From contig JAMDCK010000022.1 of the NCBI GenBank assembly GCA_023488435.1, positions 23,551 through 87,550 on the forward strand: DNA of 64,000 nt, written 5' to 3'. The notes beneath the pieces are model-generated. The model saw only the letters and a list, made by a program, of their open reading frames with translations, ran no database searches and had not been told where the DNA came from. Below are positions 1 through 64,000 of the stretch, one piece after another. The DNA is from Actinomycetota bacterium (lineage in GTDB: Bacteria > Actinomycetota > Coriobacteriia > Anaerosomatales > UBA912). A program made the position numbers and the translations under genes. Positions within the stretch are counted from its first letter, which is position 1, and each line of letters opens with the position of its first letter.

Positions 1-64
1 CCCGCATCGGAAAATCGGTGTGTGGCAGGTTCATTGTGTCTTTGTAGTCTGGCTTCTTGCCCAT
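1..64 (-). CDS. ileS: Isoleucyl-tRNA synthetase, first 21 codons only (gene runs off left edge)
   Basis: Reverse complement of 1-64 reads ATG GGC AAG AAG CCA GAC TAC AAA... = MGKKPDYKDTMNLPHTDFPMR, the conserved IleRS N-terminus. GGGAG sits just upstream (plus 68-72). Confidence 0.7.
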   Translation of the reverse strand, partial: MGKKPDYKDTMNLPHTDFPMR

Positions 65-161
65 GATCTCCCTAGTCCCAAGATCGAGTGTGTCATGTGG
101 AAGTGGCTACATCGGTAGCCCATCTATCGTCACAGGAGTGCAATCCGTCGCAAAGTACGGA

Positions 162-965
162 TTAGTCGATCTCCTCGATGTCATCATCGTCATCCGACTC
201 TCCGAACATCTGCAAGGAGCCTGATCCAAACTCCTTGGGCTCTTCGAAGACCGGAATCTCTGCCTCAAGGTCTGTCGATGCCAGCTCACCAAGGGCTATC
301 GCTTGAACGAAGCCGGACGCAGGCGGCTCGGTGGAGACTGGAGCCACTGCTGCTGGCTTCTCTGCCACTGGTGCAGCGGACGCGCTCGTCTCTTTCCTGG
401 GAGCTGAGGGTTCGGGTGTGGGGTCGGCGGCCTTCGGGCCTGGAGCCTCTGCGGCTCCAACCTTGACGTCTCCCACCACCCCCTCCTCGGTCCGTCCGAG
501 CAGGACGGTGACATCATCCGCAAGTGGCACAACAGTCAGCGCCTTGAGGTGGGACTGGAGCATCTGCGAAAAAGTGCTGCGGAAGTCTTCTTCGGCCTTC
601 TTGATTACCACCAGCTCGGAGGCGACTTTCTGCTTCTGCGTCAAGGCGTCATGGATGATCTCCTTTGCCTTGACCTCCGCATCCTTGAGTATAGAGCTTG
701 CATCGTTCTGTGCGCGGGCGGCGATATCTTCGGCTGAGCGCTGGGCGGCGACAAGTGTGTTGTGCAGGGTCTCCTTCTGGGCCTCGAAGCCCCTGATCTG
801 CTCCCGCGCTGCCTCCAGTCGTTCAGACAGGTCGATATTCTCTTTGAACAGGCGCTCAAACTCATCAGCGACATCATCGAGGAACTTGTCGACCTCATCG
901 ATGGCGTACCCGCGAAGCGAGTTCCTGAACTCTTTGTGGTGTATGTCGAGCGGAGTGAGTTTCAT
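162..965 (-). CDS. divIVA: Cell division / polar growth protein DivIVA
   Basis: N-terminus MKLTPLDIHHKEFRNSLRGYAIDEVDKFLDDV is the canonical DivIVA domain. Coiled-coil middle, Ala/Pro-rich and acidic tail. Sits next to yggT/sepF. Confidence 0.9.
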   Translation of the reverse strand: MKLTPLDIHHKEFRNSLRGYAIDEVDKFLDDVADEFERLFKENIDLSERLEAAREQIRGFEAQKETLHNTLVAAQRSAEDIAARAQNDASSILKDAEVKAKEIIHDALTQKQKVASELVVIKKAEEDFRSTFSQMLQSHLKALTVVPLADDVTVLLGRTEEGVVGDVKVGAAEAPGPKAADPTPEPSAPRKETSASAAPVAEKPAAVAPVSTEPPASGFVQAIALGELASTDLEAEIPVFEEPKEFGSGSLQMFGESDDDDDIEEID

Positions 966-992
966 CGCAAAAAGCCTTTCTTCCCTACCTAC

Positions 993-1265
993 CTATAGAC
1001 CGATTGCCACTAGGGCCGTGACCAAGAGCGGGCGAATCAACCATGACAGTACGAGTATTGCCACGATTGGCGAAATATCTATCATTCCTAGCGACGGAAC
1101 GATCTTTCGAAAGATGCCGATGTATGGCTCGACTACAGTCCCCAAGATTCTGCGGATCTCCCAGATCACCCCTGACGCGGGCAACCATGAGAGTAACACG
1201 TAAGCGATGATCAATATCTGGTAAAAGTCGATGGCCCTGGCCACAACTGAGGACACGTCGATCAC
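993..1265 (-). CDS. yggT: YggT family small membrane protein
   Basis: 90 aa with two hydrophobic segments, in the conserved position between sepF and divIVA. Confidence 0.8.
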   Translation of the reverse strand: MIDVSSVVARAIDFYQILIIAYVLLSWLPASGVIWEIRRILGTVVEPYIGIFRKIVPSLGMIDISPIVAILVLSWLIRPLLVTALVAIGL

Positions 1266-2095
1266 GGGTTCAGCTCCTTCGCCCGAGTGACTGCGGCATT
1301 CACTGCCTTGGCGAATGCGCTCCTAAGCCCACTCTCTTCGAGAGCCGCTATCGCAGCGGCGGTAGCGCCGCCGGGGCTAGCGACATCGTCAGCAAGTTGG
1401 GCAGGGTGGGCTCCCGTGGTTTCCAGCAGATCCGCTGTCCCACGCATCGTCTGAACGACTAGGGCCTGGGCTGCCTCTCTTGAAAGTCCATGCTGCACGC
1501 CGGCCCGCGTCAAAGCATCGATGACGATGGCCATGTATGCCGGCCCGCACCCTGAGATGGCCGTTGCGGCATCGAGGTGCTGCTCGGCAAGAATGATCGT
1601 CTCGCCGACAGAGCCGAAGAGAGCCTGTGCTAACGCGATCTGCTCATCAGACACCTCGGCGCCGGGACAGATCACGCTCATCCCCTGCCCCGCCATCACA
1701 GGAGTGTTAGGCATCACGCGCACGACAGCAGTCGCTTGCGGTAGGACCGACTCCAGCCGAGTAGTGGTCACACCCGCGGCAATCGAGATTACCAGCGCTG
1801 AGCCGACAATGGGAGCGAGTTTCGGCAACACAGACGGCAGGGCCTGCGGCTTGACCGCCAGCAAAGCCACATCGAACCCGGTCTCAATCTCTTGTGGAGT
1901 GGGGAAACAGAGGACACCGTATGTGTCGGTCAAAACCGAGCGGCGACCAGGCGAAGGCTCGACAACGGTGATGCTCGAGGACTCTAGGGCTCCGCTGGAC
2001 ACCAGTCCAGCAATGATGGCTTCGCCCATCCTGCCACCGCCGATGACGGCAAGGCGGGTCTCCCGCGCGAGCGCCAATCCAGCGCTGGACGTCAT
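1262..2095 (-). CDS. proC: Pyrroline-5-carboxylate reductase
   Basis: 277 aa with an N-terminal Rossmann motif (IGGGRMGEAI) and a ProC-type C-terminal dimerisation region (SPGGATAAAI). Confidence 0.9.
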   Translation of the reverse strand: MTSSAGLALARETRLAVIGGGRMGEAIIAGLVSSGALESSSITVVEPSPGRRSVLTDTYGVLCFPTPQEIETGFDVALLAVKPQALPSVLPKLAPIVGSALVISIAAGVTTTRLESVLPQATAVVRVMPNTPVMAGQGMSVICPGAEVSDEQIALAQALFGSVGETIILAEQHLDAATAISGCGPAYMAIVIDALTRAGVQHGLSREAAQALVVQTMRGTADLLETTGAHPAQLADDVASPGGATAAAIAALEESGLRSAFAKAVNAAVTRAKELNP

Positions 2096-2643
2096 AGGTC
2101 GACTCCGCCGAACAGCCCTCGGTCCTTCATGCGCCTGACATCCCCGTCGGAAACGTCGACGTTAGTCGGAGTCAGCATGAACACCTTATCCGACACTCTT
2201 TGCAAGCCGCCATCGAGTCCGTAGGTCAGCCCGCTGGCGAAGTCGATGAATCGCTTAGCTAGCTCCGGAGACGTGCTTGTCATGTTGATGATGACCGGAG
2301 TGCCTTGTTTGAACTTGTCTGCGATGCTCTGTGCCTCGTTGAAGCCCTTGGGCTCCACTATATGCATCTTGAGCTGCGGAGATATGCTGCTGACCTCAGA
2401 AGCCGATGGGACAGCACGCAGTCTCTGGGGCTCCCTTGACCAATCGCGCGAATAGTCGGCCTCGGGCTGCCGCTCGATTCGGCGGACCGAACTCGAGCGC
2501 TCGGTGGCCCGTGAGCTCCACTGCTCTTCAGGTTCCGCATCGTCCTCGTCGCGGATTCCGTCGTCATCTTCGTCGTCATAATCGTCGTAGTAGTCGTAAT
2601 CACCGAAACCAAGACGCGCCTTGATTCTATTCCAAAGACCCAC
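2092..2643 (-). CDS. sepF: Cell division protein SepF
   Basis: The track ORF is 2092-2733. The likely true start is the GTG at 2643, giving (M)GLWNRIKARLGF, the conserved SepF membrane-binding helix. GGAGGA lies 6 nt upstream, and this start removes the overlap with yggS. Acidic DYDYYDD linker and a C-terminal SepF domain (PKGFNEAQSIADKFK). Confidence 0.85.
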   Translation of the reverse strand: MGLWNRIKARLGFGDYDYYDDYDDEDDDGIRDEDDAEPEEQWSSRATERSSSVRRIERQPEADYSRDWSREPQRLRAVPSASEVSSISPQLKMHIVEPKGFNEAQSIADKFKQGTPVIINMTSTSPELAKRFIDFASGLTYGLDGGLQRVSDKVFMLTPTNVDVSDGDVRRMKDRGLFGGVDL

Positions 2644-2671
2644 GATCACTCCTCCGCCTGGGAGCCTTCGG

Positions 2672-3349
2672 CTATCTGCCGAAGATGGCCCGACCGATAC
2701 GAACAATGGTAGACCCTTCTTCGACCGCAACACGATAGTCGTTGGTCATACCCATTGAAAGTTCATCTAACTCTACCCCATTGTGGGGCTTGACGCACAG
2801 GTTATCCCGCACTTCTCGCAACTCCTGGAAGACCCAGCGCTGATCCTCGGGGGAGCCGAACGGGGCCATCGTCATCAAGCCCTTCACCACGATGTTGTCC
2901 ATCTTGTCGGCTTCGAGCAAAACATCTGCGAGGTCGCACGGCGCAAATCCATGCTTCGTGGCCTCGCCGGCGACGTTGACCTGCAACAGGACCGGCTGCC
3001 TGACGTCGACATCCGCAGCCCTCGAATCGATGGTTTCGAGTAGCCTGAGTGAATCGACCGAGTGAATCAGGTGCGCCTTCCCGACCACATGCTTGGCCTT
3101 GTTCGTCTGCAAAGTGCCGATGAAATGCCACCTGGCTTCCGGGAACATCGCCTGCTTTCCCGAGAATTCCTGGACCCTGTTCTCTCCCAGATCTAGGATG
3201 CCGGCTGCCAGAGCTTGCTGAATCTCCGGTACGCCGACGTTCTTGGTTACGGCGACCACGGTGATGTCACAGGCATCCCGGCCGACATGGTCAGCGGCTT
3301 CGGCAACCTGTCTGCAAATCCACTCGTATCGCTCAGCAATCGCGCCCAA
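2672..3349 (-). CDS. yggS: PLP-binding homeostasis protein YggS (alanine-racemase-fold)
   Basis: 225 aa with the VAVTK PLP-lysine motif, GENRVQE and HFIG..Q.NK motifs. Classic position next to sepF. Confidence 0.9.
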   Translation of the reverse strand: MGAIAERYEWICRQVAEAADHVGRDACDITVVAVTKNVGVPEIQQALAAGILDLGENRVQEFSGKQAMFPEARWHFIGTLQTNKAKHVVGKAHLIHSVDSLRLLETIDSRAADVDVRQPVLLQVNVAGEATKHGFAPCDLADVLLEADKMDNIVVKGLMTMAPFGSPEDQRWVFQELREVRDNLCVKPHNGVELDELSMGMTNDYRVAVEEGSTIVRIGRAIFGR

Positions 3350-3357
3350 AGAAGGTT

Positions 3358-4023
3358 CTATTGCTCCTCGTTCGGCGTGCAGGAACCATCGAACTCACCA
3401 GTGACCAGGTATGCGATTCGCTCTCCGATGTCGACTGCATTGTCAGCGATGCGCTCAAGATAGCGTGCCGCCAAGACCATCGAAGATGCCCACTCGATAT
3501 CCTCGTCCTCGTCCAATCTGCCAAGCTCTCTGAAGAACTGCTTGTAGAGATGGTCAATCGGCTCGTCGAGGTCTTCCAGTTTTCTGGCAAGCTCCAGGTC
3601 GCTGTTTTTCAGGGCCTCGCTCATCGCTTCGAGTACGCGATAAACGAGATTACCCTGTGCCTGGATCAGGTCGTAGAGAGTCTGGGGCCCACGACGTCCA
3701 GCAGTTCGCTTGGTGGCACGAGCGATGTTGACCGACAGGTCCGCCATGCGCTCAAGATGCAGCGAGATGTAGGTCAGCGAATACAGCAACCTGAGATCCC
3801 GGGCCACCGGGAACTGGGTCGCTATGATCTCGATAGCGTGCTCCTCGACCCCGAGGCATCGGCGATCGAAGTCAGAGTCGCCATCGATTACAAGCTGGGC
3901 TGCATCGACATCACCGTCGACGAGGGAACGTACGGCGAGTCTGGTAACCTCCGTGACGTCGTGGGATATCTCGACGACCTCTGCCCTTAGGTCTCTCAGT
4001 TCATTCCTGAATTCTTCGCGCAT
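3358..4023 (-). CDS. phoU: Phosphate signalling accessory protein PhoU
   Basis: Two PhoU repeats (E..ID, RD..R..ER.AD motifs). Start refined to the ATG at 4023 (MREEFRNEL...), preceded by AAGGAG. The track ORF extends to 4113. Confidence 0.85.
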   Translation of the reverse strand: MREEFRNELRDLRAEVVEISHDVTEVTRLAVRSLVDGDVDAAQLVIDGDSDFDRRCLGVEEHAIEIIATQFPVARDLRLLYSLTYISLHLERMADLSVNIARATKRTAGRRGPQTLYDLIQAQGNLVYRVLEAMSEALKNSDLELARKLEDLDEPIDHLYKQFFRELGRLDEDEDIEWASSMVLAARYLERIADNAVDIGERIAYLVTGEFDGSCTPNEEQ

Positions 4024-4069
4024 ATTCGCGCACTCCTTAATATGACGAATACGATTGAGTCTACGCCTG

Positions 4070-4078
4070 ATTATAACA
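4070..4078 (-). promoter_or_regulatory. Candidate extended -10 promoter for phoU (TGTTATAAT on minus strand)
   Basis: Minus strand reads ctgcTGtTATAATcagg about 47 nt upstream of the phoU ATG, in an AT-rich 145-nt gap. Confidence 0.4.
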
Positions 4079-4156
4079 GCAGATTGATCGATTCCGAGAC
4101 CACCATCAGCCATTACTCGAACCGATTAGTTATGGCGAACCGGTGTCAACAGAGTG

Positions 4157-4178
4157 TAAAAAATCGATTCACTCGATT
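4157..4178 (-). terminator. Weak intrinsic terminator at end of pgeF
   Basis: Minus strand AATCGA-gtgaa-TCGATT hairpin followed directly by TTTTTT. The hairpin overlaps the pgeF stop codon. Confidence 0.4.
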
Positions 4179-4993
4179 GAGGCCAGCGCTCCATGGCGAC
4201 CAGTGGTTCCCTCCGAACGATACGAAAAGAAGCGATCTGTGTTGTGTGCGGTGCATATCTGCAGACTGGCGATGCGCCCGACAAGAAGCCCCGCGCGGAG
4301 CAAGCTGATCTCAACAGCAGCGTGAAGGTCGATGTTCGGGCCAGCCACAACGGATTGCCCGAACTTGGCAGCGAAGGCCGACGAAAGCTCTTCGGCGACT
4401 CGAAAACAGCAACTCCCGATATGTGCGCCGATGTAGGCGGAGATACCTTGAGGGGAGCATCCGGCTCGATTTATCAACTCAACTGCTGCCCGCTCTGGAA
4501 GCGAGCTCATTATCCCTCTCCAGCCGGCATGGACCACGCAGACCGAGGGGATCGGACCCTCGGCGACCAAGATGATTGGAACGCAATCGGCATACAGCAT
4601 TAGCAGGGGGACATGGCGCTCGTGGGTCAGCAGTGCATCGCTGGCCGCCGCGATGAATGGATCGGCGTACCCGGACGCCCTGCAGCACAACGCTCCCCGA
4701 TCGATGATCGCTATCGAATCGCCATGAACTTGCTCGGCGACTACGAGATCGACTACCTCCGGATCGATGCGAGCCGCCGAAAGAAACCTGGCTCTATTCG
4801 CAGCCACGTGTGCCGCATCATCCCCGACGTGAGTGGCGAGATTCAGTGATCGCCAGGATGATCGACTGACTCCCCCTGTGCGCTCGGAGAACGCAACTTG
4901 AATCCGGGAGCGATCGTACAGGCTTTGATCGGTATGGATCACCACCCCGTCGGATTGCTCGCGTCTGTCGAGCCGAGGTATCGGAAGCGTCAT
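4169..4993 (-). CDS. pgeF: YfiH/PgeF family (laccase-domain) purine nucleoside phosphorylase / peptidoglycan editing factor
   Basis: 274 aa with family motifs QVHG, YADCVPI and HAGWRG. Conserved neighbour of ftsZ in Gram-positives. Confidence 0.85.
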   Translation of the reverse strand: MTLPIPRLDRREQSDGVVIHTDQSLYDRSRIQVAFSERTGGVSRSSWRSLNLATHVGDDAAHVAANRARFLSAARIDPEVVDLVVAEQVHGDSIAIIDRGALCCRASGYADPFIAAASDALLTHERHVPLLMLYADCVPIILVAEGPIPSVCVVHAGWRGIMSSLPERAAVELINRAGCSPQGISAYIGAHIGSCCFRVAEELSSAFAAKFGQSVVAGPNIDLHAAVEISLLRAGLLVGRIASLQICTAHNTDRFFSYRSEGTTGRHGALASIE

Positions 4994-5149
4994 TTGTCAA
5001 TCCTCCGATTTCCGCTTGAATTCATTCTGGCCTCTACGCATGATACCGGAGCCTCGGAGACTTTCATGATTAGAGAGTCCTGGTTAGGGATAGAATCGTA
5101 TAGGATTGAGTTTGCGATGGCGGGATTGAAGGTTTGGGAAGGGGACGCA

Positions 5150-5950
5150 ATGAATCTTTCAAGAGCCCTGTCGGCACCCTTTGAGGATCGAGAGTGGTTG
5201 GTCAAGGTAGGGCTGGGGGGCCTGTGGGGGCTACTGCTCCCACTGATACCAGCGCAATTGGGGGCCATGCTCGCATACATCCGCTCCGTGGCAGAGGGCA
5301 ATGAGGAGCTTCCCTCGTGGAACGATTTCGGGCAGAAGTGGATTCAAGGCTTGCTGGTGATGATAGGTATGTTCATCTACAACCTACCCGCAGTGATACT
5401 TCTGGGGATACAGGCAGTCATAGCAGCCGGAGCCGGGATGGTCGGAGATCCTGCAGCATTGGGCGCGAGCTTCGCTACCATCTGCCTGCTAAGCGTCCTG
5501 TCTTTCACATGGATGATATTGGTTTCAGTGATTTATGGAGCAGGGATGGTAAACTTCGCCATGACCGGACGCTTTGGATCGATGTTTGCCTTTGGCGAGA
5601 TCATCGGTCGCATTCGGTCAGGGACCGGGTATTTCAAAGCCTGGGGTCTCTCTCTACTGATCTATGTCATCGCCGGCGTCCTGATGGGTATCCTATGGAT
5701 GGTCATCGTAGGATATGTCTTGATGTTCTGGATTTATTTCCTGTCCTATATTTTTGCTGGACACGTTTTTGGTCAGTGGGCCCGCTCTGCGTACGGTGTG
5801 ACCCCGGCAGTACAGGGAACTTCAACCGGGTTCACTCCCGGCGCACCTGCACCTCCTGCACCTCCCGCTCCCCCCGCACCCCCGGCACCTCCCGCTCCCC
5901 CGGCTCCTCCTGCGCCTCCCGCTGCTCCTGAGCCCGCGAAAACACCTTAG
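5150..5950 (+). CDS. DUF4013-type polytopic membrane protein with Pro/Ala repeat tail
   Basis: Start refined to the ATG at 5150 (MNLSRALSAPFEDREWLVKVGLGG...LPSWNDFGQKW...), matching my recollection of the DUF4013 N-terminal pattern. An alternative ATG lies at 5117. About 5 TM segments, ending in (PAP)n. Confidence 0.7.
   Translation: MNLSRALSAPFEDREWLVKVGLGGLWGLLLPLIPAQLGAMLAYIRSVAEGNEELPSWNDFGQKWIQGLLVMIGMFIYNLPAVILLGIQAVIAAGAGMVGDPAALGASFATICLLSVLSFTWMILVSVIYGAGMVNFAMTGRFGSMFAFGEIIGRIRSGTGYFKAWGLSLLIYVIAGVLMGILWMVIVGYVLMFWIYFLSYIFAGHVFGQWARSAYGVTPAVQGTSTGFTPGAPAPPAPPAPPAPPAPPAPPAPPAPPAAPEPAKTP
5840..5935 (+). repeat. Imperfect 9-bp (Pro-Ala-Pro) coding repeat, about 9 units
   Basis: The translation is GAPAPPAPPAPPAPPAPPAPPAPPAPPAAPEP. 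Nucleotide units vary at synonymous positions. Confidence 0.9.
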
Positions 5951-5956
5951 AACGCC

Positions 5957-5999
5957 GAAGCCGGGTCCAGCGAGGATCTACCTCGATGAACCCGGCTTC
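5957..5999. terminator. Hairpin between convergent DUF4013 gene and ftsZ
   Basis: GAAGCCGGGT (5957-5966) pairs perfectly with ACCCGGCTTC (5990-5999). The loop holds an inner cgagg/cctcg stem. U-tracts are weak on both strands. Confidence 0.5.
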
Positions 6000-6034
6000 A
6001 AACTTTCACGCTCCGCGCTTAGGAGCCGTGGTAC

Positions 6035-7111
6035 TCAGTAAGTGCGCTTCTTCAAGAAGGCTGGGATGTCTAGCTCGTCCTCGGCTGGGGTCATCGGCTC
6101 GTAAGTAGGAAGAGACGGAACGACCTCATCTGAGGAGAACTGCATCGCCTCCTGCCTTCTGCGCCCTTCGAATCCGGTTGCTATAACGGTCACGCGGATC
6201 TGATCCATCATGGAGTCATCGATCATGGCGCCGAAGATGATGTTGGCGTCAGGGTGAGCCGCCTGTGCGACGGCCTCGGCTGCCTCGTTCACCTCGAAAA
6301 GCCCAAGGTCGCTACCGCCAGCTATGGACAACAGAACACCTTGCGCACCCTCGATGCTGCTCTCCAGCAGCGGGCTCGATATGGCGGCCTTCGCGGCATC
6401 GTGAGCCCTGTTGTCGCCTGCTGATATGCCGATTCCCATCAGAGCACTGCCCGCATCCTGCATAATGGTGCGAACATCTGCGAAGTCTAGGTTGATGAGA
6501 CCCGGAACCGTGATGAGGTCTGTGATCCCCTGGGTTCCCTGGCGAAGTATGTCATCAGCAACCCTGAATGCATCTAGAATCGAAGTCTTCTTCTCGGCGA
6601 CCTGGAGCAACCGGTCGTTAGGGATGACAATCAGAGTATCAACGACCTCACTCAATCGCTTGATTCCTTCTTCGGCCTGGAGTGCGCGCTTGCGACCCTC
6701 AAAGGCGAAGGGCCGAGTGACGACCCCGACAGTGAGCGCCCCGATCTCTTCTTTGGCGATCTGAGCGATTATGGGGGCAGCTCCGGTGCCGGTTCCACCG
6801 CCCTGGCCTGCTGTAATGAAGACCATGTCTGCACCCTGAAGTGCTTCTTTGATCTCGGCACGATTCTCTTCTGCGGCCTGATACCCGACATCAGGCTCGG
6901 CCCCGGCGCCGAGCCCCTTAGTGAGCCCGACACCGATGTGAACCTTATAGTCTGCGTCGGACATCAGCAGAGCCTGAGCGTCGGTGTTGATGGCGATGAA
7001 CTCAACGCCCTTCACACCTGCCTCGACCATGCGGTTCACCGCGTTGGTGCCGCCACCGCCGATTCCGGCGACTTTGATGACGGCTAGATAATTGGCACCA
7101 GTGTCAATCAT
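6035..7111 (-). CDS. ftsZ: Cell division GTPase FtsZ
   Basis: GGGTGTG tubulin signature, NTDAQAL, and the C-terminal peptide DIPAFLKK. Confidence 0.98.
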
Positions 7112-7207
7112 TTCCCCTCCAAACCACTTCGTTCGGATAGAGTTTCGGTTAGTGTAAACGTCAACTTGAAGGTTATACTACTGACATAACAGTCTATCTT
7201 TGCATAA

Positions 7208-7236
7208 AGGTTATGCAACATGCAACACCTTGTCAA
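7208..7236 (-). promoter_or_regulatory. Candidate ftsZ promoter (TTGACA-17-TAACCT) in AT-rich 200-nt gap
   Basis: Minus strand has TTGACA at 7236-7231 and TAACCT at 7213-7208. The spacer holds a tandem ATGCAAC-ATGCAAC (plus strand). Confidence 0.3.
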
Positions 7237-7311
7237 ATCTTTGTTAGCTGGCGCCAATCACATTCTTGATGGCATGTGGAGAAAAAGCGGGTCTGAGCTG
7301 GGGTTGGGCTC

Positions 7312-8214
7312 CTATTCAAGGGCTCGCCAGGTAGGACGCTCTATCGACCTTACATTTATATATACGACCTTCCCCGCTCTCTCCTGAAGTATCGCGAATG
7401 CAATCTGCTGCTTCTCAAGCATGTTCTCGGCAGCACCAACGAATATCTCCACCCCATCCTCGGTGATGATTGCGGTCTCTTCCACAGTGGGGGCCGAAAT
7501 AGCGCGGGTAATGGCAAGCATCTCCTGATTGAGAGCCCCGTAAACTCGTAGCGCATTCTCCAGCGCATCGCTGTCCGGACGACCGCCCACTACAGGCTCG
7601 ATATCCTGGATGTCACGAATCACCAAGGCTGCGGGCGCAGCTGTTGTCAACTGTTGCTCGAGTACGTTTCCAAGGCGATCGATGGCGTAGAGCTCCTGGC
7701 CCACATCAAGAATAGCTGCAGGCACTCTTTCAGTGATGTTTATCCTCAACGTCGTCGGAATCCGCCGGGAAACATCTGCCGAGGCAACCCATGGATCCCT
7801 TTCCACCCGTCGCTCGATGTCAGTAACGGCAACCCTGAGCAGCGTCTCATTCTCGGGAAGCTTGGCCAGATCGATCACCTCTTGATCCGTGAGTCGGTTG
7901 TTCCCAACAACATCGACCGATTGGATCTTGAATATGTCTGACCGAACGATCGCTATTACCGAAAAGGCTACTATCGCTAAGGCAGCGGCAACGGCACATA
8001 CGACCAGTATTTGGCGTCGGGCGCGAGCATGCTGTCTCTGCTCTCTGACGATCCGCTTGCGTGCGGATAAGGTCGATCGGCTGTTACCCCTGCCTCGGTT
8101 GGGGGGAACGAGTCGGCCCACACGTGATGACTCACCCTTGGCTTTAGGCTGAGCTTTAGAGGCTGCCCCCTTGCGCGGGATCTGACTGGATATGAGTTTT
8201 CTGCGTCGCTTCAT
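7312..8214 (-). CDS. ftsQ: Cell division protein FtsQ/DivIB
   Basis: Basic N-terminal tail, one TM helix (ILVVCAVAAALAIVAFSVIAIV), then a POTRA-like segment (IQSVDVVGNNRLTDQEVI). Lies between murB and ftsZ. Confidence 0.8.
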   Translation of the reverse strand: MKRRRKLISSQIPRKGAASKAQPKAKGESSRVGRLVPPNRGRGNSRSTLSARKRIVREQRQHARARRQILVVCAVAAALAIVAFSVIAIVRSDIFKIQSVDVVGNNRLTDQEVIDLAKLPENETLLRVAVTDIERRVERDPWVASADVSRRIPTTLRINITERVPAAILDVGQELYAIDRLGNVLEQQLTTAAPAALVIRDIQDIEPVVGGRPDSDALENALRVYGALNQEMLAITRAISAPTVEETAIITEDGVEIFVGAAENMLEKQQIAFAILQERAGKVVYINVRSIERPTWRALE

Positions 8215-9122
8215 TGGAATGATCCCAGGAACTTGATCTCCGGCTTGAGTTCGACGCCATGGAGATCCAATACGGTGTCCCGTGCGTCGTGCAACAAGCG
8301 CAGTACGTCCTTGGCTGTTGCTCCTCCATGATTGACGATGAAATTGGCGTGAACTTCAGAGATGCTCGCCGCCCCTGATCTGGCCCCCTTGAGTCCAACA
8401 CTTTCGATGAGTCGACCCGCGGAATCCCCCTCCGGGTTCCTAAATACACTGCCGGCGCACGGCAGGCCTATCGGTTGCGTCCGCTTCCTGCGTGCAAGTG
8501 CGCTATCCATCCTTCGGCGGATTGAGACCACGTCCCCCTCCGCAACCCTTAGGCTACACTCGACGGTGATGCCTCTGATCGGGACCGCAGAGGCACGATA
8601 ACCCCAAGCGATCTCGTGGCCTCTAACTCCAACGAGCTCCCCGCCCGGTTGAAGTAGCGTGACCGAACTCACCACCGATCCTATCCAGTCATCACCGGTG
8701 CCTGCATTCATCGCTAGGGCTCCCCCGACAGTTCCTGGGATTCCAACGGCGAACTCGAGTCCAGACAGCCCTGCTGCGTATGCGTCTTGAACAACATGTG
8801 CCAAAATTGCACCGGCCCCGGCGATCAATTGCCCGTCACGGACCCAATGCTTTCGAAAATCCCGGCCAAGTATGATCACCGCCCCGCGATATCCGGCGTC
8901 AGCGGCCAATATGTTGCTGCCTTTGCCAAGTACCGTCCACTCAATCTGGAATTCTTCGAGGATCCTGGTGGCCGCTCTCAGGTCGGCAAGTGTGTCAGCG
9001 ATGATCAATATATCCGCCGGTCCACCAATCCGGTACGTGGTATACCTGGCAAGCGGTTCATTGAGCCTCACCACGCCGGTGAGCGCTGCACTCAGCTGCG
9101 AAAACGCACTCGCTATCGACAC
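8211..9122 (-). CDS. murB: UDP-N-acetylenolpyruvoylglucosamine reductase
   Basis: FAD-binding domain (RIGGPADIL...LGKGSNIL) and a MurB C-terminal domain (GSVFRNP). Its stop overlaps the ftsQ start by 4 nt. Confidence 0.93.
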   Translation of the reverse strand: MSIASAFSQLSAALTGVVRLNEPLARYTTYRIGGPADILIIADTLADLRAATRILEEFQIEWTVLGKGSNILAADAGYRGAVIILGRDFRKHWVRDGQLIAGAGAILAHVVQDAYAAGLSGLEFAVGIPGTVGGALAMNAGTGDDWIGSVVSSVTLLQPGGELVGVRGHEIAWGYRASAVPIRGITVECSLRVAEGDVVSIRRRMDSALARRKRTQPIGLPCAGSVFRNPEGDSAGRLIESVGLKGARSGAASISEVHANFIVNHGGATAKDVLRLLHDARDTVLDLHGVELKPEIKFLGSFQ

Positions 9123-10537
9123 TGGAGAGATCCTTGCTCTTCAAGCAGCCTTAGTACATCTACGCCGATACCTGAGACGTCGCCCGCACCCATAGTCATC
9201 AGAACATCGCCAGGGCGTAGTTTTTTCGCAAGGTAGACCGATACATCGGTCCGGTGGGGCAAGTAAGTGACTCTATGTCTGGGATAGGCTTCCAGCACAG
9301 AATCCACAAGCGTCTTACCTGATACTCCTGGGATCGGAGGTTCTCCAGCGCTGTAAACATCCATAAGGATCAGGTGGTCCGCGTCGCCAAAAGCATCCCC
9401 GAACTCCTGGGCGAATGCCTCAGTTCGAGTGTAGCGGTGGGGCTGGAAGACAGCGCATATCCGACTGAATCCGCAATCCCGTGCGGCCTTGAGCGTCGCT
9501 TTGACCTCGGTTGGGTGGTGGGCGTAATCATCGTAGATCGTGATGTCGTTAGCCTGACCAATCCGATCGAAACGACGTTTGACCCCTCTGTATGTTTCAA
9601 CAGCTCTGGCCGCAGCTTCTATGTCAATGGCGAGGTGATAGGCAACTGCAAGTGCCCCGGTGGCGTTCTGCACCATGTGCTCGCCGGGTACAGGAAGGAA
9701 TATCTCCTGTCGGCTGCCATCCGGGAAGTCGATGATGAACTCAAAGCCCATCCCTTTGGGGGTCAGTGAGTGACAGCGAACTGCAGCATTGGGGGCGAAC
9801 CCGTAAGAAAGGATCTTGGCATCTGCTCCGCTTGCCAGCTCCAGCAACCGAGAATCATCTGCGCAAGCGATTATGACACCCGAAGCCGGGACGCGCGACA
9901 GAAAATCGACGAAAGTCCTCTCGACCGCTTCGAGCGATCCGTAGTGATCGAGATGATCGGCCTCGACGTTGGTCACGAGGGCCACAGATGGGGTGAGGTG
10001 CATGAACGATCCGTCTGATTCATCTGCCTCGACGACATAGTGGGGTCCCGCACCATTCATCGCATTCCTGCCGAACTTCACAACCTCGCCACCGACAACG
10101 AACGTCGGATTCGCACCTGCGCCTTCTAGCATGGTTGCCACCATGGCGCTGGTCGAGGTCTTTCCATGTGTCCCAGCAACAGCGACGGTTGTCGAGTCGC
10201 CAGCGAGCCAGGCGAGCATCTTCGCGCGTTGCCAGATCTCGATGCCTCGTGCTTTGGCCTCGATCAACTCCGGGTTACGTTCACTTACCGCTGTCGACAC
10301 CACAACCACCCGGGCATCACCTATGCAAGCTGCGTCATGCCCGATTGTTACGGGAACTCCCGCTTCGGAGAGCACTCTGGTGAACCGTGACTCCTTTAGA
10401 TCGGAGCCAGTCACCTGATGTCCTCTTTCATGCATGATGCAAGCGATTCCGCTCATTCCTGAGCCTCCGATGCCGATAAAATGTGCGCTCAGTGGGGTTG
10501 ATGTCGAGTTCAATCGATCTCCGTCTCTCAAGTCCAT
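9113..10537 (-). CDS. murC: UDP-N-acetylmuramate--L-alanine ligase
   Basis: HFIGIGGSGMSGIA N-terminus, Mur ligase P-loop GTHGKTSTS, 474 aa. Confidence 0.95.
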   Translation of the reverse strand: MDLRDGDRLNSTSTPLSAHFIGIGGSGMSGIACIMHERGHQVTGSDLKESRFTRVLSEAGVPVTIGHDAACIGDARVVVVSTAVSERNPELIEAKARGIEIWQRAKMLAWLAGDSTTVAVAGTHGKTSTSAMVATMLEGAGANPTFVVGGEVVKFGRNAMNGAGPHYVVEADESDGSFMHLTPSVALVTNVEADHLDHYGSLEAVERTFVDFLSRVPASGVIIACADDSRLLELASGADAKILSYGFAPNAAVRCHSLTPKGMGFEFIIDFPDGSRQEIFLPVPGEHMVQNATGALAVAYHLAIDIEAAARAVETYRGVKRRFDRIGQANDITIYDDYAHHPTEVKATLKAARDCGFSRICAVFQPHRYTRTEAFAQEFGDAFGDADHLILMDVYSAGEPPIPGVSGKTLVDSVLEAYPRHRVTYLPHRTDVSVYLAKKLRPGDVLMTMGAGDVSGIGVDVLRLLEEQGSLQCR

Positions 10538-10549
10538 GGATTGGACTTC

Positions 10550-11653
10550 CTATCGGTCTAAGTGTACGTGCCGAGTCAGTTCGGCGAGTCGCTCAGCAGC
10601 ATCATGGATCGCCAATCCAGAAAGTGCGGCGGCTATGTTATCACGCTGAGCCCTGTCGAGAAGCAAAGCCGTCACCGTCTCGATGAAAACTGGTGCCGAA
10701 AGTCGATCATCCGAAATGACTACCGCAGCACCTGCTTGCGCGAGTGAGGCTGCGTTCTTGGTCTGATGATCATCAGTGGCGTGTGGGTACGGCACGTAGA
10801 CCGCAGGTTTTTGGAGAACACTGATCTCTGCGATCGATGTCGCTCCAGCGCGCGCTACGACCAAGTCAGCGGCCGCAAGTGCTCCGCCCATGTCATCGAT
10901 GTATTCAAGTAGATGATACCGCTCGGGAACGGAACCGGCGCCGGCTATGGCTGCGAGGACACATGGGTATTCGTGCCTGCCGGCGATGTGGACGATGTGT
11001 AGGTCCTCGATCTCTAGAAGTTTGGTGTGTGCGTCTACCAATGTCTGATTGATTCGGCGTGCACCACGCGATCCGCCGAATACCAACAAGACCAAGGCAT
11101 CGGGGGGAATGCCGAATGCCCTCCTTCCCGCAACGGGATCGGCATCCCTGACCGCTGGGCGGACCGGATTGCCCGTCACTACAACCTTCTTGGCTCCACC
11201 GAACCCTACTGCGGACTCCGGGTACGTGAGCGCAACGAGATGCGCCCATCGCCCAAGAATACGATTCGCAAGTCCGGCAACTGAATTCTGCTCATGGATG
11301 ATGAGCGGCACCCTAGCGAGAATAGCTGCGATGCCCACGGGGATGCACACATACCCCCCGAAGACCACGACGACATCGGGTCGTTGGCGCAACATCATCG
11401 ATAGTGCCCGGACGGCAGATGCCGTCAACACCAACATGGCCGAGATGAGCGTCCAGGGTTTGTTGCGAACAAATCCTCTGGCAGGTAAAGCTAAGAAAGG
11501 GATTCCCGCCCTGGTGACCAAATCCGCCTCGGGTCCTCGGCTGGTTCCGAAGTACTTGACCTCGTCATGCTCGCTTTCTAACAGCAGCTGCGCGAGTGCC
11601 AATGCGGGGTAGATGTGACCCGCTGTTCCTCCGCCGCTCATCCAGACTCGCAC
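10550..11653 (-). CDS. murG: Lipid II glycosyltransferase MurG
   Basis: GGGTAGHIYPALA N-terminus and GT28 C-terminal domain. The 5' end overlaps the ftsW tail by 77-89 nt, depending on which ATG is used. Confidence 0.95.
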   Translation of the reverse strand: MRVWMSGGGTAGHIYPALALAQLLLESEHDEVKYFGTSRGPEADLVTRAGIPFLALPARGFVRNKPWTLISAMLVLTASAVRALSMMLRQRPDVVVVFGGYVCIPVGIAAILARVPLIIHEQNSVAGLANRILGRWAHLVALTYPESAVGFGGAKKVVVTGNPVRPAVRDADPVAGRRAFGIPPDALVLLVFGGSRGARRINQTLVDAHTKLLEIEDLHIVHIAGRHEYPCVLAAIAGAGSVPERYHLLEYIDDMGGALAAADLVVARAGATSIAEISVLQKPAVYVPYPHATDDHQTKNAASLAQAGAAVVISDDRLSAPVFIETVTALLLDRAQRDNIAAALSGLAIHDAAERLAELTRHVHLDR

Positions 11654-12827
11654 GTGTTGGCTCCTTGATAAGTGGACGTTTCGCGCTCAAACGCTGACTC
11701 TTTGCGCCGAACGAAGACACTGACAGAATCACACCGATAGATAGGAGGGTCAAGGTGATGGCAGTCCCTCCGTAGCTGACCAGAGGCAATGGCTTGCCGG
11801 TGATTGGCATCAGGCCGATGACCATCGACATATTCACAATAGCCTGCAACACGATTGTTGCGGTCATGCCTCCGGCTACCAGCCGACCGAAAGAGTCCTT
11901 GCATGCGAAGGCGATCTTGAGTCCCGCATAGGTGAACACACCGAAAGCCAAGACCACCGACAGAGATCCGAGCAAGCCCAGCTCCTCGCCGACGATCGAG
12001 AACACGAAGTCGGTGTGGGCCGCGGGCAGGAACGAAAACTTCTGACGCGACATACCCACGCCCATACCCGTTATCCCACCCGATCCAAAAGCCAGCATCG
12101 ACTGGATGGCCTGGTATCCGTCGCCAAGTGGATCGGCCCAGGGATCCAGAAACGCCAGGACACGGTCTTCTCGGTAGGAAGCAACGAACATGAGCAGGCC
12201 AGCCGCCCCTATCCCGAGCGCTGTGCCCGCAGCCAAGAGGGAAGCTTTGACCCTCCCGAGTACCAGCACAAAGTAGAGAGTGGAGACGATCATGACGGTG
12301 GTGCCCATGTCGGGCTGGAAGAGCACGAGTGACGAAACCGCAGCAAAGGCCCCGCCGAGGCGTATGGTCAGCTGACGGGCGGTGATCACCCTCGCACGCC
12401 ACTGTGAGAGGGACAGCGCGGCAACGAGCAGGCATGCCAATTTGGCGTACTCGGACGGCTGCACTGTGATGAACCCGAGGTCCAGCCAGCGTGTTGCGCC
12501 CCAGCGCATCGAACCGATCGCCAAGACCGCTACGAGTGCTGCGATGCAAACGCCGAGAAAAGGCCACGCAGCTTTGCGAAGAAAGCGATAGTCAACCTTG
12601 GACGCGGCGTACATCATGAGCAGACCAATCCCGACAAAGAGGATATGCCGCTTCAGGTGATAGAAGCTGTCTTCGAAGCGTAGGTAGTCCGCAACCGACG
12701 ACGCTGAGTAGACCATCAGGGTTCCCAGCACAAGGAGGTAGAACGTCGAGCCAAGCAGGAGATATCTTGCACGGCTACCGCCGCAGAATCCCTCACGGGC
12801 GCTCACGAAGGACCCCCTATCCCGCAA
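11565..12827 (-). CDS. ftsW: SEDS peptidoglycan polymerase FtsW
   Basis: About 10 TM helices and SEDS motifs (QPSEYAKL, LPAAHTDFVFS, PLPLVSYGGT). Confidence 0.9.
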   Translation of the reverse strand: MRDRGSFVSAREGFCGGSRARYLLLGSTFYLLVLGTLMVYSASSVADYLRFEDSFYHLKRHILFVGIGLLMMYAASKVDYRFLRKAAWPFLGVCIAALVAVLAIGSMRWGATRWLDLGFITVQPSEYAKLACLLVAALSLSQWRARVITARQLTIRLGGAFAAVSSLVLFQPDMGTTVMIVSTLYFVLVLGRVKASLLAAGTALGIGAAGLLMFVASYREDRVLAFLDPWADPLGDGYQAIQSMLAFGSGGITGMGVGMSRQKFSFLPAAHTDFVFSIVGEELGLLGSLSVVLAFGVFTYAGLKIAFACKDSFGRLVAGGMTATIVLQAIVNMSMVIGLMPITGKPLPLVSYGGTAITLTLLSIGVILSVSSFGAKSQRLSAKRPLIKEPTRASLDERRRNSGSHLPRIGTRAAAVRKRA

Positions 12828-14188
12828 ACAAGCTGCACAAAGACCTCGCCTCGGTGTGCGAATCCATCGAACTCATCGAAGGAGGCGCAGCCCGGTGATA
12901 GCAAGACTACATCGCCGGCGATTGCGATCCGGACTGCAGCATCAACAGCATCGGCTAGACCGGCAACGACAGTGCAGGGAACATCTGCGGCGCGCATCTG
13001 TTGCGCGATCTCCTCGGCAGCTTCACCGAAGGCGATGACGGAGGCTCCAACTGCCGAAAGGGTGGACGCGAGAGCACCGAACTCGGAGCCCTTATTCCTC
13101 CCGCCCAGCAGGAGCACGACACGGCTGTTTGGGAACGCATGGACGGCAACCATCACAGAAGCCGGGTTGGTGGCTTTGGAGTCGTTGACATACTCGACGC
13201 CGTCTATGGTTAGGACCGACTGTAGCCTGTGGGGAACCGGAGCAAAGCTCCTGAGTCCGCTTCGGATTGCCTCTAGGTCGACGCCAAGCACCGACGCAGC
13301 AGCGGCGGCGGCGAGAGCGTTGCTGACGTTGTGGGCTCCTTTGATGCCCAGGTCACTGCTCGAAAGCAGTGCATGGGTCTCGCCTTGTCCGGCAATCGCC
13401 AGCATCGAATCGGGAGTGAGGCCCGCTCCCCCTTCAGGGACACCTCGTCTCGAAACCCGGATCACGCGTACCCCAGTAGTTTCGACAGCGTCGGCATAGA
13501 CAGCCGAACCCGGATCATCGATGTCGATGATCGCGACGTCGTCGTCTGCAAGATTGGCGAACAACTTGGCTTTGTCGCGTGCATAAGCTTCGAGGGAACC
13601 GTGCCAATCGAGGTGGTCCTCGGTGATATTGAGAAGAACCGCAACCTTCGGGCGGAAGTTCTCAGTGGATGCCAGCTGGAATGAGGAGACCTCGGCGACG
13701 AGGATGGTCTCGCTTCCCACCCGATCGACCACGGAGATTGCAGGGACTCCGATGTTCCCGACCGCTTCGGCGGTAAGCCCGCCCGCCTGGAGAAGGTGCG
13801 CGATGAGACTCGTGACGGTGGTCTTCCCGTTGGTTCCGGTGACCCCGACCCATGTCGCGGTGGAACGCTCGAATGCGAACTCGATCTCGCTTATGACCCG
13901 CGACGATTTCTCGAGGGCCGAGCGGAACAGCGGTGATGCTGGCGGAATGCCGGGACTGGCGATGCATAGGTCGACGGGCGCGACAAGTGCATCCGCTCCC
14001 GCATGCAAGGCAACGGAGACCCGCCGAAGATCCTCGCCTGCCTGCGCGAGCTTCTCGGGGCCTGCGGAATCGTAGAGGGCGATGTGGGCAGGATGCCCCT
14101 CAGTGCGGTGTCTGACCAGGTGATCGACGACCGCGAGCCCTGATGTTCCGGCCCCTAGAATGGCTACGCTCTGCGGCAGTGGCTGCAT
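12803..14188 (-). CDS. murD: UDP-N-acetylmuramoylalanine--D-glutamate ligase
   Basis: GAGTSG Rossmann N-terminus, GTNGKTT P-loop, DSKATN motif. Confidence 0.95.
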   Translation of the reverse strand: MQPLPQSVAILGAGTSGLAVVDHLVRHRTEGHPAHIALYDSAGPEKLAQAGEDLRRVSVALHAGADALVAPVDLCIASPGIPPASPLFRSALEKSSRVISEIEFAFERSTATWVGVTGTNGKTTVTSLIAHLLQAGGLTAEAVGNIGVPAISVVDRVGSETILVAEVSSFQLASTENFRPKVAVLLNITEDHLDWHGSLEAYARDKAKLFANLADDDVAIIDIDDPGSAVYADAVETTGVRVIRVSRRGVPEGGAGLTPDSMLAIAGQGETHALLSSSDLGIKGAHNVSNALAAAAAASVLGVDLEAIRSGLRSFAPVPHRLQSVLTIDGVEYVNDSKATNPASVMVAVHAFPNSRVVLLLGGRNKGSEFGALASTLSAVGASVIAFGEAAEEIAQQMRAADVPCTVVAGLADAVDAAVRIAIAGDVVLLSPGCASFDEFDGFAHRGEVFVQLVCGIGGPS

Positions 14189-14190
14189 TG

Positions 14191-15234
14191 CTATCCCTTG
14201 ACCGAGCCAACGAAGTACAGCGCGAACCCTGCGCCTGCCAGGATTCCCGTGACGACCCAGAATCGCACCATGACCTTGGTTTCGGACCAGCCCAACATCT
14301 CGAAGTGATGGTGTATCGGGGCCATCTTGAAGATTCGTTTGCCGGTCAGTTTGAACGACGCCACCTGGAGGATGACCGATAGTCCTTGAATGACGTAAAT
14401 CCCACCGATCAACACCAGCAACAGCTCGGTCTTTGTGATTACCGCCAACGCCGCGATGCCTGCGCCGATCCCTAGGGAGCCGGTATCACCCATGAATATG
14501 TCTGCAGGATGGCTGTTGTACCACAGGAAGCCGACGCAAGCCCCTGCCACAGCTGCTGCGAGCAGTGCGATGTCTAAGCGATCCTGCCGAAACGCGATCC
14601 CGGCATATGCCATCATCACTATCGTTATCGTCCCGGCAGCAAGCCCATCGAGGCCATCGGTAAGGTTCACGGTATTGCTCGTCGCTATCATCATCAAGAA
14701 GACTAGCCCGATGTATAGCCATGGGACGATGATCCCGAATCCCCCGACCTCGAACACAGACGTGTATACGCCCAGATCAACAGAGGCATCAAGCAGCGGC
14801 AAAGCTACCCGCGAAGAAATGTCGCCCCAGTTCACCGCTGCCAACGCGAACAGCAGTGCGATGAGCGCCTGACCAGTGATTTTAGCGCGGGGAGAGAGCC
14901 CCAATGAGCGTTCCTTGGCCACCTTCGCCCAATCATCGAAAAAGCCAAGCAAGCCGCATCCAATCATCGCAGCAAGGGCCAGGAAAGAAAGCCTGCCGAA
15001 ATCGCCCATCGCCACATATACAGCGAAGACTACGATGATGATCAGCACCCCGCCCATCGTTGGCGTTCCCTGCTTGACTAGATGTCCCTGTGGACCGTCT
15101 GCGCGGATCTGCTGTCCGATGTTGCGGTAGCGCAGCACCTTTATCCAAAGCGGAAAGACGACGACGCAGATCACCAGGGCCATCACAACTGCGATAAGGA
15201 CTTGGTAAGTAGGATATTGGGCTATGTTGATCAT
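14191..15234 (-). CDS. mraY: Phospho-N-acetylmuramoyl-pentapeptide transferase
   Basis: Polytopic protein with NLTDGLDGLA and PIHHHFE motifs. Confidence 0.95.
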   Translation of the reverse strand: MINIAQYPTYQVLIAVVMALVICVVVFPLWIKVLRYRNIGQQIRADGPQGHLVKQGTPTMGGVLIIIVVFAVYVAMGDFGRLSFLALAAMIGCGLLGFFDDWAKVAKERSLGLSPRAKITGQALIALLFALAAVNWGDISSRVALPLLDASVDLGVYTSVFEVGGFGIIVPWLYIGLVFLMMIATSNTVNLTDGLDGLAAGTITIVMMAYAGIAFRQDRLDIALLAAAVAGACVGFLWYNSHPADIFMGDTGSLGIGAGIAALAVITKTELLLVLIGGIYVIQGLSVILQVASFKLTGKRIFKMAPIHHHFEMLGWSETKVMVRFWVVTGILAGAGFALYFVGSVKG

Positions 15235-16640
15235 TCCGGGCTCACAATCGCATCGACGATCCTCTCCAGCCCGATCACCCGTGAGGCCTTCACCAGGACT
15301 GCGTCACCCGGCGCAACACATTCAAGTACCTTCGCCGTGGCCCCAGCGATCTCATCGAATGCGAAGACCGCCGAAGGGTCCATGCCTGTAGCTCTTGCCC
15401 CATCGGCGATCCGTACTGCTCGTGGCCCAACGGTGATCAACAAGTCGATCTCCAGCTCCTTGATGGCCTCACCAATCCTGAAATGGGCAAGCTCAGTGAG
15501 CGAACCGAGCTCCGCCATGTCGCCAAGTACGGCTATGCGCCTTGTCGCTGCCCTCATCGCCGAGAGAGTCTCTATCGCAGCACGCATCGATGATGGGTTG
15601 GCATTGTAGGCGTCGTTGATGACGTGGATCCCGCCAGCTGTCATGAAAGCCTGCATCCGCATCTCTGTGATGGTCGCGCTCTGCAGTCCTGTGACGATGT
15701 CGACAGCGGGAATGCTCATGTATCCCCCGACTGCCGCGGCAGCCAACGCGTTGTAAACATTGTGGCGCCCTGGCAGTCCTAGAGTGACGTTCTCACGGGC
15801 ATCGGGTGTGACCAGGTCGAAGGTCGGGCGGCTCTCTTCGTCGAGTACGATGTTCTCCGCCCGCACCTCGTTGGAGACACCCAAGCCATAGCGGATCACA
15901 GAGGCGCAGGTCCCCGAAGCAATCAGGTCGGCGTATGCGTCGTCCCCGTTCACGAAGACCGTACCCTCGCATCCGATTGAGGCCACAAGCTCAGCTTTGG
16001 CACTCGCAATCGCATCTTGACTACCAAGTATCTCGATGTGCGACGTCCCGATGTTCGTTATCAAACCGGCAGTGGGTCTGGCGATCGAAGCCAGCGTGGC
16101 TATCTGTCCTTCGCCCCTCATCGCCATCTCCAAGACGATGGCATCGGTGTCCGCCCCGGCCTCGAACAAGGTGAGCGGAACGCCCAGCTCGTTGTTGCGG
16201 TTTCCTTTGGTCGCCACCACTTTGGCGCGCTGCGATATCACGCTGTAGATGAAGTCCTTGGTTGTGGTCTTGCCCGAAGATCCGGTCACGCCAATCACCG
16301 GGCAGAACAGCCTCGCTCGATGGTGGCGAGCAAGACTCTGGACAGCACCCAGGGCATCGGCGACCTTCACGACCGTGATTCCCCGCAAACGTGCGACCTC
16401 CATCGCCGAACCAAGCTGCTCAGGCGCTTCAGTGACTAGCAGCACTCGCGCACCTGCCGAAATCGCTTCCTCGAGAAAGTCGTGGCCGTCGACTCGTTCT
16501 CCAGCGAATGCAACAAAGAGGTTGCCCGGCTCCACCTGCCGAGAATCGATCTGCAGGCCGTTGGCCATCACATCAGGATTGCCGAGGAGAATCTCCCCTG
16601 CAGTTACCTCGGCAATTAGTCCTGCAGAAAGCGTCAGCAT
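15231..16640 (-). CDS. murF: UDP-MurNAc-tripeptide--D-alanyl-D-alanine ligase
   Basis: GVTGSSGKTTTK P-loop and DAYNANP motif. ATGA overlap with mraY. Confidence 0.93.
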   Translation of the reverse strand: MLTLSAGLIAEVTAGEILLGNPDVMANGLQIDSRQVEPGNLFVAFAGERVDGHDFLEEAISAGARVLLVTEAPEQLGSAMEVARLRGITVVKVADALGAVQSLARHHRARLFCPVIGVTGSSGKTTTKDFIYSVISQRAKVVATKGNRNNELGVPLTLFEAGADTDAIVLEMAMRGEGQIATLASIARPTAGLITNIGTSHIEILGSQDAIASAKAELVASIGCEGTVFVNGDDAYADLIASGTCASVIRYGLGVSNEVRAENIVLDEESRPTFDLVTPDARENVTLGLPGRHNVYNALAAAAVGGYMSIPAVDIVTGLQSATITEMRMQAFMTAGGIHVINDAYNANPSSMRAAIETLSAMRAATRRIAVLGDMAELGSLTELAHFRIGEAIKELEIDLLITVGPRAVRIADGARATGMDPSAVFAFDEIAGATAKVLECVAPGDAVLVKASRVIGLERIVDAIVSPE

Positions 16641-18085
16641 CGGGCGCTCAGCTCCTCGAAGGCCACCTCGCGGTCGTCGAAGTGCACTGTCTTGTCGGCG
16701 AATATCTGGTAGTCCTCGTGTCCCTTGCCGGCAATCAGTACCGAGTCATTGGGGCCTGCCGTGGCCAGCGCTGACGCGATGGCCCGACGCCTGTCGACCT
16801 CGACCTGATAGGTTGCACCGCCAACAGACATGCCAGGCAGTATCTGTGCGATTATGGCATTGGGATCCTCGGTCCTCGGGTTGTCGCTTGTGATTATCGC
16901 GTGGTCCGCAACAGCCGAAGCGGCCTCCCCCATCAGCGGGCGTTTCGCGGGGTCGCGGTCTCCTCCGCATCCGAAGACGGCGATCACCCGGCCCGGAGTA
17001 ACGCGCTTGATCGCCTCAAGTACCTGCCTGAGGCTATCCGGGGTGTGTGCGTAATCGACGAATACCGAGAAGGGCTGTCCAGCCGAAACCCTCTCCAAGC
17101 GACCAGGAACCTGCGTCGCATGCGCAAGCCCGGCGGCGATGTCAGCAAGCGGGATTCCAAGTGCATACGCACATCCGGCGGCAACAAGAGCGTTGCTCAC
17201 GTTGTACGCGCCGGCGATGGGCAGAGTGACTGTGGCCTGTCCCGAAGGGGTTGAAAGTACGAACCGCGATGCGTCGGGCATGAGTTCGACCTCGGTGGCA
17301 CGGATTACCGCATCCGCCGAAGTGCCGACGGTCAGCGGATCATCTACCGCTGCAGCAAAAGATACCCCCACCGGGTCGTCAATGTTTATGACCCGCTTTG
17401 CCACCTCCAGCTCCGTGAAAAGACGCAGCTTGACAGCCCCGTAAGCCTCCATCGAGCCGTGATAGTCGAGGTGATCCTGAGTCAGATTGGTGAATGCAGC
17501 CACTGCGAAGCTGACTGCATCGACGCGACCTAGGTCGATAGCGTGCGATGAGACCTCCATCGCAACGGCCTCGACCCCTTCGGCGGACATCTGGGCCAAC
17601 AGCCTCTGAAGGTCTAGCGACTCCGGCGTGGTCCGCTCGGCGGGTATGGCGTTCTCGCGAATCCGGGTCTCTACGGTGCCGATCAGTCCTGTCGCCAGCC
17701 CGGAGTGCCGAAGGATCGAGTCCACGAGGTACGTGGTAGTGGTCTTGCCGTTTGTGCCAGTGACGCCGACAATCGAGAGCCCGCGACTAGGCGAGCCGTA
17801 GAACACAGCGGCGGCGACCGCGAGCGCCTTCCTCGCATCCGCTACCAGGATTTGCGGGACGTGTGCGAATTCGGCCAGTCGGCGAGTCACCACCAGCGCA
17901 GCTGCGCCGCGCGACACCGCCTCTCGGGCAAAATCATGTCCGTCGGACTGAAGTCCCGGTATGCAGAAGAATGCGTCTTTCGGACCCACCTTGCGCGAGT
18001 CATAAGCCAATCCCTCGACCTGGACGGCTTCGCCTGCGAGGACCTCCGCAGCGGACAAAAGGCTCATTAGATCGAAAAGCGGCAT
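16634..18085 (-). CDS. murE: UDP-MurNAc-L-Ala-D-Glu--2,6-diaminopimelate (or Lys) ligase
   Basis: GVTGTNGKTTTT P-loop, DYAHTPD, and a DNPR motif (SDNPRTED), which is the meso-DAP-type signature. Confidence 0.93.
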   Translation of the reverse strand: MPLFDLMSLLSAAEVLAGEAVQVEGLAYDSRKVGPKDAFFCIPGLQSDGHDFAREAVSRGAAALVVTRRLAEFAHVPQILVADARKALAVAAAVFYGSPSRGLSIVGVTGTNGKTTTTYLVDSILRHSGLATGLIGTVETRIRENAIPAERTTPESLDLQRLLAQMSAEGVEAVAMEVSSHAIDLGRVDAVSFAVAAFTNLTQDHLDYHGSMEAYGAVKLRLFTELEVAKRVINIDDPVGVSFAAAVDDPLTVGTSADAVIRATEVELMPDASRFVLSTPSGQATVTLPIAGAYNVSNALVAAGCAYALGIPLADIAAGLAHATQVPGRLERVSAGQPFSVFVDYAHTPDSLRQVLEAIKRVTPGRVIAVFGCGGDRDPAKRPLMGEAASAVADHAIITSDNPRTEDPNAIIAQILPGMSVGGATYQVEVDRRRAIASALATAGPNDSVLIAGKGHEDYQIFADKTVHFDDREVAFEELSARC

Positions 18086-18141
18086 CTTCTCTCACATTCG
18101 AATCGGCAACCGTCAAATGTTAGCACTTGGAGCACTCCATT

Positions 18142-19920
18142 TCAGCGGTCCGCGGGGATTGTAGCCGTACCGTCATCCGACCTCGTTGCACTTGGCGGTA
18201 TCCGCAGATGGGACACCGCAAAGCTGGCGATCTGTGCAAAAGTGGGGGCAGCCACAGTACCGCCGAAGATCGCTCCCGATGGTTCATCGATATTGACGAG
18301 AATCACTAGCCGAGGATCATCGACTGGCAGGAATCCGCCGAAGGAGGCGATGTACTTGCCCTCCTCGTACCCTCTACCATCGACTTTGACTTTCTGAGCG
18401 GTTCCGGTCTTTCCGGCGACCTCATATCCCTGAACTGCCGCCGATAGTCCTGTACCCGAGGTCACCACAGATGCCATAACCTCGCGCATCGTGACTGCGG
18501 TCTGTTCGCTGATAGCAACCTGTCGAGTTGCGCTGGCACTCTTGGCATCGACCCTGAAGTGCGGATTCGGGAGTCTGCCATCACTGGCGATCGCCGAGAA
18601 TGCACGCGCAATCTGCAGCGGCGTCACCGAGATGCCTTGACCGAACGACACTGTTCCAAGTGTTGATGCCGACCAGTCGCTCACGCGCGGCAAGAAACCC
18701 ACCGCTTCACCAGAGAAATCGATGCCGGTGGACTGGGTCAAGCCGAAGGACTGCATGGACTCGTATAGTGCATCCGAACCGAGCTCCGTACCCATCATGA
18801 CAGTCCCAACGTTGCTGGACCTGGCATGAATCTCTGTAAGGCTGGCCCGCATGAATCCCCTTGGTCTCGCCTCGCCGATGGTTCGCCCGCCGACTTGGAT
18901 CGTTGGAGGCAGGTCGAACATGCTTTCTGGATCGAATATCCCGGCCTCTAGGACCGCAGCAGTTGTAAGCGATTTCAGTGTTGACCCTGGCTCATAGGCA
19001 TCGGTGATCGCACGATTCCTAAAGGCAGCCTGATCAGCCGATGCAAACAGGTTGGGGTCGAAGAATGGGTATGATGCCATCGCCAGGATCGCCCCCGTGT
19101 CAGGATCCATCACGATCACGTTGCCGCCCTTCGCATCCCATCTGTCGACGGCCTGCGCAAGTGCCAGCTGCGCCTGGTGCTGAATGTCCCTGTCGATCGT
19201 GAGTGTTATGTCCTCTCCGTCAACGGGTTCCTCGGCAGAGATCACAGCACCCGGTATCGGTCGGCCACCGGGATCCCTCTCGGCGATTAGCCTGCCAGGG
19301 GTACCCGCGAGTAGGTCGTCATAGTATTTCTCAAGGCCCGCCAATCCGACGTCGTCGACTCCGACGAATCCGAGTACCTGACAGGCGACTTCGGCGTGAG
19401 GATACACCCTGCGCGAGTCTCGATGGAATCCCACGCCTGCCAGCTCGAGTTCGCGTAGAGCCTCAGCTCGCTCGACATCGACCTTCCTGGCGATGTAGAC
19501 GAAACCGCCCTCCCTTTGCATCCTCTCCGCATACACCGCTGGATCGCCGCCAAGAACCCGGGCTATCGCCTGCGCGGTCGATGAGGCATCTTCCACTGCG
19601 CGTGGGTCTGCGAAAACACTGAAGGCCTGAACACTTACGGCCAGGGGCTCGCCCTCCCGATCGAATATCGCACCCCGTTGCGCAGGAAGGGGGATGTCAC
19701 GCGTCCGTTGCTCGGTTGCAAGTTGGGCGTAGACCGCTGCGTCAACCACTTGTAGTTGCACAAGCCGGCCCGAAATGATCAACAAAGCGATCACTATCAC
19801 GCACCACAGAAACACAAACCGGCCACTATCGGCCGATTTCCTCTTTCGCTTCTGTCCCAAGATGCCTCCCGGCTTCAGATCAGATTTCGGTTCAACGCAT
19901 CGACACCAGCCCGACATCAC
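18142..19920 (-). CDS. ftsI: Class B penicillin-binding protein (FtsI-type transpeptidase)
   Basis: N-terminal TM, PBP dimerisation domain, transpeptidase motifs STLK (GSTLKS), SSN and KTGT. Confidence 0.9.
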   Translation of the reverse strand: MMSGWCRCVEPKSDLKPGGILGQKRKRKSADSGRFVFLWCVIVIALLIISGRLVQLQVVDAAVYAQLATEQRTRDIPLPAQRGAIFDREGEPLAVSVQAFSVFADPRAVEDASSTAQAIARVLGGDPAVYAERMQREGGFVYIARKVDVERAEALRELELAGVGFHRDSRRVYPHAEVACQVLGFVGVDDVGLAGLEKYYDDLLAGTPGRLIAERDPGGRPIPGAVISAEEPVDGEDITLTIDRDIQHQAQLALAQAVDRWDAKGGNVIVMDPDTGAILAMASYPFFDPNLFASADQAAFRNRAITDAYEPGSTLKSLTTAAVLEAGIFDPESMFDLPPTIQVGGRTIGEARPRGFMRASLTEIHARSSNVGTVMMGTELGSDALYESMQSFGLTQSTGIDFSGEAVGFLPRVSDWSASTLGTVSFGQGISVTPLQIARAFSAIASDGRLPNPHFRVDAKSASATRQVAISEQTAVTMREVMASVVTSGTGLSAAVQGYEVAGKTGTAQKVKVDGRGYEEGKYIASFGGFLPVDDPRLVILVNIDEPSGAIFGGTVAAPTFAQIASFAVSHLRIPPSATRSDDGTATIPADR

Positions 19921-20506
19921 CTAAGAGCAGAGCATGCGCCTCGCCTGCTGCAAGCTCCATGACCGAACCAAGCACCCGCGCTCCGACGCCTTGCCTCTCA
20001 GCAACGTCAACGGAATCACCCGTGGCTACACCTGCTCCAACAGCGGCTCCCCCACCTTCGCTAGAATCAGCGACACTTTCGAGGCTGGCGAGGTACGTGG
20101 GGCAATCCGGAAGCGGCATTGCAAAGAAGCTGACTTCTTCGGCGCGGATCATGTTCATTGAGCCGACGGCTATCGACTCGATCCTCGATGGTGATACAAG
20201 GCTCGATCTTAGCAACTCGAGTGCCTCGGTCTCTATCTGCTCCTCACGGATCGCTGCCGAAAGGCGTGCAGTCTCAAACGTCACCTCGGCGGCCTTTGCC
20301 ATTATTGTAATCCGCCCAACACCGAGTATCGCCACAATCACCATGAATGCCGAGACGATGATGAACAGGTCACGATTTCGCCTGTCGGCTTCGCGGCGTG
20401 CCGCTACGGTGCGTCGAGTCGATCGGTCACTGGGAACAACGCGCAAGCGAGGCTTCGGCGATGCTTTGGGCCGGTCATTCGCTAGTTGTCTTGCCGCCAG
20501 TCCCAT
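19892..20506 (-). CDS. FtsL-like bitopic division protein (positional call)
   Basis: Start refined to the ATG at 20506 (MGLAARQL...), downstream of the rsmH stop. Basic N-tail, one TM (LFIIVSAFMVIVAILGV), then a coiled-coil-like segment. Occupies the ftsL slot between rsmH and ftsI. No sequence-level family match is claimed. Confidence 0.55.
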   Translation of the reverse strand: MGLAARQLANDRPKASPKPRLRVVPSDRSTRRTVAARREADRRNRDLFIIVSAFMVIVAILGVGRITIMAKAAEVTFETARLSAAIREEQIETEALELLRSSLVSPSRIESIAVGSMNMIRAEEVSFFAMPLPDCPTYLASLESVADSSEGGGAAVGAGVATGDSVDVAERQGVGARVLGSVMELAAGEAHALLLGDVGLVSMR

Positions 20507-20537
20507 CGTCTCCGGTCTCTCTCGCTTAAAGGCTTCC

Positions 20538-21503
20538 CTATCGGCTATCGCCGCCTGTAGGGTCCGCCAACTTCTGGGCCACCCGCATCCGCGCTGAGCG
20601 CGCACGCGGGTTCGATTCAATCTCATCTCGGCCGGGTACTATCGGCCGCTTGGTCAAGACTCGGAGTATCGGCAACTTCTGACACGCGCAGATGGGGAGC
20701 CCTTGCGGGCACTCACATGCGCTTTCTCCCTCGTTGAACAGTTGTTTCACTATCCTGTCCTCAAGCGAGTGGTAGCTGATCACCGCGATCCTTCCGTTGG
20801 GTGAGAGCCACTTCACTGCGGCTGATAAGGCGGTTTCGAGCACCTTGAGCTCGGAGTTCACTTCGATGCGAAGCGCCTGGAAGGTCCGTTTAGCGGGGTG
20901 ACCTCCTGCTCTACGCGCCGAAGCTGGTATCGCCGCCTTGATCACGTCCACCAACTCTCCGGTCGTCGTCACGGGGCGGCGGGCTCGCGCGGCTACTATG
21001 AATGCTGCGATTCGCAAAGCCCACCTTTCTTCCCCGTAGTCCCGGATAATGCGGGCCAACTGTGATTCGGAGTACGTATTGACTATCTCCGCTGCTGTGA
21101 CAGGCCCGCAATGATCCATCCGCATATCCAGTGGAGCATCCTCTTGATAAGTGAATCCGCGCTCAACGATGTCGAGTTGCGGTGAGGATACTCCGAGGTC
21201 GAAGAGGAATCCGTCGACCCAGGGGATCTGTGCTTCGACGAGCAAACGATCGAGTTCGCCGAAGTTCCCCTTGAGTAAAACTACCTGCTGGCCGAGGCAG
21301 AGTACGTCTGCTGCTGCTTTTAGTGCTGCCTCGTCCTGGTCTATGCCCACGAGAATCCCTGTGGGAGCTATCAACTCTGCTATCCGCTTCGCGTGTCCTG
21401 CCCCGCCTAGGGTGCAATCGACTACGATCGAACCGGGTTGCAACGATAACTGCTGCGTGACCTCGGCCAGCAAAACTGGGGTGTGCCGATATTCCATTGT
21501 CAA
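20538..21503 (-). CDS. rsmH: 16S rRNA (cytosine1402-N4)-methyltransferase
   Basis: HTPVLL, DCTLGGAGH and SFHSLEDR-like (SYHSLEDR) motifs. Confidence 0.95.
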   Translation of the reverse strand: MTMEYRHTPVLLAEVTQQLSLQPGSIVVDCTLGGAGHAKRIAELIAPTGILVGIDQDEAALKAAADVLCLGQQVVLLKGNFGELDRLLVEAQIPWVDGFLFDLGVSSPQLDIVERGFTYQEDAPLDMRMDHCGPVTAAEIVNTYSESQLARIIRDYGEERWALRIAAFIVAARARRPVTTTGELVDVIKAAIPASARRAGGHPAKRTFQALRIEVNSELKVLETALSAAVKWLSPNGRIAVISYHSLEDRIVKQLFNEGESACECPQGLPICACQKLPILRVLTKRPIVPGRDEIESNPRARSARMRVAQKLADPTGGDSR

Positions 21504-21507
21504 GTCC

Positions 21508-21939
21508 TCAGAGCAAGCCTGCGTCGGCGAGCTCCTGGGCGAGATCCTCGATGTTCTCGCCGCCTTCGCTGTACTGACTCCAGACCTCGGAGTCCCAAAG
21601 TTCGATCCTGTTGCCGTTCCCAGTGACTGCGACGTCCTTGGAAAGGCCCGCCCATGCCCGCAGGTTCGCAGGCAATCCGATGCGTCCTGCCGAATCGAGT
21701 TCCACCTCGACAGCTCCGGCGGTGAAGAACCTCCTCACCTTGCGCACCCTGGGCTCGAAATCCTCCTTCGCGATGAGATCTGATACGAAGCGCACATACT
21801 CATCGGCTGGATAGACGTACAGGCATTTGTCCAGACCCTTCGCAACGACGAGCTTGCCTGTCATTGCAATCCGGAAACGCGCGGGCAGGGAAACGCGTCC
21901 TTTGGAGTCCAGCGTATGCTGGTGATCACCTAAGAACAT
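21508..21939 (-). CDS. mraZ: Transcriptional regulator MraZ
   Basis: True start is the ATG at 21939 (MFLGDHQHTLDSKGRVSLPARFR), with two SpoVT/AbrB-like repeats (second: DSAGRIGLPANLR). The 227-aa track ORF is an upstream read-through artefact. Confidence 0.9.
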   Translation of the reverse strand: MFLGDHQHTLDSKGRVSLPARFRIAMTGKLVVAKGLDKCLYVYPADEYVRFVSDLIAKEDFEPRVRKVRRFFTAGAVEVELDSAGRIGLPANLRAWAGLSKDVAVTGNGNRIELWDSEVWSQYSEGGENIEDLAQELADAGLL

Positions 21940-22022
21940 GCCGCCTTGCACCTCTTCCGCCTTGTACTTCCCTGCCGAGGATCGCCTCGGCTGATTCCAT
22001 GCACTGAACTGTATACCACTGA

Positions 22023-22081
22023 ATCCCACTTTGCAACACCTAGATGGGAAATCATCCCACCAAGCCGCTACCGAATCCCAC
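22023..22081 (-). promoter_or_regulatory. Three direct GTGGGAT repeats = candidate MraZ operator overlapping a TTGCAA -35-like hexamer
   Basis: Plus-strand ATCCCAC occurs at 22023-22029, 22054-22060 and 22075-22081, spaced 31 and 21 bp (about 3 and 2 helical turns), 85-140 nt upstream of mraZ. Confidence 0.5.
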
Positions 22082-22230
22082 GGGTAGCCACTTGCGCACA
22101 CCGCAAGGATCCCGGGGTTCTGGAATTCCCAACTGCGAAGAACTCGATGGCGGATTGGTGCGTCATAGAGGCAGCAGGAAAGCGAGGCCACCTTGACAGC
22201 GACATACTCTGAATAAGATGGCTGGGCATA

Positions 22231-22259
22231 TTGCCGCCGTCGAGACGTGAGAGTACAAT
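22231..22259 (+). promoter_or_regulatory. Candidate sigma-70-type promoter TTGCCG-17-TACAAT for the 48-codon ORF
   Basis: TTGCCG at 22231-22236, an exact 17-nt spacer, TACAAT at 22254-22259. The ORF starts 40 nt downstream. Confidence 0.4.
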
Positions 22260-22298
22260 CGGGATGGATGACAACCCATGCGTGGAGGTGACGTCTAA

Positions 22299-22445
22299 AT
22301 GATAGCTGCTCTTTTTGGAGCGAACATCCCGGGGACCATGTGGATCACCATGTGGTGGGCTTACTTCATCGTTGTTGCTATGGGCATCGCCCTCGCCGTA
22401 TACGCGGCCATCGAGATGAAGAAGCACGAAGACAGGTCTGAGTAA
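22299..22445 (+). CDS. Unannotated small membrane protein, 48 aa
   Basis: ATG at 22299 is preceded by GGAGGTG (22284-22290). Translation: MIAALFGANIPGTMWITMWWAYFIVVAMGIALAVYAAIEMKKHEDRSE, then TAA at 22443-22445. One clear TM helix with a charged tail. Below the 60-aa cut-off of the ORF track. Confidence 0.55.
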   Translation: MIAALFGANIPGTMWITMWWAYFIVVAMGIALAVYAAIEMKKHEDRSE

Positions 22446-22477
22446 CTCTCACAACAGATTTCGCTGCTAAGTGTCCG

Positions 22478-22512
22478 ACGCCCTCTCTCCTGCCATGCCG
22501 GGTAGAGGGCGT
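22478..22512 (+). terminator. Hairpin downstream of the 48-codon ORF
   Basis: ACGCCCTCT (22478-22486) pairs perfectly with AGAGGGCGT (22504-22512). The loop is 17 nt and no clear U-tract follows. Confidence 0.3.
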
Positions 22513-22558
22513 TAGCATTGAGAAGCGTACTTTTGTCCCGCGAAGAGAGGAGACGACC

Positions 22559-23599
22559 ATGGTGCGCATCCGATCGTCACTTACTGGATCTTGGGCTGCC
22601 AAGGCCCTGGTGCTCATATTGTTGTTGTCGCTAGCACTATCGGTAGCAGGGTGTGCCGCCACCCAAACCTACGACATGGCGAAAGAGGATCCATACAGCG
22701 GCGGCGCATCGGCGCCCATGGTTGAGCCCCAACCTCCTGTAGACGGAAGCACCGCGCTACAGGGTGAGATGGCGGCCCCTGGCGTCACTGAGGATCGCGC
22801 TGCTATCGGCATCGTGCCACCGCCGGGTGCCGGACCTGACGCCACGGGCATCCCACCTGAGGATCGCCTGATCGTCAGGCGTGTCGACATGCGCCTCGGG
22901 GTCGAATCGATTGAGGACGCTGTCGATTCGATCCGAGCAGCGGTCGAGAAGCAAAAAGGTGTGGTAATCGACCTCAACGTCAGCACCGATGAGGATCAGC
23001 CCGTTTGGCGTTACTCGGAGATGATGGCGCTCGAGCAGATTCCGTTGTCCGGATACGTCACGGTTCGCATTCCGGCCGACGGTCTCGAGGCTTTCCTCAC
23101 AGAGATGGCCGCGGTCGGCAATGTACTGCGCGAAGTCGAGAGTCAATCGGATGTCACCCAGGAACACGTGGACCTCAGTGCCCGCCTAAAGAACCTGCAG
23201 GCCACCGAAGCTCAGCTACGTGAATTCATGACCAAGGCCAAGAATGTCACCGAGATGCTCGCTGTCGAGAAGGAGCTGTCGCGGGTTCGTGGTGAGATCG
23301 AGTCTATGCAGGCGCAGATCGCTTACCTCGAGCGCCAGGCCGCACACTCGACAGTAACCATTGAGCTTACCGGTCCCAAGCCAGTCGTACGTCCGGTCGG
23401 CCAGGATTGGGGCTTCGTTACAGCCCTTACCGAGTCAGTCAGAGCTTTCGTCGGCACCATCAACATGATTATTGTTGGAATCGGCGCAGTTGGCCCAATC
23501 GTCGTCATCATGCTGCTAGCCTGGCTGATTGCGCGACCGATCATCAACCGCAGGCGCGCGAAGCGATCCGCCGATGACGCCGAGGTGGATGCCTCTTGA
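22559..23599 (+). CDS. DUF4349-type lipoprotein with C-terminal membrane anchor
   Basis: Lipobox LSVAGC, a central coiled coil (DLSARLKNLQATEAQLREFM...ELSRVRGEIESMQAQIAYLERQ), and a C-terminal TM. The pattern matches my recollection of DUF4349. Confidence 0.8.
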   Translation: MVRIRSSLTGSWAAKALVLILLLSLALSVAGCAATQTYDMAKEDPYSGGASAPMVEPQPPVDGSTALQGEMAAPGVTEDRAAIGIVPPPGAGPDATGIPPEDRLIVRRVDMRLGVESIEDAVDSIRAAVEKQKGVVIDLNVSTDEDQPVWRYSEMMALEQIPLSGYVTVRIPADGLEAFLTEMAAVGNVLREVESQSDVTQEHVDLSARLKNLQATEAQLREFMTKAKNVTEMLAVEKELSRVRGEIESMQAQIAYLERQAAHSTVTIELTGPKPVVRPVGQDWGFVTALTESVRAFVGTINMIIVGIGAVGPIVVIMLLAWLIARPIINRRRAKRSADDAEVDAS

Positions 23600-23865
23600 G
23601 TCTGCTTAGGCCCAGGCTGAAGCTACCTATATGGGCGGCGATTGTCATACCGATCGTCGCCTATACGCTCCGCTCGATTGATAGAGGGTTCGATTTCTCG
23701 CTCGACCTACCTGATGACCTGATCGCCATCGCGGTGTGGGTCATTGGCGTCAGTCTCGTGTGGGTGATGCGGCGCACTTCCTCGGCGCCTGAAGAGGTGA
23801 CGGACTCCATGGATCGCCATGACCAGGGCGAAAACTCCGCCCCCGGCGATACCCGGCAAAAGTAG
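23596..23865 (+). CDS. Hypothetical two-TM membrane protein
   Basis: TTG start overlaps the DUF4349 stop (TTGA). Two hydrophobic helices (LPIWAAIVIPIVAYTL, LIAIAVWVIGVSLVWVM). The 3' 159 nt overlap a convergent ORF. Confidence 0.5.
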   Translation: MSLLRPRLKLPIWAAIVIPIVAYTLRSIDRGFDFSLDLPDDLIAIAVWVIGVSLVWVMRRTSSAPEEVTDSMDRHDQGENSAPGDTRQK

Positions 23866-24024
23866 AACGTCGTCGACCAGATTGAGTGCTTCTACCCCGG
23901 GTGCGCCTGCACCGGAGATCACCGTCAGCCACCCGCCGACGGCCACTCCACACGCGAACCCGAATCCCCATGTAATCGCGGAAAACAGCGCTTGCCGAAG
24001 GGGCCCTGCGCCGCTCGCCCTCAT
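23707..24024 (-). CDS. Hypothetical Gly-rich membrane protein (GlsB/YeaQ-like look)
   Basis: ATG overlaps the xerD stop (ATGA at 24021-24024). N-terminal 70 aa are hydrophobic and Gly-rich (FSAITWGFGFACGVAVGGWLTVISG...). The tail overlaps the plus-strand ORF. Confidence 0.45.
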   Translation of the reverse strand: MRASGAGPLRQALFSAITWGFGFACGVAVGGWLTVISGAGAPGVEALNLVDDVLLLPGIAGGGVFALVMAIHGVRHLFRRRGSAPHHPHETDANDPHRDGDQVIR

Positions 24025-25016
24025 GCTCCCGCCCCCCTCGGCGACGAAGACGGCTCGCGGCGCAAAAGTCGGGCTCGCGGATGCGTCGAGAGGTACTCCT
24101 CACGGATGTGTCTCCTGTCGACATGCGTGTAGACCTGGGTCGTCGTGATGTCCACATGCCCGAGTAGCTCCTGCAGGACTCTCAAGTCCGCGCCGCCTCC
24201 AAGCATGTGCGTTGCGTAGGAGTGCCGAAGTGTGTGCGGGTGCAGGTTGTCCAACCCTATGGCCCTACCGTACCGCTTCACGATCGCGAATACTGACTGC
24301 CGAGAAATCCGTCCGCCTCGGAAGTTGAGGAACGCCGCATCAGTGGTCCGCAGCGAGCCAGCCTTCCCCGACAGCAGGAGGCGCCCGTGGGACAGATACT
24401 CCTCGAGCGCCCGAGCAGCCGCACCGCCGAGAGGGACATCCCGCTCCTTGGAGTTCTTGCCGAAGACCCGCATGAATCCTTCGGTCAAGTCGATCGCGGA
24501 CATGTCCAGGCCGACAAGCTCGCTGACGCGGATTCCGCAGCCGTAAAGGACCTCAAGGATGGCGCGGTCTCGTCGACCGCGAGCATCAAGCGGGAATGGC
24601 TGCGAGAGTAGCTGCTCCGCCTGTTCGATGCTGATGACATCGGGCAACTTCTGAGGGACCTTGGGCAACGGGATCGCCTCGGTAGGGCAGTTCTTGGTGA
24701 TGCCCTCGCGCACGAGGAACCTGTGGAAGCTCTTGATCGCCGCCATCTGGCGCTCGATGGTGCTGGGCGCATACCCGCAAGCTCGGAGCTCACGAAGATA
24801 CGCAAGCGTGTCGTCGGCGGTCACCGCATCGACCTCAGGAGCTGAGCGCGCGCTGAGAAACTCAAGGTAGCGGGCGACATCTCGGCGATATGCATCCAAG
24901 GTATGCCGAGACGCGCCGCGCTCTACCGCAAGATATGCGATGAACTCATCAGCTTGCTGTTGCACTCCCGACCATCTCCGAAAGAGGGGTGAACTCCAGT
25001 CCATGCGCCTGGGCAA
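24021..25016 (-). CDS. xerD: Tyrosine site-specific recombinase XerD/XerC (chromosome dimer resolution)
   Basis: N-terminal SAM-like domain ([23 protein letters not shown]), catalytic R..HxxR..Y ([28 protein letters not shown]). Same neighbourhood as mycobacterial xerD. Confidence 0.85.
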
Positions 25017-26079
25017 CTGGCTCGTAGGTCACGGCGCCGTCGATGATGTTGACGCCCTTGGCGAGCGACGCGTCATCGAGCACGGCCTGTTTCCATCCCT
25101 TGTTGGCGATCGCAAGACCCTGACGCAGCGTGGCGTTGGTCAGGCCGAGCGTGGAGGTGTGAGGCACTGCGCCGGGCATGTTGGCAACGCCGTAGTGCAG
25201 GACGCCGTCGACCACGAAGGTGGGGTCGGCGTGTGTGGTGGGCTTGGTAGTCTCGATGCATCCACCCTGATCGACCGAGACATCGACGATGACGGCTCCG
25301 GTCCGCATGGTCGAGAGCATGTCGCGCGTCACGAGGAACGGCGTCTTGGCACCGACCAACAAGACCGCGCCAATCACGAGGTCGGCCTCGCCTATGACCT
25401 GCGATACGTTGAGCTTGCTCGAGAACATCGTCCGGACACGGTTGCCCCAGATCTCATCGAGATAGCGAAGGCGATCTAGGTTGACGTCCATGATGGTGAC
25501 ATCGGCGCCCATTCCCATCGCGACATAAGCTGCGTTCGTTCCCACAACACCGCCACCAAGCACGACCACCTTGGCGGGCAGCACACCGGGGATGCCTCCC
25601 ATTAGTACTCCCCTGCCACCATTGGGCTTCTGGAGGTACGCTGCTCCGACTTGCGCAGCCATGCGTCCTGCGACCTCTGACATCGGGGCGAGAAGCGGCA
25701 GCGAGCGATTGGGGAGCTCGACTGTCTCGTACGCTATGCACACGGCCTTGGATTTGATCAGTCCTGCGGTCTGAGGAAGATCCGGAGCTAGGTGCAGGAA
25801 GGTATAGAGTATCTGACCCGGCCGAAGCTTCTCGATCTCCTCGGCTTGGGGCTCTTTGACCTTGACGATCATGTCGGCGCGAGCAAAGACCTCGTCGGCC
25901 GATGGGACCATCTGCGCCCCGGCTGCGGAGTACTCAGTGTCGCCGAAAGTCGATCCGACGCCTGCGCCCGCCTCAACCAGCACACTATGCCCGTGCGCCA
26001 CGAATTCGGCTACGGCGCCGGGGGTCAGTCCGACCCTGAACTCGTTGTTTTTGATCTCCTTGGGGACTCCAACTATCAC
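24949..26079 (-). CDS. ald: Alanine dehydrogenase
   Basis: [21 protein letters not shown]-terminus, NAD motif VLGGGVVG, 376 aa. Confidence 0.93.
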
Positions 26080-26118
26080 TTCCGTGCCTCCCTGTCCTTA
26101 TGCGGATGCGCGCCGACC

Positions 26119-27222
26119 TCAAGCAAACGTTGTGGCATCGACACCCTTGCCAATCACAAAATCAGCGCACGCAGCTCCAGCTGCGAACGCTGCTAAGAAG
26201 AACGTTGGGTCGTCCTCGATTCCGCGACCCATCGACCTGACTTCCACGCCATGCATCGGAACTTCTGCAGATCCTCGTGCATCGTACCTTACATGCCTGT
26301 CCCACACACCCGCTCGCACGAGCGCATCCTCGACACGCGCACTCTCGTCCTCGGGAAGCGCCGGAACCGGCACGACCGCTCGGGCCAGTGCGACCGCCGA
26401 GAGCGCAGTGAGCGTATGGTGGCTCACGCCACGGTGACGCTCGCGCTTATCTGCAAAAGATAGCCGCAGGACGGCGACCGGTCGGCCTTTGAGCACAGCA
26501 ACGGCATTGATGGCCTCACCCTGGGCGACACCTCCGTGCCCGAACGGGGTGGCGGTTCCCACAACTCCGGGCCCGATGCCGACAATCGCGATATCAGCGC
26601 TGCACACGTGCCGAGCGGCAAGCAGGGCCGAGTACAGGTTGACCGACTCGACACCGCCGCCGAATGCTTGCCCGCAGGTCACGGTCGCATCGATCAAACC
26701 TGCCGAGACGGAAGCGTCCATCACCTTGGATAGCGCTAGGGGCAAGGCCGCCTGGTCGGTCATCACGTAGCAGATCCGCAGTGTAGGGTCCGCTGCTTTG
26801 ATCGCAGCAGCCACTAGCGGGACCTGACTGTGGAGGCCACAGCAAGCGACCGGCATCCCACCCACATCGGTCGCGGACGCCATGATCGGATGATGAGGGC
26901 TCGCTGGCTCCTCGGCGGCAAGTACATCGTGCTGTAGCGGGGTATATCGCAGCTTGATGATGTGTCCGCCCGAATCGTCGGCATGAGCGACGCCTGTGGT
27001 CGTAGAGCCGCGCGCCACGACGAAGTGGTCGCCGGCGGTACCGAGTTCGAGATCCTCGGCGATGGTGTTGAGCAGCACTCTCTCCCCTGCCTCGCAACCG
27101 CCCGTCAGGCGCGGATAGCAGATTGCCCGACCCGTCGCGCCTGAGTCCAGCTCCACGCCCAGCCGCTCAATCGACGCCGAGCTGCTCCTGACGTCTGTGA
27201 CTCGACCCCACTCAAGGCGCAT
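26119..27222 (-). CDS. Conserved hypothetical protein (DUF3866-like by recollection)
   Basis: 367-aa ORF with good coding look. The family name is from memory of the N-terminal pattern only and has not been verified. Confidence 0.6.
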   Translation of the reverse strand: MRLEWGRVTDVRSSSASIERLGVELDSGATGRAICYPRLTGGCEAGERVLLNTIAEDLELGTAGDHFVVARGSTTTGVAHADDSGGHIIKLRYTPLQHDVLAAEEPASPHHPIMASATDVGGMPVACCGLHSQVPLVAAAIKAADPTLRICYVMTDQAALPLALSKVMDASVSAGLIDATVTCGQAFGGGVESVNLYSALLAARHVCSADIAIVGIGPGVVGTATPFGHGGVAQGEAINAVAVLKGRPVAVLRLSFADKRERHRGVSHHTLTALSAVALARAVVPVPALPEDESARVEDALVRAGVWDRHVRYDARGSAEVPMHGVEVRSMGRGIEDDPTFFLAAFAAGAACADFVIGKGVDATTFA

Positions 27223-27228
27223 AACAGC

Positions 27229-28341
27229 CTAACCCTTCGCCATGCGCGCGATGACTGCCGAGACAATTTCCGCCACGCCATCGATGTCTTTGATCGCGAT
27301 GTGCTCGTCAATCGAGTGCGCATCTTGCATCCCGCAGCCCAGAACGAAGGTGGGCACGCCTGCGGCCGCAAAGATATTGCCGTCGCTGCCGCCACCGGTC
27401 ATGAAGGTCGTGGGCGTGAATCCTGCGTCCCGGCAAGCATCGCTCACTAGCTTGAGCTCGGCGGAATCATCGGCGACAACAAATCCGTCGTACTCCAGTG
27501 ACCATTCGATCTCAACGATGCCGCCGAAGGCCTCGGCTGCCTCGCGCATCGCGCGATCCATTGCAGCCCTGACCTCCTCGGCTCTGGTCCTGACAAGCGA
27601 CCTGCACTCACCGGTAACGGTAGCCAGCGCGGGGACGACGTTGGTAGCGGTTCCGCCTTCGATTGTGCCGATGTTAGCTGTGGTGTGCTCATCGATGCGC
27701 CCGAGCTGCATCACCGACACGGCCTGTGCGGCCATCTCCAGCGCCGAGCGTCCCTTCTCGGGGGCGATCCCTGCGTGTGAGGCAACACCAACGAAGCGGG
27801 CCGCAAAGGTGTGATGGGTCGGAGCTCCCACGACAATGGACCCCGGATCGCCAGCTGCGTCCAGGACCAAACATACGTCGCCATCGAAGGCGTGCGGCGG
27901 TAGCGCTTTGGCGCCAGCGAGACCCGACTCCTCGGCGGTTGTGAGGACCACTTTGAGGTTCGGTCGCTGGCCCGTTTGCCTGACAGCTCTAGCCGCAGCG
28001 ACGAGGATCGCGGTGATCCCGGCTTTGTCGTCGGCACCGAGCACGGTGGATCCTTCGGAGCGGACAATGCCATCTTCGACCACCGGGATGACGCCTGTGC
28101 AAGGGTCGACGCAATCGAGATGCGCCGAGAGGATCAGTGTCGCGTCGCACTCCACTCCGGGCAGAGTCGCAATGAGGTTGCCGGTATCCGAGCCGGTTAC
28201 GCTAGCGCTGTCATCGATCTCGACAGTGAACCCAAGCTCGGCAAGAGCCGCGGCGCACCAGGCGCAGACTTGCGACTCGCGGCGGGTCGGACTATCGATG
28301 CGCACGAGGTCGAGGAAGATGTCGAGCGAGTCACCCTTCAC
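27229..28341 (-). CDS. M20-family metallopeptidase (peptidase T-like)
   Basis: Motifs [15 protein letters not shown] and TAEESGL. Start refined to the GTG at 28341, overlapping the pyrG stop (GTGA). The track ORF's N-terminal 41 aa lie inside pyrG. Confidence 0.8.
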
Positions 28342-29963
28342 TCGCTGACGGCCTTGCGTTGCTCGCGGAAGCGCTTGGCGGCCCCGACGAAATCGCGGAA
28401 AACCGGCGATGGCGAAAGCGGACGACTCTTGAACTCGGGGTGTCCCTGGATGCCGAGGAACCACGGGTGATCGGCAAGCTCTACGATCTCGACCAGGCGG
28501 TCGTCGGGAGAGACCCCGCTGATTACCAGGCCTTTTGTAGTCAAAGCCTCACGATAGGAGTTGTTGAACTCATATCGATGCCTGTGGCGCTCGTATACCA
28601 GCAGCTCACCCCCGTAGGCGGCGGCGGCTTTTGATCCTGGCTTGAGCTTGCACGGATAGGTGCCAAGTCGCATCGTTCCGCCAGCATCGGTAACGCCGTG
28701 CTGGTCGAGCATCAGGTCGATCACGGGGTGCTCCGTCACAGGGTCGAACTCGCTGGAGTTAGCGGAAGCCAGTCCGGCAACGTTGCGTGCGAACTCGGCA
28801 ACTGCCACCTGCATTCCCAGACAGATGCCCAGATAGGGCACCTCTTTGGTGCGTGCGAAGCGAGCTGCTCGAATCTTGCCTTCGATCCCGCGGATGCCGA
28901 AGCCACCGGGGACCAGGATGGCGTCAAAGTCAGCCAGCGCCGCTTCGACTTCCTCGGGAGTGAGTGACTCGGCGTCGATCCAATGCACCCGGATCTTGCT
29001 TTGATGGAAGTTCCCGGCATGATCAAGGGCCTCTGTCACCGAAAGATACGCATCGGGGAGCGAGACGTACTTGCCAACCAGCGCTATGGATACTTCGGAG
29101 TCGCAGGTCCTGGAGCGCTCCACGTAGCCGGTCCAGTCGGCGAGGTCCAGCTCCCCGCACTGAAGGCCGAGGCGATCGATAACCATCTCATCGAGCTTCT
29201 CCGCCGAGAGATTCAGGGGGACTTCATAGATACTGCCCGCATCGAGTGCTTCGACGACGGCCTCGGGATCCACGTCACAGAAGAGCGCGATCTTCCGGCG
29301 GGTCGACTCGTCGAGTGAGCGGTTCGACCGACACACGATGAGGTCCGGCTGGATACCGATACTTCGAAGCTGCTGCACTGAGTGCTGGGTGGGCTTGGTT
29401 TTGAGTTCCTGGCTCGCATCGATCCAGGGAATTAGGGTCACATGGATGAAGCAAACGTTCGCTCTTCCCAGATCGCGTCGGAACTGGCGGATGGCTTCAA
29501 GGAACGGCAGGGATTCGATATCGCCCACGGTTCCACCGACCTCGGTGATTACGACATCGGGTGCAGTGTCTCCGGTGATTCTGAGGATGCGGTCCTTGAT
29601 CTCATTGGTGACGTGCGGGATGACCTGCACTGTGGCTCCCAAAAAGTCACCTCGGCGTTCACGGTCGATGATCGACTGATAGATGCGGCCAGCGGTGACG
29701 CTGCAATCGCGCGTAAGCGACTCGTCGATGAACCGCTCGTAGTGACCAAGATCGAGGTCGGTCTCGCCGCCATCTTCAGTTACGAAGACCTCGCCGTGCT
29801 GAAATGGACTCATGGTCCCGGGATCGACGTTTAGGTAGGGGTCGAACTTTTGGATCGTGACCTTGAGTCCCCTCGACTTGAGTAGTCGCCCCAAAGAGGC
29901 CGCCGTGATCCCCTTTCCAAGAGAAGATACGACTCCGCCCGTCACGAAAACATGCTTTGCCAT
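28338..29963 (-). CDS. pyrG: CTP synthase
   Basis: [20 protein letters not shown]-terminus, glutamine amidotransferase domain with GICLGMQ, 541 aa. Confidence 0.97.
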
Positions 29964-30024
29964 GGGTTCCTCTCTGCCTTGTGTGGATGTGGATTCTATA
30001 GGCTCACTATACCGCTAATGGCCG

Positions 30025-30951
30025 TCATTTTCGTCCCCAGGAATCAACTCGTGACAAAATCGTGTTCGCTTCAATGAGCCTCGTGTACGAGACCTTCTCG
30101 GAAAGAGCGTTGGCGGCGACCAGAAGGATCGCGGCAACCCCCAGCGTCGGCAAGGACGACCCGAGCGCGAGCATCAAACCAACCAGTGCGCCTGCGGCAT
30201 TGGCGCCTGCGTCACCGAGCATTCCCTCCTCGGCCAGGTCGTAGCGCGCCACGGCAACCGCGGGGCCGAGCAACCAGAGCAATGCCGAAGCCGCAGAAGC
30301 CAGCGTCGCTGCGATGCCGCCGAACACGGGAAGCGCGATAGCGAGCACTCCCAAGCAGCTCATCAGCGCGTAGCCCTTGAGCGCCCGGCCCGGACGGAGG
30401 TCCAGCAGATTGAGAAGATTGGCCGAAAGTGCAATCACGATGGTCGACAGTAGAGCCACGCCAAAGTATTCGATTCCGGCAAAGCCCCTCAGGTCTGCGA
30501 TCGCGAAGCCCGCCAGCAGCGAGACGAAGCCGATCCCGAGCGCCTTCAGCGCACCAGTGGTCAACCTGCCTTTCGCAAGTGTCCTGAAGTGACCCTTGAA
30601 GCCCTTCGCCGAAGACGACCCAAAAACATCGTCGATTAAGCCGAAGAGGAACGCCCCGACGACCACCGCTACCGCTATCATCGCTGGATGCGCATCTTGG
30701 CCGCCAAACGGTGCGATCGCGATCTCGATACCCGAGAGACGCTGGAGGGCCACAGCCAGGGAGAGCGCGGTCGCCCAGAACACCCATACGACTCCCAGCC
30801 CGACGAACACCTCGGTTTTTCGGTAGTTCTCGGCCTTCATGCGCGAGTCACGCAGCGCAGGCAACAGCAGTCGCATGCCTGCATGCGACGCACCCCAGCC
30901 GCCCGCAAGCGCAAATGCGAGAGCAAGTGCGATGCTCGGGGCGTCCGTCAC
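30025..30951 (-). CDS. MraY/WecA-like (GT4-type polyprenyl-phosphate sugar-phosphate transferase-like) membrane protein
   Basis: 308 aa, about 9 TM helices, with a NLLNLLDLRPGR motif in the position of the MraY/WecA NxxNxxDGxDG loop. A divergent family member, so substrate is unknown. Confidence 0.55.
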   Translation of the reverse strand: MTDAPSIALALAFALAGGWGASHAGMRLLLPALRDSRMKAENYRKTEVFVGLGVVWVFWATALSLAVALQRLSGIEIAIAPFGGQDAHPAMIAVAVVVGAFLFGLIDDVFGSSSAKGFKGHFRTLAKGRLTTGALKALGIGFVSLLAGFAIADLRGFAGIEYFGVALLSTIVIALSANLLNLLDLRPGRALKGYALMSCLGVLAIALPVFGGIAATLASAASALLWLLGPAVAVARYDLAEEGMLGDAGANAAGALVGLMLALGSSLPTLGVAAILLVAANALSEKVSYTRLIEANTILSRVDSWGRK

Positions 30952-33317
30952 TTCTCGGCCGCTGGTTCTGGCTCAACGGAATCGCCAACCATCGCCGACC
31001 GAGCGATCATCAGCTGGAGTATCCCTAGACCCACGTACACCGTCATCAGGGCCGGGATGACGATCCCCGAGTCCTCGGTGAAGTAGGCTACACCGCCAGC
31101 GATGAGCACCGCAGCCAGCGCCGCTGAGAAGGCCGGGTTGCGAGCTAGGGTGTCCGAGAAGTCCCCTTGGGGGCGCCATCTCATGTATCCCAGGAAGAGC
31201 AGCACGCCAGCAAGCACGAACGACCAGTTGGTGGTTGTGAGCACTCGGATGTTGGTGGCGATCTTGCGCTCGGCGATCGTGACGAGCTCCTGGATGCCAC
31301 CTTCGCGTGCGCTCTCGACTGCCCGTCCGAGATGGGTCTGCGCTCCATCCTGTGTGCCCAGGTCGATGACGATGAATGCACCCAGCATGATAGCGGTCAC
31401 CAAGATAATCCCGACGACCATTCGCCAGTCCACTCGGATATTGTTCGCCAGCGCCCAGAAGACGACTGCGCCGACCAATCCCCACAGTGCCACGGCGACG
31501 TTGGCCCCGAATATCGGGGCCGCAGCTGTGAGTACAGCAACGACGCCGATAGGCAGAATCGCCCATTTGCGAACGATCGCGGCGACCTTGTTGGTGCGGA
31601 ACTCATCTAAGATGAGGCCCAGTCCGACTAGTAGCGAGCCCATCATGATTGCAGCGCCTTCGTTGCCCATGCCGTAGTAGCGGGCAGCCACAAGCGGCGA
31701 GAAGTTCAATATCCCTGTGAAGGACCATGGACCCCCCATCCACTGGTCGACTAAAAGAAGCGTCGCGGTCGAAAGAGATACTATGCCGAGCGGCAGTCGG
31801 AAGGATCTCCCTAGCGACAGAATCGCCGCTAGCGCCCAGATCGCCAGTGTGGCTCCAACAAAGTACTGCGTCGCAGCGGCTTCCGATCCTGGGGTAAGCC
31901 CCACCGCGAACATCGCCGTTGACGCCAGCGGAACGGCTGCCACAAACAGCAATCCAGGGTGCGTGATCTTCACCATCAACTGCCGAAGGGCCGTCGGCCA
32001 CCTCCCCATCCTGAACAAGACGAGCACGCTCGCAGCAAAGATCAGCATCGTGATTACGATGAACGTATTGATCGTCGACGGTCTGGCTGCTTCGATCGAT
32101 ACAGCAATCGCATTCTGCTCGGTTAGCGCCGGAATCCTCTCCGCTGTCGCTATCGCATCTGAAGCCACCATAGGATTGCCGAGGAACGAGACCGGCTTGT
32201 CCAATGCAAGCCAGTCCACCGTTGTGGCGGCGATATCCAAGTTCGTGACCAACCCGTCCTGCCTGGTGGAGGATGAGCTCAGTGTGCCCGAAAGCGTGGG
32301 GTCGCCGGGCGAGTAGGCCACGATCGGCGTGAACGGTGCGGGGCCCTCCAGCGGAGCCTTCGCAGAGGTTCCAATGACCATGAGTCTTGCACCCTCGGGC
32401 ATCTCCTCGGCGGTCAGACGTACGATGGAGTCCAGCGAGGCCAGAGCCTTATCGCGATGGGATGCCGCTACCATCGGAGCGAAATCACGCGCGGATACCT
32501 CTGCCCGGGCAAGGTCGCCGGGGTCGATGACCAAAAGCGATGGGCCGCCGACGCGCTGAAGTGCGAGGATCGCGTCAGTGATCGTGCCGGTGTAGCGATC
32601 CAGGTCCGCAGTCACTCCCAGCGGAGCTGCTAAGTCTGCCTTCAGGAGACGCTGCGAGACATCACCGAATCTGACTCTGCCCTGCGAGTCCATGGCCACA
32701 AGCGCGGCCGGTCTCATCAGGTCAGCGGGCTCAGGGCCGGGGCCTAAATCGGAGTTACCCACCGCAGCGGTGCTGCCACCCGCCCTGACCACAGCATCAC
32801 CAAGCGCACCGATCCGTATGTCCAGGGTCGGGACCAAGTCATTGAGCCACTGGGTCCTTGGCAGTCCGAGAAAGACGACAGACGCCGTGTCCGGAGCCGA
32901 TCCCATGACCCTCTCGTAGACTTCACCAGCCACCCCGGCGGGGGTGATCTCGTCGGTGCTGTGTGCTCTGGTCGCACGAAAATCCGAATCCGCCCAGCTG
33001 CCCGACGAGTAAGTGAGTGCGGCTTGATCCAAGTCATCCCGCCGAAGCGCCAGCCTGTTGCGGCTAGCCGTGTTCATGTTAGCGACCGCACCACGATCGC
33101 GGATCTCGCGAAGGAATGGGGCCTGATCGCTCTCGAAGTCATCCCACGTCAAGTGAGGGGCCAGCACCAGCACCACCATCGGGTCGGCGGGTCGGGCTTC
33201 CTCAGCAGTCAGCGGAAGTGGCGCGGAGCCGAACAGCAGAAGCGCCGAAAGGGCTACCAGGAGCACCCTGAAGTGCGTCTTGCGACCACGGCGAAATTTC
33301 GATGTGGGGCTCTGCAT
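30948..33317 (-). CDS. Large orphan membrane protein: signal peptide + ~430-aa extracytoplasmic domain + ~11 TM C-terminal domain
   Basis: Start refined to the ATG at 33317 (MQSPTSKFRRGRKTHFRVLLVALSALLLFGSAPLPLTAEE). The track ORF's upstream 125 aa overlap the GNAT gene. Its stop overlaps the start of the MraY-like gene by 4 nt. Confidence 0.7.
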   Translation of the reverse strand: MQSPTSKFRRGRKTHFRVLLVALSALLLFGSAPLPLTAEEARPADPMVVLVLAPHLTWDDFESDQAPFLREIRDRGAVANMNTASRNRLALRRDDLDQAALTYSSGSWADSDFRATRAHSTDEITPAGVAGEVYERVMGSAPDTASVVFLGLPRTQWLNDLVPTLDIRIGALGDAVVRAGGSTAAVGNSDLGPGPEPADLMRPAALVAMDSQGRVRFGDVSQRLLKADLAAPLGVTADLDRYTGTITDAILALQRVGGPSLLVIDPGDLARAEVSARDFAPMVAASHRDKALASLDSIVRLTAEEMPEGARLMVIGTSAKAPLEGPAPFTPIVAYSPGDPTLSGTLSSSSTRQDGLVTNLDIAATTVDWLALDKPVSFLGNPMVASDAIATAERIPALTEQNAIAVSIEAARPSTINTFIVITMLIFAASVLVLFRMGRWPTALRQLMVKITHPGLLFVAAVPLASTAMFAVGLTPGSEAAATQYFVGATLAIWALAAILSLGRSFRLPLGIVSLSTATLLLVDQWMGGPWSFTGILNFSPLVAARYYGMGNEGAAIMMGSLLVGLGLILDEFRTNKVAAIVRKWAILPIGVVAVLTAAAPIFGANVAVALWGLVGAVVFWALANNIRVDWRMVVGIILVTAIMLGAFIVIDLGTQDGAQTHLGRAVESAREGGIQELVTIAERKIATNIRVLTTTNWSFVLAGVLLFLGYMRWRPQGDFSDTLARNPAFSAALAAVLIAGGVAYFTEDSGIVIPALMTVYVGLGILQLMIARSAMVGDSVEPEPAAEK

Positions 33318-33445
33318 GCGAAAAATGTCCTGTCGGAACTGGGTGTCTGGCCATCGGGCGGATTTTCCCGCCTGATGCAGTATATCGTGATTGCGGGTCG
33401 ATTTCAGCGCCGAGGGCGGGGGTCGGGTCGACCGGACCGCAGTCC

Positions 33446-33952
33446 TCAATCGCCTCGCAGGTCCAACTCTCTCAACAGCACCTTGTACGTGAGCGCACTT
33501 CTCGTCTTGAATATCCTCAGACCACGACTCTCGTAAAGGCGCTGAGCGGACTCCTCGGAAGGTACGTTCGACGTCAGAAGACGCAGATAAAGTACGTCGC
33601 GCGCCTTGGCCTGCGATATCACGTAGTCGAGCAGTCGGGCGCCGGCGCCAGCTCCCCTGGCCTGCGGAGCCACACAGAAATACCAGACCCACAACGCCTC
33701 TTCGTGATCCTTCTTCCTTCGGTAAAGCCCGATAGTACCAATGATTTCCTGAGTTGAGTCATCCAGGGCCACCCATACATCTGGGCGCTCAGACAAGCGA
33801 AGCAACCGCTTCCACAGCCGACCCAGCACTGGAAGCGGTTGCGATTCGGCAACGTACAGGCATGAGTTCCACCAGCCTTCGGCTCCGAAGACCTCGATCA
33901 CCAGAGCCTTGACCTTGGGCGCCATCGAAGCGTCCATTCGCTCAATCCTCAC
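33446..33952 (-). CDS. GNAT family N-acetyltransferase
   Basis: 168 aa with the acetyl-CoA motif QARGAGAGARLL (Q/RxxGxG/A). Confidence 0.8.
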   Translation of the reverse strand: MRIERMDASMAPKVKALVIEVFGAEGWWNSCLYVAESQPLPVLGRLWKRLLRLSERPDVWVALDDSTQEIIGTIGLYRRKKDHEEALWVWYFCVAPQARGAGAGARLLDYVISQAKARDVLYLRLLTSNVPSEESAQRLYESRGLRIFKTRSALTYKVLLRELDLRGD

Positions 33953-34070
33953 TTATGCTCCTTACGACGTGATGCTGGGCTACAATGGACGACGTCCGTA
34001 CGCCCCTTAGTATACAGTACCCTGGGAGGTTGCAATCTCAACGCCCACCGTCGCTCGGTCTACAGCGATC

Positions 34071-35642
34071 ATGACCGTCTCAACCGCTTTATCCCGAGTC
34101 ACCGGATTCATCCGTGTGTGGGTGACGGCGTATGCTTTGGGAGTCACCGCGCTGGCCGCCTCCTACCACGTCGCCAACAACATCCCCAACATGGTCTTCG
34201 AACTGGTTGCCGGCGGAATCATCTCCTCCCTATTCATTCCCGTTTTCATGGAGCGATGGAAGCAGGATAGCGAAGAAGACGCTTGGCGCTACGCCAGCTC
34301 GCTGTTCAACATCACACTCATCGCACTTGGAATCATCGCTGTTCTTGCGACCGTGTTCGCCAGCGAGGTAGTGCGAACCCAGACCTTCAGGATCGATCCT
34401 CAAGATGCTGAGCTAGCCGTCTTTTTCTTCCAGGTCTTCGCCGTGCAGATCGTTTTTTACGGTGCTGGCGCGATCATCTCGGGACTCCTCAACGCCCATC
34501 GTGACTTTTTGTGGCCCGCACTCGGCCCTGTCTTCAACAACCTGACGGTGATCGTCACCCTGTTGCTCTACGTATACTTCTCCGCCGAAGATCCACTCCT
34601 GGCCAAGTGGGTGCTTGCTGTGGGCACCACGCTCGGAGTGCTGGTGATGTTCGCAGTCCAGATCCCGAGCCTGATCAAACTGAGGCCCCGGTACTCCTTC
34701 CGAATCGACCTACGTCACCCGGGATTGCAAGCCATGGGTCGCATGGCTGTCCCAACGATCATCTACGTCGTAACCAACATCGTGGCCGTATCGTTTCGCA
34801 ACGCCTACGCTTTCGACGTCTCACTCGAAGGCCCAGCGATCCTTAGTTACGCGTGGATGTTCTATCAGCTCCCCTACGGAGTGCTCGCCGTATCGCTCGC
34901 CACCGCATTCTTCACCGAGCTCTCCGATGCCGCCGGCCGCAAAGACGACGAAGTCTTCCGCAAGAGGTTCGCCAAAGGCCTTTCGGCGACAGCGGTACTC
35001 GTGATTCCTTCGGCGGCGATGCTGATCGCCCTGGCCACACCGCTCATCACCCTCTACCGCGCTGGAAGATTCCTTGCCGAGGACATCGAGCGCGTCGCCC
35101 AGGTTCTGCAGTGGTGGGCTGCGGGCCTCTTCTTCTTCGCAGCGTTCATGTTCGTCCTGAAAGCGTTCTACTCCCTCAAGGACACGCGCACACCGATGCT
35201 CGTGAACCTTGTGCTCACGGTGCCGCACATTGGTCTCTACGCCATCTTGACGACCGGGGCTCTTGGGTTCCCTGGCATCGGGCTTGTGGGGATCCCGATC
35301 TCTGATGCTCTGTTCTTCGCTTCCGCCTTCGTCGTTTTGATCTACCTACTGCGGCGCAAGATCGGTGCCTTTGGCGGCAATGCGCTCGTTCGCACCATTG
35401 CCGGGATGACGCTGGCCTCAGTCGTGGGCGGTGGTATCGCTGCTGGCATTGCGTACCTAGTGCCCAATCCCGACTACTCGATGAAGATCGCACTCGCGAC
35501 AGTGGTGGTTGCCGGAGCCTTCGGATTGCTGGCAACCTGGGGTGTAGCAAGATTGCTGAGGATCCAGGAGGTTTCAGTGGCCGTGAACCTGGTGCGTAAG
35601 GCTGTCGCAGTGGTTACTGGACGCAAGAGGTCGCAACAATGA
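34071..35642 (+). CDS. murJ: Lipid II flippase MurJ (MOP superfamily)
   Basis: SRVTGFIR motif, 14 predicted TM helices, 523 aa. The start is uncertain (see finding): the frame is open from 34011, and a GGGAGG lies at 34024-34029. Confidence 0.88.
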   Translation: MTVSTALSRVTGFIRVWVTAYALGVTALAASYHVANNIPNMVFELVAGGIISSLFIPVFMERWKQDSEEDAWRYASSLFNITLIALGIIAVLATVFASEVVRTQTFRIDPQDAELAVFFFQVFAVQIVFYGAGAIISGLLNAHRDFLWPALGPVFNNLTVIVTLLLYVYFSAEDPLLAKWVLAVGTTLGVLVMFAVQIPSLIKLRPRYSFRIDLRHPGLQAMGRMAVPTIIYVVTNIVAVSFRNAYAFDVSLEGPAILSYAWMFYQLPYGVLAVSLATAFFTELSDAAGRKDDEVFRKRFAKGLSATAVLVIPSAAMLIALATPLITLYRAGRFLAEDIERVAQVLQWWAAGLFFFAAFMFVLKAFYSLKDTRTPMLVNLVLTVPHIGLYAILTTGALGFPGIGLVGIPISDALFFASAFVVLIYLLRRKIGAFGGNALVRTIAGMTLASVVGGGIAAGIAYLVPNPDYSMKIALATVVVAGAFGLLATWGVARLLRIQEVSVAVNLVRKAVAVVTGRKRSQQ

Positions 35643-36325
35643 GATCCCTCGCACTCGTCCCCGCCTTCAACGAAGGGTCGCGCATCGGCTCCACGGTACG
35701 GGCCATCCTCCAAAGTGATGCGGTAGATGAGGTGCTCGTGATCGACGATGGCTCCGCCGATGACACAGCGATGCAGGCCGAGGCTGCTGGAGCCCGTGTG
35801 CTCAGGCTGGATTCGAATGCCGGGAAGGGTGGAGCCCTCCAGGCCGGACTCGATAGCCTGGCCGAGCTTCCCGAGGTAGTCGCGTTGCTCGACGCAGACC
35901 TAGAGGAAAGCGCCAATCAAGTAGCGCTTCTCATGCAACCGATTGCCGACGGCACCGCCGACATGTCGATCGCAAGCTTCCCAAGACCTGCGGGCAAGGC
36001 CGGATTCGGGCTCGTGATGGGGCTCGCACGATTCGGCATACGCACGCTGGGGGGTCCGCTGGATGCCACTGCTCCCCTCTCCGGGCAGCGAGTGCTCAAC
36101 AGGCGTGCGCTGGAGGCTGTGGGGCCATTCGCCTCTGGTTACGGCGTCGAGGTGGCTCTAACTATAAGAGCGCTTCGCCACGGACTCGCCGTAGTCGAGG
36201 TCCCGACCACGATGCGACACGCCGCGACTGGTCGCAACATAGCAGGTTTCCTGCACCGAGGGCGACAGTTCGTCCACGTGACGGCCGCACTCTTTCGACT
36301 GGCACTTGAGCGGCGACCGCGCTAG
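35639..36325 (+). CDS. Family 2 glycosyltransferase (polyprenol-phosphate glycosyltransferase-like)
   Basis: VPAFNE...VIDDGSADDT...NAGKGGAL...LDADL motifs. ATGA overlap with the murJ stop. Confidence 0.8.
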   Translation: MRSLALVPAFNEGSRIGSTVRAILQSDAVDEVLVIDDGSADDTAMQAEAAGARVLRLDSNAGKGGALQAGLDSLAELPEVVALLDADLEESANQVALLMQPIADGTADMSIASFPRPAGKAGFGLVMGLARFGIRTLGGPLDATAPLSGQRVLNRRALEAVGPFASGYGVEVALTIRALRHGLAVVEVPTTMRHAATGRNIAGFLHRGRQFVHVTAALFRLALERRPR

Positions 36326-36359
36326 ATGGGCACTCATGCTATCAGGCCCGAAGCGCCCC

Positions 36360-37208
36360 TCACTGCGTTGCAACGATAGGGAACCTGCCGTCGGCTTCAT
36401 CCAGAAGCCCGAAATGCCCCTGGGCCTGCTGCGCCAACACCATGACGACCGAGTAGGCACCCTGCGGCGTGTCTACATGGTCCACAGCGGATAAGCCTCC
36501 CTCGACGGCGGCTAAGACGAGGCCTGCTCTAGCGGTGGTACCCTCGACACCCAAGACAGCAACGCCTCGGGCAGCAAGTTGCACACCAAGCTCAACAGCT
36601 AAGGCGTCCGGCCCGTCCTCCCAAGATGCCATCACTGCCAGGCCTCGAACTCCGACGTCATCGGGAAGGACTTCGCCACCCAGGACACCCAGTTCTCGCA
36701 AAGCATCCGAGACGGGCCTGGGCCCGGTAGTGGATAGTTCGGCGGCGAGCGAGGTAATCACCGAGGCTCTCAGGTCGGTCGTCGTGGGCGGAAACAGGGT
36801 GGCTACCGCCTCAAGTGTCTGAGTCTCGTCCAGGGAGAATCCTGGCTCGCTTATAGCAACCCGAAGCGGCTGGCCTCCGGCTTCGAGTACTGCATCCACT
36901 GTCGCCGAGTATGCGTCCTCGTTTTGTCCCTCTGCGATCAAGATCGCTACGGTTGCGCCATCGAGTCTGCCTCCTACTAGCGTTGGGAGTGCGCTGTCGA
37001 TGAACTCCGCGTGGGCATCGTTGTCCTGGGACAGTCGACTGTTGGCCTCGGACAGGGCGGCGAAGTCCTTCTGCAGCCCCGCAACCAGAGCCTCGCGCTG
37101 CCTGTCGAGGACCCCTCGCTCGGCAACGACGGTGCCCAGCAAAAGTCCCACCGTGAGCGCCAAGAAGACTGCCACAAGTGAGGCGACGTGATAGCGAAGG
37201 TTGTACAT
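36360..37208 (-). CDS. MctB-like 'copper transporter' family envelope protein
   Basis: N-terminus MYNLRYHVASLVAVFLALTVGLLLG followed by a coiled coil, typical of the MctB (Rv1698) family. Located directly downstream of steA, as in mycobacteria. Confidence 0.7.
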   Translation of the reverse strand: MYNLRYHVASLVAVFLALTVGLLLGTVVAERGVLDRQREALVAGLQKDFAALSEANSRLSQDNDAHAEFIDSALPTLVGGRLDGATVAILIAEGQNEDAYSATVDAVLEAGGQPLRVAISEPGFSLDETQTLEAVATLFPPTTTDLRASVITSLAAELSTTGPRPVSDALRELGVLGGEVLPDDVGVRGLAVMASWEDGPDALAVELGVQLAARGVAVLGVEGTTARAGLVLAAVEGGLSAVDHVDTPQGAYSVVMVLAQQAQGHFGLLDEADGRFPIVATQ

Positions 37209-37227
37209 TGCGAAAACCCCTAACTGT

Positions 37228-38349
37228 TCAGATCCCGATCATTGCCCGAAGGCGCAACAACACCAGCGCCAACATCTCTCGAACCGAAGGAGAGATCATG
37301 ACGACAGCAGTGATGACTGCGATTCCAGCACCCGCCAACAACAGAAGGTCGCTCGTTCCGACCGTCGACCGATATAGCTTGTTCACGCCCTTGGCGTCGA
37401 CCAGACGATGACCGACCTTCACCCTCACGATGAATGTGGAAGCCATCCCTTTACGCCCTTTGTCCAGGTAATCGACAAGGTTGGCGTGGGTTCCGACCGC
37501 CACGATCAACTCAGAGCCCGATTCGAATGCCAGCAGTAGCGCGAGATCCTCGCTGGTTGCCGAGAGCGGCCACGGCTGAGCGGTCAGGCCCAACCCTTGG
37601 ATGCGCTCCATCCCGGGAGCCCTGCCGTCCTCGTAGGCATGAACGATCAGCTTGGCTCCGGATCGCAAAGCCTCATCTGTCACCGAGTCCATATCGCCGA
37701 CGATAACATCAGGCTTAAAACCGGCCTCTAGGATCGCATCGGCACCGCCATCGACACCGATCAGTACGGGCCTGATCTCCCGAATGTAAGACTTCAGGGC
37801 ATTGAGGTCCTTCTTGTAGTCGTAACCCCTGACTACGACCAATGCATGTTTGCCGTGAAAGTCGATGCCGGTTTCCGGAACAGCAATCGCTCCGGTCAAC
37901 AGCTCCTTCTCGTTCTCAAGGTAGTCCAAGGTGTTCCTGACGAAACTATCGAGTTGCGCTCCCATCTCACTGTCGGCTTCAAGCATTGAGGACTCGATGG
38001 ATTCAACTGTCAGCCACTGTCCAGAAGCTATGAGTTCGCCTTCAAGGAACACATCGTGCCCGATGATGTTTATGGCCGCTCCATCTTGGATGCGCTCGAA
38101 GACGGCGGGCCCGACGTCATCAAGGATGTGAACCCCACCTCTGGCCAAAAGGATCGGGCCGGTGTTCGGATATGCGCCCGAAATGGAGCGAGAGGCATTG
38201 ATGACGCACTCAACGCCGACTCCGAGAAGACCTTCTGCGCTGACCTTGTCGATGTCCTGGTGGTCGATGATGGCGATATCATCGCTGCTCAAGCGCTTGA
38301 CGAGGTCCTTGGTGCGACTATCGATCCTAGCGGTTCCCGACAAGCGCAT
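37228..38349 (-). CDS. steA: SteA family protein (Rv1697-like, cell-division associated), intact copy
   Basis: Start refined to the ATG at 38349 (MRLSGTARIDSRTKDLVKRLSSDDIAIIDHQDID...). Has a C-terminal TM helix. The track ORF 37228-38562 is an upstream extension. Confidence 0.8.
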   Translation of the reverse strand: MRLSGTARIDSRTKDLVKRLSSDDIAIIDHQDIDKVSAEGLLGVGVECVINASRSISGAYPNTGPILLARGGVHILDDVGPAVFERIQDGAAINIIGHDVFLEGELIASGQWLTVESIESSMLEADSEMGAQLDSFVRNTLDYLENEKELLTGAIAVPETGIDFHGKHALVVVRGYDYKKDLNALKSYIREIRPVLIGVDGGADAILEAGFKPDVIVGDMDSVTDEALRSGAKLIVHAYEDGRAPGMERIQGLGLTAQPWPLSATSEDLALLLAFESGSELIVAVGTHANLVDYLDKGRKGMASTFIVRVKVGHRLVDAKGVNKLYRSTVGTSDLLLLAGAGIAVITAVVMISPSVREMLALVLLRLRAMIGI

Positions 38350-39482
38350 CCTTGCGACCCTCCGTCCTGGATCGCTTTGCACTAGCGAGCAGCTCGCTCG
38401 CGTGTGCGAGTCCGGTCTCGCTGGAACCCCCCGAAAGCATCCTCGCCACTTCGGCGATTCGGGCTTCATCGGCGACGTGATCGACCTGCGTGCGCACTCC
38501 GTCAGAGTCGACAGACTTGGTGACAACCAGATGCCGGTCAGCGAATGCCGCCACCTGGGCAAGGTGCGTGACGACCAAAACCTGATGCTTTTCGGCCAAC
38601 AGGCTCAAGCGTCGGCCGATTGCGGTGGCCGTGGCGCCTCCGATTCCGGCATCAACCTCGTCAAAGACGAGGTCGATGCCGGTTTCCGGAACAGCAATCG
38701 CTCCGGTCAACAGCTCCTTCTCGTTCTCAAGGTAGTCCAAGGTGTTCCTGACGAAACTATCGAGTTGCGCTCCCATCTCACTGTCGGCTTCAAGCATTGA
38801 GGACTCGATGGATTCAACTGTCAGCCACTGTCCAGAAGCTATGAGTTCGCCTTCAAGGAACACATCGTGCCCGATGATGTTTATGGCCGCTCCATCTTGG
38901 ATGCGCTCGAAGACGGCGGGCCCGACGTCATCAAGGATGTGAACCCCACCTCTGGCCAAAAGGATCGGGCCGGTGTTCGGATATGCGCCCGAAATGGAGC
39001 GAGAGGCATTGATGACGCACTCAACGCCGACTCCGAGAAGACCTTCTGCGCTGACCTTGTCGATGTCCTGGTGGTCGATGATGGCGATATCATCGCTGCT
39101 CAAGCGCTTGACGAGGTCCTTGGTGCGACTATCGATCCTAGCGGTTCCCGACAAGCGCATCCTTGCGACCCTCCGTCCTGGATCGCTTTGCACTAGCGAG
39201 CAGCTCGCTCGCGTGTGCGAGTCCGGTCTCGCTGGAACCCCCCGAAAGCATCCTCGCCACTTCGGCGATTCGGGCTTCATCGGCGACGTGATCGACCTGC
39301 GTGCGCACTCCGTCAGAGTCGACAGACTTGGTGACAACCAGATGCCGGTCAGCGAATGCCGCCACCTGGGCAAGGTGCGTGACGACCAAAACCTGATGCT
39401 TTTCGGCCAACAGGCTCAAGCGTCGGCCGATTGCGGTGGCCGTGGCGCCTCCGATTCCGGCATCAACCTCGTCAAAGACGAG
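37861..39482. repeat. Perfect head-to-tail tandem duplication, 2 x 811 bp (37861-38671 and 38672-39482)
   Basis: The two units read identically base for base. Identical track ORFs are offset by exactly 811 (37931-38131/38742-38942, 38056-38385/38867-39196, 38070-38282/38881-39093). The flanks diverge at once (37860 a vs 38671 g; 38672 g vs 39483 a). Confidence 0.95.
38327..39160 (-). CDS. Chimeric ORF created by the 811-bp duplication: SteA residues 1-163 fused in frame to RecN residues 441-554
   Basis: 277 codons. The junction at 38672/38671 reads ...AIAVPETGID|LVFDEVDAGIGG... and falls exactly on codon boundaries of both parents. It carries the native steA translation start region (copy at 39160). 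Expression is unknown. Confidence 0.6.
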   Translation of the reverse strand: MRLSGTARIDSRTKDLVKRLSSDDIAIIDHQDIDKVSAEGLLGVGVECVINASRSISGAYPNTGPILLARGGVHILDDVGPAVFERIQDGAAINIIGHDVFLEGELIASGQWLTVESIESSMLEADSEMGAQLDSFVRNTLDYLENEKELLTGAIAVPETGIDLVFDEVDAGIGGATATAIGRRLSLLAEKHQVLVVTHLAQVAAFADRHLVVTKSVDSDGVRTQVDHVADEARIAEVARMLSGGSSETGLAHASELLASAKRSRTEGRKDALVGNR

Positions 39483-40802
39483 AACCGGGACAGGATCCGC
39501 GCCGCTGAGCACGCTTTTCAAAGCGAGCATGACGCGCGATAGCTCGCCGCCGGATGCGATCTTGGCGAAAGGGCGATATGGCTGTTCTGGACCGGGAGCG
39601 TAGGTGAATTCAACGCGATGAGGACCATCGTTGCTCCACGCATCGAGTTCAAGGGGCTCCATCGAGACCTCGAATCTTGCCCCGTCCATCGACAGGTCAG
39701 CGACCGCATCATGCAATCTGCTGACGAAACCCGGAATCGCAGCGGACCTGATCGAGGCCAGAGTCTCCGCCACAACCTGGTAATCGGCGACAGCGGCCTC
39801 CACTCTGGATGAGGCTCCAGCGATGCTGTGGTCCGCATCCTCTAACAGCGCAAGGCGCGCGACCGCATCGGCCCGGCACTGCAAGACCTCTTCGATGGTC
39901 ACACCGTACTTCTTCTTGAGCAGGGTCAGGGTAGCAAGTCGGTCGTGCCCGAACTCGAGCTGATCGGTATCGTGCTCCAAACTCTCGCCGTACTCACGCA
40001 GCTCCCCCGCGATGTCATCGAGCCCGCCGAGGAGAACCTCTAGGCGACCTCGGAATGCCTCTACCGCGGGATCGAGCGAGGCAACTCGCGTGAGTGCCAC
40101 GAGGGCTCGGCTAGCGCCTTCAGTGGCGCCGTCCTCGTCCCTCAGGGACCCGAATGCCTCGGCGGTGGCTTCCGTCAGCCTGCCGCTGTGCTGCAAGATG
40201 GCCACACGTGCTGCGATCTCCTCGTCCTCCCCCATCGCAGGGGCGACCGAGTCGATGTCGGCAATCAAAGACGTCAGCTCCTCAGCCTCACGCTGAAGAT
40301 CCCCGATCGTCGCCTGAAGTTTCGCAAGAGCCTCGGTGGCAGCGAAGAACTCTGTGCGAGCCGCAGAATACGTCTCCCTAGCCGCCCGTGCGGTCGTGCC
40401 AATGTAGCCGTCAAGGTAAGAGACGTGGTTTGCGGGTCGCAACAACGATTGATGGTCATGTTGGCCGTGAAGATCTACCAGAGGGGCGAGCCCTCCCGCC
40501 AGCGCCGAAACCGATGACATTTCCCCGTCGACAACACAACGGGAGCGTCCATCGACTCCCACTCTCCGCTTGACGAGGATCTCGCGGGCTTCATGCTCGA
40601 ACACGCCCTCTACCAGAGCTTCCGTAGCACCGGCTCGGACCATTCTCGAATCCGACCGGCCGCCTAACAACAACTTCAGGGCTACCACGAGTGCGGTCTT
40701 TCCTGCGCCCGTCTCTCCAGAGATGACGTTCAAACCAGGCTCGAACTCCAGCCAGGCCTCATCGATCAAAGCAAGATCGCGAACGTGCAACTCGCGAAGC
40801 AC
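39138..40802 (-). CDS. recN: DNA repair protein RecN (SMC-like ATPase), intact
   Basis: Walker A GETGAGKT, long coiled coil, signature SGGELSR, Walker B LVFDEVDAG. 554 aa. Confidence 0.95.
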   Translation of the reverse strand: MLRELHVRDLALIDEAWLEFEPGLNVISGETGAGKTALVVALKLLLGGRSDSRMVRAGATEALVEGVFEHEAREILVKRRVGVDGRSRCVVDGEMSSVSALAGGLAPLVDLHGQHDHQSLLRPANHVSYLDGYIGTTARAARETYSAARTEFFAATEALAKLQATIGDLQREAEELTSLIADIDSVAPAMGEDEEIAARVAILQHSGRLTEATAEAFGSLRDEDGATEGASRALVALTRVASLDPAVEAFRGRLEVLLGGLDDIAGELREYGESLEHDTDQLEFGHDRLATLTLLKKKYGVTIEEVLQCRADAVARLALLEDADHSIAGASSRVEAAVADYQVVAETLASIRSAAIPGFVSRLHDAVADLSMDGARFEVSMEPLELDAWSNDGPHRVEFTYAPGPEQPYRPFAKIASGGELSRVMLALKSVLSGADPVPVLVFDEVDAGIGGATATAIGRRLSLLAEKHQVLVVTHLAQVAAFADRHLVVTKSVDSDGVRTQVDHVADEARIAEVARMLSGGSSETGLAHASELLASAKRSRTEGRKDALVGNR

Positions 40803-40803
40803 C

Positions 40804-41661
40804 CTACCTCCTCAAGAATTCATCGCGTACGACTTCGAAGAAGTCCCGACCCTGCAACTTCAGGAGCAAGACCTCGTGAGAAGCGGGCCCGATCTCGACC
40901 TTGTCGATGGCGCTTCGGCAGGGCATCATCACGCCGTCGACGTACAGACAGGCATCTCGCCTGGCCGGATTAGGGAACCGCAACTCCACGCGATCGCTCA
41001 TAGAAAGCACCATTGCACGTTGGATCAGGGTATGTGGAGCAACTGGGATCACGATCTGACACTGCACATCGGGCGAAACGATCGGCCCTCCCGCGGAAAG
41101 CGCATACGCCGTCGAACCGGTCGAAGTCGCGATGATCACTCCGTCGCAAGTGAAAGTCGCCATGTTCATCCCATTGATATCCAGCGCGACCTCGATCACC
41201 CGCCCGGAGCCCGAGCGACCCACGAAGACCTCGTTGAGCGCCCTGTATCGGCCTCCTACCCGCCCATCCATCGTCACTTCGGCCGCAAGTGTGGTGCGCC
41301 GCTCTAAGCGCCCTTCGCCGGCCAACGCCGAAGCAACGACTTCGGTCAGTCGCTTTGCCGAAGCTCCGGTCATGAATCCCAGCCGGCCCAGGTTTATGCC
41401 GAGTATCGGAACCTCGACATCGCCAAGGATGTGCACCGCCTTCAAGATGGTGCCGTCGCCGCCCAGCGCCACCGCGAGTATCGGCGAGCCGATCTCCGAA
41501 GGCGACACACCATACGACCCGACGCCCATCTCGGCAGCGTCATCGAGCGTCAGGACCGGGTCAAAGCCGCCTTCATCAAGCCAAGCGATGAGCTCGGCAA
41601 CCGCCGAGGAGCTCGCCTGCTTCGCTGTATTCGGAACCAGTAACACTCGCACCGGCATCAT
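40804..41661 (-). CDS. nadK: NAD kinase
   Basis: GGDGT motif (LGGDGTILK) and NEVFV. Start refined to the ATG at 41661, overlapping the tlyA stop (ATGA). Confidence 0.9.
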   Translation of the reverse strand: MMPVRVLLVPNTAKQASSSAVAELIAWLDEGGFDPVLTLDDAAEMGVGSYGVSPSEIGSPILAVALGGDGTILKAVHILGDVEVPILGINLGRLGFMTGASAKRLTEVVASALAGEGRLERRTTLAAEVTMDGRVGGRYRALNEVFVGRSGSGRVIEVALDINGMNMATFTCDGVIIATSTGSTAYALSAGGPIVSPDVQCQIVIPVAPHTLIQRAMVLSMSDRVELRFPNPARRDACLYVDGVMMPCRSAIDKVEIGPASHEVLLLKLQGRDFFEVVRDEFLRR

Positions 41662-42458
41662 GCCCCTAACGTCTTGTGTGCATCGGCGACCGTAGTCTCG
41701 ATATCGATGCCCGATTCGCCACAAGGCCCCTTGTTCGAGGCCCACAACCAATACTCAATGTTACCCTCTGGGCCCTTGATAGGCGAATTGCAGATTCCGG
41801 CAACGCGCAAGCCAAGCCCACAGACGTGCTCCGACACCTTGTGCAGGACTTCGACGTGTAGCGCAGGATCTTTCACCACACCCTTTTTTCCCACACGGCC
41901 CTTACCAACTTCGAACTGAGGCTTAGCCAAAGCCAAAAGATGCGCGTCCGGAGTAAGCATCGAGACCACCGGAGCGGCCACCAGCGTCAGGCTGATGAAG
42001 GACACATCGATGACAGCCAGCTCGAAAGGCCCACCCAAAACGGCGGGGTCCACATGCCGGATATTCGTCCGCTCAAAGACACTCACCCGTGGATCGTTGC
42101 GCAAACTCCACGCAAGCTGACCGTACCCGACATCCACAGCAGCAACGTTCGTCGCCCCACGCTGCAGCAAGCAATCGGTAAATCCCCCCGTCGAAGCACC
42201 CACATCGATCGCACGGCGTCCTGCGACATCCACACCGAAAGTCTCGAGCGCCCCTTTGAGCTTCAAGCCACCGCGGGACACGAACTCCAACGCCGATGAG
42301 ACCTCTAGCACGGCTCCCTCATCGACCTGGTGGCCGGGCTTGTGCACCACCACCGAATCGGCCTTCACTGTTCCGGCCAACACTGCTGCCTGGGCCTTCT
42401 CTCGGGACTCGAAAAGCCCCCGATCAACGAGTGCGATGTCGATCCGCTGGCGCGCCAT
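41658..42458 (-). CDS. tlyA: TlyA family rRNA 2'-O-methyltransferase (hemolysin A-like)
   Basis: S4 domain at the N-terminus (MARQRIDIALVDRGLFESREKAQ), FtsJ-like SAM motif DVGASTGGFTD. Start refined to 42458. Confidence 0.9.
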   Translation of the reverse strand: MARQRIDIALVDRGLFESREKAQAAVLAGTVKADSVVVHKPGHQVDEGAVLEVSSALEFVSRGGLKLKGALETFGVDVAGRRAIDVGASTGGFTDCLLQRGATNVAAVDVGYGQLAWSLRNDPRVSVFERTNIRHVDPAVLGGPFELAVIDVSFISLTLVAAPVVSMLTPDAHLLALAKPQFEVGKGRVGKKGVVKDPALHVEVLHKVSEHVCGLGLRVAGICNSPIKGPEGNIEYWLWASNKGPCGESGIDIETTVADAHKTLGA

Positions 42459-44370
42459 CTTCCTGTCTCTCCATAGTGTCGACGCCTGGCATGCCGAGAA
42501 GCCGCCCGAGTACCGCGCCTCGCACACCTTCGGGCGTAAGGCCGATCTCTTCAAGCAGCTTGTTCGTCGATCCGTGGGTGACGAAGCAGTCCGGAATCGC
42601 CATTCTCAGGACCGGGGTCTCAATCCCTAAGTCGGCGAGCGTTTCGAGAACGGCGGCCCCGAAGCCACCCGCTCCCGTATTCTCCTCGACAGTCACCACC
42701 AGCCTGTGACTCAAGGCAGCCTTGGAGATCGCGACGATATCGAGGGGCTTGAGCCACCTCATGTCCACGACGGTCGCCGAGACCCCGTCTGATGCGAGCA
42801 GCTCAGCGGCCTTCTCGGCGGTCTGGGTCATCCTGCCGATCGCGAGAATCGCGACATCGGTGCCTTCACGCACCGGCCTGGACTCGCCGGCAGGCAGCTC
42901 GACTGGGGTAGCTGGAATCGCCTCGCCGATGCCGAACCCGCGCGGGTATCTGATCGCGACCGGTCCATCGGCGGCAAGCGCTGTGCGAAGGGCGCTCGTG
43001 AGCTCGGCCTCGTTGGAGGGCGCGAGGATCATCAGGTTCGGGATCGACCGTAGGTAGGTGAGATCGAACACGCCATGGTGTGTGGGGCCGTCCTCGCCGA
43101 CAAGCCCGGCGCGATCGACGCAGAAGGTCACCGGCAGGTTCTGCAGCGCGACATCCATCATGAGCTGGTCGTAAGCGCGCTGCAGGAAGGTCGAGTAGAT
43201 GGCGACCACCGGCCGCAAGCCGCCCAGCGCAAGTCCCGCGGCCAATGCGACCGCGTGTTGCTCGGCGATACCGACATCGAAGAACCGCTCAGGGAATCGC
43301 TCGGCAAAAGTGTCGAGGCCGGTTCCGGCGGGCATGGCGGCCGTGATCGCAACGATGCGCTCGTCACGCTCAGCCTCGGCCACGAGCGATCTGCCGAAAA
43401 CCTCGGTGTACGAAAGCAGCCCGTTCTTCTTCGAGGAGGTCTTGCCAGTAGCCACCGAGAACGGGCCGACACCGTGGAACTCGTCGGGTTTGTCCTCTGC
43501 GTGCTCGTATCCTGCCCCTTTGCGCGTGACGCAGTGGATGATGACAGGGCCGTCAACGAGCTTCGCCCTCTCCATCGCCGAGGAAACCGCTTCGATGTTG
43601 TGGCCATCGATGGGGCCGACGTACTTGAGGCCCAGCTCCTCAAAGAGCATCCCCGGGACCACCAGCTGCTTGAAGGACTCCTTCGCTGCCTCACCGGCGG
43701 CGACCATGACCGCGCCCAGGCGGGTCCTTGCCAGCGCTGACTCGACGTCATCGCGGAGGCGATTGTAGCGCGGGTCGAGGCGGACCTTGGCCAGGTAGCT
43801 GGCGAGCGCACCGACGTTCTGCGCGATCGACATCTCGTTGTCGTTCAGCACGATCACGAGCGGCGTTCCGATATGCCCGACGTGATTCATCGCCTCGAAG
43901 GCCATGCCTCCCGTAAGCGAGCCATCCCCGATGACCGCGACGACCGTCTCGTCCCTCCCGGCTGCGTCGCGCGCCAGCGCGAGCCCGTGCGCAACAGACA
44001 GCGAATCCGAGGCGTGCCCAGTGTCGAAGGCGTCGTACTCGCTTTCGGAACGCTTCGGAAAGCCGCACAGGCCGCCGTACTGCCTCAAAGTGCCGAAGCG
44101 GTCCCTTCGGCCGGTAAGAAGTTTGTGGACGTAGGATTGGTGCCCCACATCCCAGATGATCTTGTCCTTGGGGCACTCCAGCGCCAGATGGATACCGATC
44201 GTGAGCTCGACCACTCCCAGATTGGGAGCCAGATGACCGCCGGTTTTCGCGACCGTGGCGATGAGCTCTTCGCGGATTTCAGCAGCCAGGGTTTGAAGCT
44301 GAGCCGCCGAAAGGCCGCCAAGCCCACAAGGCGACTCGATGGTGTCCAGTATGCGTTCAGTAGTCAACCG
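42424..44370 (-). CDS. dxs: 1-deoxy-D-xylulose-5-phosphate synthase
   Basis: GGHLAPNLG, DVGHQSY and GDG...GMAFEAMN TPP motifs. Proposed TTG start at 44370 with GAGGA 7 nt upstream ((M)TTERILDTIESP...). The track ORF's first 45 aa overlap xseB. Confidence 0.92.
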   Translation of the reverse strand, partial: RLTTERILDTIESPCGLGGLSAAQLQTLAAEIREELIATVAKTGGHLAPNLGVVELTIGIHLALECPKDKIIWDVGHQSYVHKLLTGRRDRFGTLRQYGGLCGFPKRSESEYDAFDTGHASDSLSVAHGLALARDAAGRDETVVAVIGDGSLTGGMAFEAMNHVGHIGTPLVIVLNDNEMSIAQNVGALASYLAKVRLDPRYNRLRDDVESALARTRLGAVMVAAGEAAKESFKQLVVPGMLFEELGLKYVGPIDGHNIEAVSSAMERAKLVDGPVIIHCVTRKGAGYEHAEDKPDEFHGVGPFSVATGKTSSKKNGLLSYTEVFGRSLVAEAERDERIVAITAAMPAGTGLDTFAERFPERFFDVGIAEQHAVALAAGLALGGLRPVVAIYSTFLQRAYDQLMMDVALQNLPVTFCVDRAGLVGEDGPTHHGVFDLTYLRSIPNLMILAPSNEAELTSALRTALAADGPVAIRYPRGFGIGEAIPATPVELPAGESRPVREGTDVAILAIGRMTQTAEKAAELLASDGVSATVVDMRWLKPLDIVAISKAALSHRLVVTVEENTGAGGFGAAVLETLADLGIETPVLRMAIPDCFVTHGSTNKLLEEIGLTPEGVRGAVLGRLLGMPGVDTMERQEDGAPADRHRTR

Positions 44371-44377
44371 GGCATCC

Positions 44378-44680
44378 TCACCGCTCAAGAGAGTCGGAAC
44401 CCTCCACGCTCTCGCTGTGTGCCTTGCTCGCGCCCTCGGCGCGGTCATCGCTCGCATTACCGTCGGGCGTTTCGGACTCGACCTCGCCGTCAGCTGGACC
44501 CTCAAGGGCCTGCCTCAGATCCGTCTGGTCGGAAAGCTCGGTGCAGATGTTGGCTAGCCGAATCCCCTCCTCAAGCAGGTCCAAGCTCTGCTCCAGGGAG
44601 ACATCCTTCTTGCGAACCTGCGTGACGATCTCCTCGAGACGCTCGCGCGCCATCGTGAATGAGTAGCGCTCATCGGACAT
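44378..44680 (-). CDS. xseB: Exodeoxyribonuclease VII small subunit with long acidic C-terminal extension
   Basis: SFTMARERLEEIVTQVRKKDVSLEQSLDLLEEGIRLANICTELS matches the XseB helix-hairpin pattern. 100 aa. Confidence 0.85.
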   Translation of the reverse strand: MSDERYSFTMARERLEEIVTQVRKKDVSLEQSLDLLEEGIRLANICTELSDQTDLRQALEGPADGEVESETPDGNASDDRAEGASKAHSESVEGSDSLER

Positions 44681-45110
44681 CCTCGGGCCTCCAACCTTCC
44701 TTCATCCGCGCCGCCGAATCAGCCAACCTGCCGAGAACCCCGTTGACGAACTTCGAGGAGTCCTCTCCCCCGTAGAGCTTAGCGAGCTCGACGGCCTCGT
44801 TGATCGATACCGACACCGGGACGTCATCCGCGTACACGATCTCGTAAGCGGCGATGCGCAGGATATTACGGTCGACAAGCGGCATGCGGGCGACCGTCCA
44901 GTGCTCGGAGATGCGGCCCAGAAGGTCGTCGATCCCGCTCTGGTGTTGCTCCACGCCCTGTGACAGCTCAAGACCGAACGGAAGCAGCTCTCCCTCTTCG
45001 CGGCTGTAAGAGCCATCGCGCATGATATGCTCCACGCTCTCACCAGTGATTTCTCGCTGGTAGAGGATGTGAAGGGCCTGCTTCCTGGCCTTGGATCGCT
45101 CTATCATCAT
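44670..45110 (-). CDS. nusB: Transcription antitermination factor NusB
   Basis: Start refined to the ATG at 45110 (MMIERSKARKQALHILYQ...). DRNILRIAAYEI motif. Confidence 0.9.
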   Translation of the reverse strand: MMIERSKARKQALHILYQREITGESVEHIMRDGSYSREEGELLPFGLELSQGVEQHQSGIDDLLGRISEHWTVARMPLVDRNILRIAAYEIVYADDVPVSVSINEAVELAKLYGGEDSSKFVNGVLGRLADSAARMKEGWRPEDVR

Positions 45111-45135
45111 TCGGCAAACACCCGCCCGATAAACC

Positions 45136-45489
45136 TCATGCAGGAAAATCGATGCCGTCGATATAGACGTCGACAGCATCGGTCTTCAGGCCGACTTGGC
45201 TAGCCAGCGCATCGGCGATCGCTTCCTGCGTCCGTTGGGCGACTTCCCTGAGCGGGTGGCCGTACAGGGCTCGCACGTGGATAGCAACGTTGACTTCCGA
45301 GGAATCGCCCAGGCTGACCTCGACGCATCGACCGGGACCCATGCTACTCGACTTGCGGACCATTCCTGCAAGCCCCGGATAGCAAACCTGGGCCACGCCA
45401 TCGACACTCTCGGCGGCCAAGGTCACAATCGTTTCAAGGACGCCGGGCGCTATGGCCAGTCCTTCGATCTTTATCTCTTCAGACATCAT
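45136..45489 (-). CDS. Asp23/Gls24 family envelope stress protein
   Basis: 117 aa. IAPGVLETIVTLAAESVDGV... is typical of Asp23. Lies between accC and nusB, as does Bacillus yqhY. Confidence 0.85.
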   Translation of the reverse strand: MMSEEIKIEGLAIAPGVLETIVTLAAESVDGVAQVCYPGLAGMVRKSSSMGPGRCVEVSLGDSSEVNVAIHVRALYGHPLREVAQRTQEAIADALASQVGLKTDAVDVYIDGIDFPA

Positions 45490-45512
45490 ATAACCCCGCA
45501 GACTTCTCGGTT

Positions 45513-46862
45513 TCAGCTCGACGACATGTGACGGTCGACGAAATCAGTATAGACCTCACCGGCCTGGAATGCAGGATTCTCGACGACTCGTTGATGAAAT
45601 GCAACTGTCGTGGGTATCCCGACCACGATGAACTCATCGAGGGCGCGCTTCGCTCGCGCTAGGGCCTCATCGCGATTCTCGCCCCACACGATCAGTTTTG
45701 CAAGCAAGGAGTCGTAGTTGGGCGGCACTCGATAACCTGAGTATAGGTGGCTATCGATCCGCACGCCGAACCCTCCAGGCGGATTGAAGACCTTCACCTC
45801 TCCGGGACCCGGGCGGAAGTCGTGCTCGGGATCCTCGGCGTTTATGCGGAACTCGATTGCGTGGCCCCGAATCTGGATGTCGCTCTGCTCGGTGTGGCGC
45901 ATCGGTAGGCCGGCAGCGATCCTGAGCTGCTCTTTGATGATGTCGACTCCGGTGATCTGCTCGGTGACCGGGTGCTCGACCTGGACCCGGGTGTTCATCT
46001 CCATGAAGTAGAAGCTGCCATCGATATCGAGCAGGAACTCGACGGTTCCGGCGTTGCGGTAGTCAACAGCACGCACGAGACTCAGGGCCGCTTCGCCCAT
46101 GCGTTCGCGCAGCTCAGGGGTGAGCGCAGGCGACGGTGCCTCCTCGATGAGCTTCTGATGGCGCCGCTGCACCGAGCAATCACGCTCGTAGAGGTGAACC
46201 GCGTTGCCATGGGAATCCGCCAACACCTGGAACTCTATATGCCGAGGACGCGACAGGTACTTCTCGATGTACACGCCATCGTTGCCGAAGGCGGCGCCTG
46301 CCTCGTTGCGAGCCGCGACGAATGCCGTTTCGAGCTCCTCGGCGCTGGTCACGACCCTCATGCCCTTGCCGCCACCACCAGCAGAAGCCTTGATGATCAC
46401 CGGGAAGCCCACACGCTGGGCGAATGCCAGGGCGTCCTCAGCGCGCTCGACCTCACCATCGCTTCCGGGGACGCAAGGCACGCCTGCAGCCATCGCGGTC
46501 GAGCGCGCGACCGCCTTGTCGCCCATCTTCTCGATGGCTTCGGCGGACGGGCCTACGAACACCAGGCCGGACTCTTCGACAGCGCGCGCAAAAGCCGCGT
46601 TCTCGGCGAGAAAACCGTATCCGGGATGGATCGCCTTGGCGCCACTCATCAGCGCCGCCGAGATGACGTTCGCCATGTTGAGATAGCTCTTCGTCGAGAT
46701 GGCCGGCCCGATACACACCGATTGATCGGCCATACGGGCGTGCAGGCTGTCGCGGTCGGCCTCGCTGTAGACGGCGACCGTTTCTATCCCCATCTCCTTG
46801 CAGGCCCGAATCACCCTCAGGGCGACTTCGCCCCTATTCGCCACGAGGACTCTGTCGAACAT
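45513..46862 (-). CDS. accC: Biotin carboxylase (AccC / pyruvate carboxylase subunit A type)
   Basis: MFDRVLVANRGEVALRVIRACKEMGI N-terminus, ATP-grasp domain, 449 aa. Confidence 0.93.
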   Translation of the reverse strand: MFDRVLVANRGEVALRVIRACKEMGIETVAVYSEADRDSLHARMADQSVCIGPAISTKSYLNMANVISAALMSGAKAIHPGYGFLAENAAFARAVEESGLVFVGPSAEAIEKMGDKAVARSTAMAAGVPCVPGSDGEVERAEDALAFAQRVGFPVIIKASAGGGGKGMRVVTSAEELETAFVAARNEAGAAFGNDGVYIEKYLSRPRHIEFQVLADSHGNAVHLYERDCSVQRRHQKLIEEAPSPALTPELRERMGEAALSLVRAVDYRNAGTVEFLLDIDGSFYFMEMNTRVQVEHPVTEQITGVDIIKEQLRIAAGLPMRHTEQSDIQIRGHAIEFRINAEDPEHDFRPGPGEVKVFNPPGGFGVRIDSHLYSGYRVPPNYDSLLAKLIVWGENRDEALARAKRALDEFIVVGIPTTVAFHQRVVENPAFQAGEVYTDFVDRHMSSS

Positions 46863-48754
46863 CAGCTGCTCGGTGCCGGGTCGTAGTAGAAGAGCACGGT
46901 ACCGTACTCGACCGGCGTTGCGTCATCGACGCACACTTCCTTGATGACTCCGGATTCCTCGGCAGTGATCTCGTTCATGAGCTTCATGGCTTCCAGGATG
47001 CAAAGCGGCTGATTGACGCTGACGGCATCGCCGACGCTCACGAACTCAGGTGCGCCGGGTGACGGCGAGCGGTAGAAGGTGCCGACCATCGGGGCCGTGA
47101 CCTGCTTCCATGCCGAAGGGCGCTGGTCGCCGTTGGGCGAGGTGGCCGCAGCCAACACAGGTGCTGCCGAAGGAGCCGCCGCAGCCGCCGGTGCGGCTAC
47201 GACCGGGGCCGCCTCTTGTGCAGAAACCCCACCCTTGCGGATTGCGATCTTCGCGCCGCCCTCCTCGATGACAATCTCGCTGACATCCGATGCCTCGATG
47301 ATCTTCACGAGTTCCTTGATCTGGTTCACGTCCATGGACTGATCTCCCTCTTTGGCTGACTTGATCTCTTCGCCCATCATGAATACGGCGTTCTTCAGGC
47401 CGTCCTTGTTTGCGGTCAGGTAAGCGCGTGCCTCGTTCGGGAAGAGGGCGTACATGAGCACGTCCTCCTCGGATTTGGCCAGATCACCAATCTCGGCTTC
47501 GACGTCGGCGTATGTGGTTGTCGCCATCGAGCCCGGACGTACGTCCGGATCGAGCGGAGCTGTTCCGCAAAGAACCTTCGCCACGACATCTGGGTCCATC
47601 GGACCTGGCGCCCTGCCGTACAGACCGCGAATGTAATCCTTCATCTCCTGGGGCACGATGTTCCAGCGCTTGCCAGTGAGCACGTTGATGACAGCCTGTG
47701 TGCCGACGATCTGCGAGAGTGGCGTGACGAGCGGCGGATAGCCGACCTCTGCGCGGACTCTTGGGATCTCCGCAAGGACATCAGTCAGCCTATCGCTGGC
47801 GTTCTGCAGCTCCAGCTGACTAAGCAGGTTCGAGAGCATGCCTCCTGGCACCTGGTGGCTGAAGACCTCCATGTGCATGAGTGATGTCACACCGCGCTTG
47901 AAGTTATTGCGGATGCGGACATCCTCCCAGTACTCGGCGATCTCGAAGAGCAGCTCCAGGTCGATGCCTGTGTCGTACTTCGATTCCTTCAGAGCCGCGA
48001 CGATCATCTCCACCGCAGGCTGACTGTTCCCAAAGGCAAGCGCCACGACCGCTGTATCCACGATCTGCGCCCCGGCCTCAATGGCTTTGAGGTAGTTCAT
48101 GGGAGCCATTCCGCCGATGTAGTGGCAGTGCACCCGGATCGGAAGCCCGATCTCCTTCTTGAGTGCCGCGACCATCTTTTCGGTCCGAAACGGGGTGAGC
48201 ATTCCGGCCATATCCTTGATACCGATCAAATCAGCGCCGGCGTCTTTGAGCTCTTGAGCGTGCTCGATGTAGGAGTCCAAGGTGTGGACCGGGCTCACAG
48301 TGTAGCTGAGTGCGCCCTCGAACAGTCCCCCACACTCCTTGATCGCCTCGGCGGTCACCTGGACGTTTCGGATGTCGTTCAGGGCATCGAAGTTGCGGAA
48401 AACATCGATTCCGTTGCGCTTAGCGGCGAAGACGAACCTTCGGCAAAGGTCATCGGAGTAGTGCCTGTAGCCGACCAAGTTCTGGCCGCGGAGCAACATC
48501 TGCAGCGGAGTGTTCGGGCAATGCCGCTTGATGGCCCTCAGGCGATCCCAGGGGTTCTCGTCAAGGAAGCGCAGGGCCGCGTCGAATGTCGCGCCGCCCC
48601 AAACCTCGAGCGACCAATAACCGACCGAGTCCATCTTCTCGAGGATTGGCAGCATGTCGCCCAGACGCATCCGAGTCGCCCACAGGGACTGATGTGCGTC
48701 GCGCAAAGTGGTATCTGTGATGAAGACGCGTGCCATGCCGTGCTCCTTGCCCAA
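46862..48754 (-). CDS. Carboxyltransferase (oxaloacetate decarboxylase alpha / pyruvate carboxylase subunit B type) fused to a C-terminal biotinyl carrier domain
   Basis: N-terminus ITDTTLRDAHQSL (HMGL-like TIM barrel), Ala/Pro linker, C-terminal biotinylation motif CILEAMKLMNEI. Its stop overlaps the accC start by 1 nt. Confidence 0.9.
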   Translation of the reverse strand: MGKEHGMARVFITDTTLRDAHQSLWATRMRLGDMLPILEKMDSVGYWSLEVWGGATFDAALRFLDENPWDRLRAIKRHCPNTPLQMLLRGQNLVGYRHYSDDLCRRFVFAAKRNGIDVFRNFDALNDIRNVQVTAEAIKECGGLFEGALSYTVSPVHTLDSYIEHAQELKDAGADLIGIKDMAGMLTPFRTEKMVAALKKEIGLPIRVHCHYIGGMAPMNYLKAIEAGAQIVDTAVVALAFGNSQPAVEMIVAALKESKYDTGIDLELLFEIAEYWEDVRIRNNFKRGVTSLMHMEVFSHQVPGGMLSNLLSQLELQNASDRLTDVLAEIPRVRAEVGYPPLVTPLSQIVGTQAVINVLTGKRWNIVPQEMKDYIRGLYGRAPGPMDPDVVAKVLCGTAPLDPDVRPGSMATTTYADVEAEIGDLAKSEEDVLMYALFPNEARAYLTANKDGLKNAVFMMGEEIKSAKEGDQSMDVNQIKELVKIIEASDVSEIVIEEGGAKIAIRKGGVSAQEAAPVVAAPAAAAAPSAAPVLAAATSPNGDQRPSAWKQVTAPMVGTFYRSPSPGAPEFVSVGDAVSVNQPLCILEAMKLMNEITAEESGVIKEVCVDDATPVEYGTVLFYYDPAPSS

Positions 48755-48777
48755 TTAAGGATCGAACGTCCGGCCCG

Positions 48778-49338
48778 CTAGACGCGGGTGACGTAGCGCC
48801 CATCGCGTGTATCAATACGTAGCTTATCGCCGGTCTCGACAAAAAGCGGAACCTGCACCACGGCACCGGTCTCAAGTGTGGCCGGCTTGGTTCCGCCCTG
48901 GACCGTGTCGCCCTTGAATCCGGGATCGGTCTCCGTGACTTCGAGTTCAACGAACATCGGAGGCTCCACGCCCATATACTCGCCGTCTGCGGTGAGCATC
49001 TCAACCTCGTCGGTCTCGCGGAGCCACTTAGCCGCCGAGCCTACGAAATCGGAATCAAGCTCCACCTGCTCGTAGCTCTGCGCGTCCATGAAGTGGAACG
49101 TCACGCCATCTGAGTACAGGAACTGCATCTTCTTGTTCTCAACTCGGACGTCATCGAACTTCTCGCCAGCCCGAAACGTGTAATCAACGATCCGGCCGGA
49201 CTTGAGCTCCTTTAGCTTGGTGCGCACAAACGCACCTCCCTTACCGGGCTTGACGTGCTGGAACTCCACAATCACCCATCGCTTGCCTTCATGGACGATG
49301 CACATACCGTTCTTGAAATTGCTCGTAGATACCGCCAT
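48778..49338 (-). CDS. efp: Elongation factor P
   Basis: 186 aa. VKPGKGGAFVRTKLK carries the modified-Lys loop. Confidence 0.97.
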   Translation of the reverse strand: MAVSTSNFKNGMCIVHEGKRWVIVEFQHVKPGKGGAFVRTKLKELKSGRIVDYTFRAGEKFDDVRVENKKMQFLYSDGVTFHFMDAQSYEQVELDSDFVGSAAKWLRETDEVEMLTADGEYMGVEPPMFVELEVTETDPGFKGDTVQGGTKPATLETGAVVQVPLFVETGDKLRIDTRDGRYVTRV

Positions 49339-49362
49339 ATAGTCAGTACTTTCCTTCCAGGA

Positions 49363-50615
49363 TCAAAGCTCGAGGAGCTCACGCGGAGAACCGCTCAACA
49401 GGGTGTAACCCTCGGACTCCACAACAGCGAGGTCCTCTATTCTAACACCGCCAAGCCCCGGGATGTAGATACCAGGCTCCACAGTCACCACACTTCCCGT
49501 GAGCACAGCCGCCCTGCCGCGAGGGCTCACTGTAGGCAACTCATGAACCTCCAGCCCAACACCATGCCCTAGCCCGTGGCCGAAGCGTCCGGCAAACCCC
49601 GCCGATTCGATGACTTCGCGAGCCTTCGCGTCGATATCCTGGCCGCGCAGTCCACCTCGAAGCGCCTGCAAGCCGGCAGCGTGCGCCTCCAGTACGACCG
49701 CGTGAAGCTCCCTCTGCTGTTCCGACGCCTTGCCGATGACGACTGTCCGGGTCATGTCGGCGCAATAGCCATCGACTTTCGCTCCAAGGTCGATCGTCAC
49801 GAGATCCCCAAGCTCAAGCACCTTTTCCGAGGCGATCGCATGCGGCCTCGAGGAGTTCAGCCCGCTCGCCACGATGGGCGGGAATGCGAGGCCGTCGGCG
49901 CCCTCAGAGCGCATGAACGCCTCAATCTCCCAGGCGATCTCCCGCTCGGTAACTCCAACGCCCAAACGAGTGAGAATATGCTCGAAAGCGCGATCCGTGA
50001 GCTTGGCCGCTTGCTGGATTCGATCTAGCTCCTCAGGCTCCTTGACCTGACGCTGCTCCTCGATCCACTGGTCGATCATCTCAACATTGCCGTCGAAGCA
50101 CTCAGAGATGAAACGAAATCGTCCGTACGGCATCGAGGATTCGAGCGCGAGCGAACCGACTCCTGAACCTGCAAGTACGTCACACAATTCGACGTAAAGG
50201 GACTGGTCGACTGCGCGGACTGACCAGTCCGTGCCCACAGCGGCCTCAACGGCCGCCTCGGTGTACCGAGAGTCTGTGAATGCCTGGGCAATTGACTCTG
50301 TCACCAGACACGCAACGTTCGCGTGACTGAACCTGCAAGTACGTCACACAATTCGACGTAAAGGGACTGGTCGACTGCGCGGACTGACCAGTCCGTGCCC
50401 ACAGCGGCCTCAACGGCCGCCTCGGTGTACCGAGAGTCTGTGAATGCCTGGGCAATTGACTCTGTCACCAGACACGCAACGTTCGCGTGATCGTCGAAAA
50501 CACCCTCAAAGCCGGTGATGTATCGGATGTTGACCACATCAGTGACCACGATCGCTGGAATCCCAGAATCCGCAAGCCGCTTTCGGAGCAGTCCCAGCCT
50601 GCGGCCAGGGTTCAT
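49363..50615 (-). pseudogene. Xaa-Pro aminopeptidase/dipeptidase (M24B, PepP/PepQ type) disrupted by an internal 164-bp tandem duplication
   Basis: The 5' ORF runs from the ATG at 50615 ([26 protein letters not shown]...) and ends out of frame at 50301. The 3' ORF 49363-50304 carries the whole M24 catalytic domain (DLGAKVDGYCADMTR, HGLGHGVGLEVHE, TVEPGIY). Deleting one repeat unit restores a single 362-codon gene. Confidence 0.85.
50163..50490. repeat. Perfect head-to-tail tandem duplication, 2 x 164 bp (50163-50326 and 50327-50490)
   Basis: The units were compared base by base and are identical. The flanks differ at once (50162 c vs 50326 a; 50327 c vs 50491 t). 164 is not a multiple of 3. 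Confidence 0.97.
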
Positions 50616-51055
50616 CGGGCCACTCCAGCAGCCGCGATCGCAGCGTGGACGCCAAGGACATACGAATATGCCCCGAAGCCGCATATCTGTCCCGAGCACA
50701 CGGGAGCGATGACACTGCTTTTCCTGAAATCCTCTCTTGCGGAGATATTGCTCAGGTGGACCTCGACCACTGGCACCTTACAGCCAGCCACAGCATCCCT
50801 GATAGCGTAAGAATAGTGGGTGAAAGCTCCTGGATTGAACACGACGGCATCGTATCTGCCGACAGAATCCTGTAAGGCATCGATCAACGATCCCTCGTGA
50901 TTGGACTGGAAGAAGCCGACGTCCACGCCTAAGGCGCTGGCTTCCTGAGCCACTGTGGCTTCCACATCATCAAGGGTTACATTGCCGTAGACTTCAGGCT
51001 CACGGGTTCCCAGCGTGTTGAGATTCGGTCCGTTCAGTACTAGAACTCGCAACAT
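50612..51055 (-). CDS. aroQ: Type II 3-dehydroquinate dehydratase
   Basis: LNGPNLN..LG.REP..YG N-terminus, 147 aa. Confidence 0.93.
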
Positions 51056-51079
51056 GACGCTCCCCCTGTTCGGTGAGGC

Positions 51080-52189
51080 TCACATGGACTTGTGGCGTTC
51101 GATATCGGCAGCCAGAAACGCATTCAGCTCGTCGGCAATAGTTCTCTCGTCTACCGGGACGACTACCCACGATCCGGGTTCGGTCGCAAAGACGAAGCGT
51201 ATCTCACCAGCGCGCACCTTCTTGTCGGACCGCATGGCATAGCGTACCGCATCGACGTCCAAATCGGCCAGAGCTGGACTCAGACCAAGTGCGTCGAGCA
51301 GGGCGACTTGCCTAGTGCCGAAGTGTTCGGAGGCCATGTCGAGCCGAACAGAGAGCCCTGCTGCGAACCTGAGTCCGGCTGCGACGGCAAGACCATGCGG
51401 AATGACGCCGTAACCAGCAACCTTCTCGATCGCGTGTGCCAAAGTGTGTCCAAGATTGAGGGATTCCCTGGGGCCAGCCTCGCGTTCGTCGGCTTGCACG
51501 ACCGAAGCCTTGGAGCGCACACAGTCGGCCACAACTTCCGTAAGAACCGCAGTCTCACCTGCAAGCAGACTCTTCGAGTCGCGCTCCAGCCGGGCCAGAA
51601 GCGATTCACCATCCAGGAATGCGGTCTTGACCACCTCCGCAAGTCCGCTCTTGAGCTCACTTTCCGGCAGCGTTGCGAGGAGCGCCGTGTCCGCGATGAC
51701 CGCCCGTGGCTGGACGAACACTCCGGCTAGGTTCTTCCCGGCAGCCAGATCCACCCCCGTCTTCCCGCCCACCGAAGAATCCACCTGGGACAGGAGTGTT
51801 GTGGGAATCTGGTAGTAGTCGATGCCTCGCATATAGACCCCGGCCGTGAAGCCTGCGATGTCGCCCACTACTCCGCCGCCGAAAGCGATGATCGCTTCAT
51901 CTCGCTCGACGCGTTCATGGGCCAGCTGCTCCAGTAGCCGACCGGCTAACTGCCAGTTCTTGGATTGCTCGCCGGGAGGTACCTGCATGACTGTGAACGA
52001 TATTCCTGCGCCTGCAAGCGACTTTTCGAGTACGGACCCGTGAATTTCGTATGCGGTCCGGTCGGCGATTATCGCGACTCTTGGTCGACGAAGAAGGTCA
52101 GCAAGGACGGGTCCCGTGGCGCCGAGCGCACCAGGGCCAACAAGAACCTCGTAGCTACCCCCTGAGCACTGGACTGGTACCACAATCAT
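51080..52189 (-). CDS. aroB: 3-dehydroquinate synthase
   Basis: GGGVVGD nucleotide motif, metal ligands in LNLGHTLAHAIE, 369 aa. Confidence 0.93.
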   Translation of the reverse strand: MIVVPVQCSGGSYEVLVGPGALGATGPVLADLLRRPRVAIIADRTAYEIHGSVLEKSLAGAGISFTVMQVPPGEQSKNWQLAGRLLEQLAHERVERDEAIIAFGGGVVGDIAGFTAGVYMRGIDYYQIPTTLLSQVDSSVGGKTGVDLAAGKNLAGVFVQPRAVIADTALLATLPESELKSGLAEVVKTAFLDGESLLARLERDSKSLLAGETAVLTEVVADCVRSKASVVQADEREAGPRESLNLGHTLAHAIEKVAGYGVIPHGLAVAAGLRFAAGLSVRLDMASEHFGTRQVALLDALGLSPALADLDVDAVRYAMRSDKKVRAGEIRFVFATEPGSWVVVPVDERTIADELNAFLAADIERHKSM

Positions 52190-52707
52190 GGCGTTGTCCT
52201 GTCCGAGAGCACCTTCAATGCGGTCTGGGCCACGTCAGAGATAGAAAGCCCACGAGTGTCGATGGTTGCGTCGGCAAGTGCGTCGTAGAGGCACTCGCGC
52301 GCAGCCAGTAGCGATGTGGCTGCCATGGAGCCCGCAGGGCCCGCAAGCAAGGGTCTGGTCGAAGTGTCGCCGATCCGGGCCAGCGCCTCCGCGGCATCGA
52401 CCTTGAGGTACAAGACCATGCCCATACGCTTCAGTGCCGCCCTGTTGGCAGCAGTGAGGACGACTCCCCCTCCGCACGCGACCACCGAAGGCGTCGAGTC
52501 TTGCAAAGCAATGAGTGCGTCGGTCTCCAACTGCCTGAACGCCACTTCACCCTGGGACTCAAAGATCTCAGGAATGGTGCGTCCGGCATTGGTGACAATG
52601 GACTCATCCAGATCGATGAAGGGAACGTCGAGATCCGCTGCCAGCAGTCGCCCAACGCTCGACTTGCCCGCCCCCATAAAGCCGATCAGGAACAGATGCC
52701 CTACCAT
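52186..52707 (-). CDS. aroK: Shikimate kinase
   Basis: Start refined to the ATG at 52707 (MVGHLFLIGFMGAGKSSVGR, Walker A). The track ORF's upstream 47 aa lie inside aroC. Confidence 0.9.
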   Translation of the reverse strand: MVGHLFLIGFMGAGKSSVGRLLAADLDVPFIDLDESIVTNAGRTIPEIFESQGEVAFRQLETDALIALQDSTPSVVACGGGVVLTAANRAALKRMGMVLYLKVDAAEALARIGDTSTRPLLAGPAGSMAATSLLAARECLYDALADATIDTRGLSISDVAQTALKVLSDRTTP

Positions 52708-53858
52708 GACTCGAGCCTCTGCAGGTAAGCGTGCTGTGCAACCTGGATGTCCATCAAGTTGTTTCCGCCGAAGGCTTCGATGTGCGCAGCAGCCAACACA
52801 AGGCACACCTCGGCTTCCGCAACCACAGCTGCTGCAGGGACCGCACACACGTCGGATCGCTCCTTGGAGGCGTCCACGATTGCGTGAGAGTCTATGTCGA
52901 CGGACGCTAGTGGCGTCATCAGTGTCGGAATCGGTTTCATCGCTGCGCGAACGACCAGCGGCTGTCCGTTGGTCATGCCACCTTCGAGACCGCCAGCGTG
53001 ATTGGTCAGCCGATGATAGCCCCGAGTAGCATTGTGATAGATCTCGTCGTGTACTTGGGATCCGACCTGCCCCGCCGAAGCGAACCCAGTGCCGAACTCG
53101 ACGCCCTTGATCGCCGGTATGGATATCACCGCTGCAGCCAATCGTGCGTCGAGACGCTGATCGGCCTGTGCGTACCCACCGAGTCCGGGCACAAGGCCCG
53201 TCGCAGTCACATAGAAGGTCCCGCCGAGGCTCTCCCCTGCGGCTTGAGCCTGATCGATAGCCACACGCATCCTGCCTGATGCCTCAGCATCCGGACAGCG
53301 CAGGTCACTACCCTCAACCACCTTGTGGTCAATAAGCTCGGGATTGAGAGGGGCTTGGATCGACACTTCGCCGACAGAAGCAACAAAGGAGTGAACCTCG
53401 ACTCCAAGTTGGCGGAGGAAGGCGCGTGCCACCGCGCCGGCTGCCACCCTAGCGGCAGTCTCTCTGGCACTTGCACGCTCAAGGATGTCGCGCACATCAC
53501 GGGTCCCGGTCTTCATGATGCCAGCTAGGTCTGCATGGCCGGGACGAGGAGCCTTCACTCGGGCTTCTTCGCGAAGATGGCCAGGTGCGGCCTGCATCAC
53601 ATCGGTCCAGTTGTCCCAGTCGCGATTGGCCACAGTCAGGGCGATAGGCGACCCAATAGTACTGCCAAGCCGCACCCCCGCCGAGATAAGCGCCCTGTCA
53701 CGCTCGATACGCATACGCCCGCCACGGCCGTAGCCGACTTGGCGGCGTGCTAGATCATGGTCGATCATTGCCTGATCGATGGGAATGCCAGCAGGGACGT
53801 CACTAATGATGGCAGTCAAGGCTCGTCCGTGGGACTCGCCGGCGGTGACATAGCGCAT
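52701..53858 (-). CDS. aroC: Chorismate synthase, intact
   Basis: [12 protein letters not shown]-terminus, GRSSARETA-like motif (ERASARETAARVAAG), 385 aa. Confidence 0.97.
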   Translation of the reverse strand: MRYVTAGESHGRALTAIISDVPAGIPIDQAMIDHDLARRQVGYGRGGRMRIERDRALISAGVRLGSTIGSPIALTVANRDWDNWTDVMQAAPGHLREEARVKAPRPGHADLAGIMKTGTRDVRDILERASARETAARVAAGAVARAFLRQLGVEVHSFVASVGEVSIQAPLNPELIDHKVVEGSDLRCPDAEASGRMRVAIDQAQAAGESLGGTFYVTATGLVPGLGGYAQADQRLDARLAAAVISIPAIKGVEFGTGFASAGQVGSQVHDEIYHNATRGYHRLTNHAGGLEGGMTNGQPLVVRAAMKPIPTLMTPLASVDIDSHAIVDASKERSDVCAVPAAAVVAEAEVCLVLAAAHIEAFGGNNLMDIQVAQHAYLQRLESW

Positions 53859-55065
53859 GGGGATTCTTCCTCCGAGCTTGGTTGGCTACTTGCCCACTGG
53901 AGTGATGACCCCTGGCTCATTCGGGTCAACTACCGCACCAACCCCGACTGCAAGTCTGATGGAGGCGTCACCATAGGCGAATGTAGCAGATCGATCGGCG
54001 ATACTCCGAACCATCCAGGGAGTACCAGCGATGGACTCTCCTGCGGCCAAGGTGTGGGTTACGCCGTTCAAGTCAACGACCACGTTTGGAACCCCATCCT
54101 CGACAACGATGTTGACGAGAGTCAGTCGATCGACCCCCGCAGTCCCCGTAGCTACGGCACCCGGGGTGACAGCTGCTGACGGTCGAATAACGGGCTTGAA
54201 GATATCCCTGAATGTGAATAGCTCCGACGAAGGTATCGCTGCAGGCTCAACGATCTCTTCGGGCACAGGCGTCGGTGACGTCTCGGCTGGCTGTTCCACA
54301 ATGACTTCGATCTCATCGAGGGCCTGCGCCTGCATCACATCGGTCCAGTTGTCCCAGTCGCGATTGGCCACAGTCAGGGCGATAGGCGACCCAATAGTAC
54401 TGCCAAGCCGCACCCCCGCCGAGATAAGCGCCCTGTCACGCTCGATACGCATACGCCCGCCACGGCCGTAGCCGACTTGGCGGCGTGCTAGATCATGGTC
54501 GATCATTGCCTGATCGATGGGAATGCCAGCAGGGACGTCACTAATGATGGCAGTCAAGGCTCGTCCGTGGGACTCGCCGGCGGTGACATAGCGCATGGGG
54601 ATTCTTCCTCCGAGCTTGGTTGGCTACTTGCCCACTGGAGTGATGACCCCTGGCTCATTCGGGTCAACTACCGCACCAACCCCGACTGCAAGTCTGATGG
54701 AGGCGTCACCATAGGCGAATGTAGCAGATCGATCGGCGATACTCCGAACCATCCAGGGAGTACCAGCGATGGACTCTCCTGCGGCCAAGGTGTGGGTTAC
54801 GCCGTTCAAGTCAACGACCACGTTTGGAACCCCATCCTCGACAACGATGTTGACGAGAGTCAGTCGATCGACCCCCGCAGTCCCCGTAGCTACGGCACCC
54901 GGGGTGACAGCTGCTGACGGTCGAATAACGGGCTTGAAGATATCCCTGAATGTGAATAGCTCCGACGAAGGTATCGCTGCAGGCTCAACGATCTCTTCGG
55001 GCACAGGCGTCGGTGACGTCTCGGCTGGCTGTTCCACAATGACTTCGATCTCATCGAGGGCCTGC
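53590..55065. repeat. Perfect head-to-tail tandem duplication, 2 x 738 bp (53590-54327 and 54328-55065)
   Basis: Identical track ORFs are offset by exactly 738 (53757-54179/54495-54917). The junction and flanks were read directly (53589 g vs 54327 c; 54328 g vs 55066 t). Confidence 0.95.
53886..54596 (-). CDS. Chimeric ORF created by the 738-bp duplication: AroC residues 1-90 fused in frame to residues 63-208 of the pilus-cluster protein
   Basis: 236 codons. The junction reads ...NWTDVMQA|[12 protein letters not shown].... It keeps the aroC ribosome-binding region but lacks the TM helix of the pilus-cluster parent. Expression is unknown. Confidence 0.6.
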
Positions 55066-55250
55066 TGGGCACGAGTCTCAAGAAAGTCCAGAACGAAGAA
55101 TGTGGCAGCTCCGGCCACAACAAAGAACAGAAGGACTGCTCCGATTATCAGGATCAGACTCTTGCGCGCGAAGCCTTTAGTAGCCGAAGCGTCCTGAGTC
55201 GCGCCGCTTGCTGAGTCCACCTTCATCTTATCTGTCATCATGTCGCCCAC
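54624..55250 (-). CDS. Bitopic pilus-cluster protein (PilP-like position), intact
   Basis: 208 aa with one TM (SLILIIGAVLLFFVVAGAATFFVL), a Pro/Glu linker and a beta-rich C-terminal domain. Directly follows pilM-pilN-pilO. The call is positional only. Confidence 0.55.
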   Translation of the reverse strand: MGDMMTDKMKVDSASGATQDASATKGFARKSLILIIGAVLLFFVVAGAATFFVLDFLETRAQQALDEIEVIVEQPAETSPTPVPEEIVEPAAIPSSELFTFRDIFKPVIRPSAAVTPGAVATGTAGVDRLTLVNIVVEDGVPNVVVDLNGVTHTLAAGESIAGTPWMVRSIADRSATFAYGDASIRLAVGVGAVVDPNEPGVITPVGK

Positions 55251-55270
55251 GTAAAGTCATCCTTCATCTC

Positions 55271-55894
55271 TCACTGGGCCGGTACCTCCGCAGGAGGAGC
55301 TTCAGCGGCTGGCGGGGTTGGTGCTAGGGAGTAGATCTCTAACTGCATGGTTACGTCAACTTCTTGCTCGGGAGCCGGGGCGCCCGGGGTAGGAGTAGCC
55401 TCAGTAGCCGGCTCAGCGTACGGTGTTACATCAAAGCTGACGATACGAACTTGCCTGACCACCCGTCTTAGGCGCTGGGTGAGGTCAATGATATCGGCCC
55501 ATTCGCCCCTGATCGTCACCGAGATACCGATGGTGCTAAATCCAAGGCCCCCATCAACGGGCAGGGTTGGTGAAAGCATGGAGAACTCCAAGCCAGATTC
55601 ATTGATGACATCTTGCAGTTCAATAATGAATGCAGGTAGTTCAGGGCTGGCAGGCAGCTGGTTTGAGAGACGTAGAAGCTGTGTCTCTGTCTGTGCAGAC
55701 TGTGCCTTGATTTCCTGTCGCTGCTCAAGCAGGAGTCGTGCAGCATCTGCCTCACCCTGCGCAGCTTGAACTTGGGATTCGATTTCTGCCAACCGAGTGA
55801 ACTGAGGTACGACGAGAAGTGCCACAATCAACACGGCGACAAGGACCATACCAACAACGATGGCTAGGAGCTTCTGTTTGGGCGTGAGTTTCAT
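55271..55894 (-). CDS. pilO: Type IV pilus assembly protein PilO
   Basis: N-terminal TM, coiled coil (EIESQVQAAQGEADAARLLLEQRQ), C-terminal ferredoxin-like region. Follows pilN. Confidence 0.75.
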   Translation of the reverse strand: MKLTPKQKLLAIVVGMVLVAVLIVALLVVPQFTRLAEIESQVQAAQGEADAARLLLEQRQEIKAQSAQTETQLLRLSNQLPASPELPAFIIELQDVINESGLEFSMLSPTLPVDGGLGFSTIGISVTIRGEWADIIDLTQRLRRVVRQVRIVSFDVTPYAEPATEATPTPGAPAPEQEVDVTMQLEIYSLAPTPPAAEAPPAEVPAQ

Positions 55895-55911
55895 CTCAGT
55901 GAAGCCTCATC

Positions 55912-56556
55912 TCACGGAGTCGCTGTGGTCGAGGGGTCAGGGGCATCGGTCGATATCGCTTCCATCTGATCAGGACTCATGACCTCACAGGTGACCTGGA
56001 ATCTAAGTACCGGCTGGCCAGGAGCATCTGCGACCCCGGGCAACTCTGTCTTCTGGGAGCTCGTCAGCCAGACGCTGCTGAGCATCTCGATGTTCGCCAA
56101 ACGAGCAAGCGTCCTTGCGACCGCCTTGTGGCCCATGTCGGGTACGTCAGTTGCAGAGTCAACTGCAATCGCACTTAGGGTCAAGCCTGTGTCCTGTGCA
56201 GCCTGGAGGCTGTCCAGCCATACATCCGTAGGCAAAACCAATGAAAGCTCGTTGAGAAGCCTGCCCCAGTCGATACGTTGCTTGACCGCCTCCTGCATGA
56301 CAATTTGACGTTGAGCCAGATCGGCCTCTTTGTCTTCGAATATCTGCAATGCGCTAGCCTGTGCGCTAAGAGTAGCCGCCAGGTCTTTGTGTGACTGGAG
56401 TTCGGCGGTGCGCTGAGATAGCATCCACTGCGTGAACCCGAAGACTGCGAACAGCACCAAGTAAACAACAAGTGCGGCTAGCGCTGCGATCTTGATCGCA
56501 GTCTCGAAATTTCTCTTTTCGCTGATCTCACGAGGGAGTAGGTTGATGCGAACCAT
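55912..56556 (-). CDS. pilN: Type IV pilus assembly protein PilN
   Basis: MVRINLLPREI N-terminus (PilM-binding INLLP motif), one TM, then coiled coil. Confidence 0.85.
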   Translation of the reverse strand: MVRINLLPREISEKRNFETAIKIAALAALVVYLVLFAVFGFTQWMLSQRTAELQSHKDLAATLSAQASALQIFEDKEADLAQRQIVMQEAVKQRIDWGRLLNELSLVLPTDVWLDSLQAAQDTGLTLSAIAVDSATDVPDMGHKAVARTLARLANIEMLSSVWLTSSQKTELPGVADAPGQPVLRFQVTCEVMSPDQMEAISTDAPDPSTTATP

Positions 56557-57672
56557 CTACCCTGCACCCCCCATTGACAGGCCGACTGCTGGCGCAATTC
56601 CCATTCTGTCGCTCATGACCACGGGCTCCAGCGCTGCGGGAACCTGGAGAAACTGCATAGGGTCAACGACACGCACTTCTGCCTGGAGACCCTTCGAAAG
56701 ATAATCAGTCAGATGGGTGAGTTGTGACCCACTTCCGGTGACATATATCTTAGAAATCGACCTGACCTGTGTTGCCTGCGTCAGGTAGTAGTCCAACGAC
56801 CGACGAACCTCCGCGATGAACTTGTTGACTTCACGCTCCAGGGTGTCCTGAGCAACTTGTACCGCATGATCCTCCGTCACTGGTGCCCCGCCCTCGATGT
56901 CAGGGAGGCCAGCTCTCAGCTTGAGCTCCTCAGCCTCGTCGAACGTCAGATTGAGCACGTTCGAAATCGCTTGAGTGAACTGATTTCCTGCGATTGCAGA
57001 GACGCGCGTGAAGCGAGGAACGCCCTTTTCCACCACTGCTATGTTGGTCACGCCCGAAGAGATATGGATCACGCCGATCGCCTCGCCTGGCGCCTCTTCG
57101 TGCGCGGGTAAAACGCTGTCTACTGCGCCGAAGAGCGCTCTTACTAGGGCGAACGATGTTACGTCGATTCTTACAAGCCGAAGGCCGGCGGCCTCGACTG
57201 CTGAAACAGCGTTGTCGATCATGTCGCGGGCGGCGGCCACCAACAAGACCTCCATCATATGCTCATCGGTCGGGGTCATATAGTCGCCGATGATCTGGAA
57301 ATCGAGGATAGCATCCTCTACGGGGATCGGGATGTAATCCTGAGCCTGATACTGGATCGCGCCTTGAAGCTCCGCGCGCTCCATGTAGGGAAGGTCGATC
57401 AAACGTACTACAACCTTCTGATTGGATACCCCGATAGCGACGTCCTTGCCCTTGAACCCCCCGAGTCGCCAAGCATCCTTGACGGCATGGGTGACAGCCA
57501 TCTGATCGAAAATCTCCCCTTCGACAACAGCACCCAAGGGCATGCCGACCTTGCTGTAAGCAGATAGTATGAAGCCAGAGCCTGACGGCTTGACCTGTGC
57601 GATGCGTACCTGATCGGTCCCAATATCGAGACCAACCGGTATCGTCTGAGCTCCTAAGGATACGAGACCCAA
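56557..57672 (-). CDS. pilM: Type IV pilus assembly ATPase-fold protein PilM
   Basis: Actin-like fold (VGLDIGTDQVRIAQV...). TTG start with AAGGGGG upstream. Its stop abuts the pilN start. Confidence 0.9.
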   Translation of the reverse strand: MGLVSLGAQTIPVGLDIGTDQVRIAQVKPSGSGFILSAYSKVGMPLGAVVEGEIFDQMAVTHAVKDAWRLGGFKGKDVAIGVSNQKVVVRLIDLPYMERAELQGAIQYQAQDYIPIPVEDAILDFQIIGDYMTPTDEHMMEVLLVAAARDMIDNAVSAVEAAGLRLVRIDVTSFALVRALFGAVDSVLPAHEEAPGEAIGVIHISSGVTNIAVVEKGVPRFTRVSAIAGNQFTQAISNVLNLTFDEAEELKLRAGLPDIEGGAPVTEDHAVQVAQDTLEREVNKFIAEVRRSLDYYLTQATQVRSISKIYVTGSGSQLTHLTDYLSKGLQAEVRVVDPMQFLQVPAALEPVVMSDRMGIAPAVGLSMGGAG

Positions 57673-57693
57673 CGGAGGCCCCCTTCTGCCATC

Positions 57694-57714
57694 ACTGCTA
57701 CGAAACTGCTACGA
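57694..57714 (-). promoter_or_regulatory. 10-bp direct repeat (ACTGCTACGA x2, period 11) in the pilM leader
   Basis: Plus-strand copies at 57694-57703 and 57705-57714, lying between a candidate promoter and the pilM start at 57672. Confidence 0.35.
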
Positions 57715-57745
57715 CTGTTGCTGCATCAAAACAATCCTGTGAAAG

Positions 57746-57775
57746 ATTGTACCCATAGCTTGTGAATATACGCAA
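57746..57775 (-). promoter_or_regulatory. Candidate pilM promoter TTGCGT-18-TACAAT
   Basis: Minus strand has TTGCGT at 57775-57770 and GGGTACAAT with its -10 at 57751-57746. Confidence 0.35.
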
Positions 57776-57784
57776 TACCCGAGT

Positions 57785-59287
57785 TCACTGGCGGGACCAA
57801 CCACTCATGCTGACGGCATTCATGCCGTGACCCGGCATTGCTGGGGAAAGCACTTCCCCAAGATTTGGGCTGGTTCTGAGGTCCATATTGTTGTTGCCTA
57901 CAATATTCATTCCCCCGGTTATCAAAGAGCCCACGACTAGCACTTTCTTGTCGATGCTGATCGTTCCGTTGGAGAAGAAAGCCCCTGCATGAGTGGGCGG
58001 ACCGTACGGGTTCTGCTGATTGCTGTCCGTGGACGGAGACAGGTGTATGCTAGAAGGAGTAGCCAGTCCTATGACCGCTTCACTTCTGAACAACTGATGC
58101 GGTAGGCCGTCACGCACACCATCCTCAGGGCGGCCATCCATTAAGCCCCCAAGAGGAACGAAGTTTGTATTTTCGAACCTGATTTCGCCGTTCGCAACTA
58201 TTGTGCCCTGACCTTGGTAGCTCACGAGGCTGCCTACGGCGATTGTCAAGGGGCCGTCGACGAACACAGTTCCCCGCACGGTCAGCACACGATTGGTGCC
58301 ATCCCACGCAAAGTCGTCGGTAAGGCGCCCAAACGAGGGAGTCGAAGCATCTATCCGCAAGCCAGTATCCCCGTCCACATCGTTATCGCTATCGACAACT
58401 TTGTAGCGCTCAGGACTCGCCCCAGGGGCGTGTATGCCCGGATAACGGCCACTTTGGTCCCTTTCGTCGTTGGCGATCCCCCCCGCATGCCCTTGAACAT
58501 TATCCCTCGACTGTGCAGCAGCATCAGAATATGCCCTCTGGAGATAGGCCTCATCAACCCTGGGCACAATCATCCTTGGCACTGGCCGGATGACTGTTGT
58601 GCCAGCTACATCCGGAACAGTAGCCCCTTGGTCGGCATACAATATTCGAACTTGATCTCTTTGAGAATTTCCTCCGCTAGCATTGAGGGCCTTTTCCGGA
58701 TTGTTCATGATGAAGTGCCCGTTCGTTACAAAGAGCGGACCCCAGCCAAATTCTACACTTTGTCCGATCTCAGCATTCCCCCTAAGGCTGCCATGACTGT
58801 AGAATGGCCCGAACACGGTAGAGTTTCCGCCCATCTTCCCACCGGCACTCGTGACCCCTGTGCTATGTGCGATATTCATCCCATATAGATCCATGACCCA
58901 CAGACGCATGCTGATCGTCTCCTGACTCCCATCGGCTCCACGACCGACCGAAGTCAAGACATATTCGAAAGGATTGGTAGGCCTAACAGTCACAGTTGCG
59001 CTGCCCGAAACCAGTTCCTCCGCACTAAAGATCATGGGAGCAGTTGCGACGGCGGATGCCCCATGACGAAATCGCGCGACGGCAGCGTCCAGAGCGCCGT
59101 TGGCGGCCTGGAACGCCTGGGTCTCCTGCCGATTGACGCTCGCCTCGTGGATCGCCTGTCGCGACATAGCGAATCCCCCGAAAGTGACAACGGTCAGAAC
59201 CGCAATGATCCCCATCACTACCACGACTGCGTAGCCTGAGTCGGATGCGGTGCTTGTGGGTATCCCACACTTGAGTCGACGCTTCAT
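57785..59287 (-). CDS. PilX-like large pilus-associated protein (N-terminal hydrophobic helix, no Glu5)
   Basis: Start refined to the ATG at 59287 (MKRRLKCGIPTSTASDSGYAVVVVMGIIAVLTVV), with GGAGGA upstream. 500 aa, Gly/Asn/Thr-rich and probably beta-rich. Confidence 0.6.
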   Translation of the reverse strand: MKRRLKCGIPTSTASDSGYAVVVVMGIIAVLTVVTFGGFAMSRQAIHEASVNRQETQAFQAANGALDAAVARFRHGASAVATAPMIFSAEELVSGSATVTVRPTNPFEYVLTSVGRGADGSQETISMRLWVMDLYGMNIAHSTGVTSAGGKMGGNSTVFGPFYSHGSLRGNAEIGQSVEFGWGPLFVTNGHFIMNNPEKALNASGGNSQRDQVRILYADQGATVPDVAGTTVIRPVPRMIVPRVDEAYLQRAYSDAAAQSRDNVQGHAGGIANDERDQSGRYPGIHAPGASPERYKVVDSDNDVDGDTGLRIDASTPSFGRLTDDFAWDGTNRVLTVRGTVFVDGPLTIAVGSLVSYQGQGTIVANGEIRFENTNFVPLGGLMDGRPEDGVRDGLPHQLFRSEAVIGLATPSSIHLSPSTDSNQQNPYGPPTHAGAFFSNGTISIDKKVLVVGSLITGGMNIVGNNNMDLRTSPNLGEVLSPAMPGHGMNAVSMSGWSRQ

Positions 59288-59303
59288 CGCACGTCCTCCA
59301 TTG

Positions 59304-59909
59304 CTATCGGTCGCGGTTTCTAAACACGACAACCACCGAATCGGTGATGGTTCTATCATCGTTTCTCGCCTGTATCGTGACACGAACGCTACGTGCTTGC
59401 CCTCTGACTAAACCCATGTCTGTAATCGCTTGCGGTTCGGTTCCAGAAGGGTAGTATGTGAACAATGGTACTCCGTCCTGCAAGTTGGTTATTCCGGGCC
59501 CGTAAGTGTTTCGGAGTCTAGCTGGCGTTATGCGTACTCCGGCAGCAGTCATGTTGTAGGACACATGCTCGATGTAAGTTTCGCCTGCGATGGTGATGAT
59601 CCTGAAGTTATGCTGCTCAGGAATGTCATCGAGATTCTGGTCGGTTCTGACCGACAGCGAGTATGGCGTTGGAGCAGGGTTGACCTCGATTGTGGTGTTC
59701 TGAATCAGGATCTCGCTCATCCTACTCATGGGGTACGTTATGGCTCTCGCCTGATAAGTCTCTCTATCAGCCGTTCGCTGGCCGGCAGAGACAACCTGGG
59801 CGACTGTGAACGCCATGGTAAGAATCACTCCAAGCAGCGCCATGAACACCAAGAGCTCTGCCAGGGAGAACCCTGACTCCCTGTGTGACGGGATTCCGCG
59901 AAGCGTCAT
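59304..59909 (-). CDS. Minor (pseudo)pilin with class III signal peptide
   Basis: MTLRGIPSHRESG|FSLAELLVFMALLGVIL is a prepilin peptidase site with Glu5. The ATG at 59909 overlaps the upstream stop (ATGA). Confidence 0.75.
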   Translation of the reverse strand: MTLRGIPSHRESGFSLAELLVFMALLGVILTMAFTVAQVVSAGQRTADRETYQARAITYPMSRMSEILIQNTTIEVNPAPTPYSLSVRTDQNLDDIPEQHNFRIITIAGETYIEHVSYNMTAAGVRITPARLRNTYGPGITNLQDGVPLFTYYPSGTEPQAITDMGLVRGQARSVRVTIQARNDDRTITDSVVVVFRNRDR

Positions 59910-61573
59910 TGACCCCACATCTCCCAATTGATTTCAGGTGTTACCGTGGGCGGTGTCTCCCAACGAGTCCATTCGTCAACGCCGCGTGTGGTGTGGCCCC
60001 TTGCGCTATCCTGACGCGTGAACCGAACCACTGAGGATGGAATCTGCATAAGGGCGCCACCATTGGGCGTCACAGTTACCAGGCAACGGAACTCTATCCA
60101 GCCCCTTGGAGCGCCTCCGATGAGGCCAGCGAACTCTCCGTTGAGCGGTGCGGACCAGTTGTTCAGTGTGAGAGCGGCCAAGGTCGACGGCGTGATTCCA
60201 ATATTGATCCAAGCGGTCGTAGGCTGGCCATCTATGAAGTATCGGTACTGCCATCTGTAGTTAGTCACTGCAGTGGTATGAAATCCTGGAGTGTTACTGG
60301 TCAGCGAGATATTGAAAGTTGCCGCACGGTTGTTTCTCCCCCTATCGATCATCTCAACGGTTCCCGTGAACGAAGGTCTCGAAATGAAGGTTGCGCTGAC
60401 TGGGCTGGAAGTGTGAAACGGCACCGTTTGCCCTTCTGCGATGGGCCCCTGCGAAGTGACATCAATGCGATACCTGCGGAAAGCCTGCGTGCTGCCAGTC
60501 CACTGAATTGGATCATCCATATCTGGTGGCGTAACTTCCGCAGAAGAAGGTGCAAGAAAGGTGCCGTTCACCGGAGACTGCTCTGACCAACTGACACTAT
60601 ATCGAGGCACCCACCAATTCCCGTCCCTGGCTGGATCCCAGCCAAAGGTCACAGAGGTGTTGCCAGCTGTAGAGCGCACCACAGGAGTAGTTGGAGCCTC
60701 TGGCGGATTGTTATCTACAATCAGGTTCCAGTCGAAGGAAGTTACCTGACCGCGACTGTCTAGAGCTTCTGCTCTCATCATATAGAGGCCGTCTGGGAAA
60801 CGCTGGGTGCCGCCTGGGTTCAGTGCCAGGGTGTTCCACTGTCCTGAAATGGAGTCACTGGGTTCGGTTATACCCGATTTGAACAATATGCTTGCTGGAT
60901 TCACTCCTGTTGAACTGGTCAGTATCTCAATCTCATTCAATGTCACCCCGGAGCCACCGGCAACCGCTGTCATGCCCATCGGCACAGCACTTCCACGAAC
61001 GGCGCCGCCTCGTGGGGTGTTGGGTGTCAAAGTGATTGTGGCTGGATACAGCGGAGGCTCAGGAACCCCGGGGGGTCCGGTCGCATTAGGGGTTCCGGGA
61101 GGTGATCCAGTGGGCCGCAGCTCGCTGACGAAAGTGCCGGTCCTCAGAACGAAGGGCCTTCCCACCGGACCTGTCGCGCGCACCGTAACGGCCACATGCT
61201 TATAGGGGGGATACAGTGTGCTTTGGTTCTGGTCCTGAAACCAATGTGGAGTCACAGTGGCCGACATCGAGACGGTAACACCGTCAATGGTCGTCGACGC
61301 GCCCGAAGCCAGCGTATTGATTCTAGCCTGGGTGACTTCTGTGTAAGCAAGGCGTCTGACCTGCTCCAAGAAGGAACTGGCTGCGTTTACTGCGACAGCA
61401 TCCGCTTTGGCAGTGACGCTAAGCATGGTGGAAGTGGAGACCAGCCCAAAAAGAGCTGTCGCCACAAAAAACATGATCGCAGAGGCAACCAGAATCTCAA
61501 CAAGCGTAAACCCAGCGTCATTGTGGGCTAGCCTATGGGATTCTCTGTTTCCCGACACTGTTGTCTTCCGCAT
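59906..61573 (-). CDS. Giant minor pilin (555 aa) with class III signal peptide and FN3-like module
   Basis: Prepilin site ...HNDAG|FTLVEILVASAIMFFVA. The internal segment PPEAPTTPVVRSTAGNTSVTFGWDPARDG...YSVSW looks like a fibronectin-III repeat. Confidence 0.75.
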   Translation of the reverse strand: MRKTTVSGNRESHRLAHNDAGFTLVEILVASAIMFFVATALFGLVSTSTMLSVTAKADAVAVNAASSFLEQVRRLAYTEVTQARINTLASGASTTIDGVTVSMSATVTPHWFQDQNQSTLYPPYKHVAVTVRATGPVGRPFVLRTGTFVSELRPTGSPPGTPNATGPPGVPEPPLYPATITLTPNTPRGGAVRGSAVPMGMTAVAGGSGVTLNEIEILTSSTGVNPASILFKSGITEPSDSISGQWNTLALNPGGTQRFPDGLYMMRAEALDSRGQVTSFDWNLIVDNNPPEAPTTPVVRSTAGNTSVTFGWDPARDGNWWVPRYSVSWSEQSPVNGTFLAPSSAEVTPPDMDDPIQWTGSTQAFRRYRIDVTSQGPIAEGQTVPFHTSSPVSATFISRPSFTGTVEMIDRGRNNRAATFNISLTSNTPGFHTTAVTNYRWQYRYFIDGQPTTAWINIGITPSTLAALTLNNWSAPLNGEFAGLIGGAPRGWIEFRCLVTVTPNGGALMQIPSSVVRFTRQDSARGHTTRGVDEWTRWETPPTVTPEINWEMWGQ

Positions 61574-61631
61574 AAGTCCTTCACTCCCATCGATGAGAGT
61601 TTGGTAGGCAACATGAATTCAGCACACTTCT

Positions 61632-61645
61632 ATTATACCTATCGG
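61632..61645 (-). promoter_or_regulatory. Candidate promoter of minor-pilin operon: CCGATAGG-TATAAT
   Basis: Perfect TATAAT (minus 61637-61632), immediately preceded by CCGATAGG. About 60 nt upstream of the 61573 start. Confidence 0.4.
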
Positions 61646-61681
61646 TTCAAGAGTCCCCGAACTTGACACCCTCAGTCAGGC

Positions 61682-62512
61682 CTAACTGAGACCAATCAAG
61701 CGAAGGTACCAATCCCAAATCTGGGCACCGAACAGGGCAATCAAAACAGCTGCGCCCGCAAGGAACGGACCGAAGGGCACTTTGAGCCGGGAGTCCACCC
61801 CTCGACGGTAGGCACGACATGCGACAAAGCCGGCCCCCAGGACGCTACCAACAAAAATCACGGCGACCGTGTAGAGGCCCAGGAACGGCCCGATGGCCGC
61901 AAGTAGCTTCACGTCACCCATGCCAAGCCCGGCCTGACCTCGCATACGTTCGTAAGCTGCAGCTATCCCCCAACTCAACCCGGCTGCCGTGACGGAGCCT
62001 AAAAGCGCTGCGGCAATGGGTGAGGCTACTGTCGCGGCTGGAGTCAGTGGTGCAAGATGAAGACCGGTGAGCTGGGACGCTGCGGCCGCTGCCATCCCTA
62101 CGGCGCCCAGAACGGCTACGATTGGATTGGGGAGGCGCATAGTGTCGATGTCAATGAAGGTGAGGACGAGCAGCATCCAGAAGAAGAAGCCCGCGATCAC
62201 GGCTTGCGGTCCGACACCGAAAGCCAACACCGCGAGGAGCCACAGTATGCCAGATGCAATCTCGACCCCCGGATACCGCCATGATATCGGTCCGCCACAG
62301 TCACGGCACTTCGCCCTCAGGGCAAGCCAAGAGACGACGGGGATGTTGTCCCGCCAGCGGATGGTGGTGCCGCAGTGCGGGCATCGCGACCTAGGTGCTA
62401 CGAATGATCGACCAGCCGGAACCCGCGATATCACGACGTTAGCGAAGCTGCCTAGGGCCAGACCAAGGATGAAGACAATAGTCGCTGGAATAGTGAATTC
62501 AAGTCCGGACAA
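61682..62512 (-). CDS. pilD: Prepilin peptidase / N-methyltransferase (A24 family)
   Basis: N-terminal Cys motif CPHC...CRDC, polytopic, conserved Asp boxes (FIDIDTMRLP, GMGDVKLL). Confidence 0.92.
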   Translation of the reverse strand: MSGLEFTIPATIVFILGLALGSFANVVISRVPAGRSFVAPRSRCPHCGTTIRWRDNIPVVSWLALRAKCRDCGGPISWRYPGVEIASGILWLLAVLAFGVGPQAVIAGFFFWMLLVLTFIDIDTMRLPNPIVAVLGAVGMAAAAASQLTGLHLAPLTPAATVASPIAAALLGSVTAAGLSWGIAAAYERMRGQAGLGMGDVKLLAAIGPFLGLYTVAVIFVGSVLGAGFVACRAYRRGVDSRLKVPFGPFLAGAAVLIALFGAQIWDWYLRLIGLS

Positions 62513-62584
62513 GTTCTACTCCTTGCAGGCTGGCGATCTCTCACTGAATCTGGAATGAGGCTGGTGCTTGAATTCTCGAAGCTC

Positions 62585-62626
62585 AAAAAACATTTCAGAG
62601 GCCGGTGCTGAAGGCACCGGCCTCTG
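62585..62626 (-). terminator. Rho-independent terminator downstream of pilA
   Basis: Perfect 13-bp stem (62596-62608 / 62614-62626) with a 5-nt loop. On the minus strand it is followed by AAATGTTTTTT. Confidence 0.75.
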
Positions 62627-62652
62627 TTGTCTCATCTGATGCTGTCAGAGCT

Positions 62653-63006
62653 TTACTGGAATCGTCCGTGGTTGGCACCAGTGGAAGTGTCGGGGCAAAT
62701 AGTCTCACCATTTGTGAGGACGTAGGGAACGTTATTCGTTGGGCAGAGTGGAGCCTGAGCGATGAACCGCGGCACTACTGCACTCATCGTGTCCACTGTC
62801 GAAATATCCCCGCCAGCATCGGCCACGAACTGCTGGGCGGCACCCTCGATAGTGCGCTGATTGGCGTGACATGTACGCCTTTCAGCTGTGGCGCGCGCAG
62901 CATTGAAGACTGGTATTGCGATAGCGACTAGTATACCAATAATAAGGATAACGACCATGAGCTCGACTAGGGTGAAACCCTCGTCCTTCCTGCGGAACAT
63001 CTTCAT
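62653..63006 (-). CDS. pilA: Major type IV pilin
   Basis: MKMFRRKDEG|FTLVELMVVILIIGILVAIAIP is a canonical class III signal with Glu5. 117 aa with C-terminal Cys pairs. Strong SD GGAAGGAG. Confidence 0.92.
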   Translation of the reverse strand: MKMFRRKDEGFTLVELMVVILIIGILVAIAIPVFNAARATAERRTCHANQRTIEGAAQQFVADAGGDISTVDTMSAVVPRFIAQAPLCPTNNVPYVLTNGETICPDTSTGANHGRFQ

Positions 63007-63052
63007 CGATGTCTCCTTCCCTTAGGTCACGCAGTCGTCTGACTGCCTTTAC

Positions 63053-63083
63053 ATTGTACCCTATCGGCATCTTTTGCTATCAA
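63053..63083 (-). promoter_or_regulatory. Candidate pilA promoter TTGATA-19-TACAAT with CCGATAGGG element
   Basis: Minus strand has TTGATA at 63083-63078 and CCGATAGGGTACAAT at 63067-63053. About 47 nt upstream of the pilA ATG. Confidence 0.4.
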
Positions 63084-63119
63084 CATTAGGGAAAACCAAT
63101 AAATCAGGAAAGTTCTTGT

Positions 63120-64000
63120 TCACTGCACCAACGTGATGACCTGAAACATCGGCATATACAGGGCAACCACCATGGAGCCTACCACTCCGCCAAGAGATGC
63201 CATCATCAGAGGCTCGATCAGCGAGGTGAGTGAATCGACCTGAGCTGCGACCTCCTCATCATAGAAGTCAGCGATCTTGTTGAGCATGGCATCCAGCGCA
63301 CCGGTCTCCTCGCCGACCGCGATCATCTGCACTAGCATCGACGGGAAGACCTTCGATTCTGACAGCGGCTTAGCTATGGCTTCCCCCTCCTTGATGGCAG
63401 AGCGAGCCTTTCTCACCTCCCTCGAAACCACCTCGTTGCCTGCGGTGTCCGCCACGATGTCCAGCGCAGACAAGATGGGCACACCAGCGGACACAAGAGT
63501 TCCGAAGGTTCGAGTGAATCGCGCAAGAGCAACTTTCCTGGTTAGCGGACCGAACACCGGAGCCTTGAGAACGAATGAATCCCAAATGAAGCGGCCTGAC
63601 GTGGTCCCTTTCCAAAACTTGAAGCTGAAATAGGCGACAAAAAGCGCAATCGCCGTGATCACGCCCCCAATGCCCGCTACGAAATTCGAAATGTCCACAA
63701 GCACCTGTGTCATGAACGGAAGTTCCCCGCCCATACTCGCGAACATCTGCTCAAAAGTGGGTACGACGAAGACCATCATCGCCACCAGGATGATCAGCAC
63801 CAAGGCCGCCATCGCAATCGGGTAGGTCATGGCAGACTTGACGCGGCCTTTGAGCGCCTGCTCGCTCTCGAAGTGATCGGCCAGCCTGACGAGGACCTCA
63901 TCGAGTACACCGCCTGTCTCACCGGCCCGTACCATGTTCACGAAGATAGGTGGGAAAGTCTTGGGGTGTCGGCCCAGGGACTCAGAGAGTGACTGGCCTG
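63120..64000 (-). CDS. pilC: Type IV pilus platform protein PilC (GspF family), C-terminal part; 5' end beyond window
   Basis: GspF-domain sequence (AMTYPIAMAALVLIILVAMMVFVVPTF...GEETGALDAML). The frame stays open to the right edge. Confidence 0.9.
   Translation of the reverse strand, partial: GQSLSESLGRHPKTFPPIFVNMVRAGETGGVLDEVLVRLADHFESEQALKGRVKSAMTYPIAMAALVLIILVAMMVFVVPTFEQMFASMGGELPFMTQVLVDISNFVAGIGGVITAIALFVAYFSFKFWKGTTSGRFIWDSFVLKAPVFGPLTRKVALARFTRTFGTLVSAGVPILSALDIVADTAGNEVVSREVRKARSAIKEGEAIAKPLSESKVFPSMLVQMIAVGEETGALDAMLNKIADFYDEEVAAQVDSLTSLIEPLMMASLGGVVGSMVVALYMPMFQVITLVQ

Follow-up and report, generated by a model that had tools for sequence, protein, structure and literature searches.

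Three exact tandem duplications private to one record of a conserved Coriobacteriia housekeeping region

Three tandem duplications of 811, 164 and 738 bp in a Coriobacteriia genome record are exact, blunt and private to that record, and removal of the second copies restores the sequence seen elsewhere. Judging from sequence comparison, we consider it very likely that all three are errors or edits that arose while the record was being built and not natural features of the genome. The underlying region is an ordinary, strongly conserved Coriobacteriia housekeeping array, and a new duplication mechanism is not indicated. For users of the record, the consequences are two spurious fusion open reading frames (SteA-RecN and AroC-208-aa protein), a falsely broken pepP and 1,713 extra bases. 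If such an error density holds genome-wide, the source assembly merits a re-check against its reads.

Geometry of the duplications and genes affected

The window, i.e., the whole stretch of DNA analyzed (64 kb, positions 1–64000), is a housekeeping region comprising the dcw cluster, steA, recN, dxs, efp, pepP, aro genes and type IV pilus genes. A self-repeat search returned exactly three families of direct repeats of at least 60 nt (D1, D3 and D2, in order of position) and, in agreement with the first-pass annotation, no further one in the first 37 kb. All three are direct and head-to-tail, lie within 17 kb on one co-oriented stretch, and together account for the added 1,713 bases. The first copy of D1 (811 bp, 37861..38671) covers the 3' end of recN (stop at 38327) and the 5' end of steA (start at 38349), and is followed across a blunt junction between 38671 and 38672 by an extra copy (38672..39482) that is 100% identical to it. 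The 164-bp unit D3 (50163..50326, extra copy 50327..50490) lies within the N-terminal (Creatinase_N) part of pepP, and its second copy puts pepP 2 bases out of frame. The 738-bp unit D2 (53590..54327, extra copy 54328..55065) holds the 5' end of aroC (start at 53858) and the 3' end of a 208-aa pilus-cluster gene. Identity is 100% in each pair, no sequence is common to the three units, and the exact match is just as long as the period at every junction, leaving 0 bp of microhomology; on each of these points the initial description of the duplications was accurate. The window contains 0 N bases, and no scaffold mark stands at any of the junctions, an observation that counts against an artefact.

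The three duplications had been described as an unusual cluster with junctions that are hard to explain. Under uniform placement, three points within 17.2 kb of 64 kb are not significantly clustered (p = 0.18). Sequence-blind breakpoints are expected to give zero microhomology at 55% of junctions and at all three with p = 0.17, as for random cuts, and both breakpoints of each unit appeared unremarkable in a register-free comparison. Two of the three had also been called in frame, yet only 738 is divisible by three (811 mod 3 = 1; 164 mod 3 = 2). Both D1 boundaries do fall on codon boundaries and the chimeras created by D1 and D2 are in frame, but the combined chance of this is ~1/9 and is not meaningful. 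The same two were further said to straddle gene boundaries, which holds for D1 and D2, where the flanking genes are intact; D3 is internal to pepP.

All genes affected are encoded on the minus strand. Around D1, an intact steA-like gene (37228..38349; 373 aa, TPK_catalytic and SteA-like_C domains, exact product in at least 23 public contigs) and an intact recN (39138..40802; 554 aa) are accompanied by a chimeric reading frame (38327..39160) in which SteA residues 1–163 continue in frame into the 114 C-terminal residues of RecN. Around D2, aroC (chorismate synthase, 52701..53858; 385 aa) and the 208-aa gene (54624..55250), which adjoins pilO and has no assigned function, are likewise intact, and a second chimera (53886..54596) is composed of ~90 N-terminal residues of AroC followed in frame by ~146 C-terminal ones of the 208-aa protein. 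The claim that nothing essential was lost needs correcting at D3, where the frameshift breaks one conserved gene: pepP (Xaa-Pro aminopeptidase, M24; 49363..50615), which would encode 362 aa if intact and does so in all relatives, is split in the window into a 104-aa N-terminal fragment (50301–50615) and a C-terminal open reading frame (49363–50304). Neither the two fusions nor the truncated PepP fragment was found in a collection of 15 billion proteins, and the intact parents of these products are present in 23–41 blocks on record. The product of a further open reading frame (3358–4113) was also not on record, probably because its called start differs, and 4169–4993 was used as query in its place. 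Selected gene amplification was rejected as an origin. No unit contains a complete gene, only gene ends or an internal pepP fragment, and there is thus no gain in dosage.

Comparison with independent assemblies

The same DNA occurs at 99.9–100% identity in ~20 independent public assemblies, comprising three NCBI MAGs, one ENA assembly and ~15 separate sequencing runs. Comparison with an independent assembly had been proposed as a check on the duplications, and it went against them, as none of the near-identical contigs carries D1, D2 or D3 twice. The D1 stretch is single copy in 10 out of 10 assemblies covering it (L091–L100), the D3 stretch in all 13 distinct near-identical assemblies, and the D2 stretch in all 11 distinct near-identical assemblies as well as, by gene order, in two diverged strains. 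The junction 30-mers (CTCGTCAAAGACGAGGTCGATGCCGGTTTC, GCAACGTTCGCGTGACTGAACCTGCAAGTA and TCATCGAGGGCCTGCGCCTGCATCACATCG) are absent from all 32 related loci. Once the second copies are deleted, the window becomes colinear with the public contigs in single alignments with 0–3 mismatches per 15–22 kb. The collapsed window shows 3 mismatches to L091 (27228–49160), 2 to L081 (37967–60240) and 1 to L110 (49004–64000), and alignments of this kind cover the whole window.

Relative to the pooled contigs, the window carries no private point substitution, yet it carries three private insertions of 164–811 bp. Structural changes of this size are otherwise absent between the window and the near-identical assemblies, and the sole natural indel of the kind is a 14-bp duplication polymorphism (window 5939–5952) common to several independent assemblies. 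As this polymorphism is shared across assemblies, real duplications are detectable in these data. The closest relatives are Coriobacteriia (best match 75% at the amino acid level for an OadA-like protein query against GTDB contigs), which confirms the phylum that had been guessed, Actinomycetota. In JGI metagenomes, a collection without this organism, a 25-nt query from the very end of the D3 unit had no match, and one of 22 nt from the very end of the D1 unit had two unrelated chance matches.

Joining of overlaps at contig ends or at boundaries of strain variation was considered as a general explanation and rejected, because neither coincides with the boundaries of D1 or D3. Variable patches occupy 51146–51476, the sequence from 52572 in one contig (L082) and the pilus region from ~54.3 kb, and public contigs end at ~43.2, 46.0–46.15, 51.4 and 55.08 kb. 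The only boundary close to where the hypervariable pilus region starts is the right end of D2. No public contig ends at a unit boundary, which counts against an artefact, and consequently no graph branch is shown there in those samples.

Possible origins of the extra copies

The absence of the extra copies from independent assemblies and the return of colinearity upon their removal fit the class of false duplications. Two of the readings offered in the first-pass annotation, an assembly or consensus artefact and a deliberate or synthetic modification, agree with duplications that exist only in the record and come without any private substitution. As to how the extra copies entered, we infer a sequence-blind step that would have emitted one segment twice. 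Such a step could have been an error of assembly or finishing software, for example a small assembly-graph loop walked twice via a junction edge from few chimeric or minor-variant reads, overlapping contigs joined end to end with the overlap left unmerged, or the local reassembly of a polisher. Alternatively, tandem copies may have been inserted deliberately in silico. From the sequence, we would give these two routes roughly equal weight. Overlaps of 164–811 bp exceed the usual de Bruijn k-mer overlaps, a point that counts against an artefact, and for such an error to occur three times within 17 kb, either the assembly would have to be very poor or the region locally patched.

Two features of the junctions count against blind copying. 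The first is a hairpin completed by the D1 junction (38646..38682; 17-nt arms with 16 of 17 positions paired and the loop AAA), which contradicts the earlier statement that no inverted repeats are involved. As DNA it folds with −18.4 kcal/mol (z −6.5), and in the single-copy sequence only its inner 6-bp stem exists, ending exactly at the breakpoint at 38671. The coincidence of junction and hairpin has p ~9e-4 per junction under random placement and ~3e-3 for three junctions, and the signal falls to p ~0.06 without a fixed register. The start of the D1 unit offers a 10/11-nt match on which re-priming could occur, and the D1 junction looks more like polymerase snap-back with template switching than like a blind copy. 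The second feature is the motif GCCTGC at both the start and the end of the D2 unit, such that two copies of it abut at the junction (p ~4e-4 in exact register). Slippage at D2 was rejected, as the 7-mer GGCCTGC present at both breakpoints predicts a period of 732 bp and 738 bp is observed. Neither D3 nor D2 displays priming homology or a template-switch signature at its junction.

The hairpin geometry suits polymerase template switching and could reflect real molecules behind a false consensus. Junction molecules of low frequency, derived either from rare duplications in an in vivo subpopulation or from template-switch chimeras of in vitro amplification, may have been promoted to consensus when an assembler traversed a loop. 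Emitting one graph edge twice would make the copies identical by construction, and deep sequencing of bacteria yields many chimeric reads as well as many junctions from spontaneous rearrangements (PMC3411829). However, no such signature is present at D2 and D3, and assemblers normally prune low-coverage junction edges. We regard this origin as unlikely, and it is a sub-case of the preferred explanation instead of a true alternative, as the consensus would still be wrong.

A genuine alternative is that the sequenced clone underwent one error-prone pass of replication restart, break-induced or MMBIR/FoSTeS-like, with three backward template switches on the same strand within 17 kb. D1, D2 and D3 would then represent one very recent event fixed only in this clone, which suits their common direct orientation on a co-oriented stretch; the zero divergence between copies and the lack of private substitutions would fit extreme recency. 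D1 would resemble a hairpin snap-back followed by re-priming on the 10/11-nt match at the unit start, and at D2 the additional GCCTGC may have been inserted as a short templated stretch beside the 7-nt direct repeat GGCCTGC. Duplications with blunt junctions have, moreover, been reported in bacteria (bioRxiv 10.64898/2026.05.22.727201). Against these points, the duplications are missing from the ~20 near-identical assemblies, the clone would have to dominate a metagenome-style consensus, and D3 and D2 offer no homology for priming. The three do not cluster significantly in the window, and the hairpin signal weakens in free register as described above. In addition, exact direct repeats of 164–811 bp would be expected to be lost unless selected, and these units have no selectable content; work on Salmonella from the Roth laboratory reportedly found that exact direct repeats are removed by homologous recombination when selection is absent. 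We therefore consider a single pass improbable, and its most specific form, a low-processivity break-induced-type pass in a wild Coriobacteriia clone with three back-jumps in 17 kb and D1 formed via hairpin snap-back, decidedly so. If true, bacteria would have a sub-kilobase counterpart of MMBIR/chromoanasynthesis, caught here at zero age, and with read support the window would offer an unusually clear view of clustered template switching in a bacterium that has not been cultured.

Three separate blunt duplications by a Ku/LigD-type or similar end-joining activity that is unusually high in the lineage are extremely improbable: the organism belongs to Actinomycetota, some members of which possess NHEJ, and the 0 bp of homology at all three junctions lies within the 0–4 bp taken for such joining, but random breakpoints are expected to give the same at 55% of junctions, a lineage trait should mark other members and 0 of ~20 near-identical assemblies carry any of the duplications, three independent fixations without an accompanying point mutation would be very improbable, and the window lacks ku and ligD. 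These two genes were likewise not found in the flanking public contigs examined, according to gene tables in which a few called genes are without a Pfam family and none is Ku or LigD. The first-pass annotation had offered such a process as a property of the lineage or culture; as a lineage property it is not supported, since the same haplotype occurs without the duplications in many samples, and as a one-off event in the sequenced clone it would be improbable.

Classical routes to tandem duplication were rejected as well. Microhomology or slippage needs a match longer than the period, and match and period are equal at all three junctions. RecA-dependent unequal exchange (between IS, rrn or REP sequences) is countered by boundary 30-mers that are unique and by the lack of further direct repeats ≥60 nt in the window. 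A mobile element or target-site duplication is incompatible with copies that abut directly and consist of housekeeping gene sequence. The view that no IS element or recombinase is involved was borne out, with a xerC/D-like gene near 24–25 kb being the only integrase-family gene.

Relation to known duplication systems

The hairpin geometry of D1 would fit MMBIR/FoSTeS, known in eukaryotes as chromoanasynthesis, but the signature is present at only one of the three junctions. To our knowledge, clustered sub-kilobase duplications in bacteria have not been firmly traced to this process. Short-junction tandem duplications in enterobacteria (Salmonella, PMC3411829) resemble those of the window in being head-to-tail, located in repeat-free DNA and independent of IS and rrn sequences. 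At their junctions, the verified examples share 11 bp of microhomology or more, in contrast to 0 bp at the three junctions described here.

Large blunt duplications (0–1 bp of junction homology) have been reported from evolved Pseudomonas fluorescens SBW25, for which NHEJ or template switching was proposed (bioRxiv 10.64898/2026.05.22.727201). That real bacterial duplications with such junctions exist counts against an artefact. Like the duplications of the window, those in SBW25 lack flanking repeats. However, they span 285–767 kb with many whole genes, arose under selection and have read support (bioRxiv 10.64898/2026.05.22.727201), whereas the units of the window measure less than 1 kb, hold only parts of genes and have no support outside the record.

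False "homotype" duplications, documented by the Vertebrate Genomes Project, form a class of assembly error (PMC8081667). They were described from long-read vertebrate assemblies, at gaps or contig boundaries, and measure about one read length, unlike the units of 164–811 bp in the gapless window. As in the window, they are adjacent, near-perfect extra copies of a single-copy stretch that are exposed by independent data, and they can pass for exon or gene duplications (PMC8081667).

Three exact tandem duplications and their gene context

Tandem Repeats Finder and a repeat finder, followed by exact extension, identified exactly three families of direct repeats of at least 60 nt across the whole window, namely the head-to-tail duplications D1 (811 bp unit; 37861-38671 and 38672-39482), D3 (164 bp unit; 50163-50326 and 50327-50490) and D2 (738 bp unit; 53590-54327 and 54328-55065). 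These boundaries and the core description agree with the first-pass annotation. Copies are 100% identical in all three cases, D1, D3 and D2 have no sequence in common, and the window contains no N bases. In each duplication the exact match is just as long as the period, leaving no microhomology at the junction.

All genes in the duplication-bearing part of the window lie on the minus strand, in the order mctB-like, steA-like, recN, NAD kinase, tlyA-like, dxs, xseB, nusB, asp23, biotin carboxylase, an oxaloacetate-decarboxylase/pyruvate-carboxylase-type subunit, efp, pepP, aroQ, aroB, aroK, aroC, a 208-aa gene, pilO, pilN, pilM and more pilus genes (Pfam assignments from identical products in public contigs), and the dcw/ftsZ cluster lies within the first 25 kb. 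None of the units contains a complete gene. D1 covers the overlap of the recN stop and steA start and leaves both genes intact, creating a chimeric ORF (38327-39160) in which SteA(1-163) is fused in frame to the C-terminal 114 residues of RecN. D2 likewise covers the boundary of the 208-aa gene and aroC, both of which remain intact, and creates an in-frame AroC-N/208-aa-C chimera (53886-54596). D3 falls wholly inside pepP and shifts its frame, since 164 is not a multiple of three.

Near-identical assemblies and natural variation

Related contigs from three NCBI MAGs (GCA_021847205.1, GCA_027358295.1 and GCA_023382015.1), one ENA assembly and about 15 separate sequencing runs matched the window at 99.9-100% identity (blastn) and jointly tiled all of 1-64000. 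Around each duplication, the two flanking window alignments shared exactly one unit length of subject sequence (811, 164 or 738 bases), and the subject therefore holds a single copy. After deletion of the second copies, the collapsed window aligned with related contigs in single end-to-end HSPs (L081, 37967-60240, two mismatches; L085, 43177-60240, one; L110, 49004-64000, one; L091, 27228-49160, three). Junction 30-mers of the duplications occurred in 0 of 32 related loci, and single-copy boundary 30-mers in 10 (D1), 15 (D3) and 13 (D2) of them. The comparison with relatives and independent assemblies that the first-pass annotation had suggested thus yielded a single copy in 10, 13 and 11 distinct near-identical assemblies, respectively. 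Both chimeric ORF products and the truncated PepP N-fragment had no record in the protein collection, and their intact parents were indexed in 33-41 of its blocks.

These contigs, many in number, were retrieved through exact-protein look-ups with Efp, SteA, a Mur ligase, a pilus-cluster protein, DUF3866 and a Cu-oxidase_4 protein. The closest matches in the GTDB representative collection were Coriobacteriia at 66-75% amino acid identity. Three NCBI MAGs of the species are ~100% identical, yet nothing in that collection exceeds 75%; it apparently lacks or masks the representative of the species.

Relative to the pooled near-identical contigs, the window carries zero private point substitutions. 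Apart from the three duplications, the window differs in structure from these contigs only at a 14-bp tandem duplication polymorphism (AAAACACCTTAGAA; single-copy allele at window 5939-5952), which spans the stop codon of a Pro-rich protein gene. One copy is present in the window, L105 and L121, and two in six loci (L101-L103, L119, L120 and L122) from four assemblies, with L101/L119 and L103/L122 each being the same contig under two handles. This polymorphism is genuine and serves as a model of real duplication polymorphism in the population; its two-copy allele recurs in several independent assemblies, so such polymorphisms are detectable in these data. The affected plus-strand ORF (4898-5950), divergent from ftsZ, encodes a membrane protein without a Pfam family, and a 9/27-nt periodic repeat at 5849-5930 encodes its proline-rich (PAPP)n C-terminal tail.

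Further variation was observed elsewhere. The segment at ~54300-57900 (208-aa gene, pilO, pilN, pilM and the next gene) is hypervariable, with L082 and L083 at only 72-79% nucleotide identity between flanks of ~91-100% in otherwise close strains, which suggests that the type IV pilus assembly genes are under diversifying selection or have undergone allelic replacement. Four contigs (L084/L112, L086 and L087), 100% identical elsewhere, carry ~50 substitutions in ~330 bp of aroB (51146-51476), a dense patch resembling a short tract of recombination. At 43116-43210, inside dxs, the majority of per-run contigs from different samples terminate, from both sides, and from this point L083 falls to 94%; this is a recurrent assembly break and probably a strain-variation boundary.

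Breakpoints and origin of the duplications

Blunt junctions and clustering had initially seemed striking. When blunt duplications of the same sizes were placed randomly in the collapsed sequence, 55% showed zero apparent microhomology (three zeros, p = 0.17), and three points fell inside 17.2 of 64 kb with p = 0.18; both features are therefore expected of placement blind to sequence and position.

Two features, one at D1 and one at D2, were less expected. In the single-copy sequence at D1, breakpoint 38671 coincides exactly with the end of the 3' arm of a small 6-bp hairpin (CTCGTC-AAA-GACGAG). As the 11 nt that open the unit (GTCGATGCCGG) are complementary at 10/11 positions to the 11 nt immediately 5' of this hairpin, the junction forms a hairpin with 17-nt arms (38646-38682; 16/17 pairing), folding as DNA at -18.4 kcal/mol (z -6.5) vs. 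-11.1 (z -1.2) in the single-copy context. Of random-placement trials, ~9e-4 gave 10 or more cross-junction pairs. The D2 unit has GCCTGC at both start and end (~4e-4 in that exact register), and the 7-mer GGCCTGC occurs at both breakpoints (53589-53595 and 54321-54327). Classical microhomology was rejected for D2, because it would give a 732-bp rather than the observed 738-bp period, which the register of the 7-mer does not explain. D3 showed no signal, and register-free comparison of breakpoint neighbourhoods was unremarkable in all three (D1 inverted, p ~0.06; D2 direct, p ~0.24). The D1 hairpin is taken as a real but weak hint, not proof, that a polymerase snapped back and switched template, either in vivo or in vitro.

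The duplications are present as described but very probably do not belong to the organism's genome. Decisive here is that they occur in this record only, that ~20 independent assemblies match the collapsed sequence perfectly, that private substitutions are absent, and that the undiverged copies have no functional content and break one conserved gene (pepP). Either software error or deliberate in-silico editing, the artefact and synthetic options raised at first reading, very probably accounts for them, with roughly equal weight on each. Most simply, one stretch would have been emitted twice during record construction, e.g., by walking an assembly-graph loop twice or joining overlapping contigs unmerged, making copies identical by construction; deliberate insertion of tandem copies would predict the same sequence. 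On account of the D1 hairpin, the balance tips slightly towards a route with physically existing junction molecules. Alternatively, the sequenced clone may have undergone one real event, an error-prone replication pass with three back-jumps; this would account for co-orientation, proximity, zero age and the D1 geometry, but is improbable, as the clone must dominate its sample and D2 and D3 lend no support. As established in Salmonella duplication studies, exact direct repeats of such length are substrates for loss by homologous recombination. The unusual, NHEJ-type duplication process proposed as a lineage trait is unsupported and highly improbable, because relatives would retain such events and do not, and because fixation of three independent neutral or deleterious duplications without any point change is very unlikely. 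The duplications thus matter mainly as a warning about the quality of this record and are otherwise of low interest.

Verified spontaneous duplications in Salmonella have junction microhomology of at least 11 bp (PMC3411829), in contrast to its absence from D1, D3 and D2. Blunt junctions alone prove nothing, since very large duplications that are real and arose under selection can have them too (bioRxiv 10.64898/2026.05.22.727201). Among documented classes of assembly error are false duplications at the boundaries of contigs (PMC8081667).

Follow-up and report, generated by a model that had tools for sequence, protein, structure and literature searches.

Tandem duplications are described in bacteria as a reversible way of switching genes off. 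For cap3A of the S. pneumoniae type 3 capsule, tandem duplications are reported to switch the capsule off and to revert (Waite et al. 2001, as cited in PMC11163986). For phcA of R. solanacearum, tandem duplications are reported to revert in planta (Poussier et al. 2003, as cited in 10.1101/2023.04.27.538605). In Burkholderia thailandensis, an IS-mediated and RecA-dependent duplication of 208.6 kb acts as a bet-hedging copy-number switch via homologous recombination (PMC9946442). Adjacent duplications are also known as errors of genome assembly. False adjacent duplications, arising at gaps or from incorrect gap filling, form a documented class (Ko et al. 2022, Genome Biol 23:205, PMC9516828), which was described in vertebrate assemblies and mostly consists of haplotype ("heterotype") duplicates with gaps between them.

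The locus described here contains a perfect 164-bp tandem duplication that splits the gene of an M24B Xaa-Pro peptidase on a metagenome-assembled contig. Herein, the window denotes the whole stretch of DNA that was analyzed, with a length of 64 kb. The original prediction, made from the letters alone, interpreted the duplication as a possible reversible OFF state. Its structural and gene-level reading stands; its switching hypothesis is unsupported, and the overall pattern favors the assembly artifact that the prediction itself had named as an alternative. We assign a probability of about 0.75 to the reading that the 164-bp duplication is a false duplication, arising from the joining of sequence pieces in a metagenome-assembled contig.

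Architecture of the split peptidase gene

The peptidase gene is located on the minus strand between aroQ and efp (Table 1). Positions 50163-50326 of the window equal positions 50327-50490 letter for letter in a direct string comparison, and Tandem Repeats Finder reports a single array spanning 50163-50490 with a period of 164, 2.0 copies, 100% matches, no indels, and a score of 656. Beyond either end of this array, the period-164 identity continues for 0 bases. It is impossible for a perfect adjacent repeat of 164 bp to originate by chance. As 164 mod 3 = 2, the duplication causes a frameshift in the minus-strand peptidase gene, and both resulting fragments were located. Hence, the exact identity of the two units and the splitting of the gene between aroQ and efp are as the original prediction had described them.

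The 5' fragment corresponds to the predicted 105-codon ORF (104 amino acids plus stop at 50301-50615). It is composed of native residues 1-96 followed by eight out-of-frame residues, ending in ...AGS-VTRTLRVW*. The 3' fragment, for which a 313-codon ORF with the whole catalytic domain had been predicted, indeed contains the entire Peptidase_M24 domain (Pfam E 1.4e-70), including the presumed ligand residues D221, D232, H296, E325, and E339 (residue numbers refer to the restored protein). The two fragments overlap in a GTGA, in which the TGA of the 5' fragment meets the GTG (native Val50) of the 313-residue ORF (50296-50306, minus strand). No Shine-Dalgarno-like sequence is visible upstream of this GTG. 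If the duplication is real, the GTGA overlap could allow some termination-reinitiation of the 313-residue piece.

Deletion of one unit yields an ORF of 1089 nt and 362 amino acids, whose ATG overlaps the stop of aroQ (ATGA). This restored gene, likewise anticipated, was rebuilt, and of the 19 related loci first fetched, at least 14 carry it with 100% nucleotide identity.

The peptidase gene lies directly upstream of efp with a gap of 24 nt (48778-50615), and this order is kept in all related contigs. A gene for a proline-specific peptidase and one for a polyproline translation factor are thus adjoining. Rfam and tRNA scans of the window came back empty, so an RNA element is not involved.

Table 1. 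Positions of the duplications, the affected and neighboring genes, and the chimeric ORFs within the window
Feature	Position	Strand	Description
164-bp unit, copy 1	50163..50326		Minus-strand coding for native peptidase residues 42-97
164-bp unit, copy 2	50327..50490		Identical to copy 1; novel junction at 50326/50327
M24B peptidase, 5' fragment	50301..50615	-	104 aa + stop; MCL5887331.1; Creatinase_N, partial
M24B peptidase, 3' fragment	49363..50304	-	313 aa, native residues 50-362, GTG start; MCL5887330.1
aroQ	50612..51055	-	Type II 3-dehydroquinase, 147 aa; PF01220; stop overlaps peptidase start
efp	48778..49338	-	Elongation factor P, 186 aa; PF08207, PF01132, PF09285; 24 nt 3' of peptidase stop
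811-bp duplication (two copies)	37861..39482		37861-38671 = 38672-39482; recN 3' end and 5' part of steA-like gene
Chimeric ORF from 811-bp duplication	38327..39160	-	277 aa, SteA N terminus + RecN C terminus; MCL5887319.1, "SteA"
738-bp duplication (two copies)	53590..55065		53590-54327 = 54328-55065; aroC 5' part and 3' part of upstream 208-aa gene
Chimeric ORF from 738-bp duplication	53886..54596	-	236 aa, AroC N terminus + C terminus of the 208-aa protein; MCL5887336.1, "chorismate synthase"
Segment between junctions 2 and 3	50327..54327		Exactly 4,001 bp

Identity of the restored peptidase

The restored protein of 362 residues consists of a Creatinase_N domain (PF01321, E 5.7e-15, residues 6-136) and a Peptidase_M24 domain (PF00557, E 2.1e-70, residues 144-345). 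From knowledge of the M24B family, we take the five residues named above to be its metal ligands (D, D, H, E, E). All five are found in motifs that are conserved in the alignment to PDB 3q6d ("proline dipeptidase"), which the restored protein matches with an E value of 2.3e-77 across residues 6-360. With the M24B Xaa-Pro peptidases of the PepQ/PepP-like kind (PDB 3q6d and 2zsg, the latter "aminopeptidase P, putative"), the protein hence shares both domains and the metal-ligand motifs. It differs from them in reaching no NCBIfam equivalog cut-off: all NCBIfam matches lie below the curated values, the best one being PepQ_Arch with 239 bits against a cut-off of 630, so that no assignment to PepQ, PepP, or YpdF results. 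The protein is therefore filed only as an M24B Xaa-Pro peptidase, with the choice between dipeptidase and aminopeptidase left unassigned.

Two further duplications in the window

A repeat search across the whole 64 kb yielded only three repeats of at least 40 bp, and each of them is a perfect two-copy tandem duplication. The units measure 811, 164, and 738 bp, and all three duplications are situated inside 17.2 kb; each shows 100% identity and 2.0 copies, with the copies abutting. The two larger ones were missed by Tandem Repeats Finder because of its maximum period of 500. A first sign of further duplications had come from the alignment of the relatives, in which a second stretch of the window mapped twice.

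In the 811-bp duplication, recN and the steA-like gene each keep one intact copy, and a chimeric ORF is formed in addition. The 738-bp duplication is in frame (738 mod 3 = 0); here as well, intact gene copies remain and a chimeric ORF is formed. Gene disruption is thus confined to one of the three duplications, the one of 164 bp. Since the 811- and 738-bp duplications leave intact genes, they would be tolerated too if they were real, and we count this point against an assembly artifact.

The chimeric products MCL5887319.1 and MCL5887336.1 are each a singleton among ~15 billion proteins. Exact look-up of the peptidase fragments MCL5887331.1 and MCL5887330.1 leads to NCBI entries named "MAG: ... 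Actinobacteria bacterium", each on one contig with a length of 112,873 bp. The chimeric products are found in GenBank on this same contig; hence, all three duplications are part of the deposited record.

Apart from these perfect repeats, the window contains an imperfect 9/18/27-bp tandem repeat at 5849-5930 (GCACCTCCC-like, 78-85% matches), which adjoins the dcw/ftsZ region and probably codes for a proline/alanine-rich stretch.

Comparison with near-identical assemblies

Relatives of the window were gathered by exact look-up of AroQ, EF-P, the restored peptidase, RecN, a Mur ligase, and a pilus-cluster protein. This resulted in 40 loci, which stem from Logan assemblies of at least 20 sequencing runs, from ENA ERZ22146367, and from NCBI GCA_021847205.1 and GCA_027358295.1. 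The restored 362-residue sequence itself was found on 17 contigs (NCBI, JGI, ENA, and Logan). Overall, identity between the relatives and the window is 99.9-100%. Once the second copies are taken out, window and relatives are collinear and gap-free across 55 kb; individual aligned stretches of 10-21 kb reach 99.96-100% identity, and four loci (L004, L009, L016, and L117) exhibit 0 mismatches.

At the 164-bp site, a single unit and an intact 362-residue gene are present in 29 of 29 related loci, which represent ~19 distinct contigs and samples. The 811-bp site likewise shows one unit (10 of 10 related contigs), as does the 738-bp site in all 11 loci crossing it (8 distinct contigs by exact match). 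None of the novel junctions occurs in any related contig that crosses the three sites. The orthologue was thereby also checked for its length, as the original prediction had proposed: every contig crossing the site encodes the intact gene of 362 residues.

This comparison bears on the reading of the locus as an old, fixed, and decaying peptidase pseudogene, which is refuted and to which we attribute a probability close to nil. The frameshift alone speaks in its favor. Against it, the two units are 100% identical, and intact 362-residue genes in many assemblies have the same nucleotide sequence as the restored gene (100% identity); both domains and all five metal-ligand positions are intact. 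An old pseudogene was expected to show up as relatives with two diverged units, and every relative carries one.

Over the 55,413 positions that are covered by relatives, the window contains 0 private point substitutions. The private changes of the record hence amount to three structural ones against 0 SNPs. As a rule, homology-independent tandem duplications of 0.2-0.8 kb are far rarer than point substitutions, and they are unstable. Three private duplications alongside 0 private SNPs in 55 kb are very hard to explain by natural processes; they fit overlaps that were left untrimmed where contigs were joined or gaps filled.

Structure of the novel junctions

The novel junction sequences at the three sites are GTTCGCGTGA/CTGAACCTGC, GAGGGCCTGC/GCCTGCATCA, and AAAGACGAG/GTCGATGCC, with the slash marking the point of joining. 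The respective junction k-mers are CACGCAACGTTCGCGTGA/CTGAACCTGCAAGTACGTC, CTCATCGAGGGCCTGC/GCCTGCATCACATCGGTCC, and CCTCGTCAAAGACGAG/GTCGATGCCGGTTTCC. At the single-copy boundaries, the end of the unit is followed by TCGTCGAAAAC at the 164-bp site, by TGGGCACGAG at the 738-bp site, and by AACCGGGACA at the 811-bp site.

Microhomology amounts to 0 bp at all three junctions, as would be expected from a blunt concatenation in software. In duplications by slippage or template switching, a few bases of junction homology are usual and zero is unusual. A GGCCTGC 7-mer is present at both ends of the 738-bp unit. Its register does not fit a duplication mediated by microhomology, for which a period of 732 would be expected; a chance match of this kind is expected in ~1/3 of such context pairs, and the 7-mer was dismissed.

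The segment between junctions 2 and 3 has a particular layout: the preceding sequence recurs in its first 164 bp, and its last 738 bp recur in the sequence that follows. In this respect, it resembles an untrimmed patch or contig, and its round length (Table 1) suggests a patch of fixed size (center +/- 2,000). The length could also be a coincidence. The other inter-junction segment measures 11,655 bp.

At the junctions of the deposited contig, there is neither a run of N nor any other visible scar, and these scar-free junctions count against an artifact. The ends of the Logan contigs (~43.2 kb and 46.0-46.15 kb) and two ends of GCA_027358295.1 contigs (51.41-51.45 kb) were compared with the duplication boundaries, and none of them falls at one. 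The 37-mer across the 164-bp junction is absent from GTDB representative genomes and JGI metagenome contigs, and the junction of the 738-bp site is absent from the JGI metagenome contigs scanned.

Strain variation along the window

A mismatch map of the window against the 40 loci reveals SNP clusters at 51146-51476, 44781-47243, and 52572-55766, none of which coincides with a junction. These clusters presumably are recombination patches in other strains. As to a strain chimera at the junctions, the SNPs near the joins are sparse in this map, too few for allele switching to show.

The first cluster lies within aroB. Herein, DRR851287, DRR851289, and SRR29383103 carry 43-50 SNPs in ~330 bp, flanked by sequence with 0 differences, and by its sequence pattern the patch looks like a short import by homologous recombination. 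Two contigs of GCA_027358295.1 end inside it, at 51408 and 51449. SRR33086900 is ~4-9% divergent in 44781-47243 only and is identical in 50327-53502, and ERZ22146367 is divergent from 52572 onward and near-identical below this position. Recombination among strains of the species appears to be frequent.

Near-clonal sequence (99.9-100% at the nucleotide level over tens of kb) recurs in many unrelated accession series, namely SRR10252151, SRR227461xx, SRR25451292, SRR29383103, SRR33086900, DRR85128x, ERZ22146367, JGI, and two NCBI MAGs. This recurrence suggests an actinobacterial strain that is very widespread or stems from a shared inoculum.

Downstream in the window, positions 55271-64000 are occupied by a type IV pilus-like cluster with PilM/PilN/PilO, T2SSE ATPases, T2SSF, a prepilin peptidase, and N_methyl pilins. 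Variation among the strains peaks in a small pilin gene at ~62.6-62.8 kb, where SNPs and a 3-nt indel occur at 62655-62769.

Origin of the duplications

For a false duplication, the following mechanism is proposed. The pieces to be joined, whether contigs, a patch from gap filling, or one from local reassembly, would have overlapped by 811, 164, and 738 bp. If they were concatenated end to end with the overlaps left untrimmed, each overlap would appear twice, in tandem and perfectly identical. The real organism would then possess an ordinary intact peptidase gene of 362 residues between aroQ and efp, like all its close relatives, and both peptidase fragments as well as both chimeric ORFs deposited in GenBank would be by-products of annotation. 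The joining step itself is what we infer here; the duplications, their privacy to the record, and the identity to other assemblies are observed.

As far as we know, no assembler working purely on a de Bruijn graph can create a junction that is absent from all reads. Hence, if the assembly did without joining or gap filling, the junctions must be present in some reads. This leads to a reading in which the junctions are supported by reads but represent a minority, either a rare subpopulation or chimeras from amplification or library preparation through local template switching, with loops in the assembly graph each being written once into the consensus by a loop-traversing assembler. It would account for three private perfect duplications next to otherwise exact identity to the relatives and, going by general assembler knowledge, would let a graph assembler emit the junctions without a separate joining step. 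Yet, the 0 bp of homology at three junctions is unlike the usual template-switch chimeras or slippage products, and low-coverage edges are normally removed by assemblers, which leaves this reading quite unlikely. If it were true, the peptidase gene would be intact in most cells.

Alternatively, the 164-bp duplication would be real, recent, and present in most cells, with the peptidase OFF or strongly impaired and revertible by recombination or slippage between the units. The identity of the copies (100%) and of the intact gene in relatives implies that any real event is very recent, and perfect tandem repeats of 164 bp recombine readily, so the duplication, if real, would be reversible. Precedents exist in cap3A and phcA, and the GTGA overlap described above is compatible with residual expression by reinitiation. 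However, this reading needs three independent perfect duplications in 17 kb within a lineage for which 55 kb of compared sequence show 0 private SNPs, and 0 of ~19 near-identical assemblies from many samples carry the 164-bp duplication. Microhomology is absent at all three junctions, and since a MAG is a population consensus, a high frequency of the event would be required. There is also no visible repeat-prone sequence or recurrent hotspot as would befit a dedicated switch. We consider a real duplication in most cells unlikely.

A related scenario takes all three duplications as real and as having arisen together or in quick succession, e.g., in a repair-associated burst of homology-independent template switching over 17 kb. 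The peptidase would then be reversibly OFF, and the efp-linked peptidase dispensable in situ. We regard this scenario as very unlikely.

Judged as phase variation, the locus has the expected gene-level layout, i.e., a perfect frameshifting tandem duplication inside the ORF whose precise loss restores the 362-residue frame. At the population level, such a switch is defined by recurrence and by both states existing side by side. Recurrence, in the sense of both states across assemblies, is not seen: 0 of ~19 related contigs contain the duplication or the junction, and the fragments are found in one record only. The predicted "reversible OFF state" therefore finds no support in its context, which is a MAG contig with two sibling duplications within 17 kb, all of them private, and 0 private SNPs in 55 kb.

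The untrimmed joining of overlapping pieces remains the preferred reading. Very probably, the GenBank MAG record thus contains three false duplications and four spurious entries (MCL5887330.1, MCL5887331.1, MCL5887319.1, and MCL5887336.1), which are at risk of being misread as pseudogenization, gene gain, or domain fusion. As a working rule for genome scans, switching should be proposed for a perfect tandem duplication in a MAG only after near-identical assemblies have been consulted and sibling duplications looked for.

Comparison with known systems

Of the switches introduced above, cap3A, in the description cited, is similar to this locus in that a perfect tandem duplication within the ORF corresponds to the OFF state and the precise loss of one copy to the ON state. 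The cap3A duplications are described there as recurring at high frequency, with population heterogeneity and a selectable phenotype. In contrast, the peptidase duplication is confined to one record, is missing from ~19 related assemblies, and has two unrelated duplications close by in the same contig. The phcA system, as cited, shares the inactivation of a gene by an internal tandem duplication; its reversion was shown experimentally in cultured variants, whereas the case presented here comes from sequence comparison. The B. thailandensis duplication arises between IS copies that are already in place and alters the dosage of genes (PMC9946442). The peptidase locus differs from it by having no flanking repeats or IS elements, by a unit of 164 bp, and by an effect that is exerted through a frameshift. 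If the duplication were real, the locus would add one more case to a known mechanism of reversible mutation, in a housekeeping peptidase of an uncultured actinobacterium.

Compared with the false duplications of Ko et al., the copies in the window are perfectly identical, abutting, and gapless, and they are found in a prokaryotic MAG. Both sets nevertheless have the same basic features: adjacent blocks that are present in one assembly only, that are missing from independent or better assemblies, and that give rise to false gene models, here in the form of four spurious proteins.

Follow-up and report, generated by a model that had tools for sequence, protein, structure and literature searches.

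Does a tandem repeat that leaves two neighboring genes intact and sets a hybrid reading frame between them mark the birth of a gene, a passing rearrangement in one bacterial population, or a flaw in the way in which a genome sequence was put together? The question is raised by a locus at the boundary between a pilus (pil) cluster and aroC in a stretch of 64,000 nucleotides, referred to here as the window, which forms part of a 112,873-bp MAG contig in GenBank that derives from an uncultured actinobacterium of the Coriobacteriia clade. A preliminary description of the window had reported a perfect duplication of 738 bp across this boundary, an in-frame chimera of chorismate synthase (AroC) with a PilP-like protein of the pilus cluster, and a second case of the same architecture elsewhere in the window, and had implied that the arrangement is biologically significant. 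The structural side of that description has stood up well to the analysis presented here, and the significance that it implied has not.

The 738-bp repeat and the reading frame at its joint

When the window, which is without Ns, was compared with itself, positions 53590..54327 (copy 1) and 54328..55065 (copy 2), treated as features without strand, were found to be identical at 738 of 738 bp, with 0 mismatches and with the two copies directly adjacent in head-to-tail orientation; the limits of the repeat are exact and are those originally given. The match cannot be extended by even one base on either side, so that the unit is present in exactly 2.0 copies with 0 bp of microhomology at the junction. 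A chance origin is impossible for an exact repeat of 738 bp, and the lack of any substitution between the copies implies a young event, if the event is real. The novel joint, at 54327|54328, reads …GAGGGCCTGC|GCCTGCATCA…, and its immediate surroundings, gagggcctgc|gcctgcatca, are as first reported. The hexamer GCCTGC occurs at both ends of the unit, for which the a priori probability is ~3e-4, and it was considered as the site of a microhomology join; the geometry is wrong for such a join, which would give a period of 732 bp, and we have treated the hexamer as a coincidence. Slippage mediated by microhomology was rejected as well, since no repeat extends past 2.0 copies at this duplication or at the two others that the window contains.

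Three reading frames follow one another on the minus strand across the repeat, in the order that had been described: an intact gene for p208, a bitopic pilus-cluster protein of 208 aa (55250->54624; MCL5887337.1), a junction ORF of 236 aa with the composition AroC(1-90)::p208(63-208) (54596->53886; MCL5887336.1), and an intact aroC that encodes a chorismate synthase of 385 aa (53858->52701; MCL5887335.1). Read on this strand, copy 1 consists of codons 63-208 of p208, a 27-nt spacer that carries the aroC ribosome-binding site, and codons 1-89 of aroC plus 2 nt. The DNA joint splits a codon as GC|G and Ala90 of AroC is retained, so that the peptide across the joint is ...NWTDVMQA|QALDEIEV..., which resumes with Gln63 of p208. 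Residues 91-236 of the junction ORF are identical to residues 63-208 of p208, and the in-frame fusion that had been claimed, with its junction VMQA|QALDEIEV, is thereby confirmed. Because p208 and aroC are read in the same frame and 738 is a multiple of 3, a joint that falls in frame represents a 1-in-3 chance. The aroC ribosome-binding region had also been placed inside the unit, and a Shine-Dalgarno sequence, GGAGG, is indeed found 10 nt before both ATG codons, at 53873-53869 for the original (aroC) and at 54611-54607 for the copy (junction ORF), with identical 27-nt spacers before the two starts.

Both parents of the chimera are intact, as the preliminary description emphasized, but this feature is automatic for any tandem duplication that ends in two neighboring genes and does not by itself define a particular architecture. 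What the junction ORF retains of its parents is limited on both sides. For the AroC family, represented by PF01264 and TIGR00033, the curated cut-off is 212.2 bits; the intact 385-aa AroC scores 378.7 bits against TIGR00033 and is a full-length chorismate synthase, whereas the junction ORF scores 95.3 bits and falls below the cut-off. The latter matches chorismate synthases in the PDB over its residues 1-92 only, of chains that are ~400 residues long, and is nonetheless named 'MAG: chorismate synthase [Actinobacteria bacterium]' in its GenBank entry. No transmembrane (TM) segment was found in the junction ORF, in which the highest 19-residue Kyte-Doolittle mean is 1.32, as compared to 2.77 in p208, and the loss of the membrane anchor noted earlier is thus borne out. 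In a product that has no such segment, the PilP-like domain would remain in the cytoplasm, on the wrong side of the membrane.

The pilus-cluster parent has a TM helix at residues ~31-54, with the 19-residue Kyte-Doolittle mean of 2.77 at residues 31-50, and the basic residues ahead of this segment (...KGFARKS) lead us to read its probable topology as N-in. The layout of p208 comprises the N-in tail, the TM helix, a Pro/Thr linker, an FTFRDIF motif and a beta domain at residues 128-206; in an alignment of 14 p208 homologues the FTFRDIF motif is invariant and the C-terminal domain is conserved. No Pfam family matched p208, and its score of 16.4 bits (E = 0.014, residues 113-178) against TIGR03021 (pilP_fam) is below the cut-off of 34.65 bits. 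The AlphaFold model of the protein has a pLDDT of >90 over the beta domain, and its best PDB matches in Foldseek are PilP (3jc8 chain P, 2y4y, 2lc4, 2ivw) and the HR domain of GspC/PulC (3oss_C, 6hcg_e), with probabilities of 0.97-1.00, a target TM-score of 0.77 and an rmsd of 2.1 A for 3oss_C, and E-values that are modest, ranging from 6e-3 to 0.2. The designation "PilP-like" therefore holds at the level of the fold, for which PilP and GspC-HR are the top structures, and is sub-threshold at the level of sequence; the predicted model supports the view of p208 as a bitopic protein that has the fold of the PilP/GspC HR domain.

With PilP and the GspC HR domain p208 shares a small beta-sandwich fold and a gene position after pilM-pilN-pilO, and with GspC it shares anchoring in the membrane through an N-terminal helix. 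Canonical PilP differs in that it is a diderm lipoprotein that docks onto the secretin PilQ, whereas p208 is bitopic; the functional hallmarks of PilP are missing from p208, which has a TM helix in place of a lipobox, and no secretin appears among the Pfam matches of the cluster genes. The Coriobacteriia, to which the host belongs, are taken as monoderm. No secretin gene is seen in the pil cluster in which p208 is encoded.

Companion duplications and comparison with relatives

In a k-mer census of the window, the only repeats of at least 25 bp were three exact tandem duplications, of 811, 164 and 738 bp. The 811-bp duplication (37861..39482, without strand) consists of two copies that meet bluntly at 38671|38672, and it extends across the 3' end of recN and the 5' part of steA. 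Its product is a 277-aa SteA(1-163)::RecN(441-554) ORF on the minus strand (38327..39160; MCL5887319.1), with the joint peptide ...PETGIDLVFDEVD..., and this is the second case to which the preliminary description had correctly drawn attention. The 164-bp duplication (50163..50490, without strand), also blunt and in two copies, lies inside an aminopeptidase P (M24) gene, with its joint at 50326|50327; it shifts the reading frame, with the result that the gene is represented here by proteins of 313 + 104 aa (MCL5887330.1, MCL5887331.1) versus a single protein of 362 aa in all other assemblies. All three duplications are found within 17 kb, and each consists of 2.0 copies with a blunt joint and 0 bp of microhomology. 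The two inter-genic duplications are both in frame (two of two) and the third, of 164 bp, is out of frame. Were such events evenly spread, the probability that all three would fall in the 64-kb window is ~1e-4.

The same 112,873-bp contig encodes MCL5887319.1, MCL5887330.1, MCL5887331.1, MCL5887335.1, MCL5887336.1 and MCL5887337.1, as well as MCL5887345.1, which is the pilin allele of the window. Among ~15 billion proteins, the products of all three duplications were each located on 1 contig, and the parent proteins on 12-28 contigs. The presence of these products in GenBank on one contig indicates that the duplications belong to the public deposit and were not added afterwards, and the possibility that the window carries a planted or synthetic change is ruled out on the same grounds.

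For comparison within the same species we used ~30 public loci, retrieved through exact look-ups of AroC, RecN, ProC, pilin and p208, which originate from the NCBI MAGs GCA_021847205.1 and GCA_027358295.1 and from Logan assemblies of >10 sequencing runs. The DNA of these loci is 99.9-100% identical to that of the window, and the species is nearly clonal. The 738-bp duplication is absent from all ~30 loci, every one of which has a single-copy PilO-p208-AroC-AroK-AroB-AroQ order, an intact 362-aa aminopeptidase, and RecN-SteA. Over positions 32327-54327 of the window, GCA_021847205.1 is 100.000% identical save for the three extra copies, and the loci designated L001 and L066 are 100.000% identical save for the same three insertions; on the right flank of the repeat (55066-64000), the Logan contig L073 shows 0 mismatches and no duplication. 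In a sister MAG from a neighboring GenBank accession series, p208 and AroC carry consecutive accessions and the aminopeptidase is intact. Once the three second copies are removed, the remaining 62,287 bp of the window align in a single piece to every same-species locus, and the three duplications are the only structural differences between the window and its relatives.

Neither the GTDB representative genomes (596 Gb) nor the JGI metagenomes contain a 41-mer across the junction, and a 41-mer internal to the unit is likewise absent from the JGI metagenomes. Contig breaks at the limits of the duplications would be predicted to leave edge-truncated proteins, and 0 of 8 such proteins are on record, which constitutes a weak negative. 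In other samples the contigs of the short-read graphs run uninterrupted through the limits of the unit; since frequent junction reads would break graph contigs at exactly these points, the unbroken contigs have been counted toward an artefact. Contig breaks at strain-variable sites found no support as a cause of unmerged overlaps, as SNPs do not coincide with the limits of the units (the nearest, at 50507, is 17 bp away), and a mosaic of strains that switches at the joint was set aside as too weakly founded; a perfect match to both sides of the joint is found in no public contig, L073 having 1 SNP on the left and L004 having 3 SNPs on the right.

Outside the species, the nearest genomes are uncultured MAGs of the Coriobacteriia clade, with AroC identities of 92% for UBA912 and of 62-71% for Anaerosomatales and others. 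In ~45 related species pilM-pilN-pilO-p208 lies immediately upstream of aroC and is invariably single-copy, and the 738-bp duplication is absent from all of these species with the same gene order. The idea that the pil/aroC boundary is a hotspot of recurrent duplication was rejected on the evidence of these single copies. Self-comparison of 80 comparison loci, amounting to 1.32 Mb, detected no 100%-identical tandem duplications of at least 100 bp; the few repeats that it did detect are diverged, with identities of 84-98%. The comparison with related genomes that had been proposed at the outset has thus gone against the duplication, and the biological significance implied for it is not upheld: the repeat is confined to one deposited MAG contig, is absent elsewhere, and has two perfect duplications for company.

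Origin of the duplications

We infer that the 738-bp duplication is probably an artefact of assembly or curation, i.e., a "false chimeric gain". An artefact is indicated because the duplication occurs in a single assembly of a species that is nearly clonal, because three exact, two-copy, blunt events occur within 17 kb and are the only structural differences from relatives, and because one of the three breaks an aminopeptidase P gene that is intact in all of the same-species assemblies that were examined. As a cluster, the three duplications fit an assembly artefact far better than they fit three independent or selected events. Several marks of false duplication are seen here, namely occurrence in one assembly only, collinearity of relatives once the extra copy is subtracted, and several like events in the same assembly; one mark of a genuine duplication, a junction in independent data from the same species, was found neither in other assemblies nor in the two collection-wide scans.

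Several routes to such an artefact can be envisaged. Overlapping contig ends may have been abutted instead of merged, in which case the shared stretch would have been written twice. Alternatively, the stretch may have been inserted a second time during local "break-fix" work, gap closing or polishing, or a small number of chimeric or minority junction reads may have opened a loop in the graph that was then followed into the consensus. Annotation would next have turned the junction ORF into a gene under the name "chorismate synthase", and a false gain of a chimeric gene would have been the outcome. False duplications in assemblies that give rise to chimeric gene models have been documented (Genome Biol 2022, 23:205, PMC9516828). 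The cases described there have in common with the present one that a stretch is doubled in tandem in one assembly only, that annotation converts it into a fused extra gene model or a broken one, and that read depth and junction support serve as the deciding tests. They differ in that they concern diploid vertebrate assemblies and mostly involve unmerged haplotypes, with copies that are non-identical, whereas the duplications of the window consist of identical copies of 164-811 bp, without gaps, in a prokaryotic MAG.

Other considerations count against an artefact. GenBank processing let the deposited sequence through, and both parent genes are intact, so that a real event would have next to no effect on fitness and might last for some time. 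In some assemblers, a repeat enters the output twice only where junction reads exist, which would require at least a sub-population, or molecules in the library, that carry the joint. Furthermore, microhomology is common yet not required in bacterial tandem duplications (PMC11111574), and the blunt joint is therefore no bar to a natural origin.

The foremost alternative, to which we attach a minor though appreciable probability, is that the 738-bp duplication is real and very recent, specific to a strain or sub-population, neutral to slightly costly, and unstable. It would have arisen through an illegitimate, blunt, RecA-independent join of aroC codon 90 to p208 codon 62/63, between sister chromosomes or during replication; the fusion would be translated from the copied aroC ribosome-binding site into a cytoplasmic, anchorless and probably unstable protein that has no function, and the repeat would eventually be lost by homologous recombination. 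The zero divergence of the copies is what a young event would leave behind, and the intact state of parents, ribosome-binding sites and spacers, together with a product that is without a TM segment and holds only residues 1-92 of an enzyme fold of ~400 residues, agrees with such an origin, as do the presence of the sequence in a public deposit and the fact that tandem duplications free of microhomology are possible (PMC11111574). The duplication resembles spontaneous bacterial tandem duplications in that these are also arranged head to tail, keep both flanking genes, create one hybrid ORF at the joint, start at zero divergence and are expected to be unstable. They differ in that their join points are typically short homologies or repeated elements, as compared to 0 bp at 3/3 joints here, and spontaneous rates would not predict three small duplications in 17 kb, for which no selection scenario is at hand. 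A real origin would in fact need three independent perfect events in 17 kb, each of them frequent in one population and yet all absent from ~30 assemblies, and one of the three inactivates the conserved aminopeptidase P gene. The work of Roth and Andersson on bacterial duplications is, in addition, said to show that tandem repeats are unstable in recombination-proficient cells, which also weighs against a real origin.

The clustering of the three events, if they are real, would call for a single error-prone replication episode, either break-induced or at a restart fork, and we regard it as quite improbable that all three are real and arose in this way. The template would have been switched backwards three times (by 811, 164 and 738 bp) in 17 kb, which would generate the pattern DUP-normal-DUP-normal-DUP with blunt joints and, as by-products, two newborn in-frame hybrid genes in a natural population of an uncultured actinobacterium. 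Scarcely credible, finally, is the proposal that the chimera is a selected new gene, with its PilP-like domain retargeted to the cytoplasm or regulated via the AroC N-terminus in an architecture that recurs in SteA::RecN: the junction ORF has a good ribosome-binding site and two of two inter-genic duplications are in frame, but a joint falls in frame with p = 1/3 for each event and 1/9 for both while the third event is out of frame, the sequence shows no substitutions and no spread beyond one contig, no homologue with the AroC::p208 domain order occurs among the p208 matches besides the protein of the window itself, the AroC portion amounts to one quarter of an enzyme that has a single domain, the PilP-like domain would be misplaced with respect to the membrane, and the preservation of both parents is inherent to tandem duplication.

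Significance for protein databases and for the Coriobacteriia

If the duplication were real, it would show a gene at the moment of its birth, through tandem duplication, in a wild population, with a hybrid ORF that is zero substitutions old and whose parents are still intact, and, together with its two neighbors, it might provide evidence of clustered template-switching in bacteria. With an assembly or curation artefact as the probable origin, the main value of the locus is cautionary. A public MAG with three doubled stretches has contributed two chimeric proteins (MCL5887336.1 and MCL5887319.1) and one split protein (MCL5887330.1/MCL5887331.1), and entries of this kind pollute protein databases, where they can be mistaken for domain fusions; MCL5887336.1, archived as a "chorismate synthase", contains one quarter of the enzyme. 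The analysis has, moreover, brought a modest but genuine side result in p208 itself, a conserved, membrane-anchored, PilP/GspC-HR-like protein that is encoded after pilMNO in a clade of the Coriobacteriia.

Core gene order and the p208 family

The gene order across the window (1-64000) is that of typical actinobacterial core regions, with the blocks dcw/ftsZ-sepF-divIVA-ileS, recN-steA-mctB and nusB-efp-pepP-aroQ-aroB-aroK-aroC, and with a complete type IV pilus cluster that adjoins aroC and encodes pilB, pilT, pilC, a pilin, a prepilin peptidase, minor pilins, pilMNO and p208. Of the 11 genes called in the pilus cluster, which lies upstream of aroC, none was seen to encode a secretin. The p208 protein (208 aa; 54624-55250, minus strand) belongs to a conserved family without annotation, whose members combine an N-in transmembrane helix and a linker rich in Pro and Thr with an invariant FTFRDIF motif and a beta domain that resembles PilP/GspC-HR. 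In about 45 species of the Coriobacteriia clade its gene is always the last one after pilM-pilN-pilO, and members of the family lie just upstream of aroC in the comparison loci L011-L059.

Exact tandem duplications

The 738-bp unit at the p208/aroC boundary carries GCCTGC at both of its ends (53590-53595 and 54322-54327, and likewise in the second copy), with an a priori chance of about 3e-4. Since the hexamer both starts and closes the unit, the sequence at the joint reads GCCTGCGCCTGC. The geometry does not fit a microhomology-mediated join, for which a period of 732 bp would be expected.

Another exact tandem duplication, 2 x 811 bp with a blunt joint (37861-39482), takes in the 3' end of recN and the 5' part of steA, and gives rise to a hybrid ORF of 277 aa on the minus strand (38327..39160), SteA(1-163)::RecN(441-554), which has been deposited as MCL5887319.1 under the name "putative cytokinetic ring protein SteA". 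This duplication was not found in any of the eight same-species loci checked. Within the gene for aminopeptidase P (M24), an exact duplication of 2 x 164 bp (50163-50490) is out of frame and therefore splits the gene in two; the products in the window are 313 aa and 104 aa long (MCL5887330.1 and MCL5887331.1), and the protein has 362 aa in every other assembly.

Variation among strains and loci

The main hotspot of SNPs and indels between otherwise near-identical strains is the major pilin gene (62653-63006, minus strand), the window's allele of which occurs in only two public contigs. The 3' part of aroB (51146-51476) differs by 45-50 SNPs within ~330 bp in strains L002, L003 and L005, which are almost identical over the remaining ~20 kb, and this tract looks like a short import by recombination. 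A 14-bp indel polymorphism at ~5953, located between genes on the ftsZ side of the dcw cluster, separates the strains L074, L077, L078 and L080 from the window, L076 and L079.

In three contigs (L055, L056 and L057), whose isolate names start with "MFD", aroC aligns in two pieces (about 10450-10560) in a frameshift-like pattern that may reflect sequencing errors, a reminder that technical errors occur in the MAG gene models of this clade.
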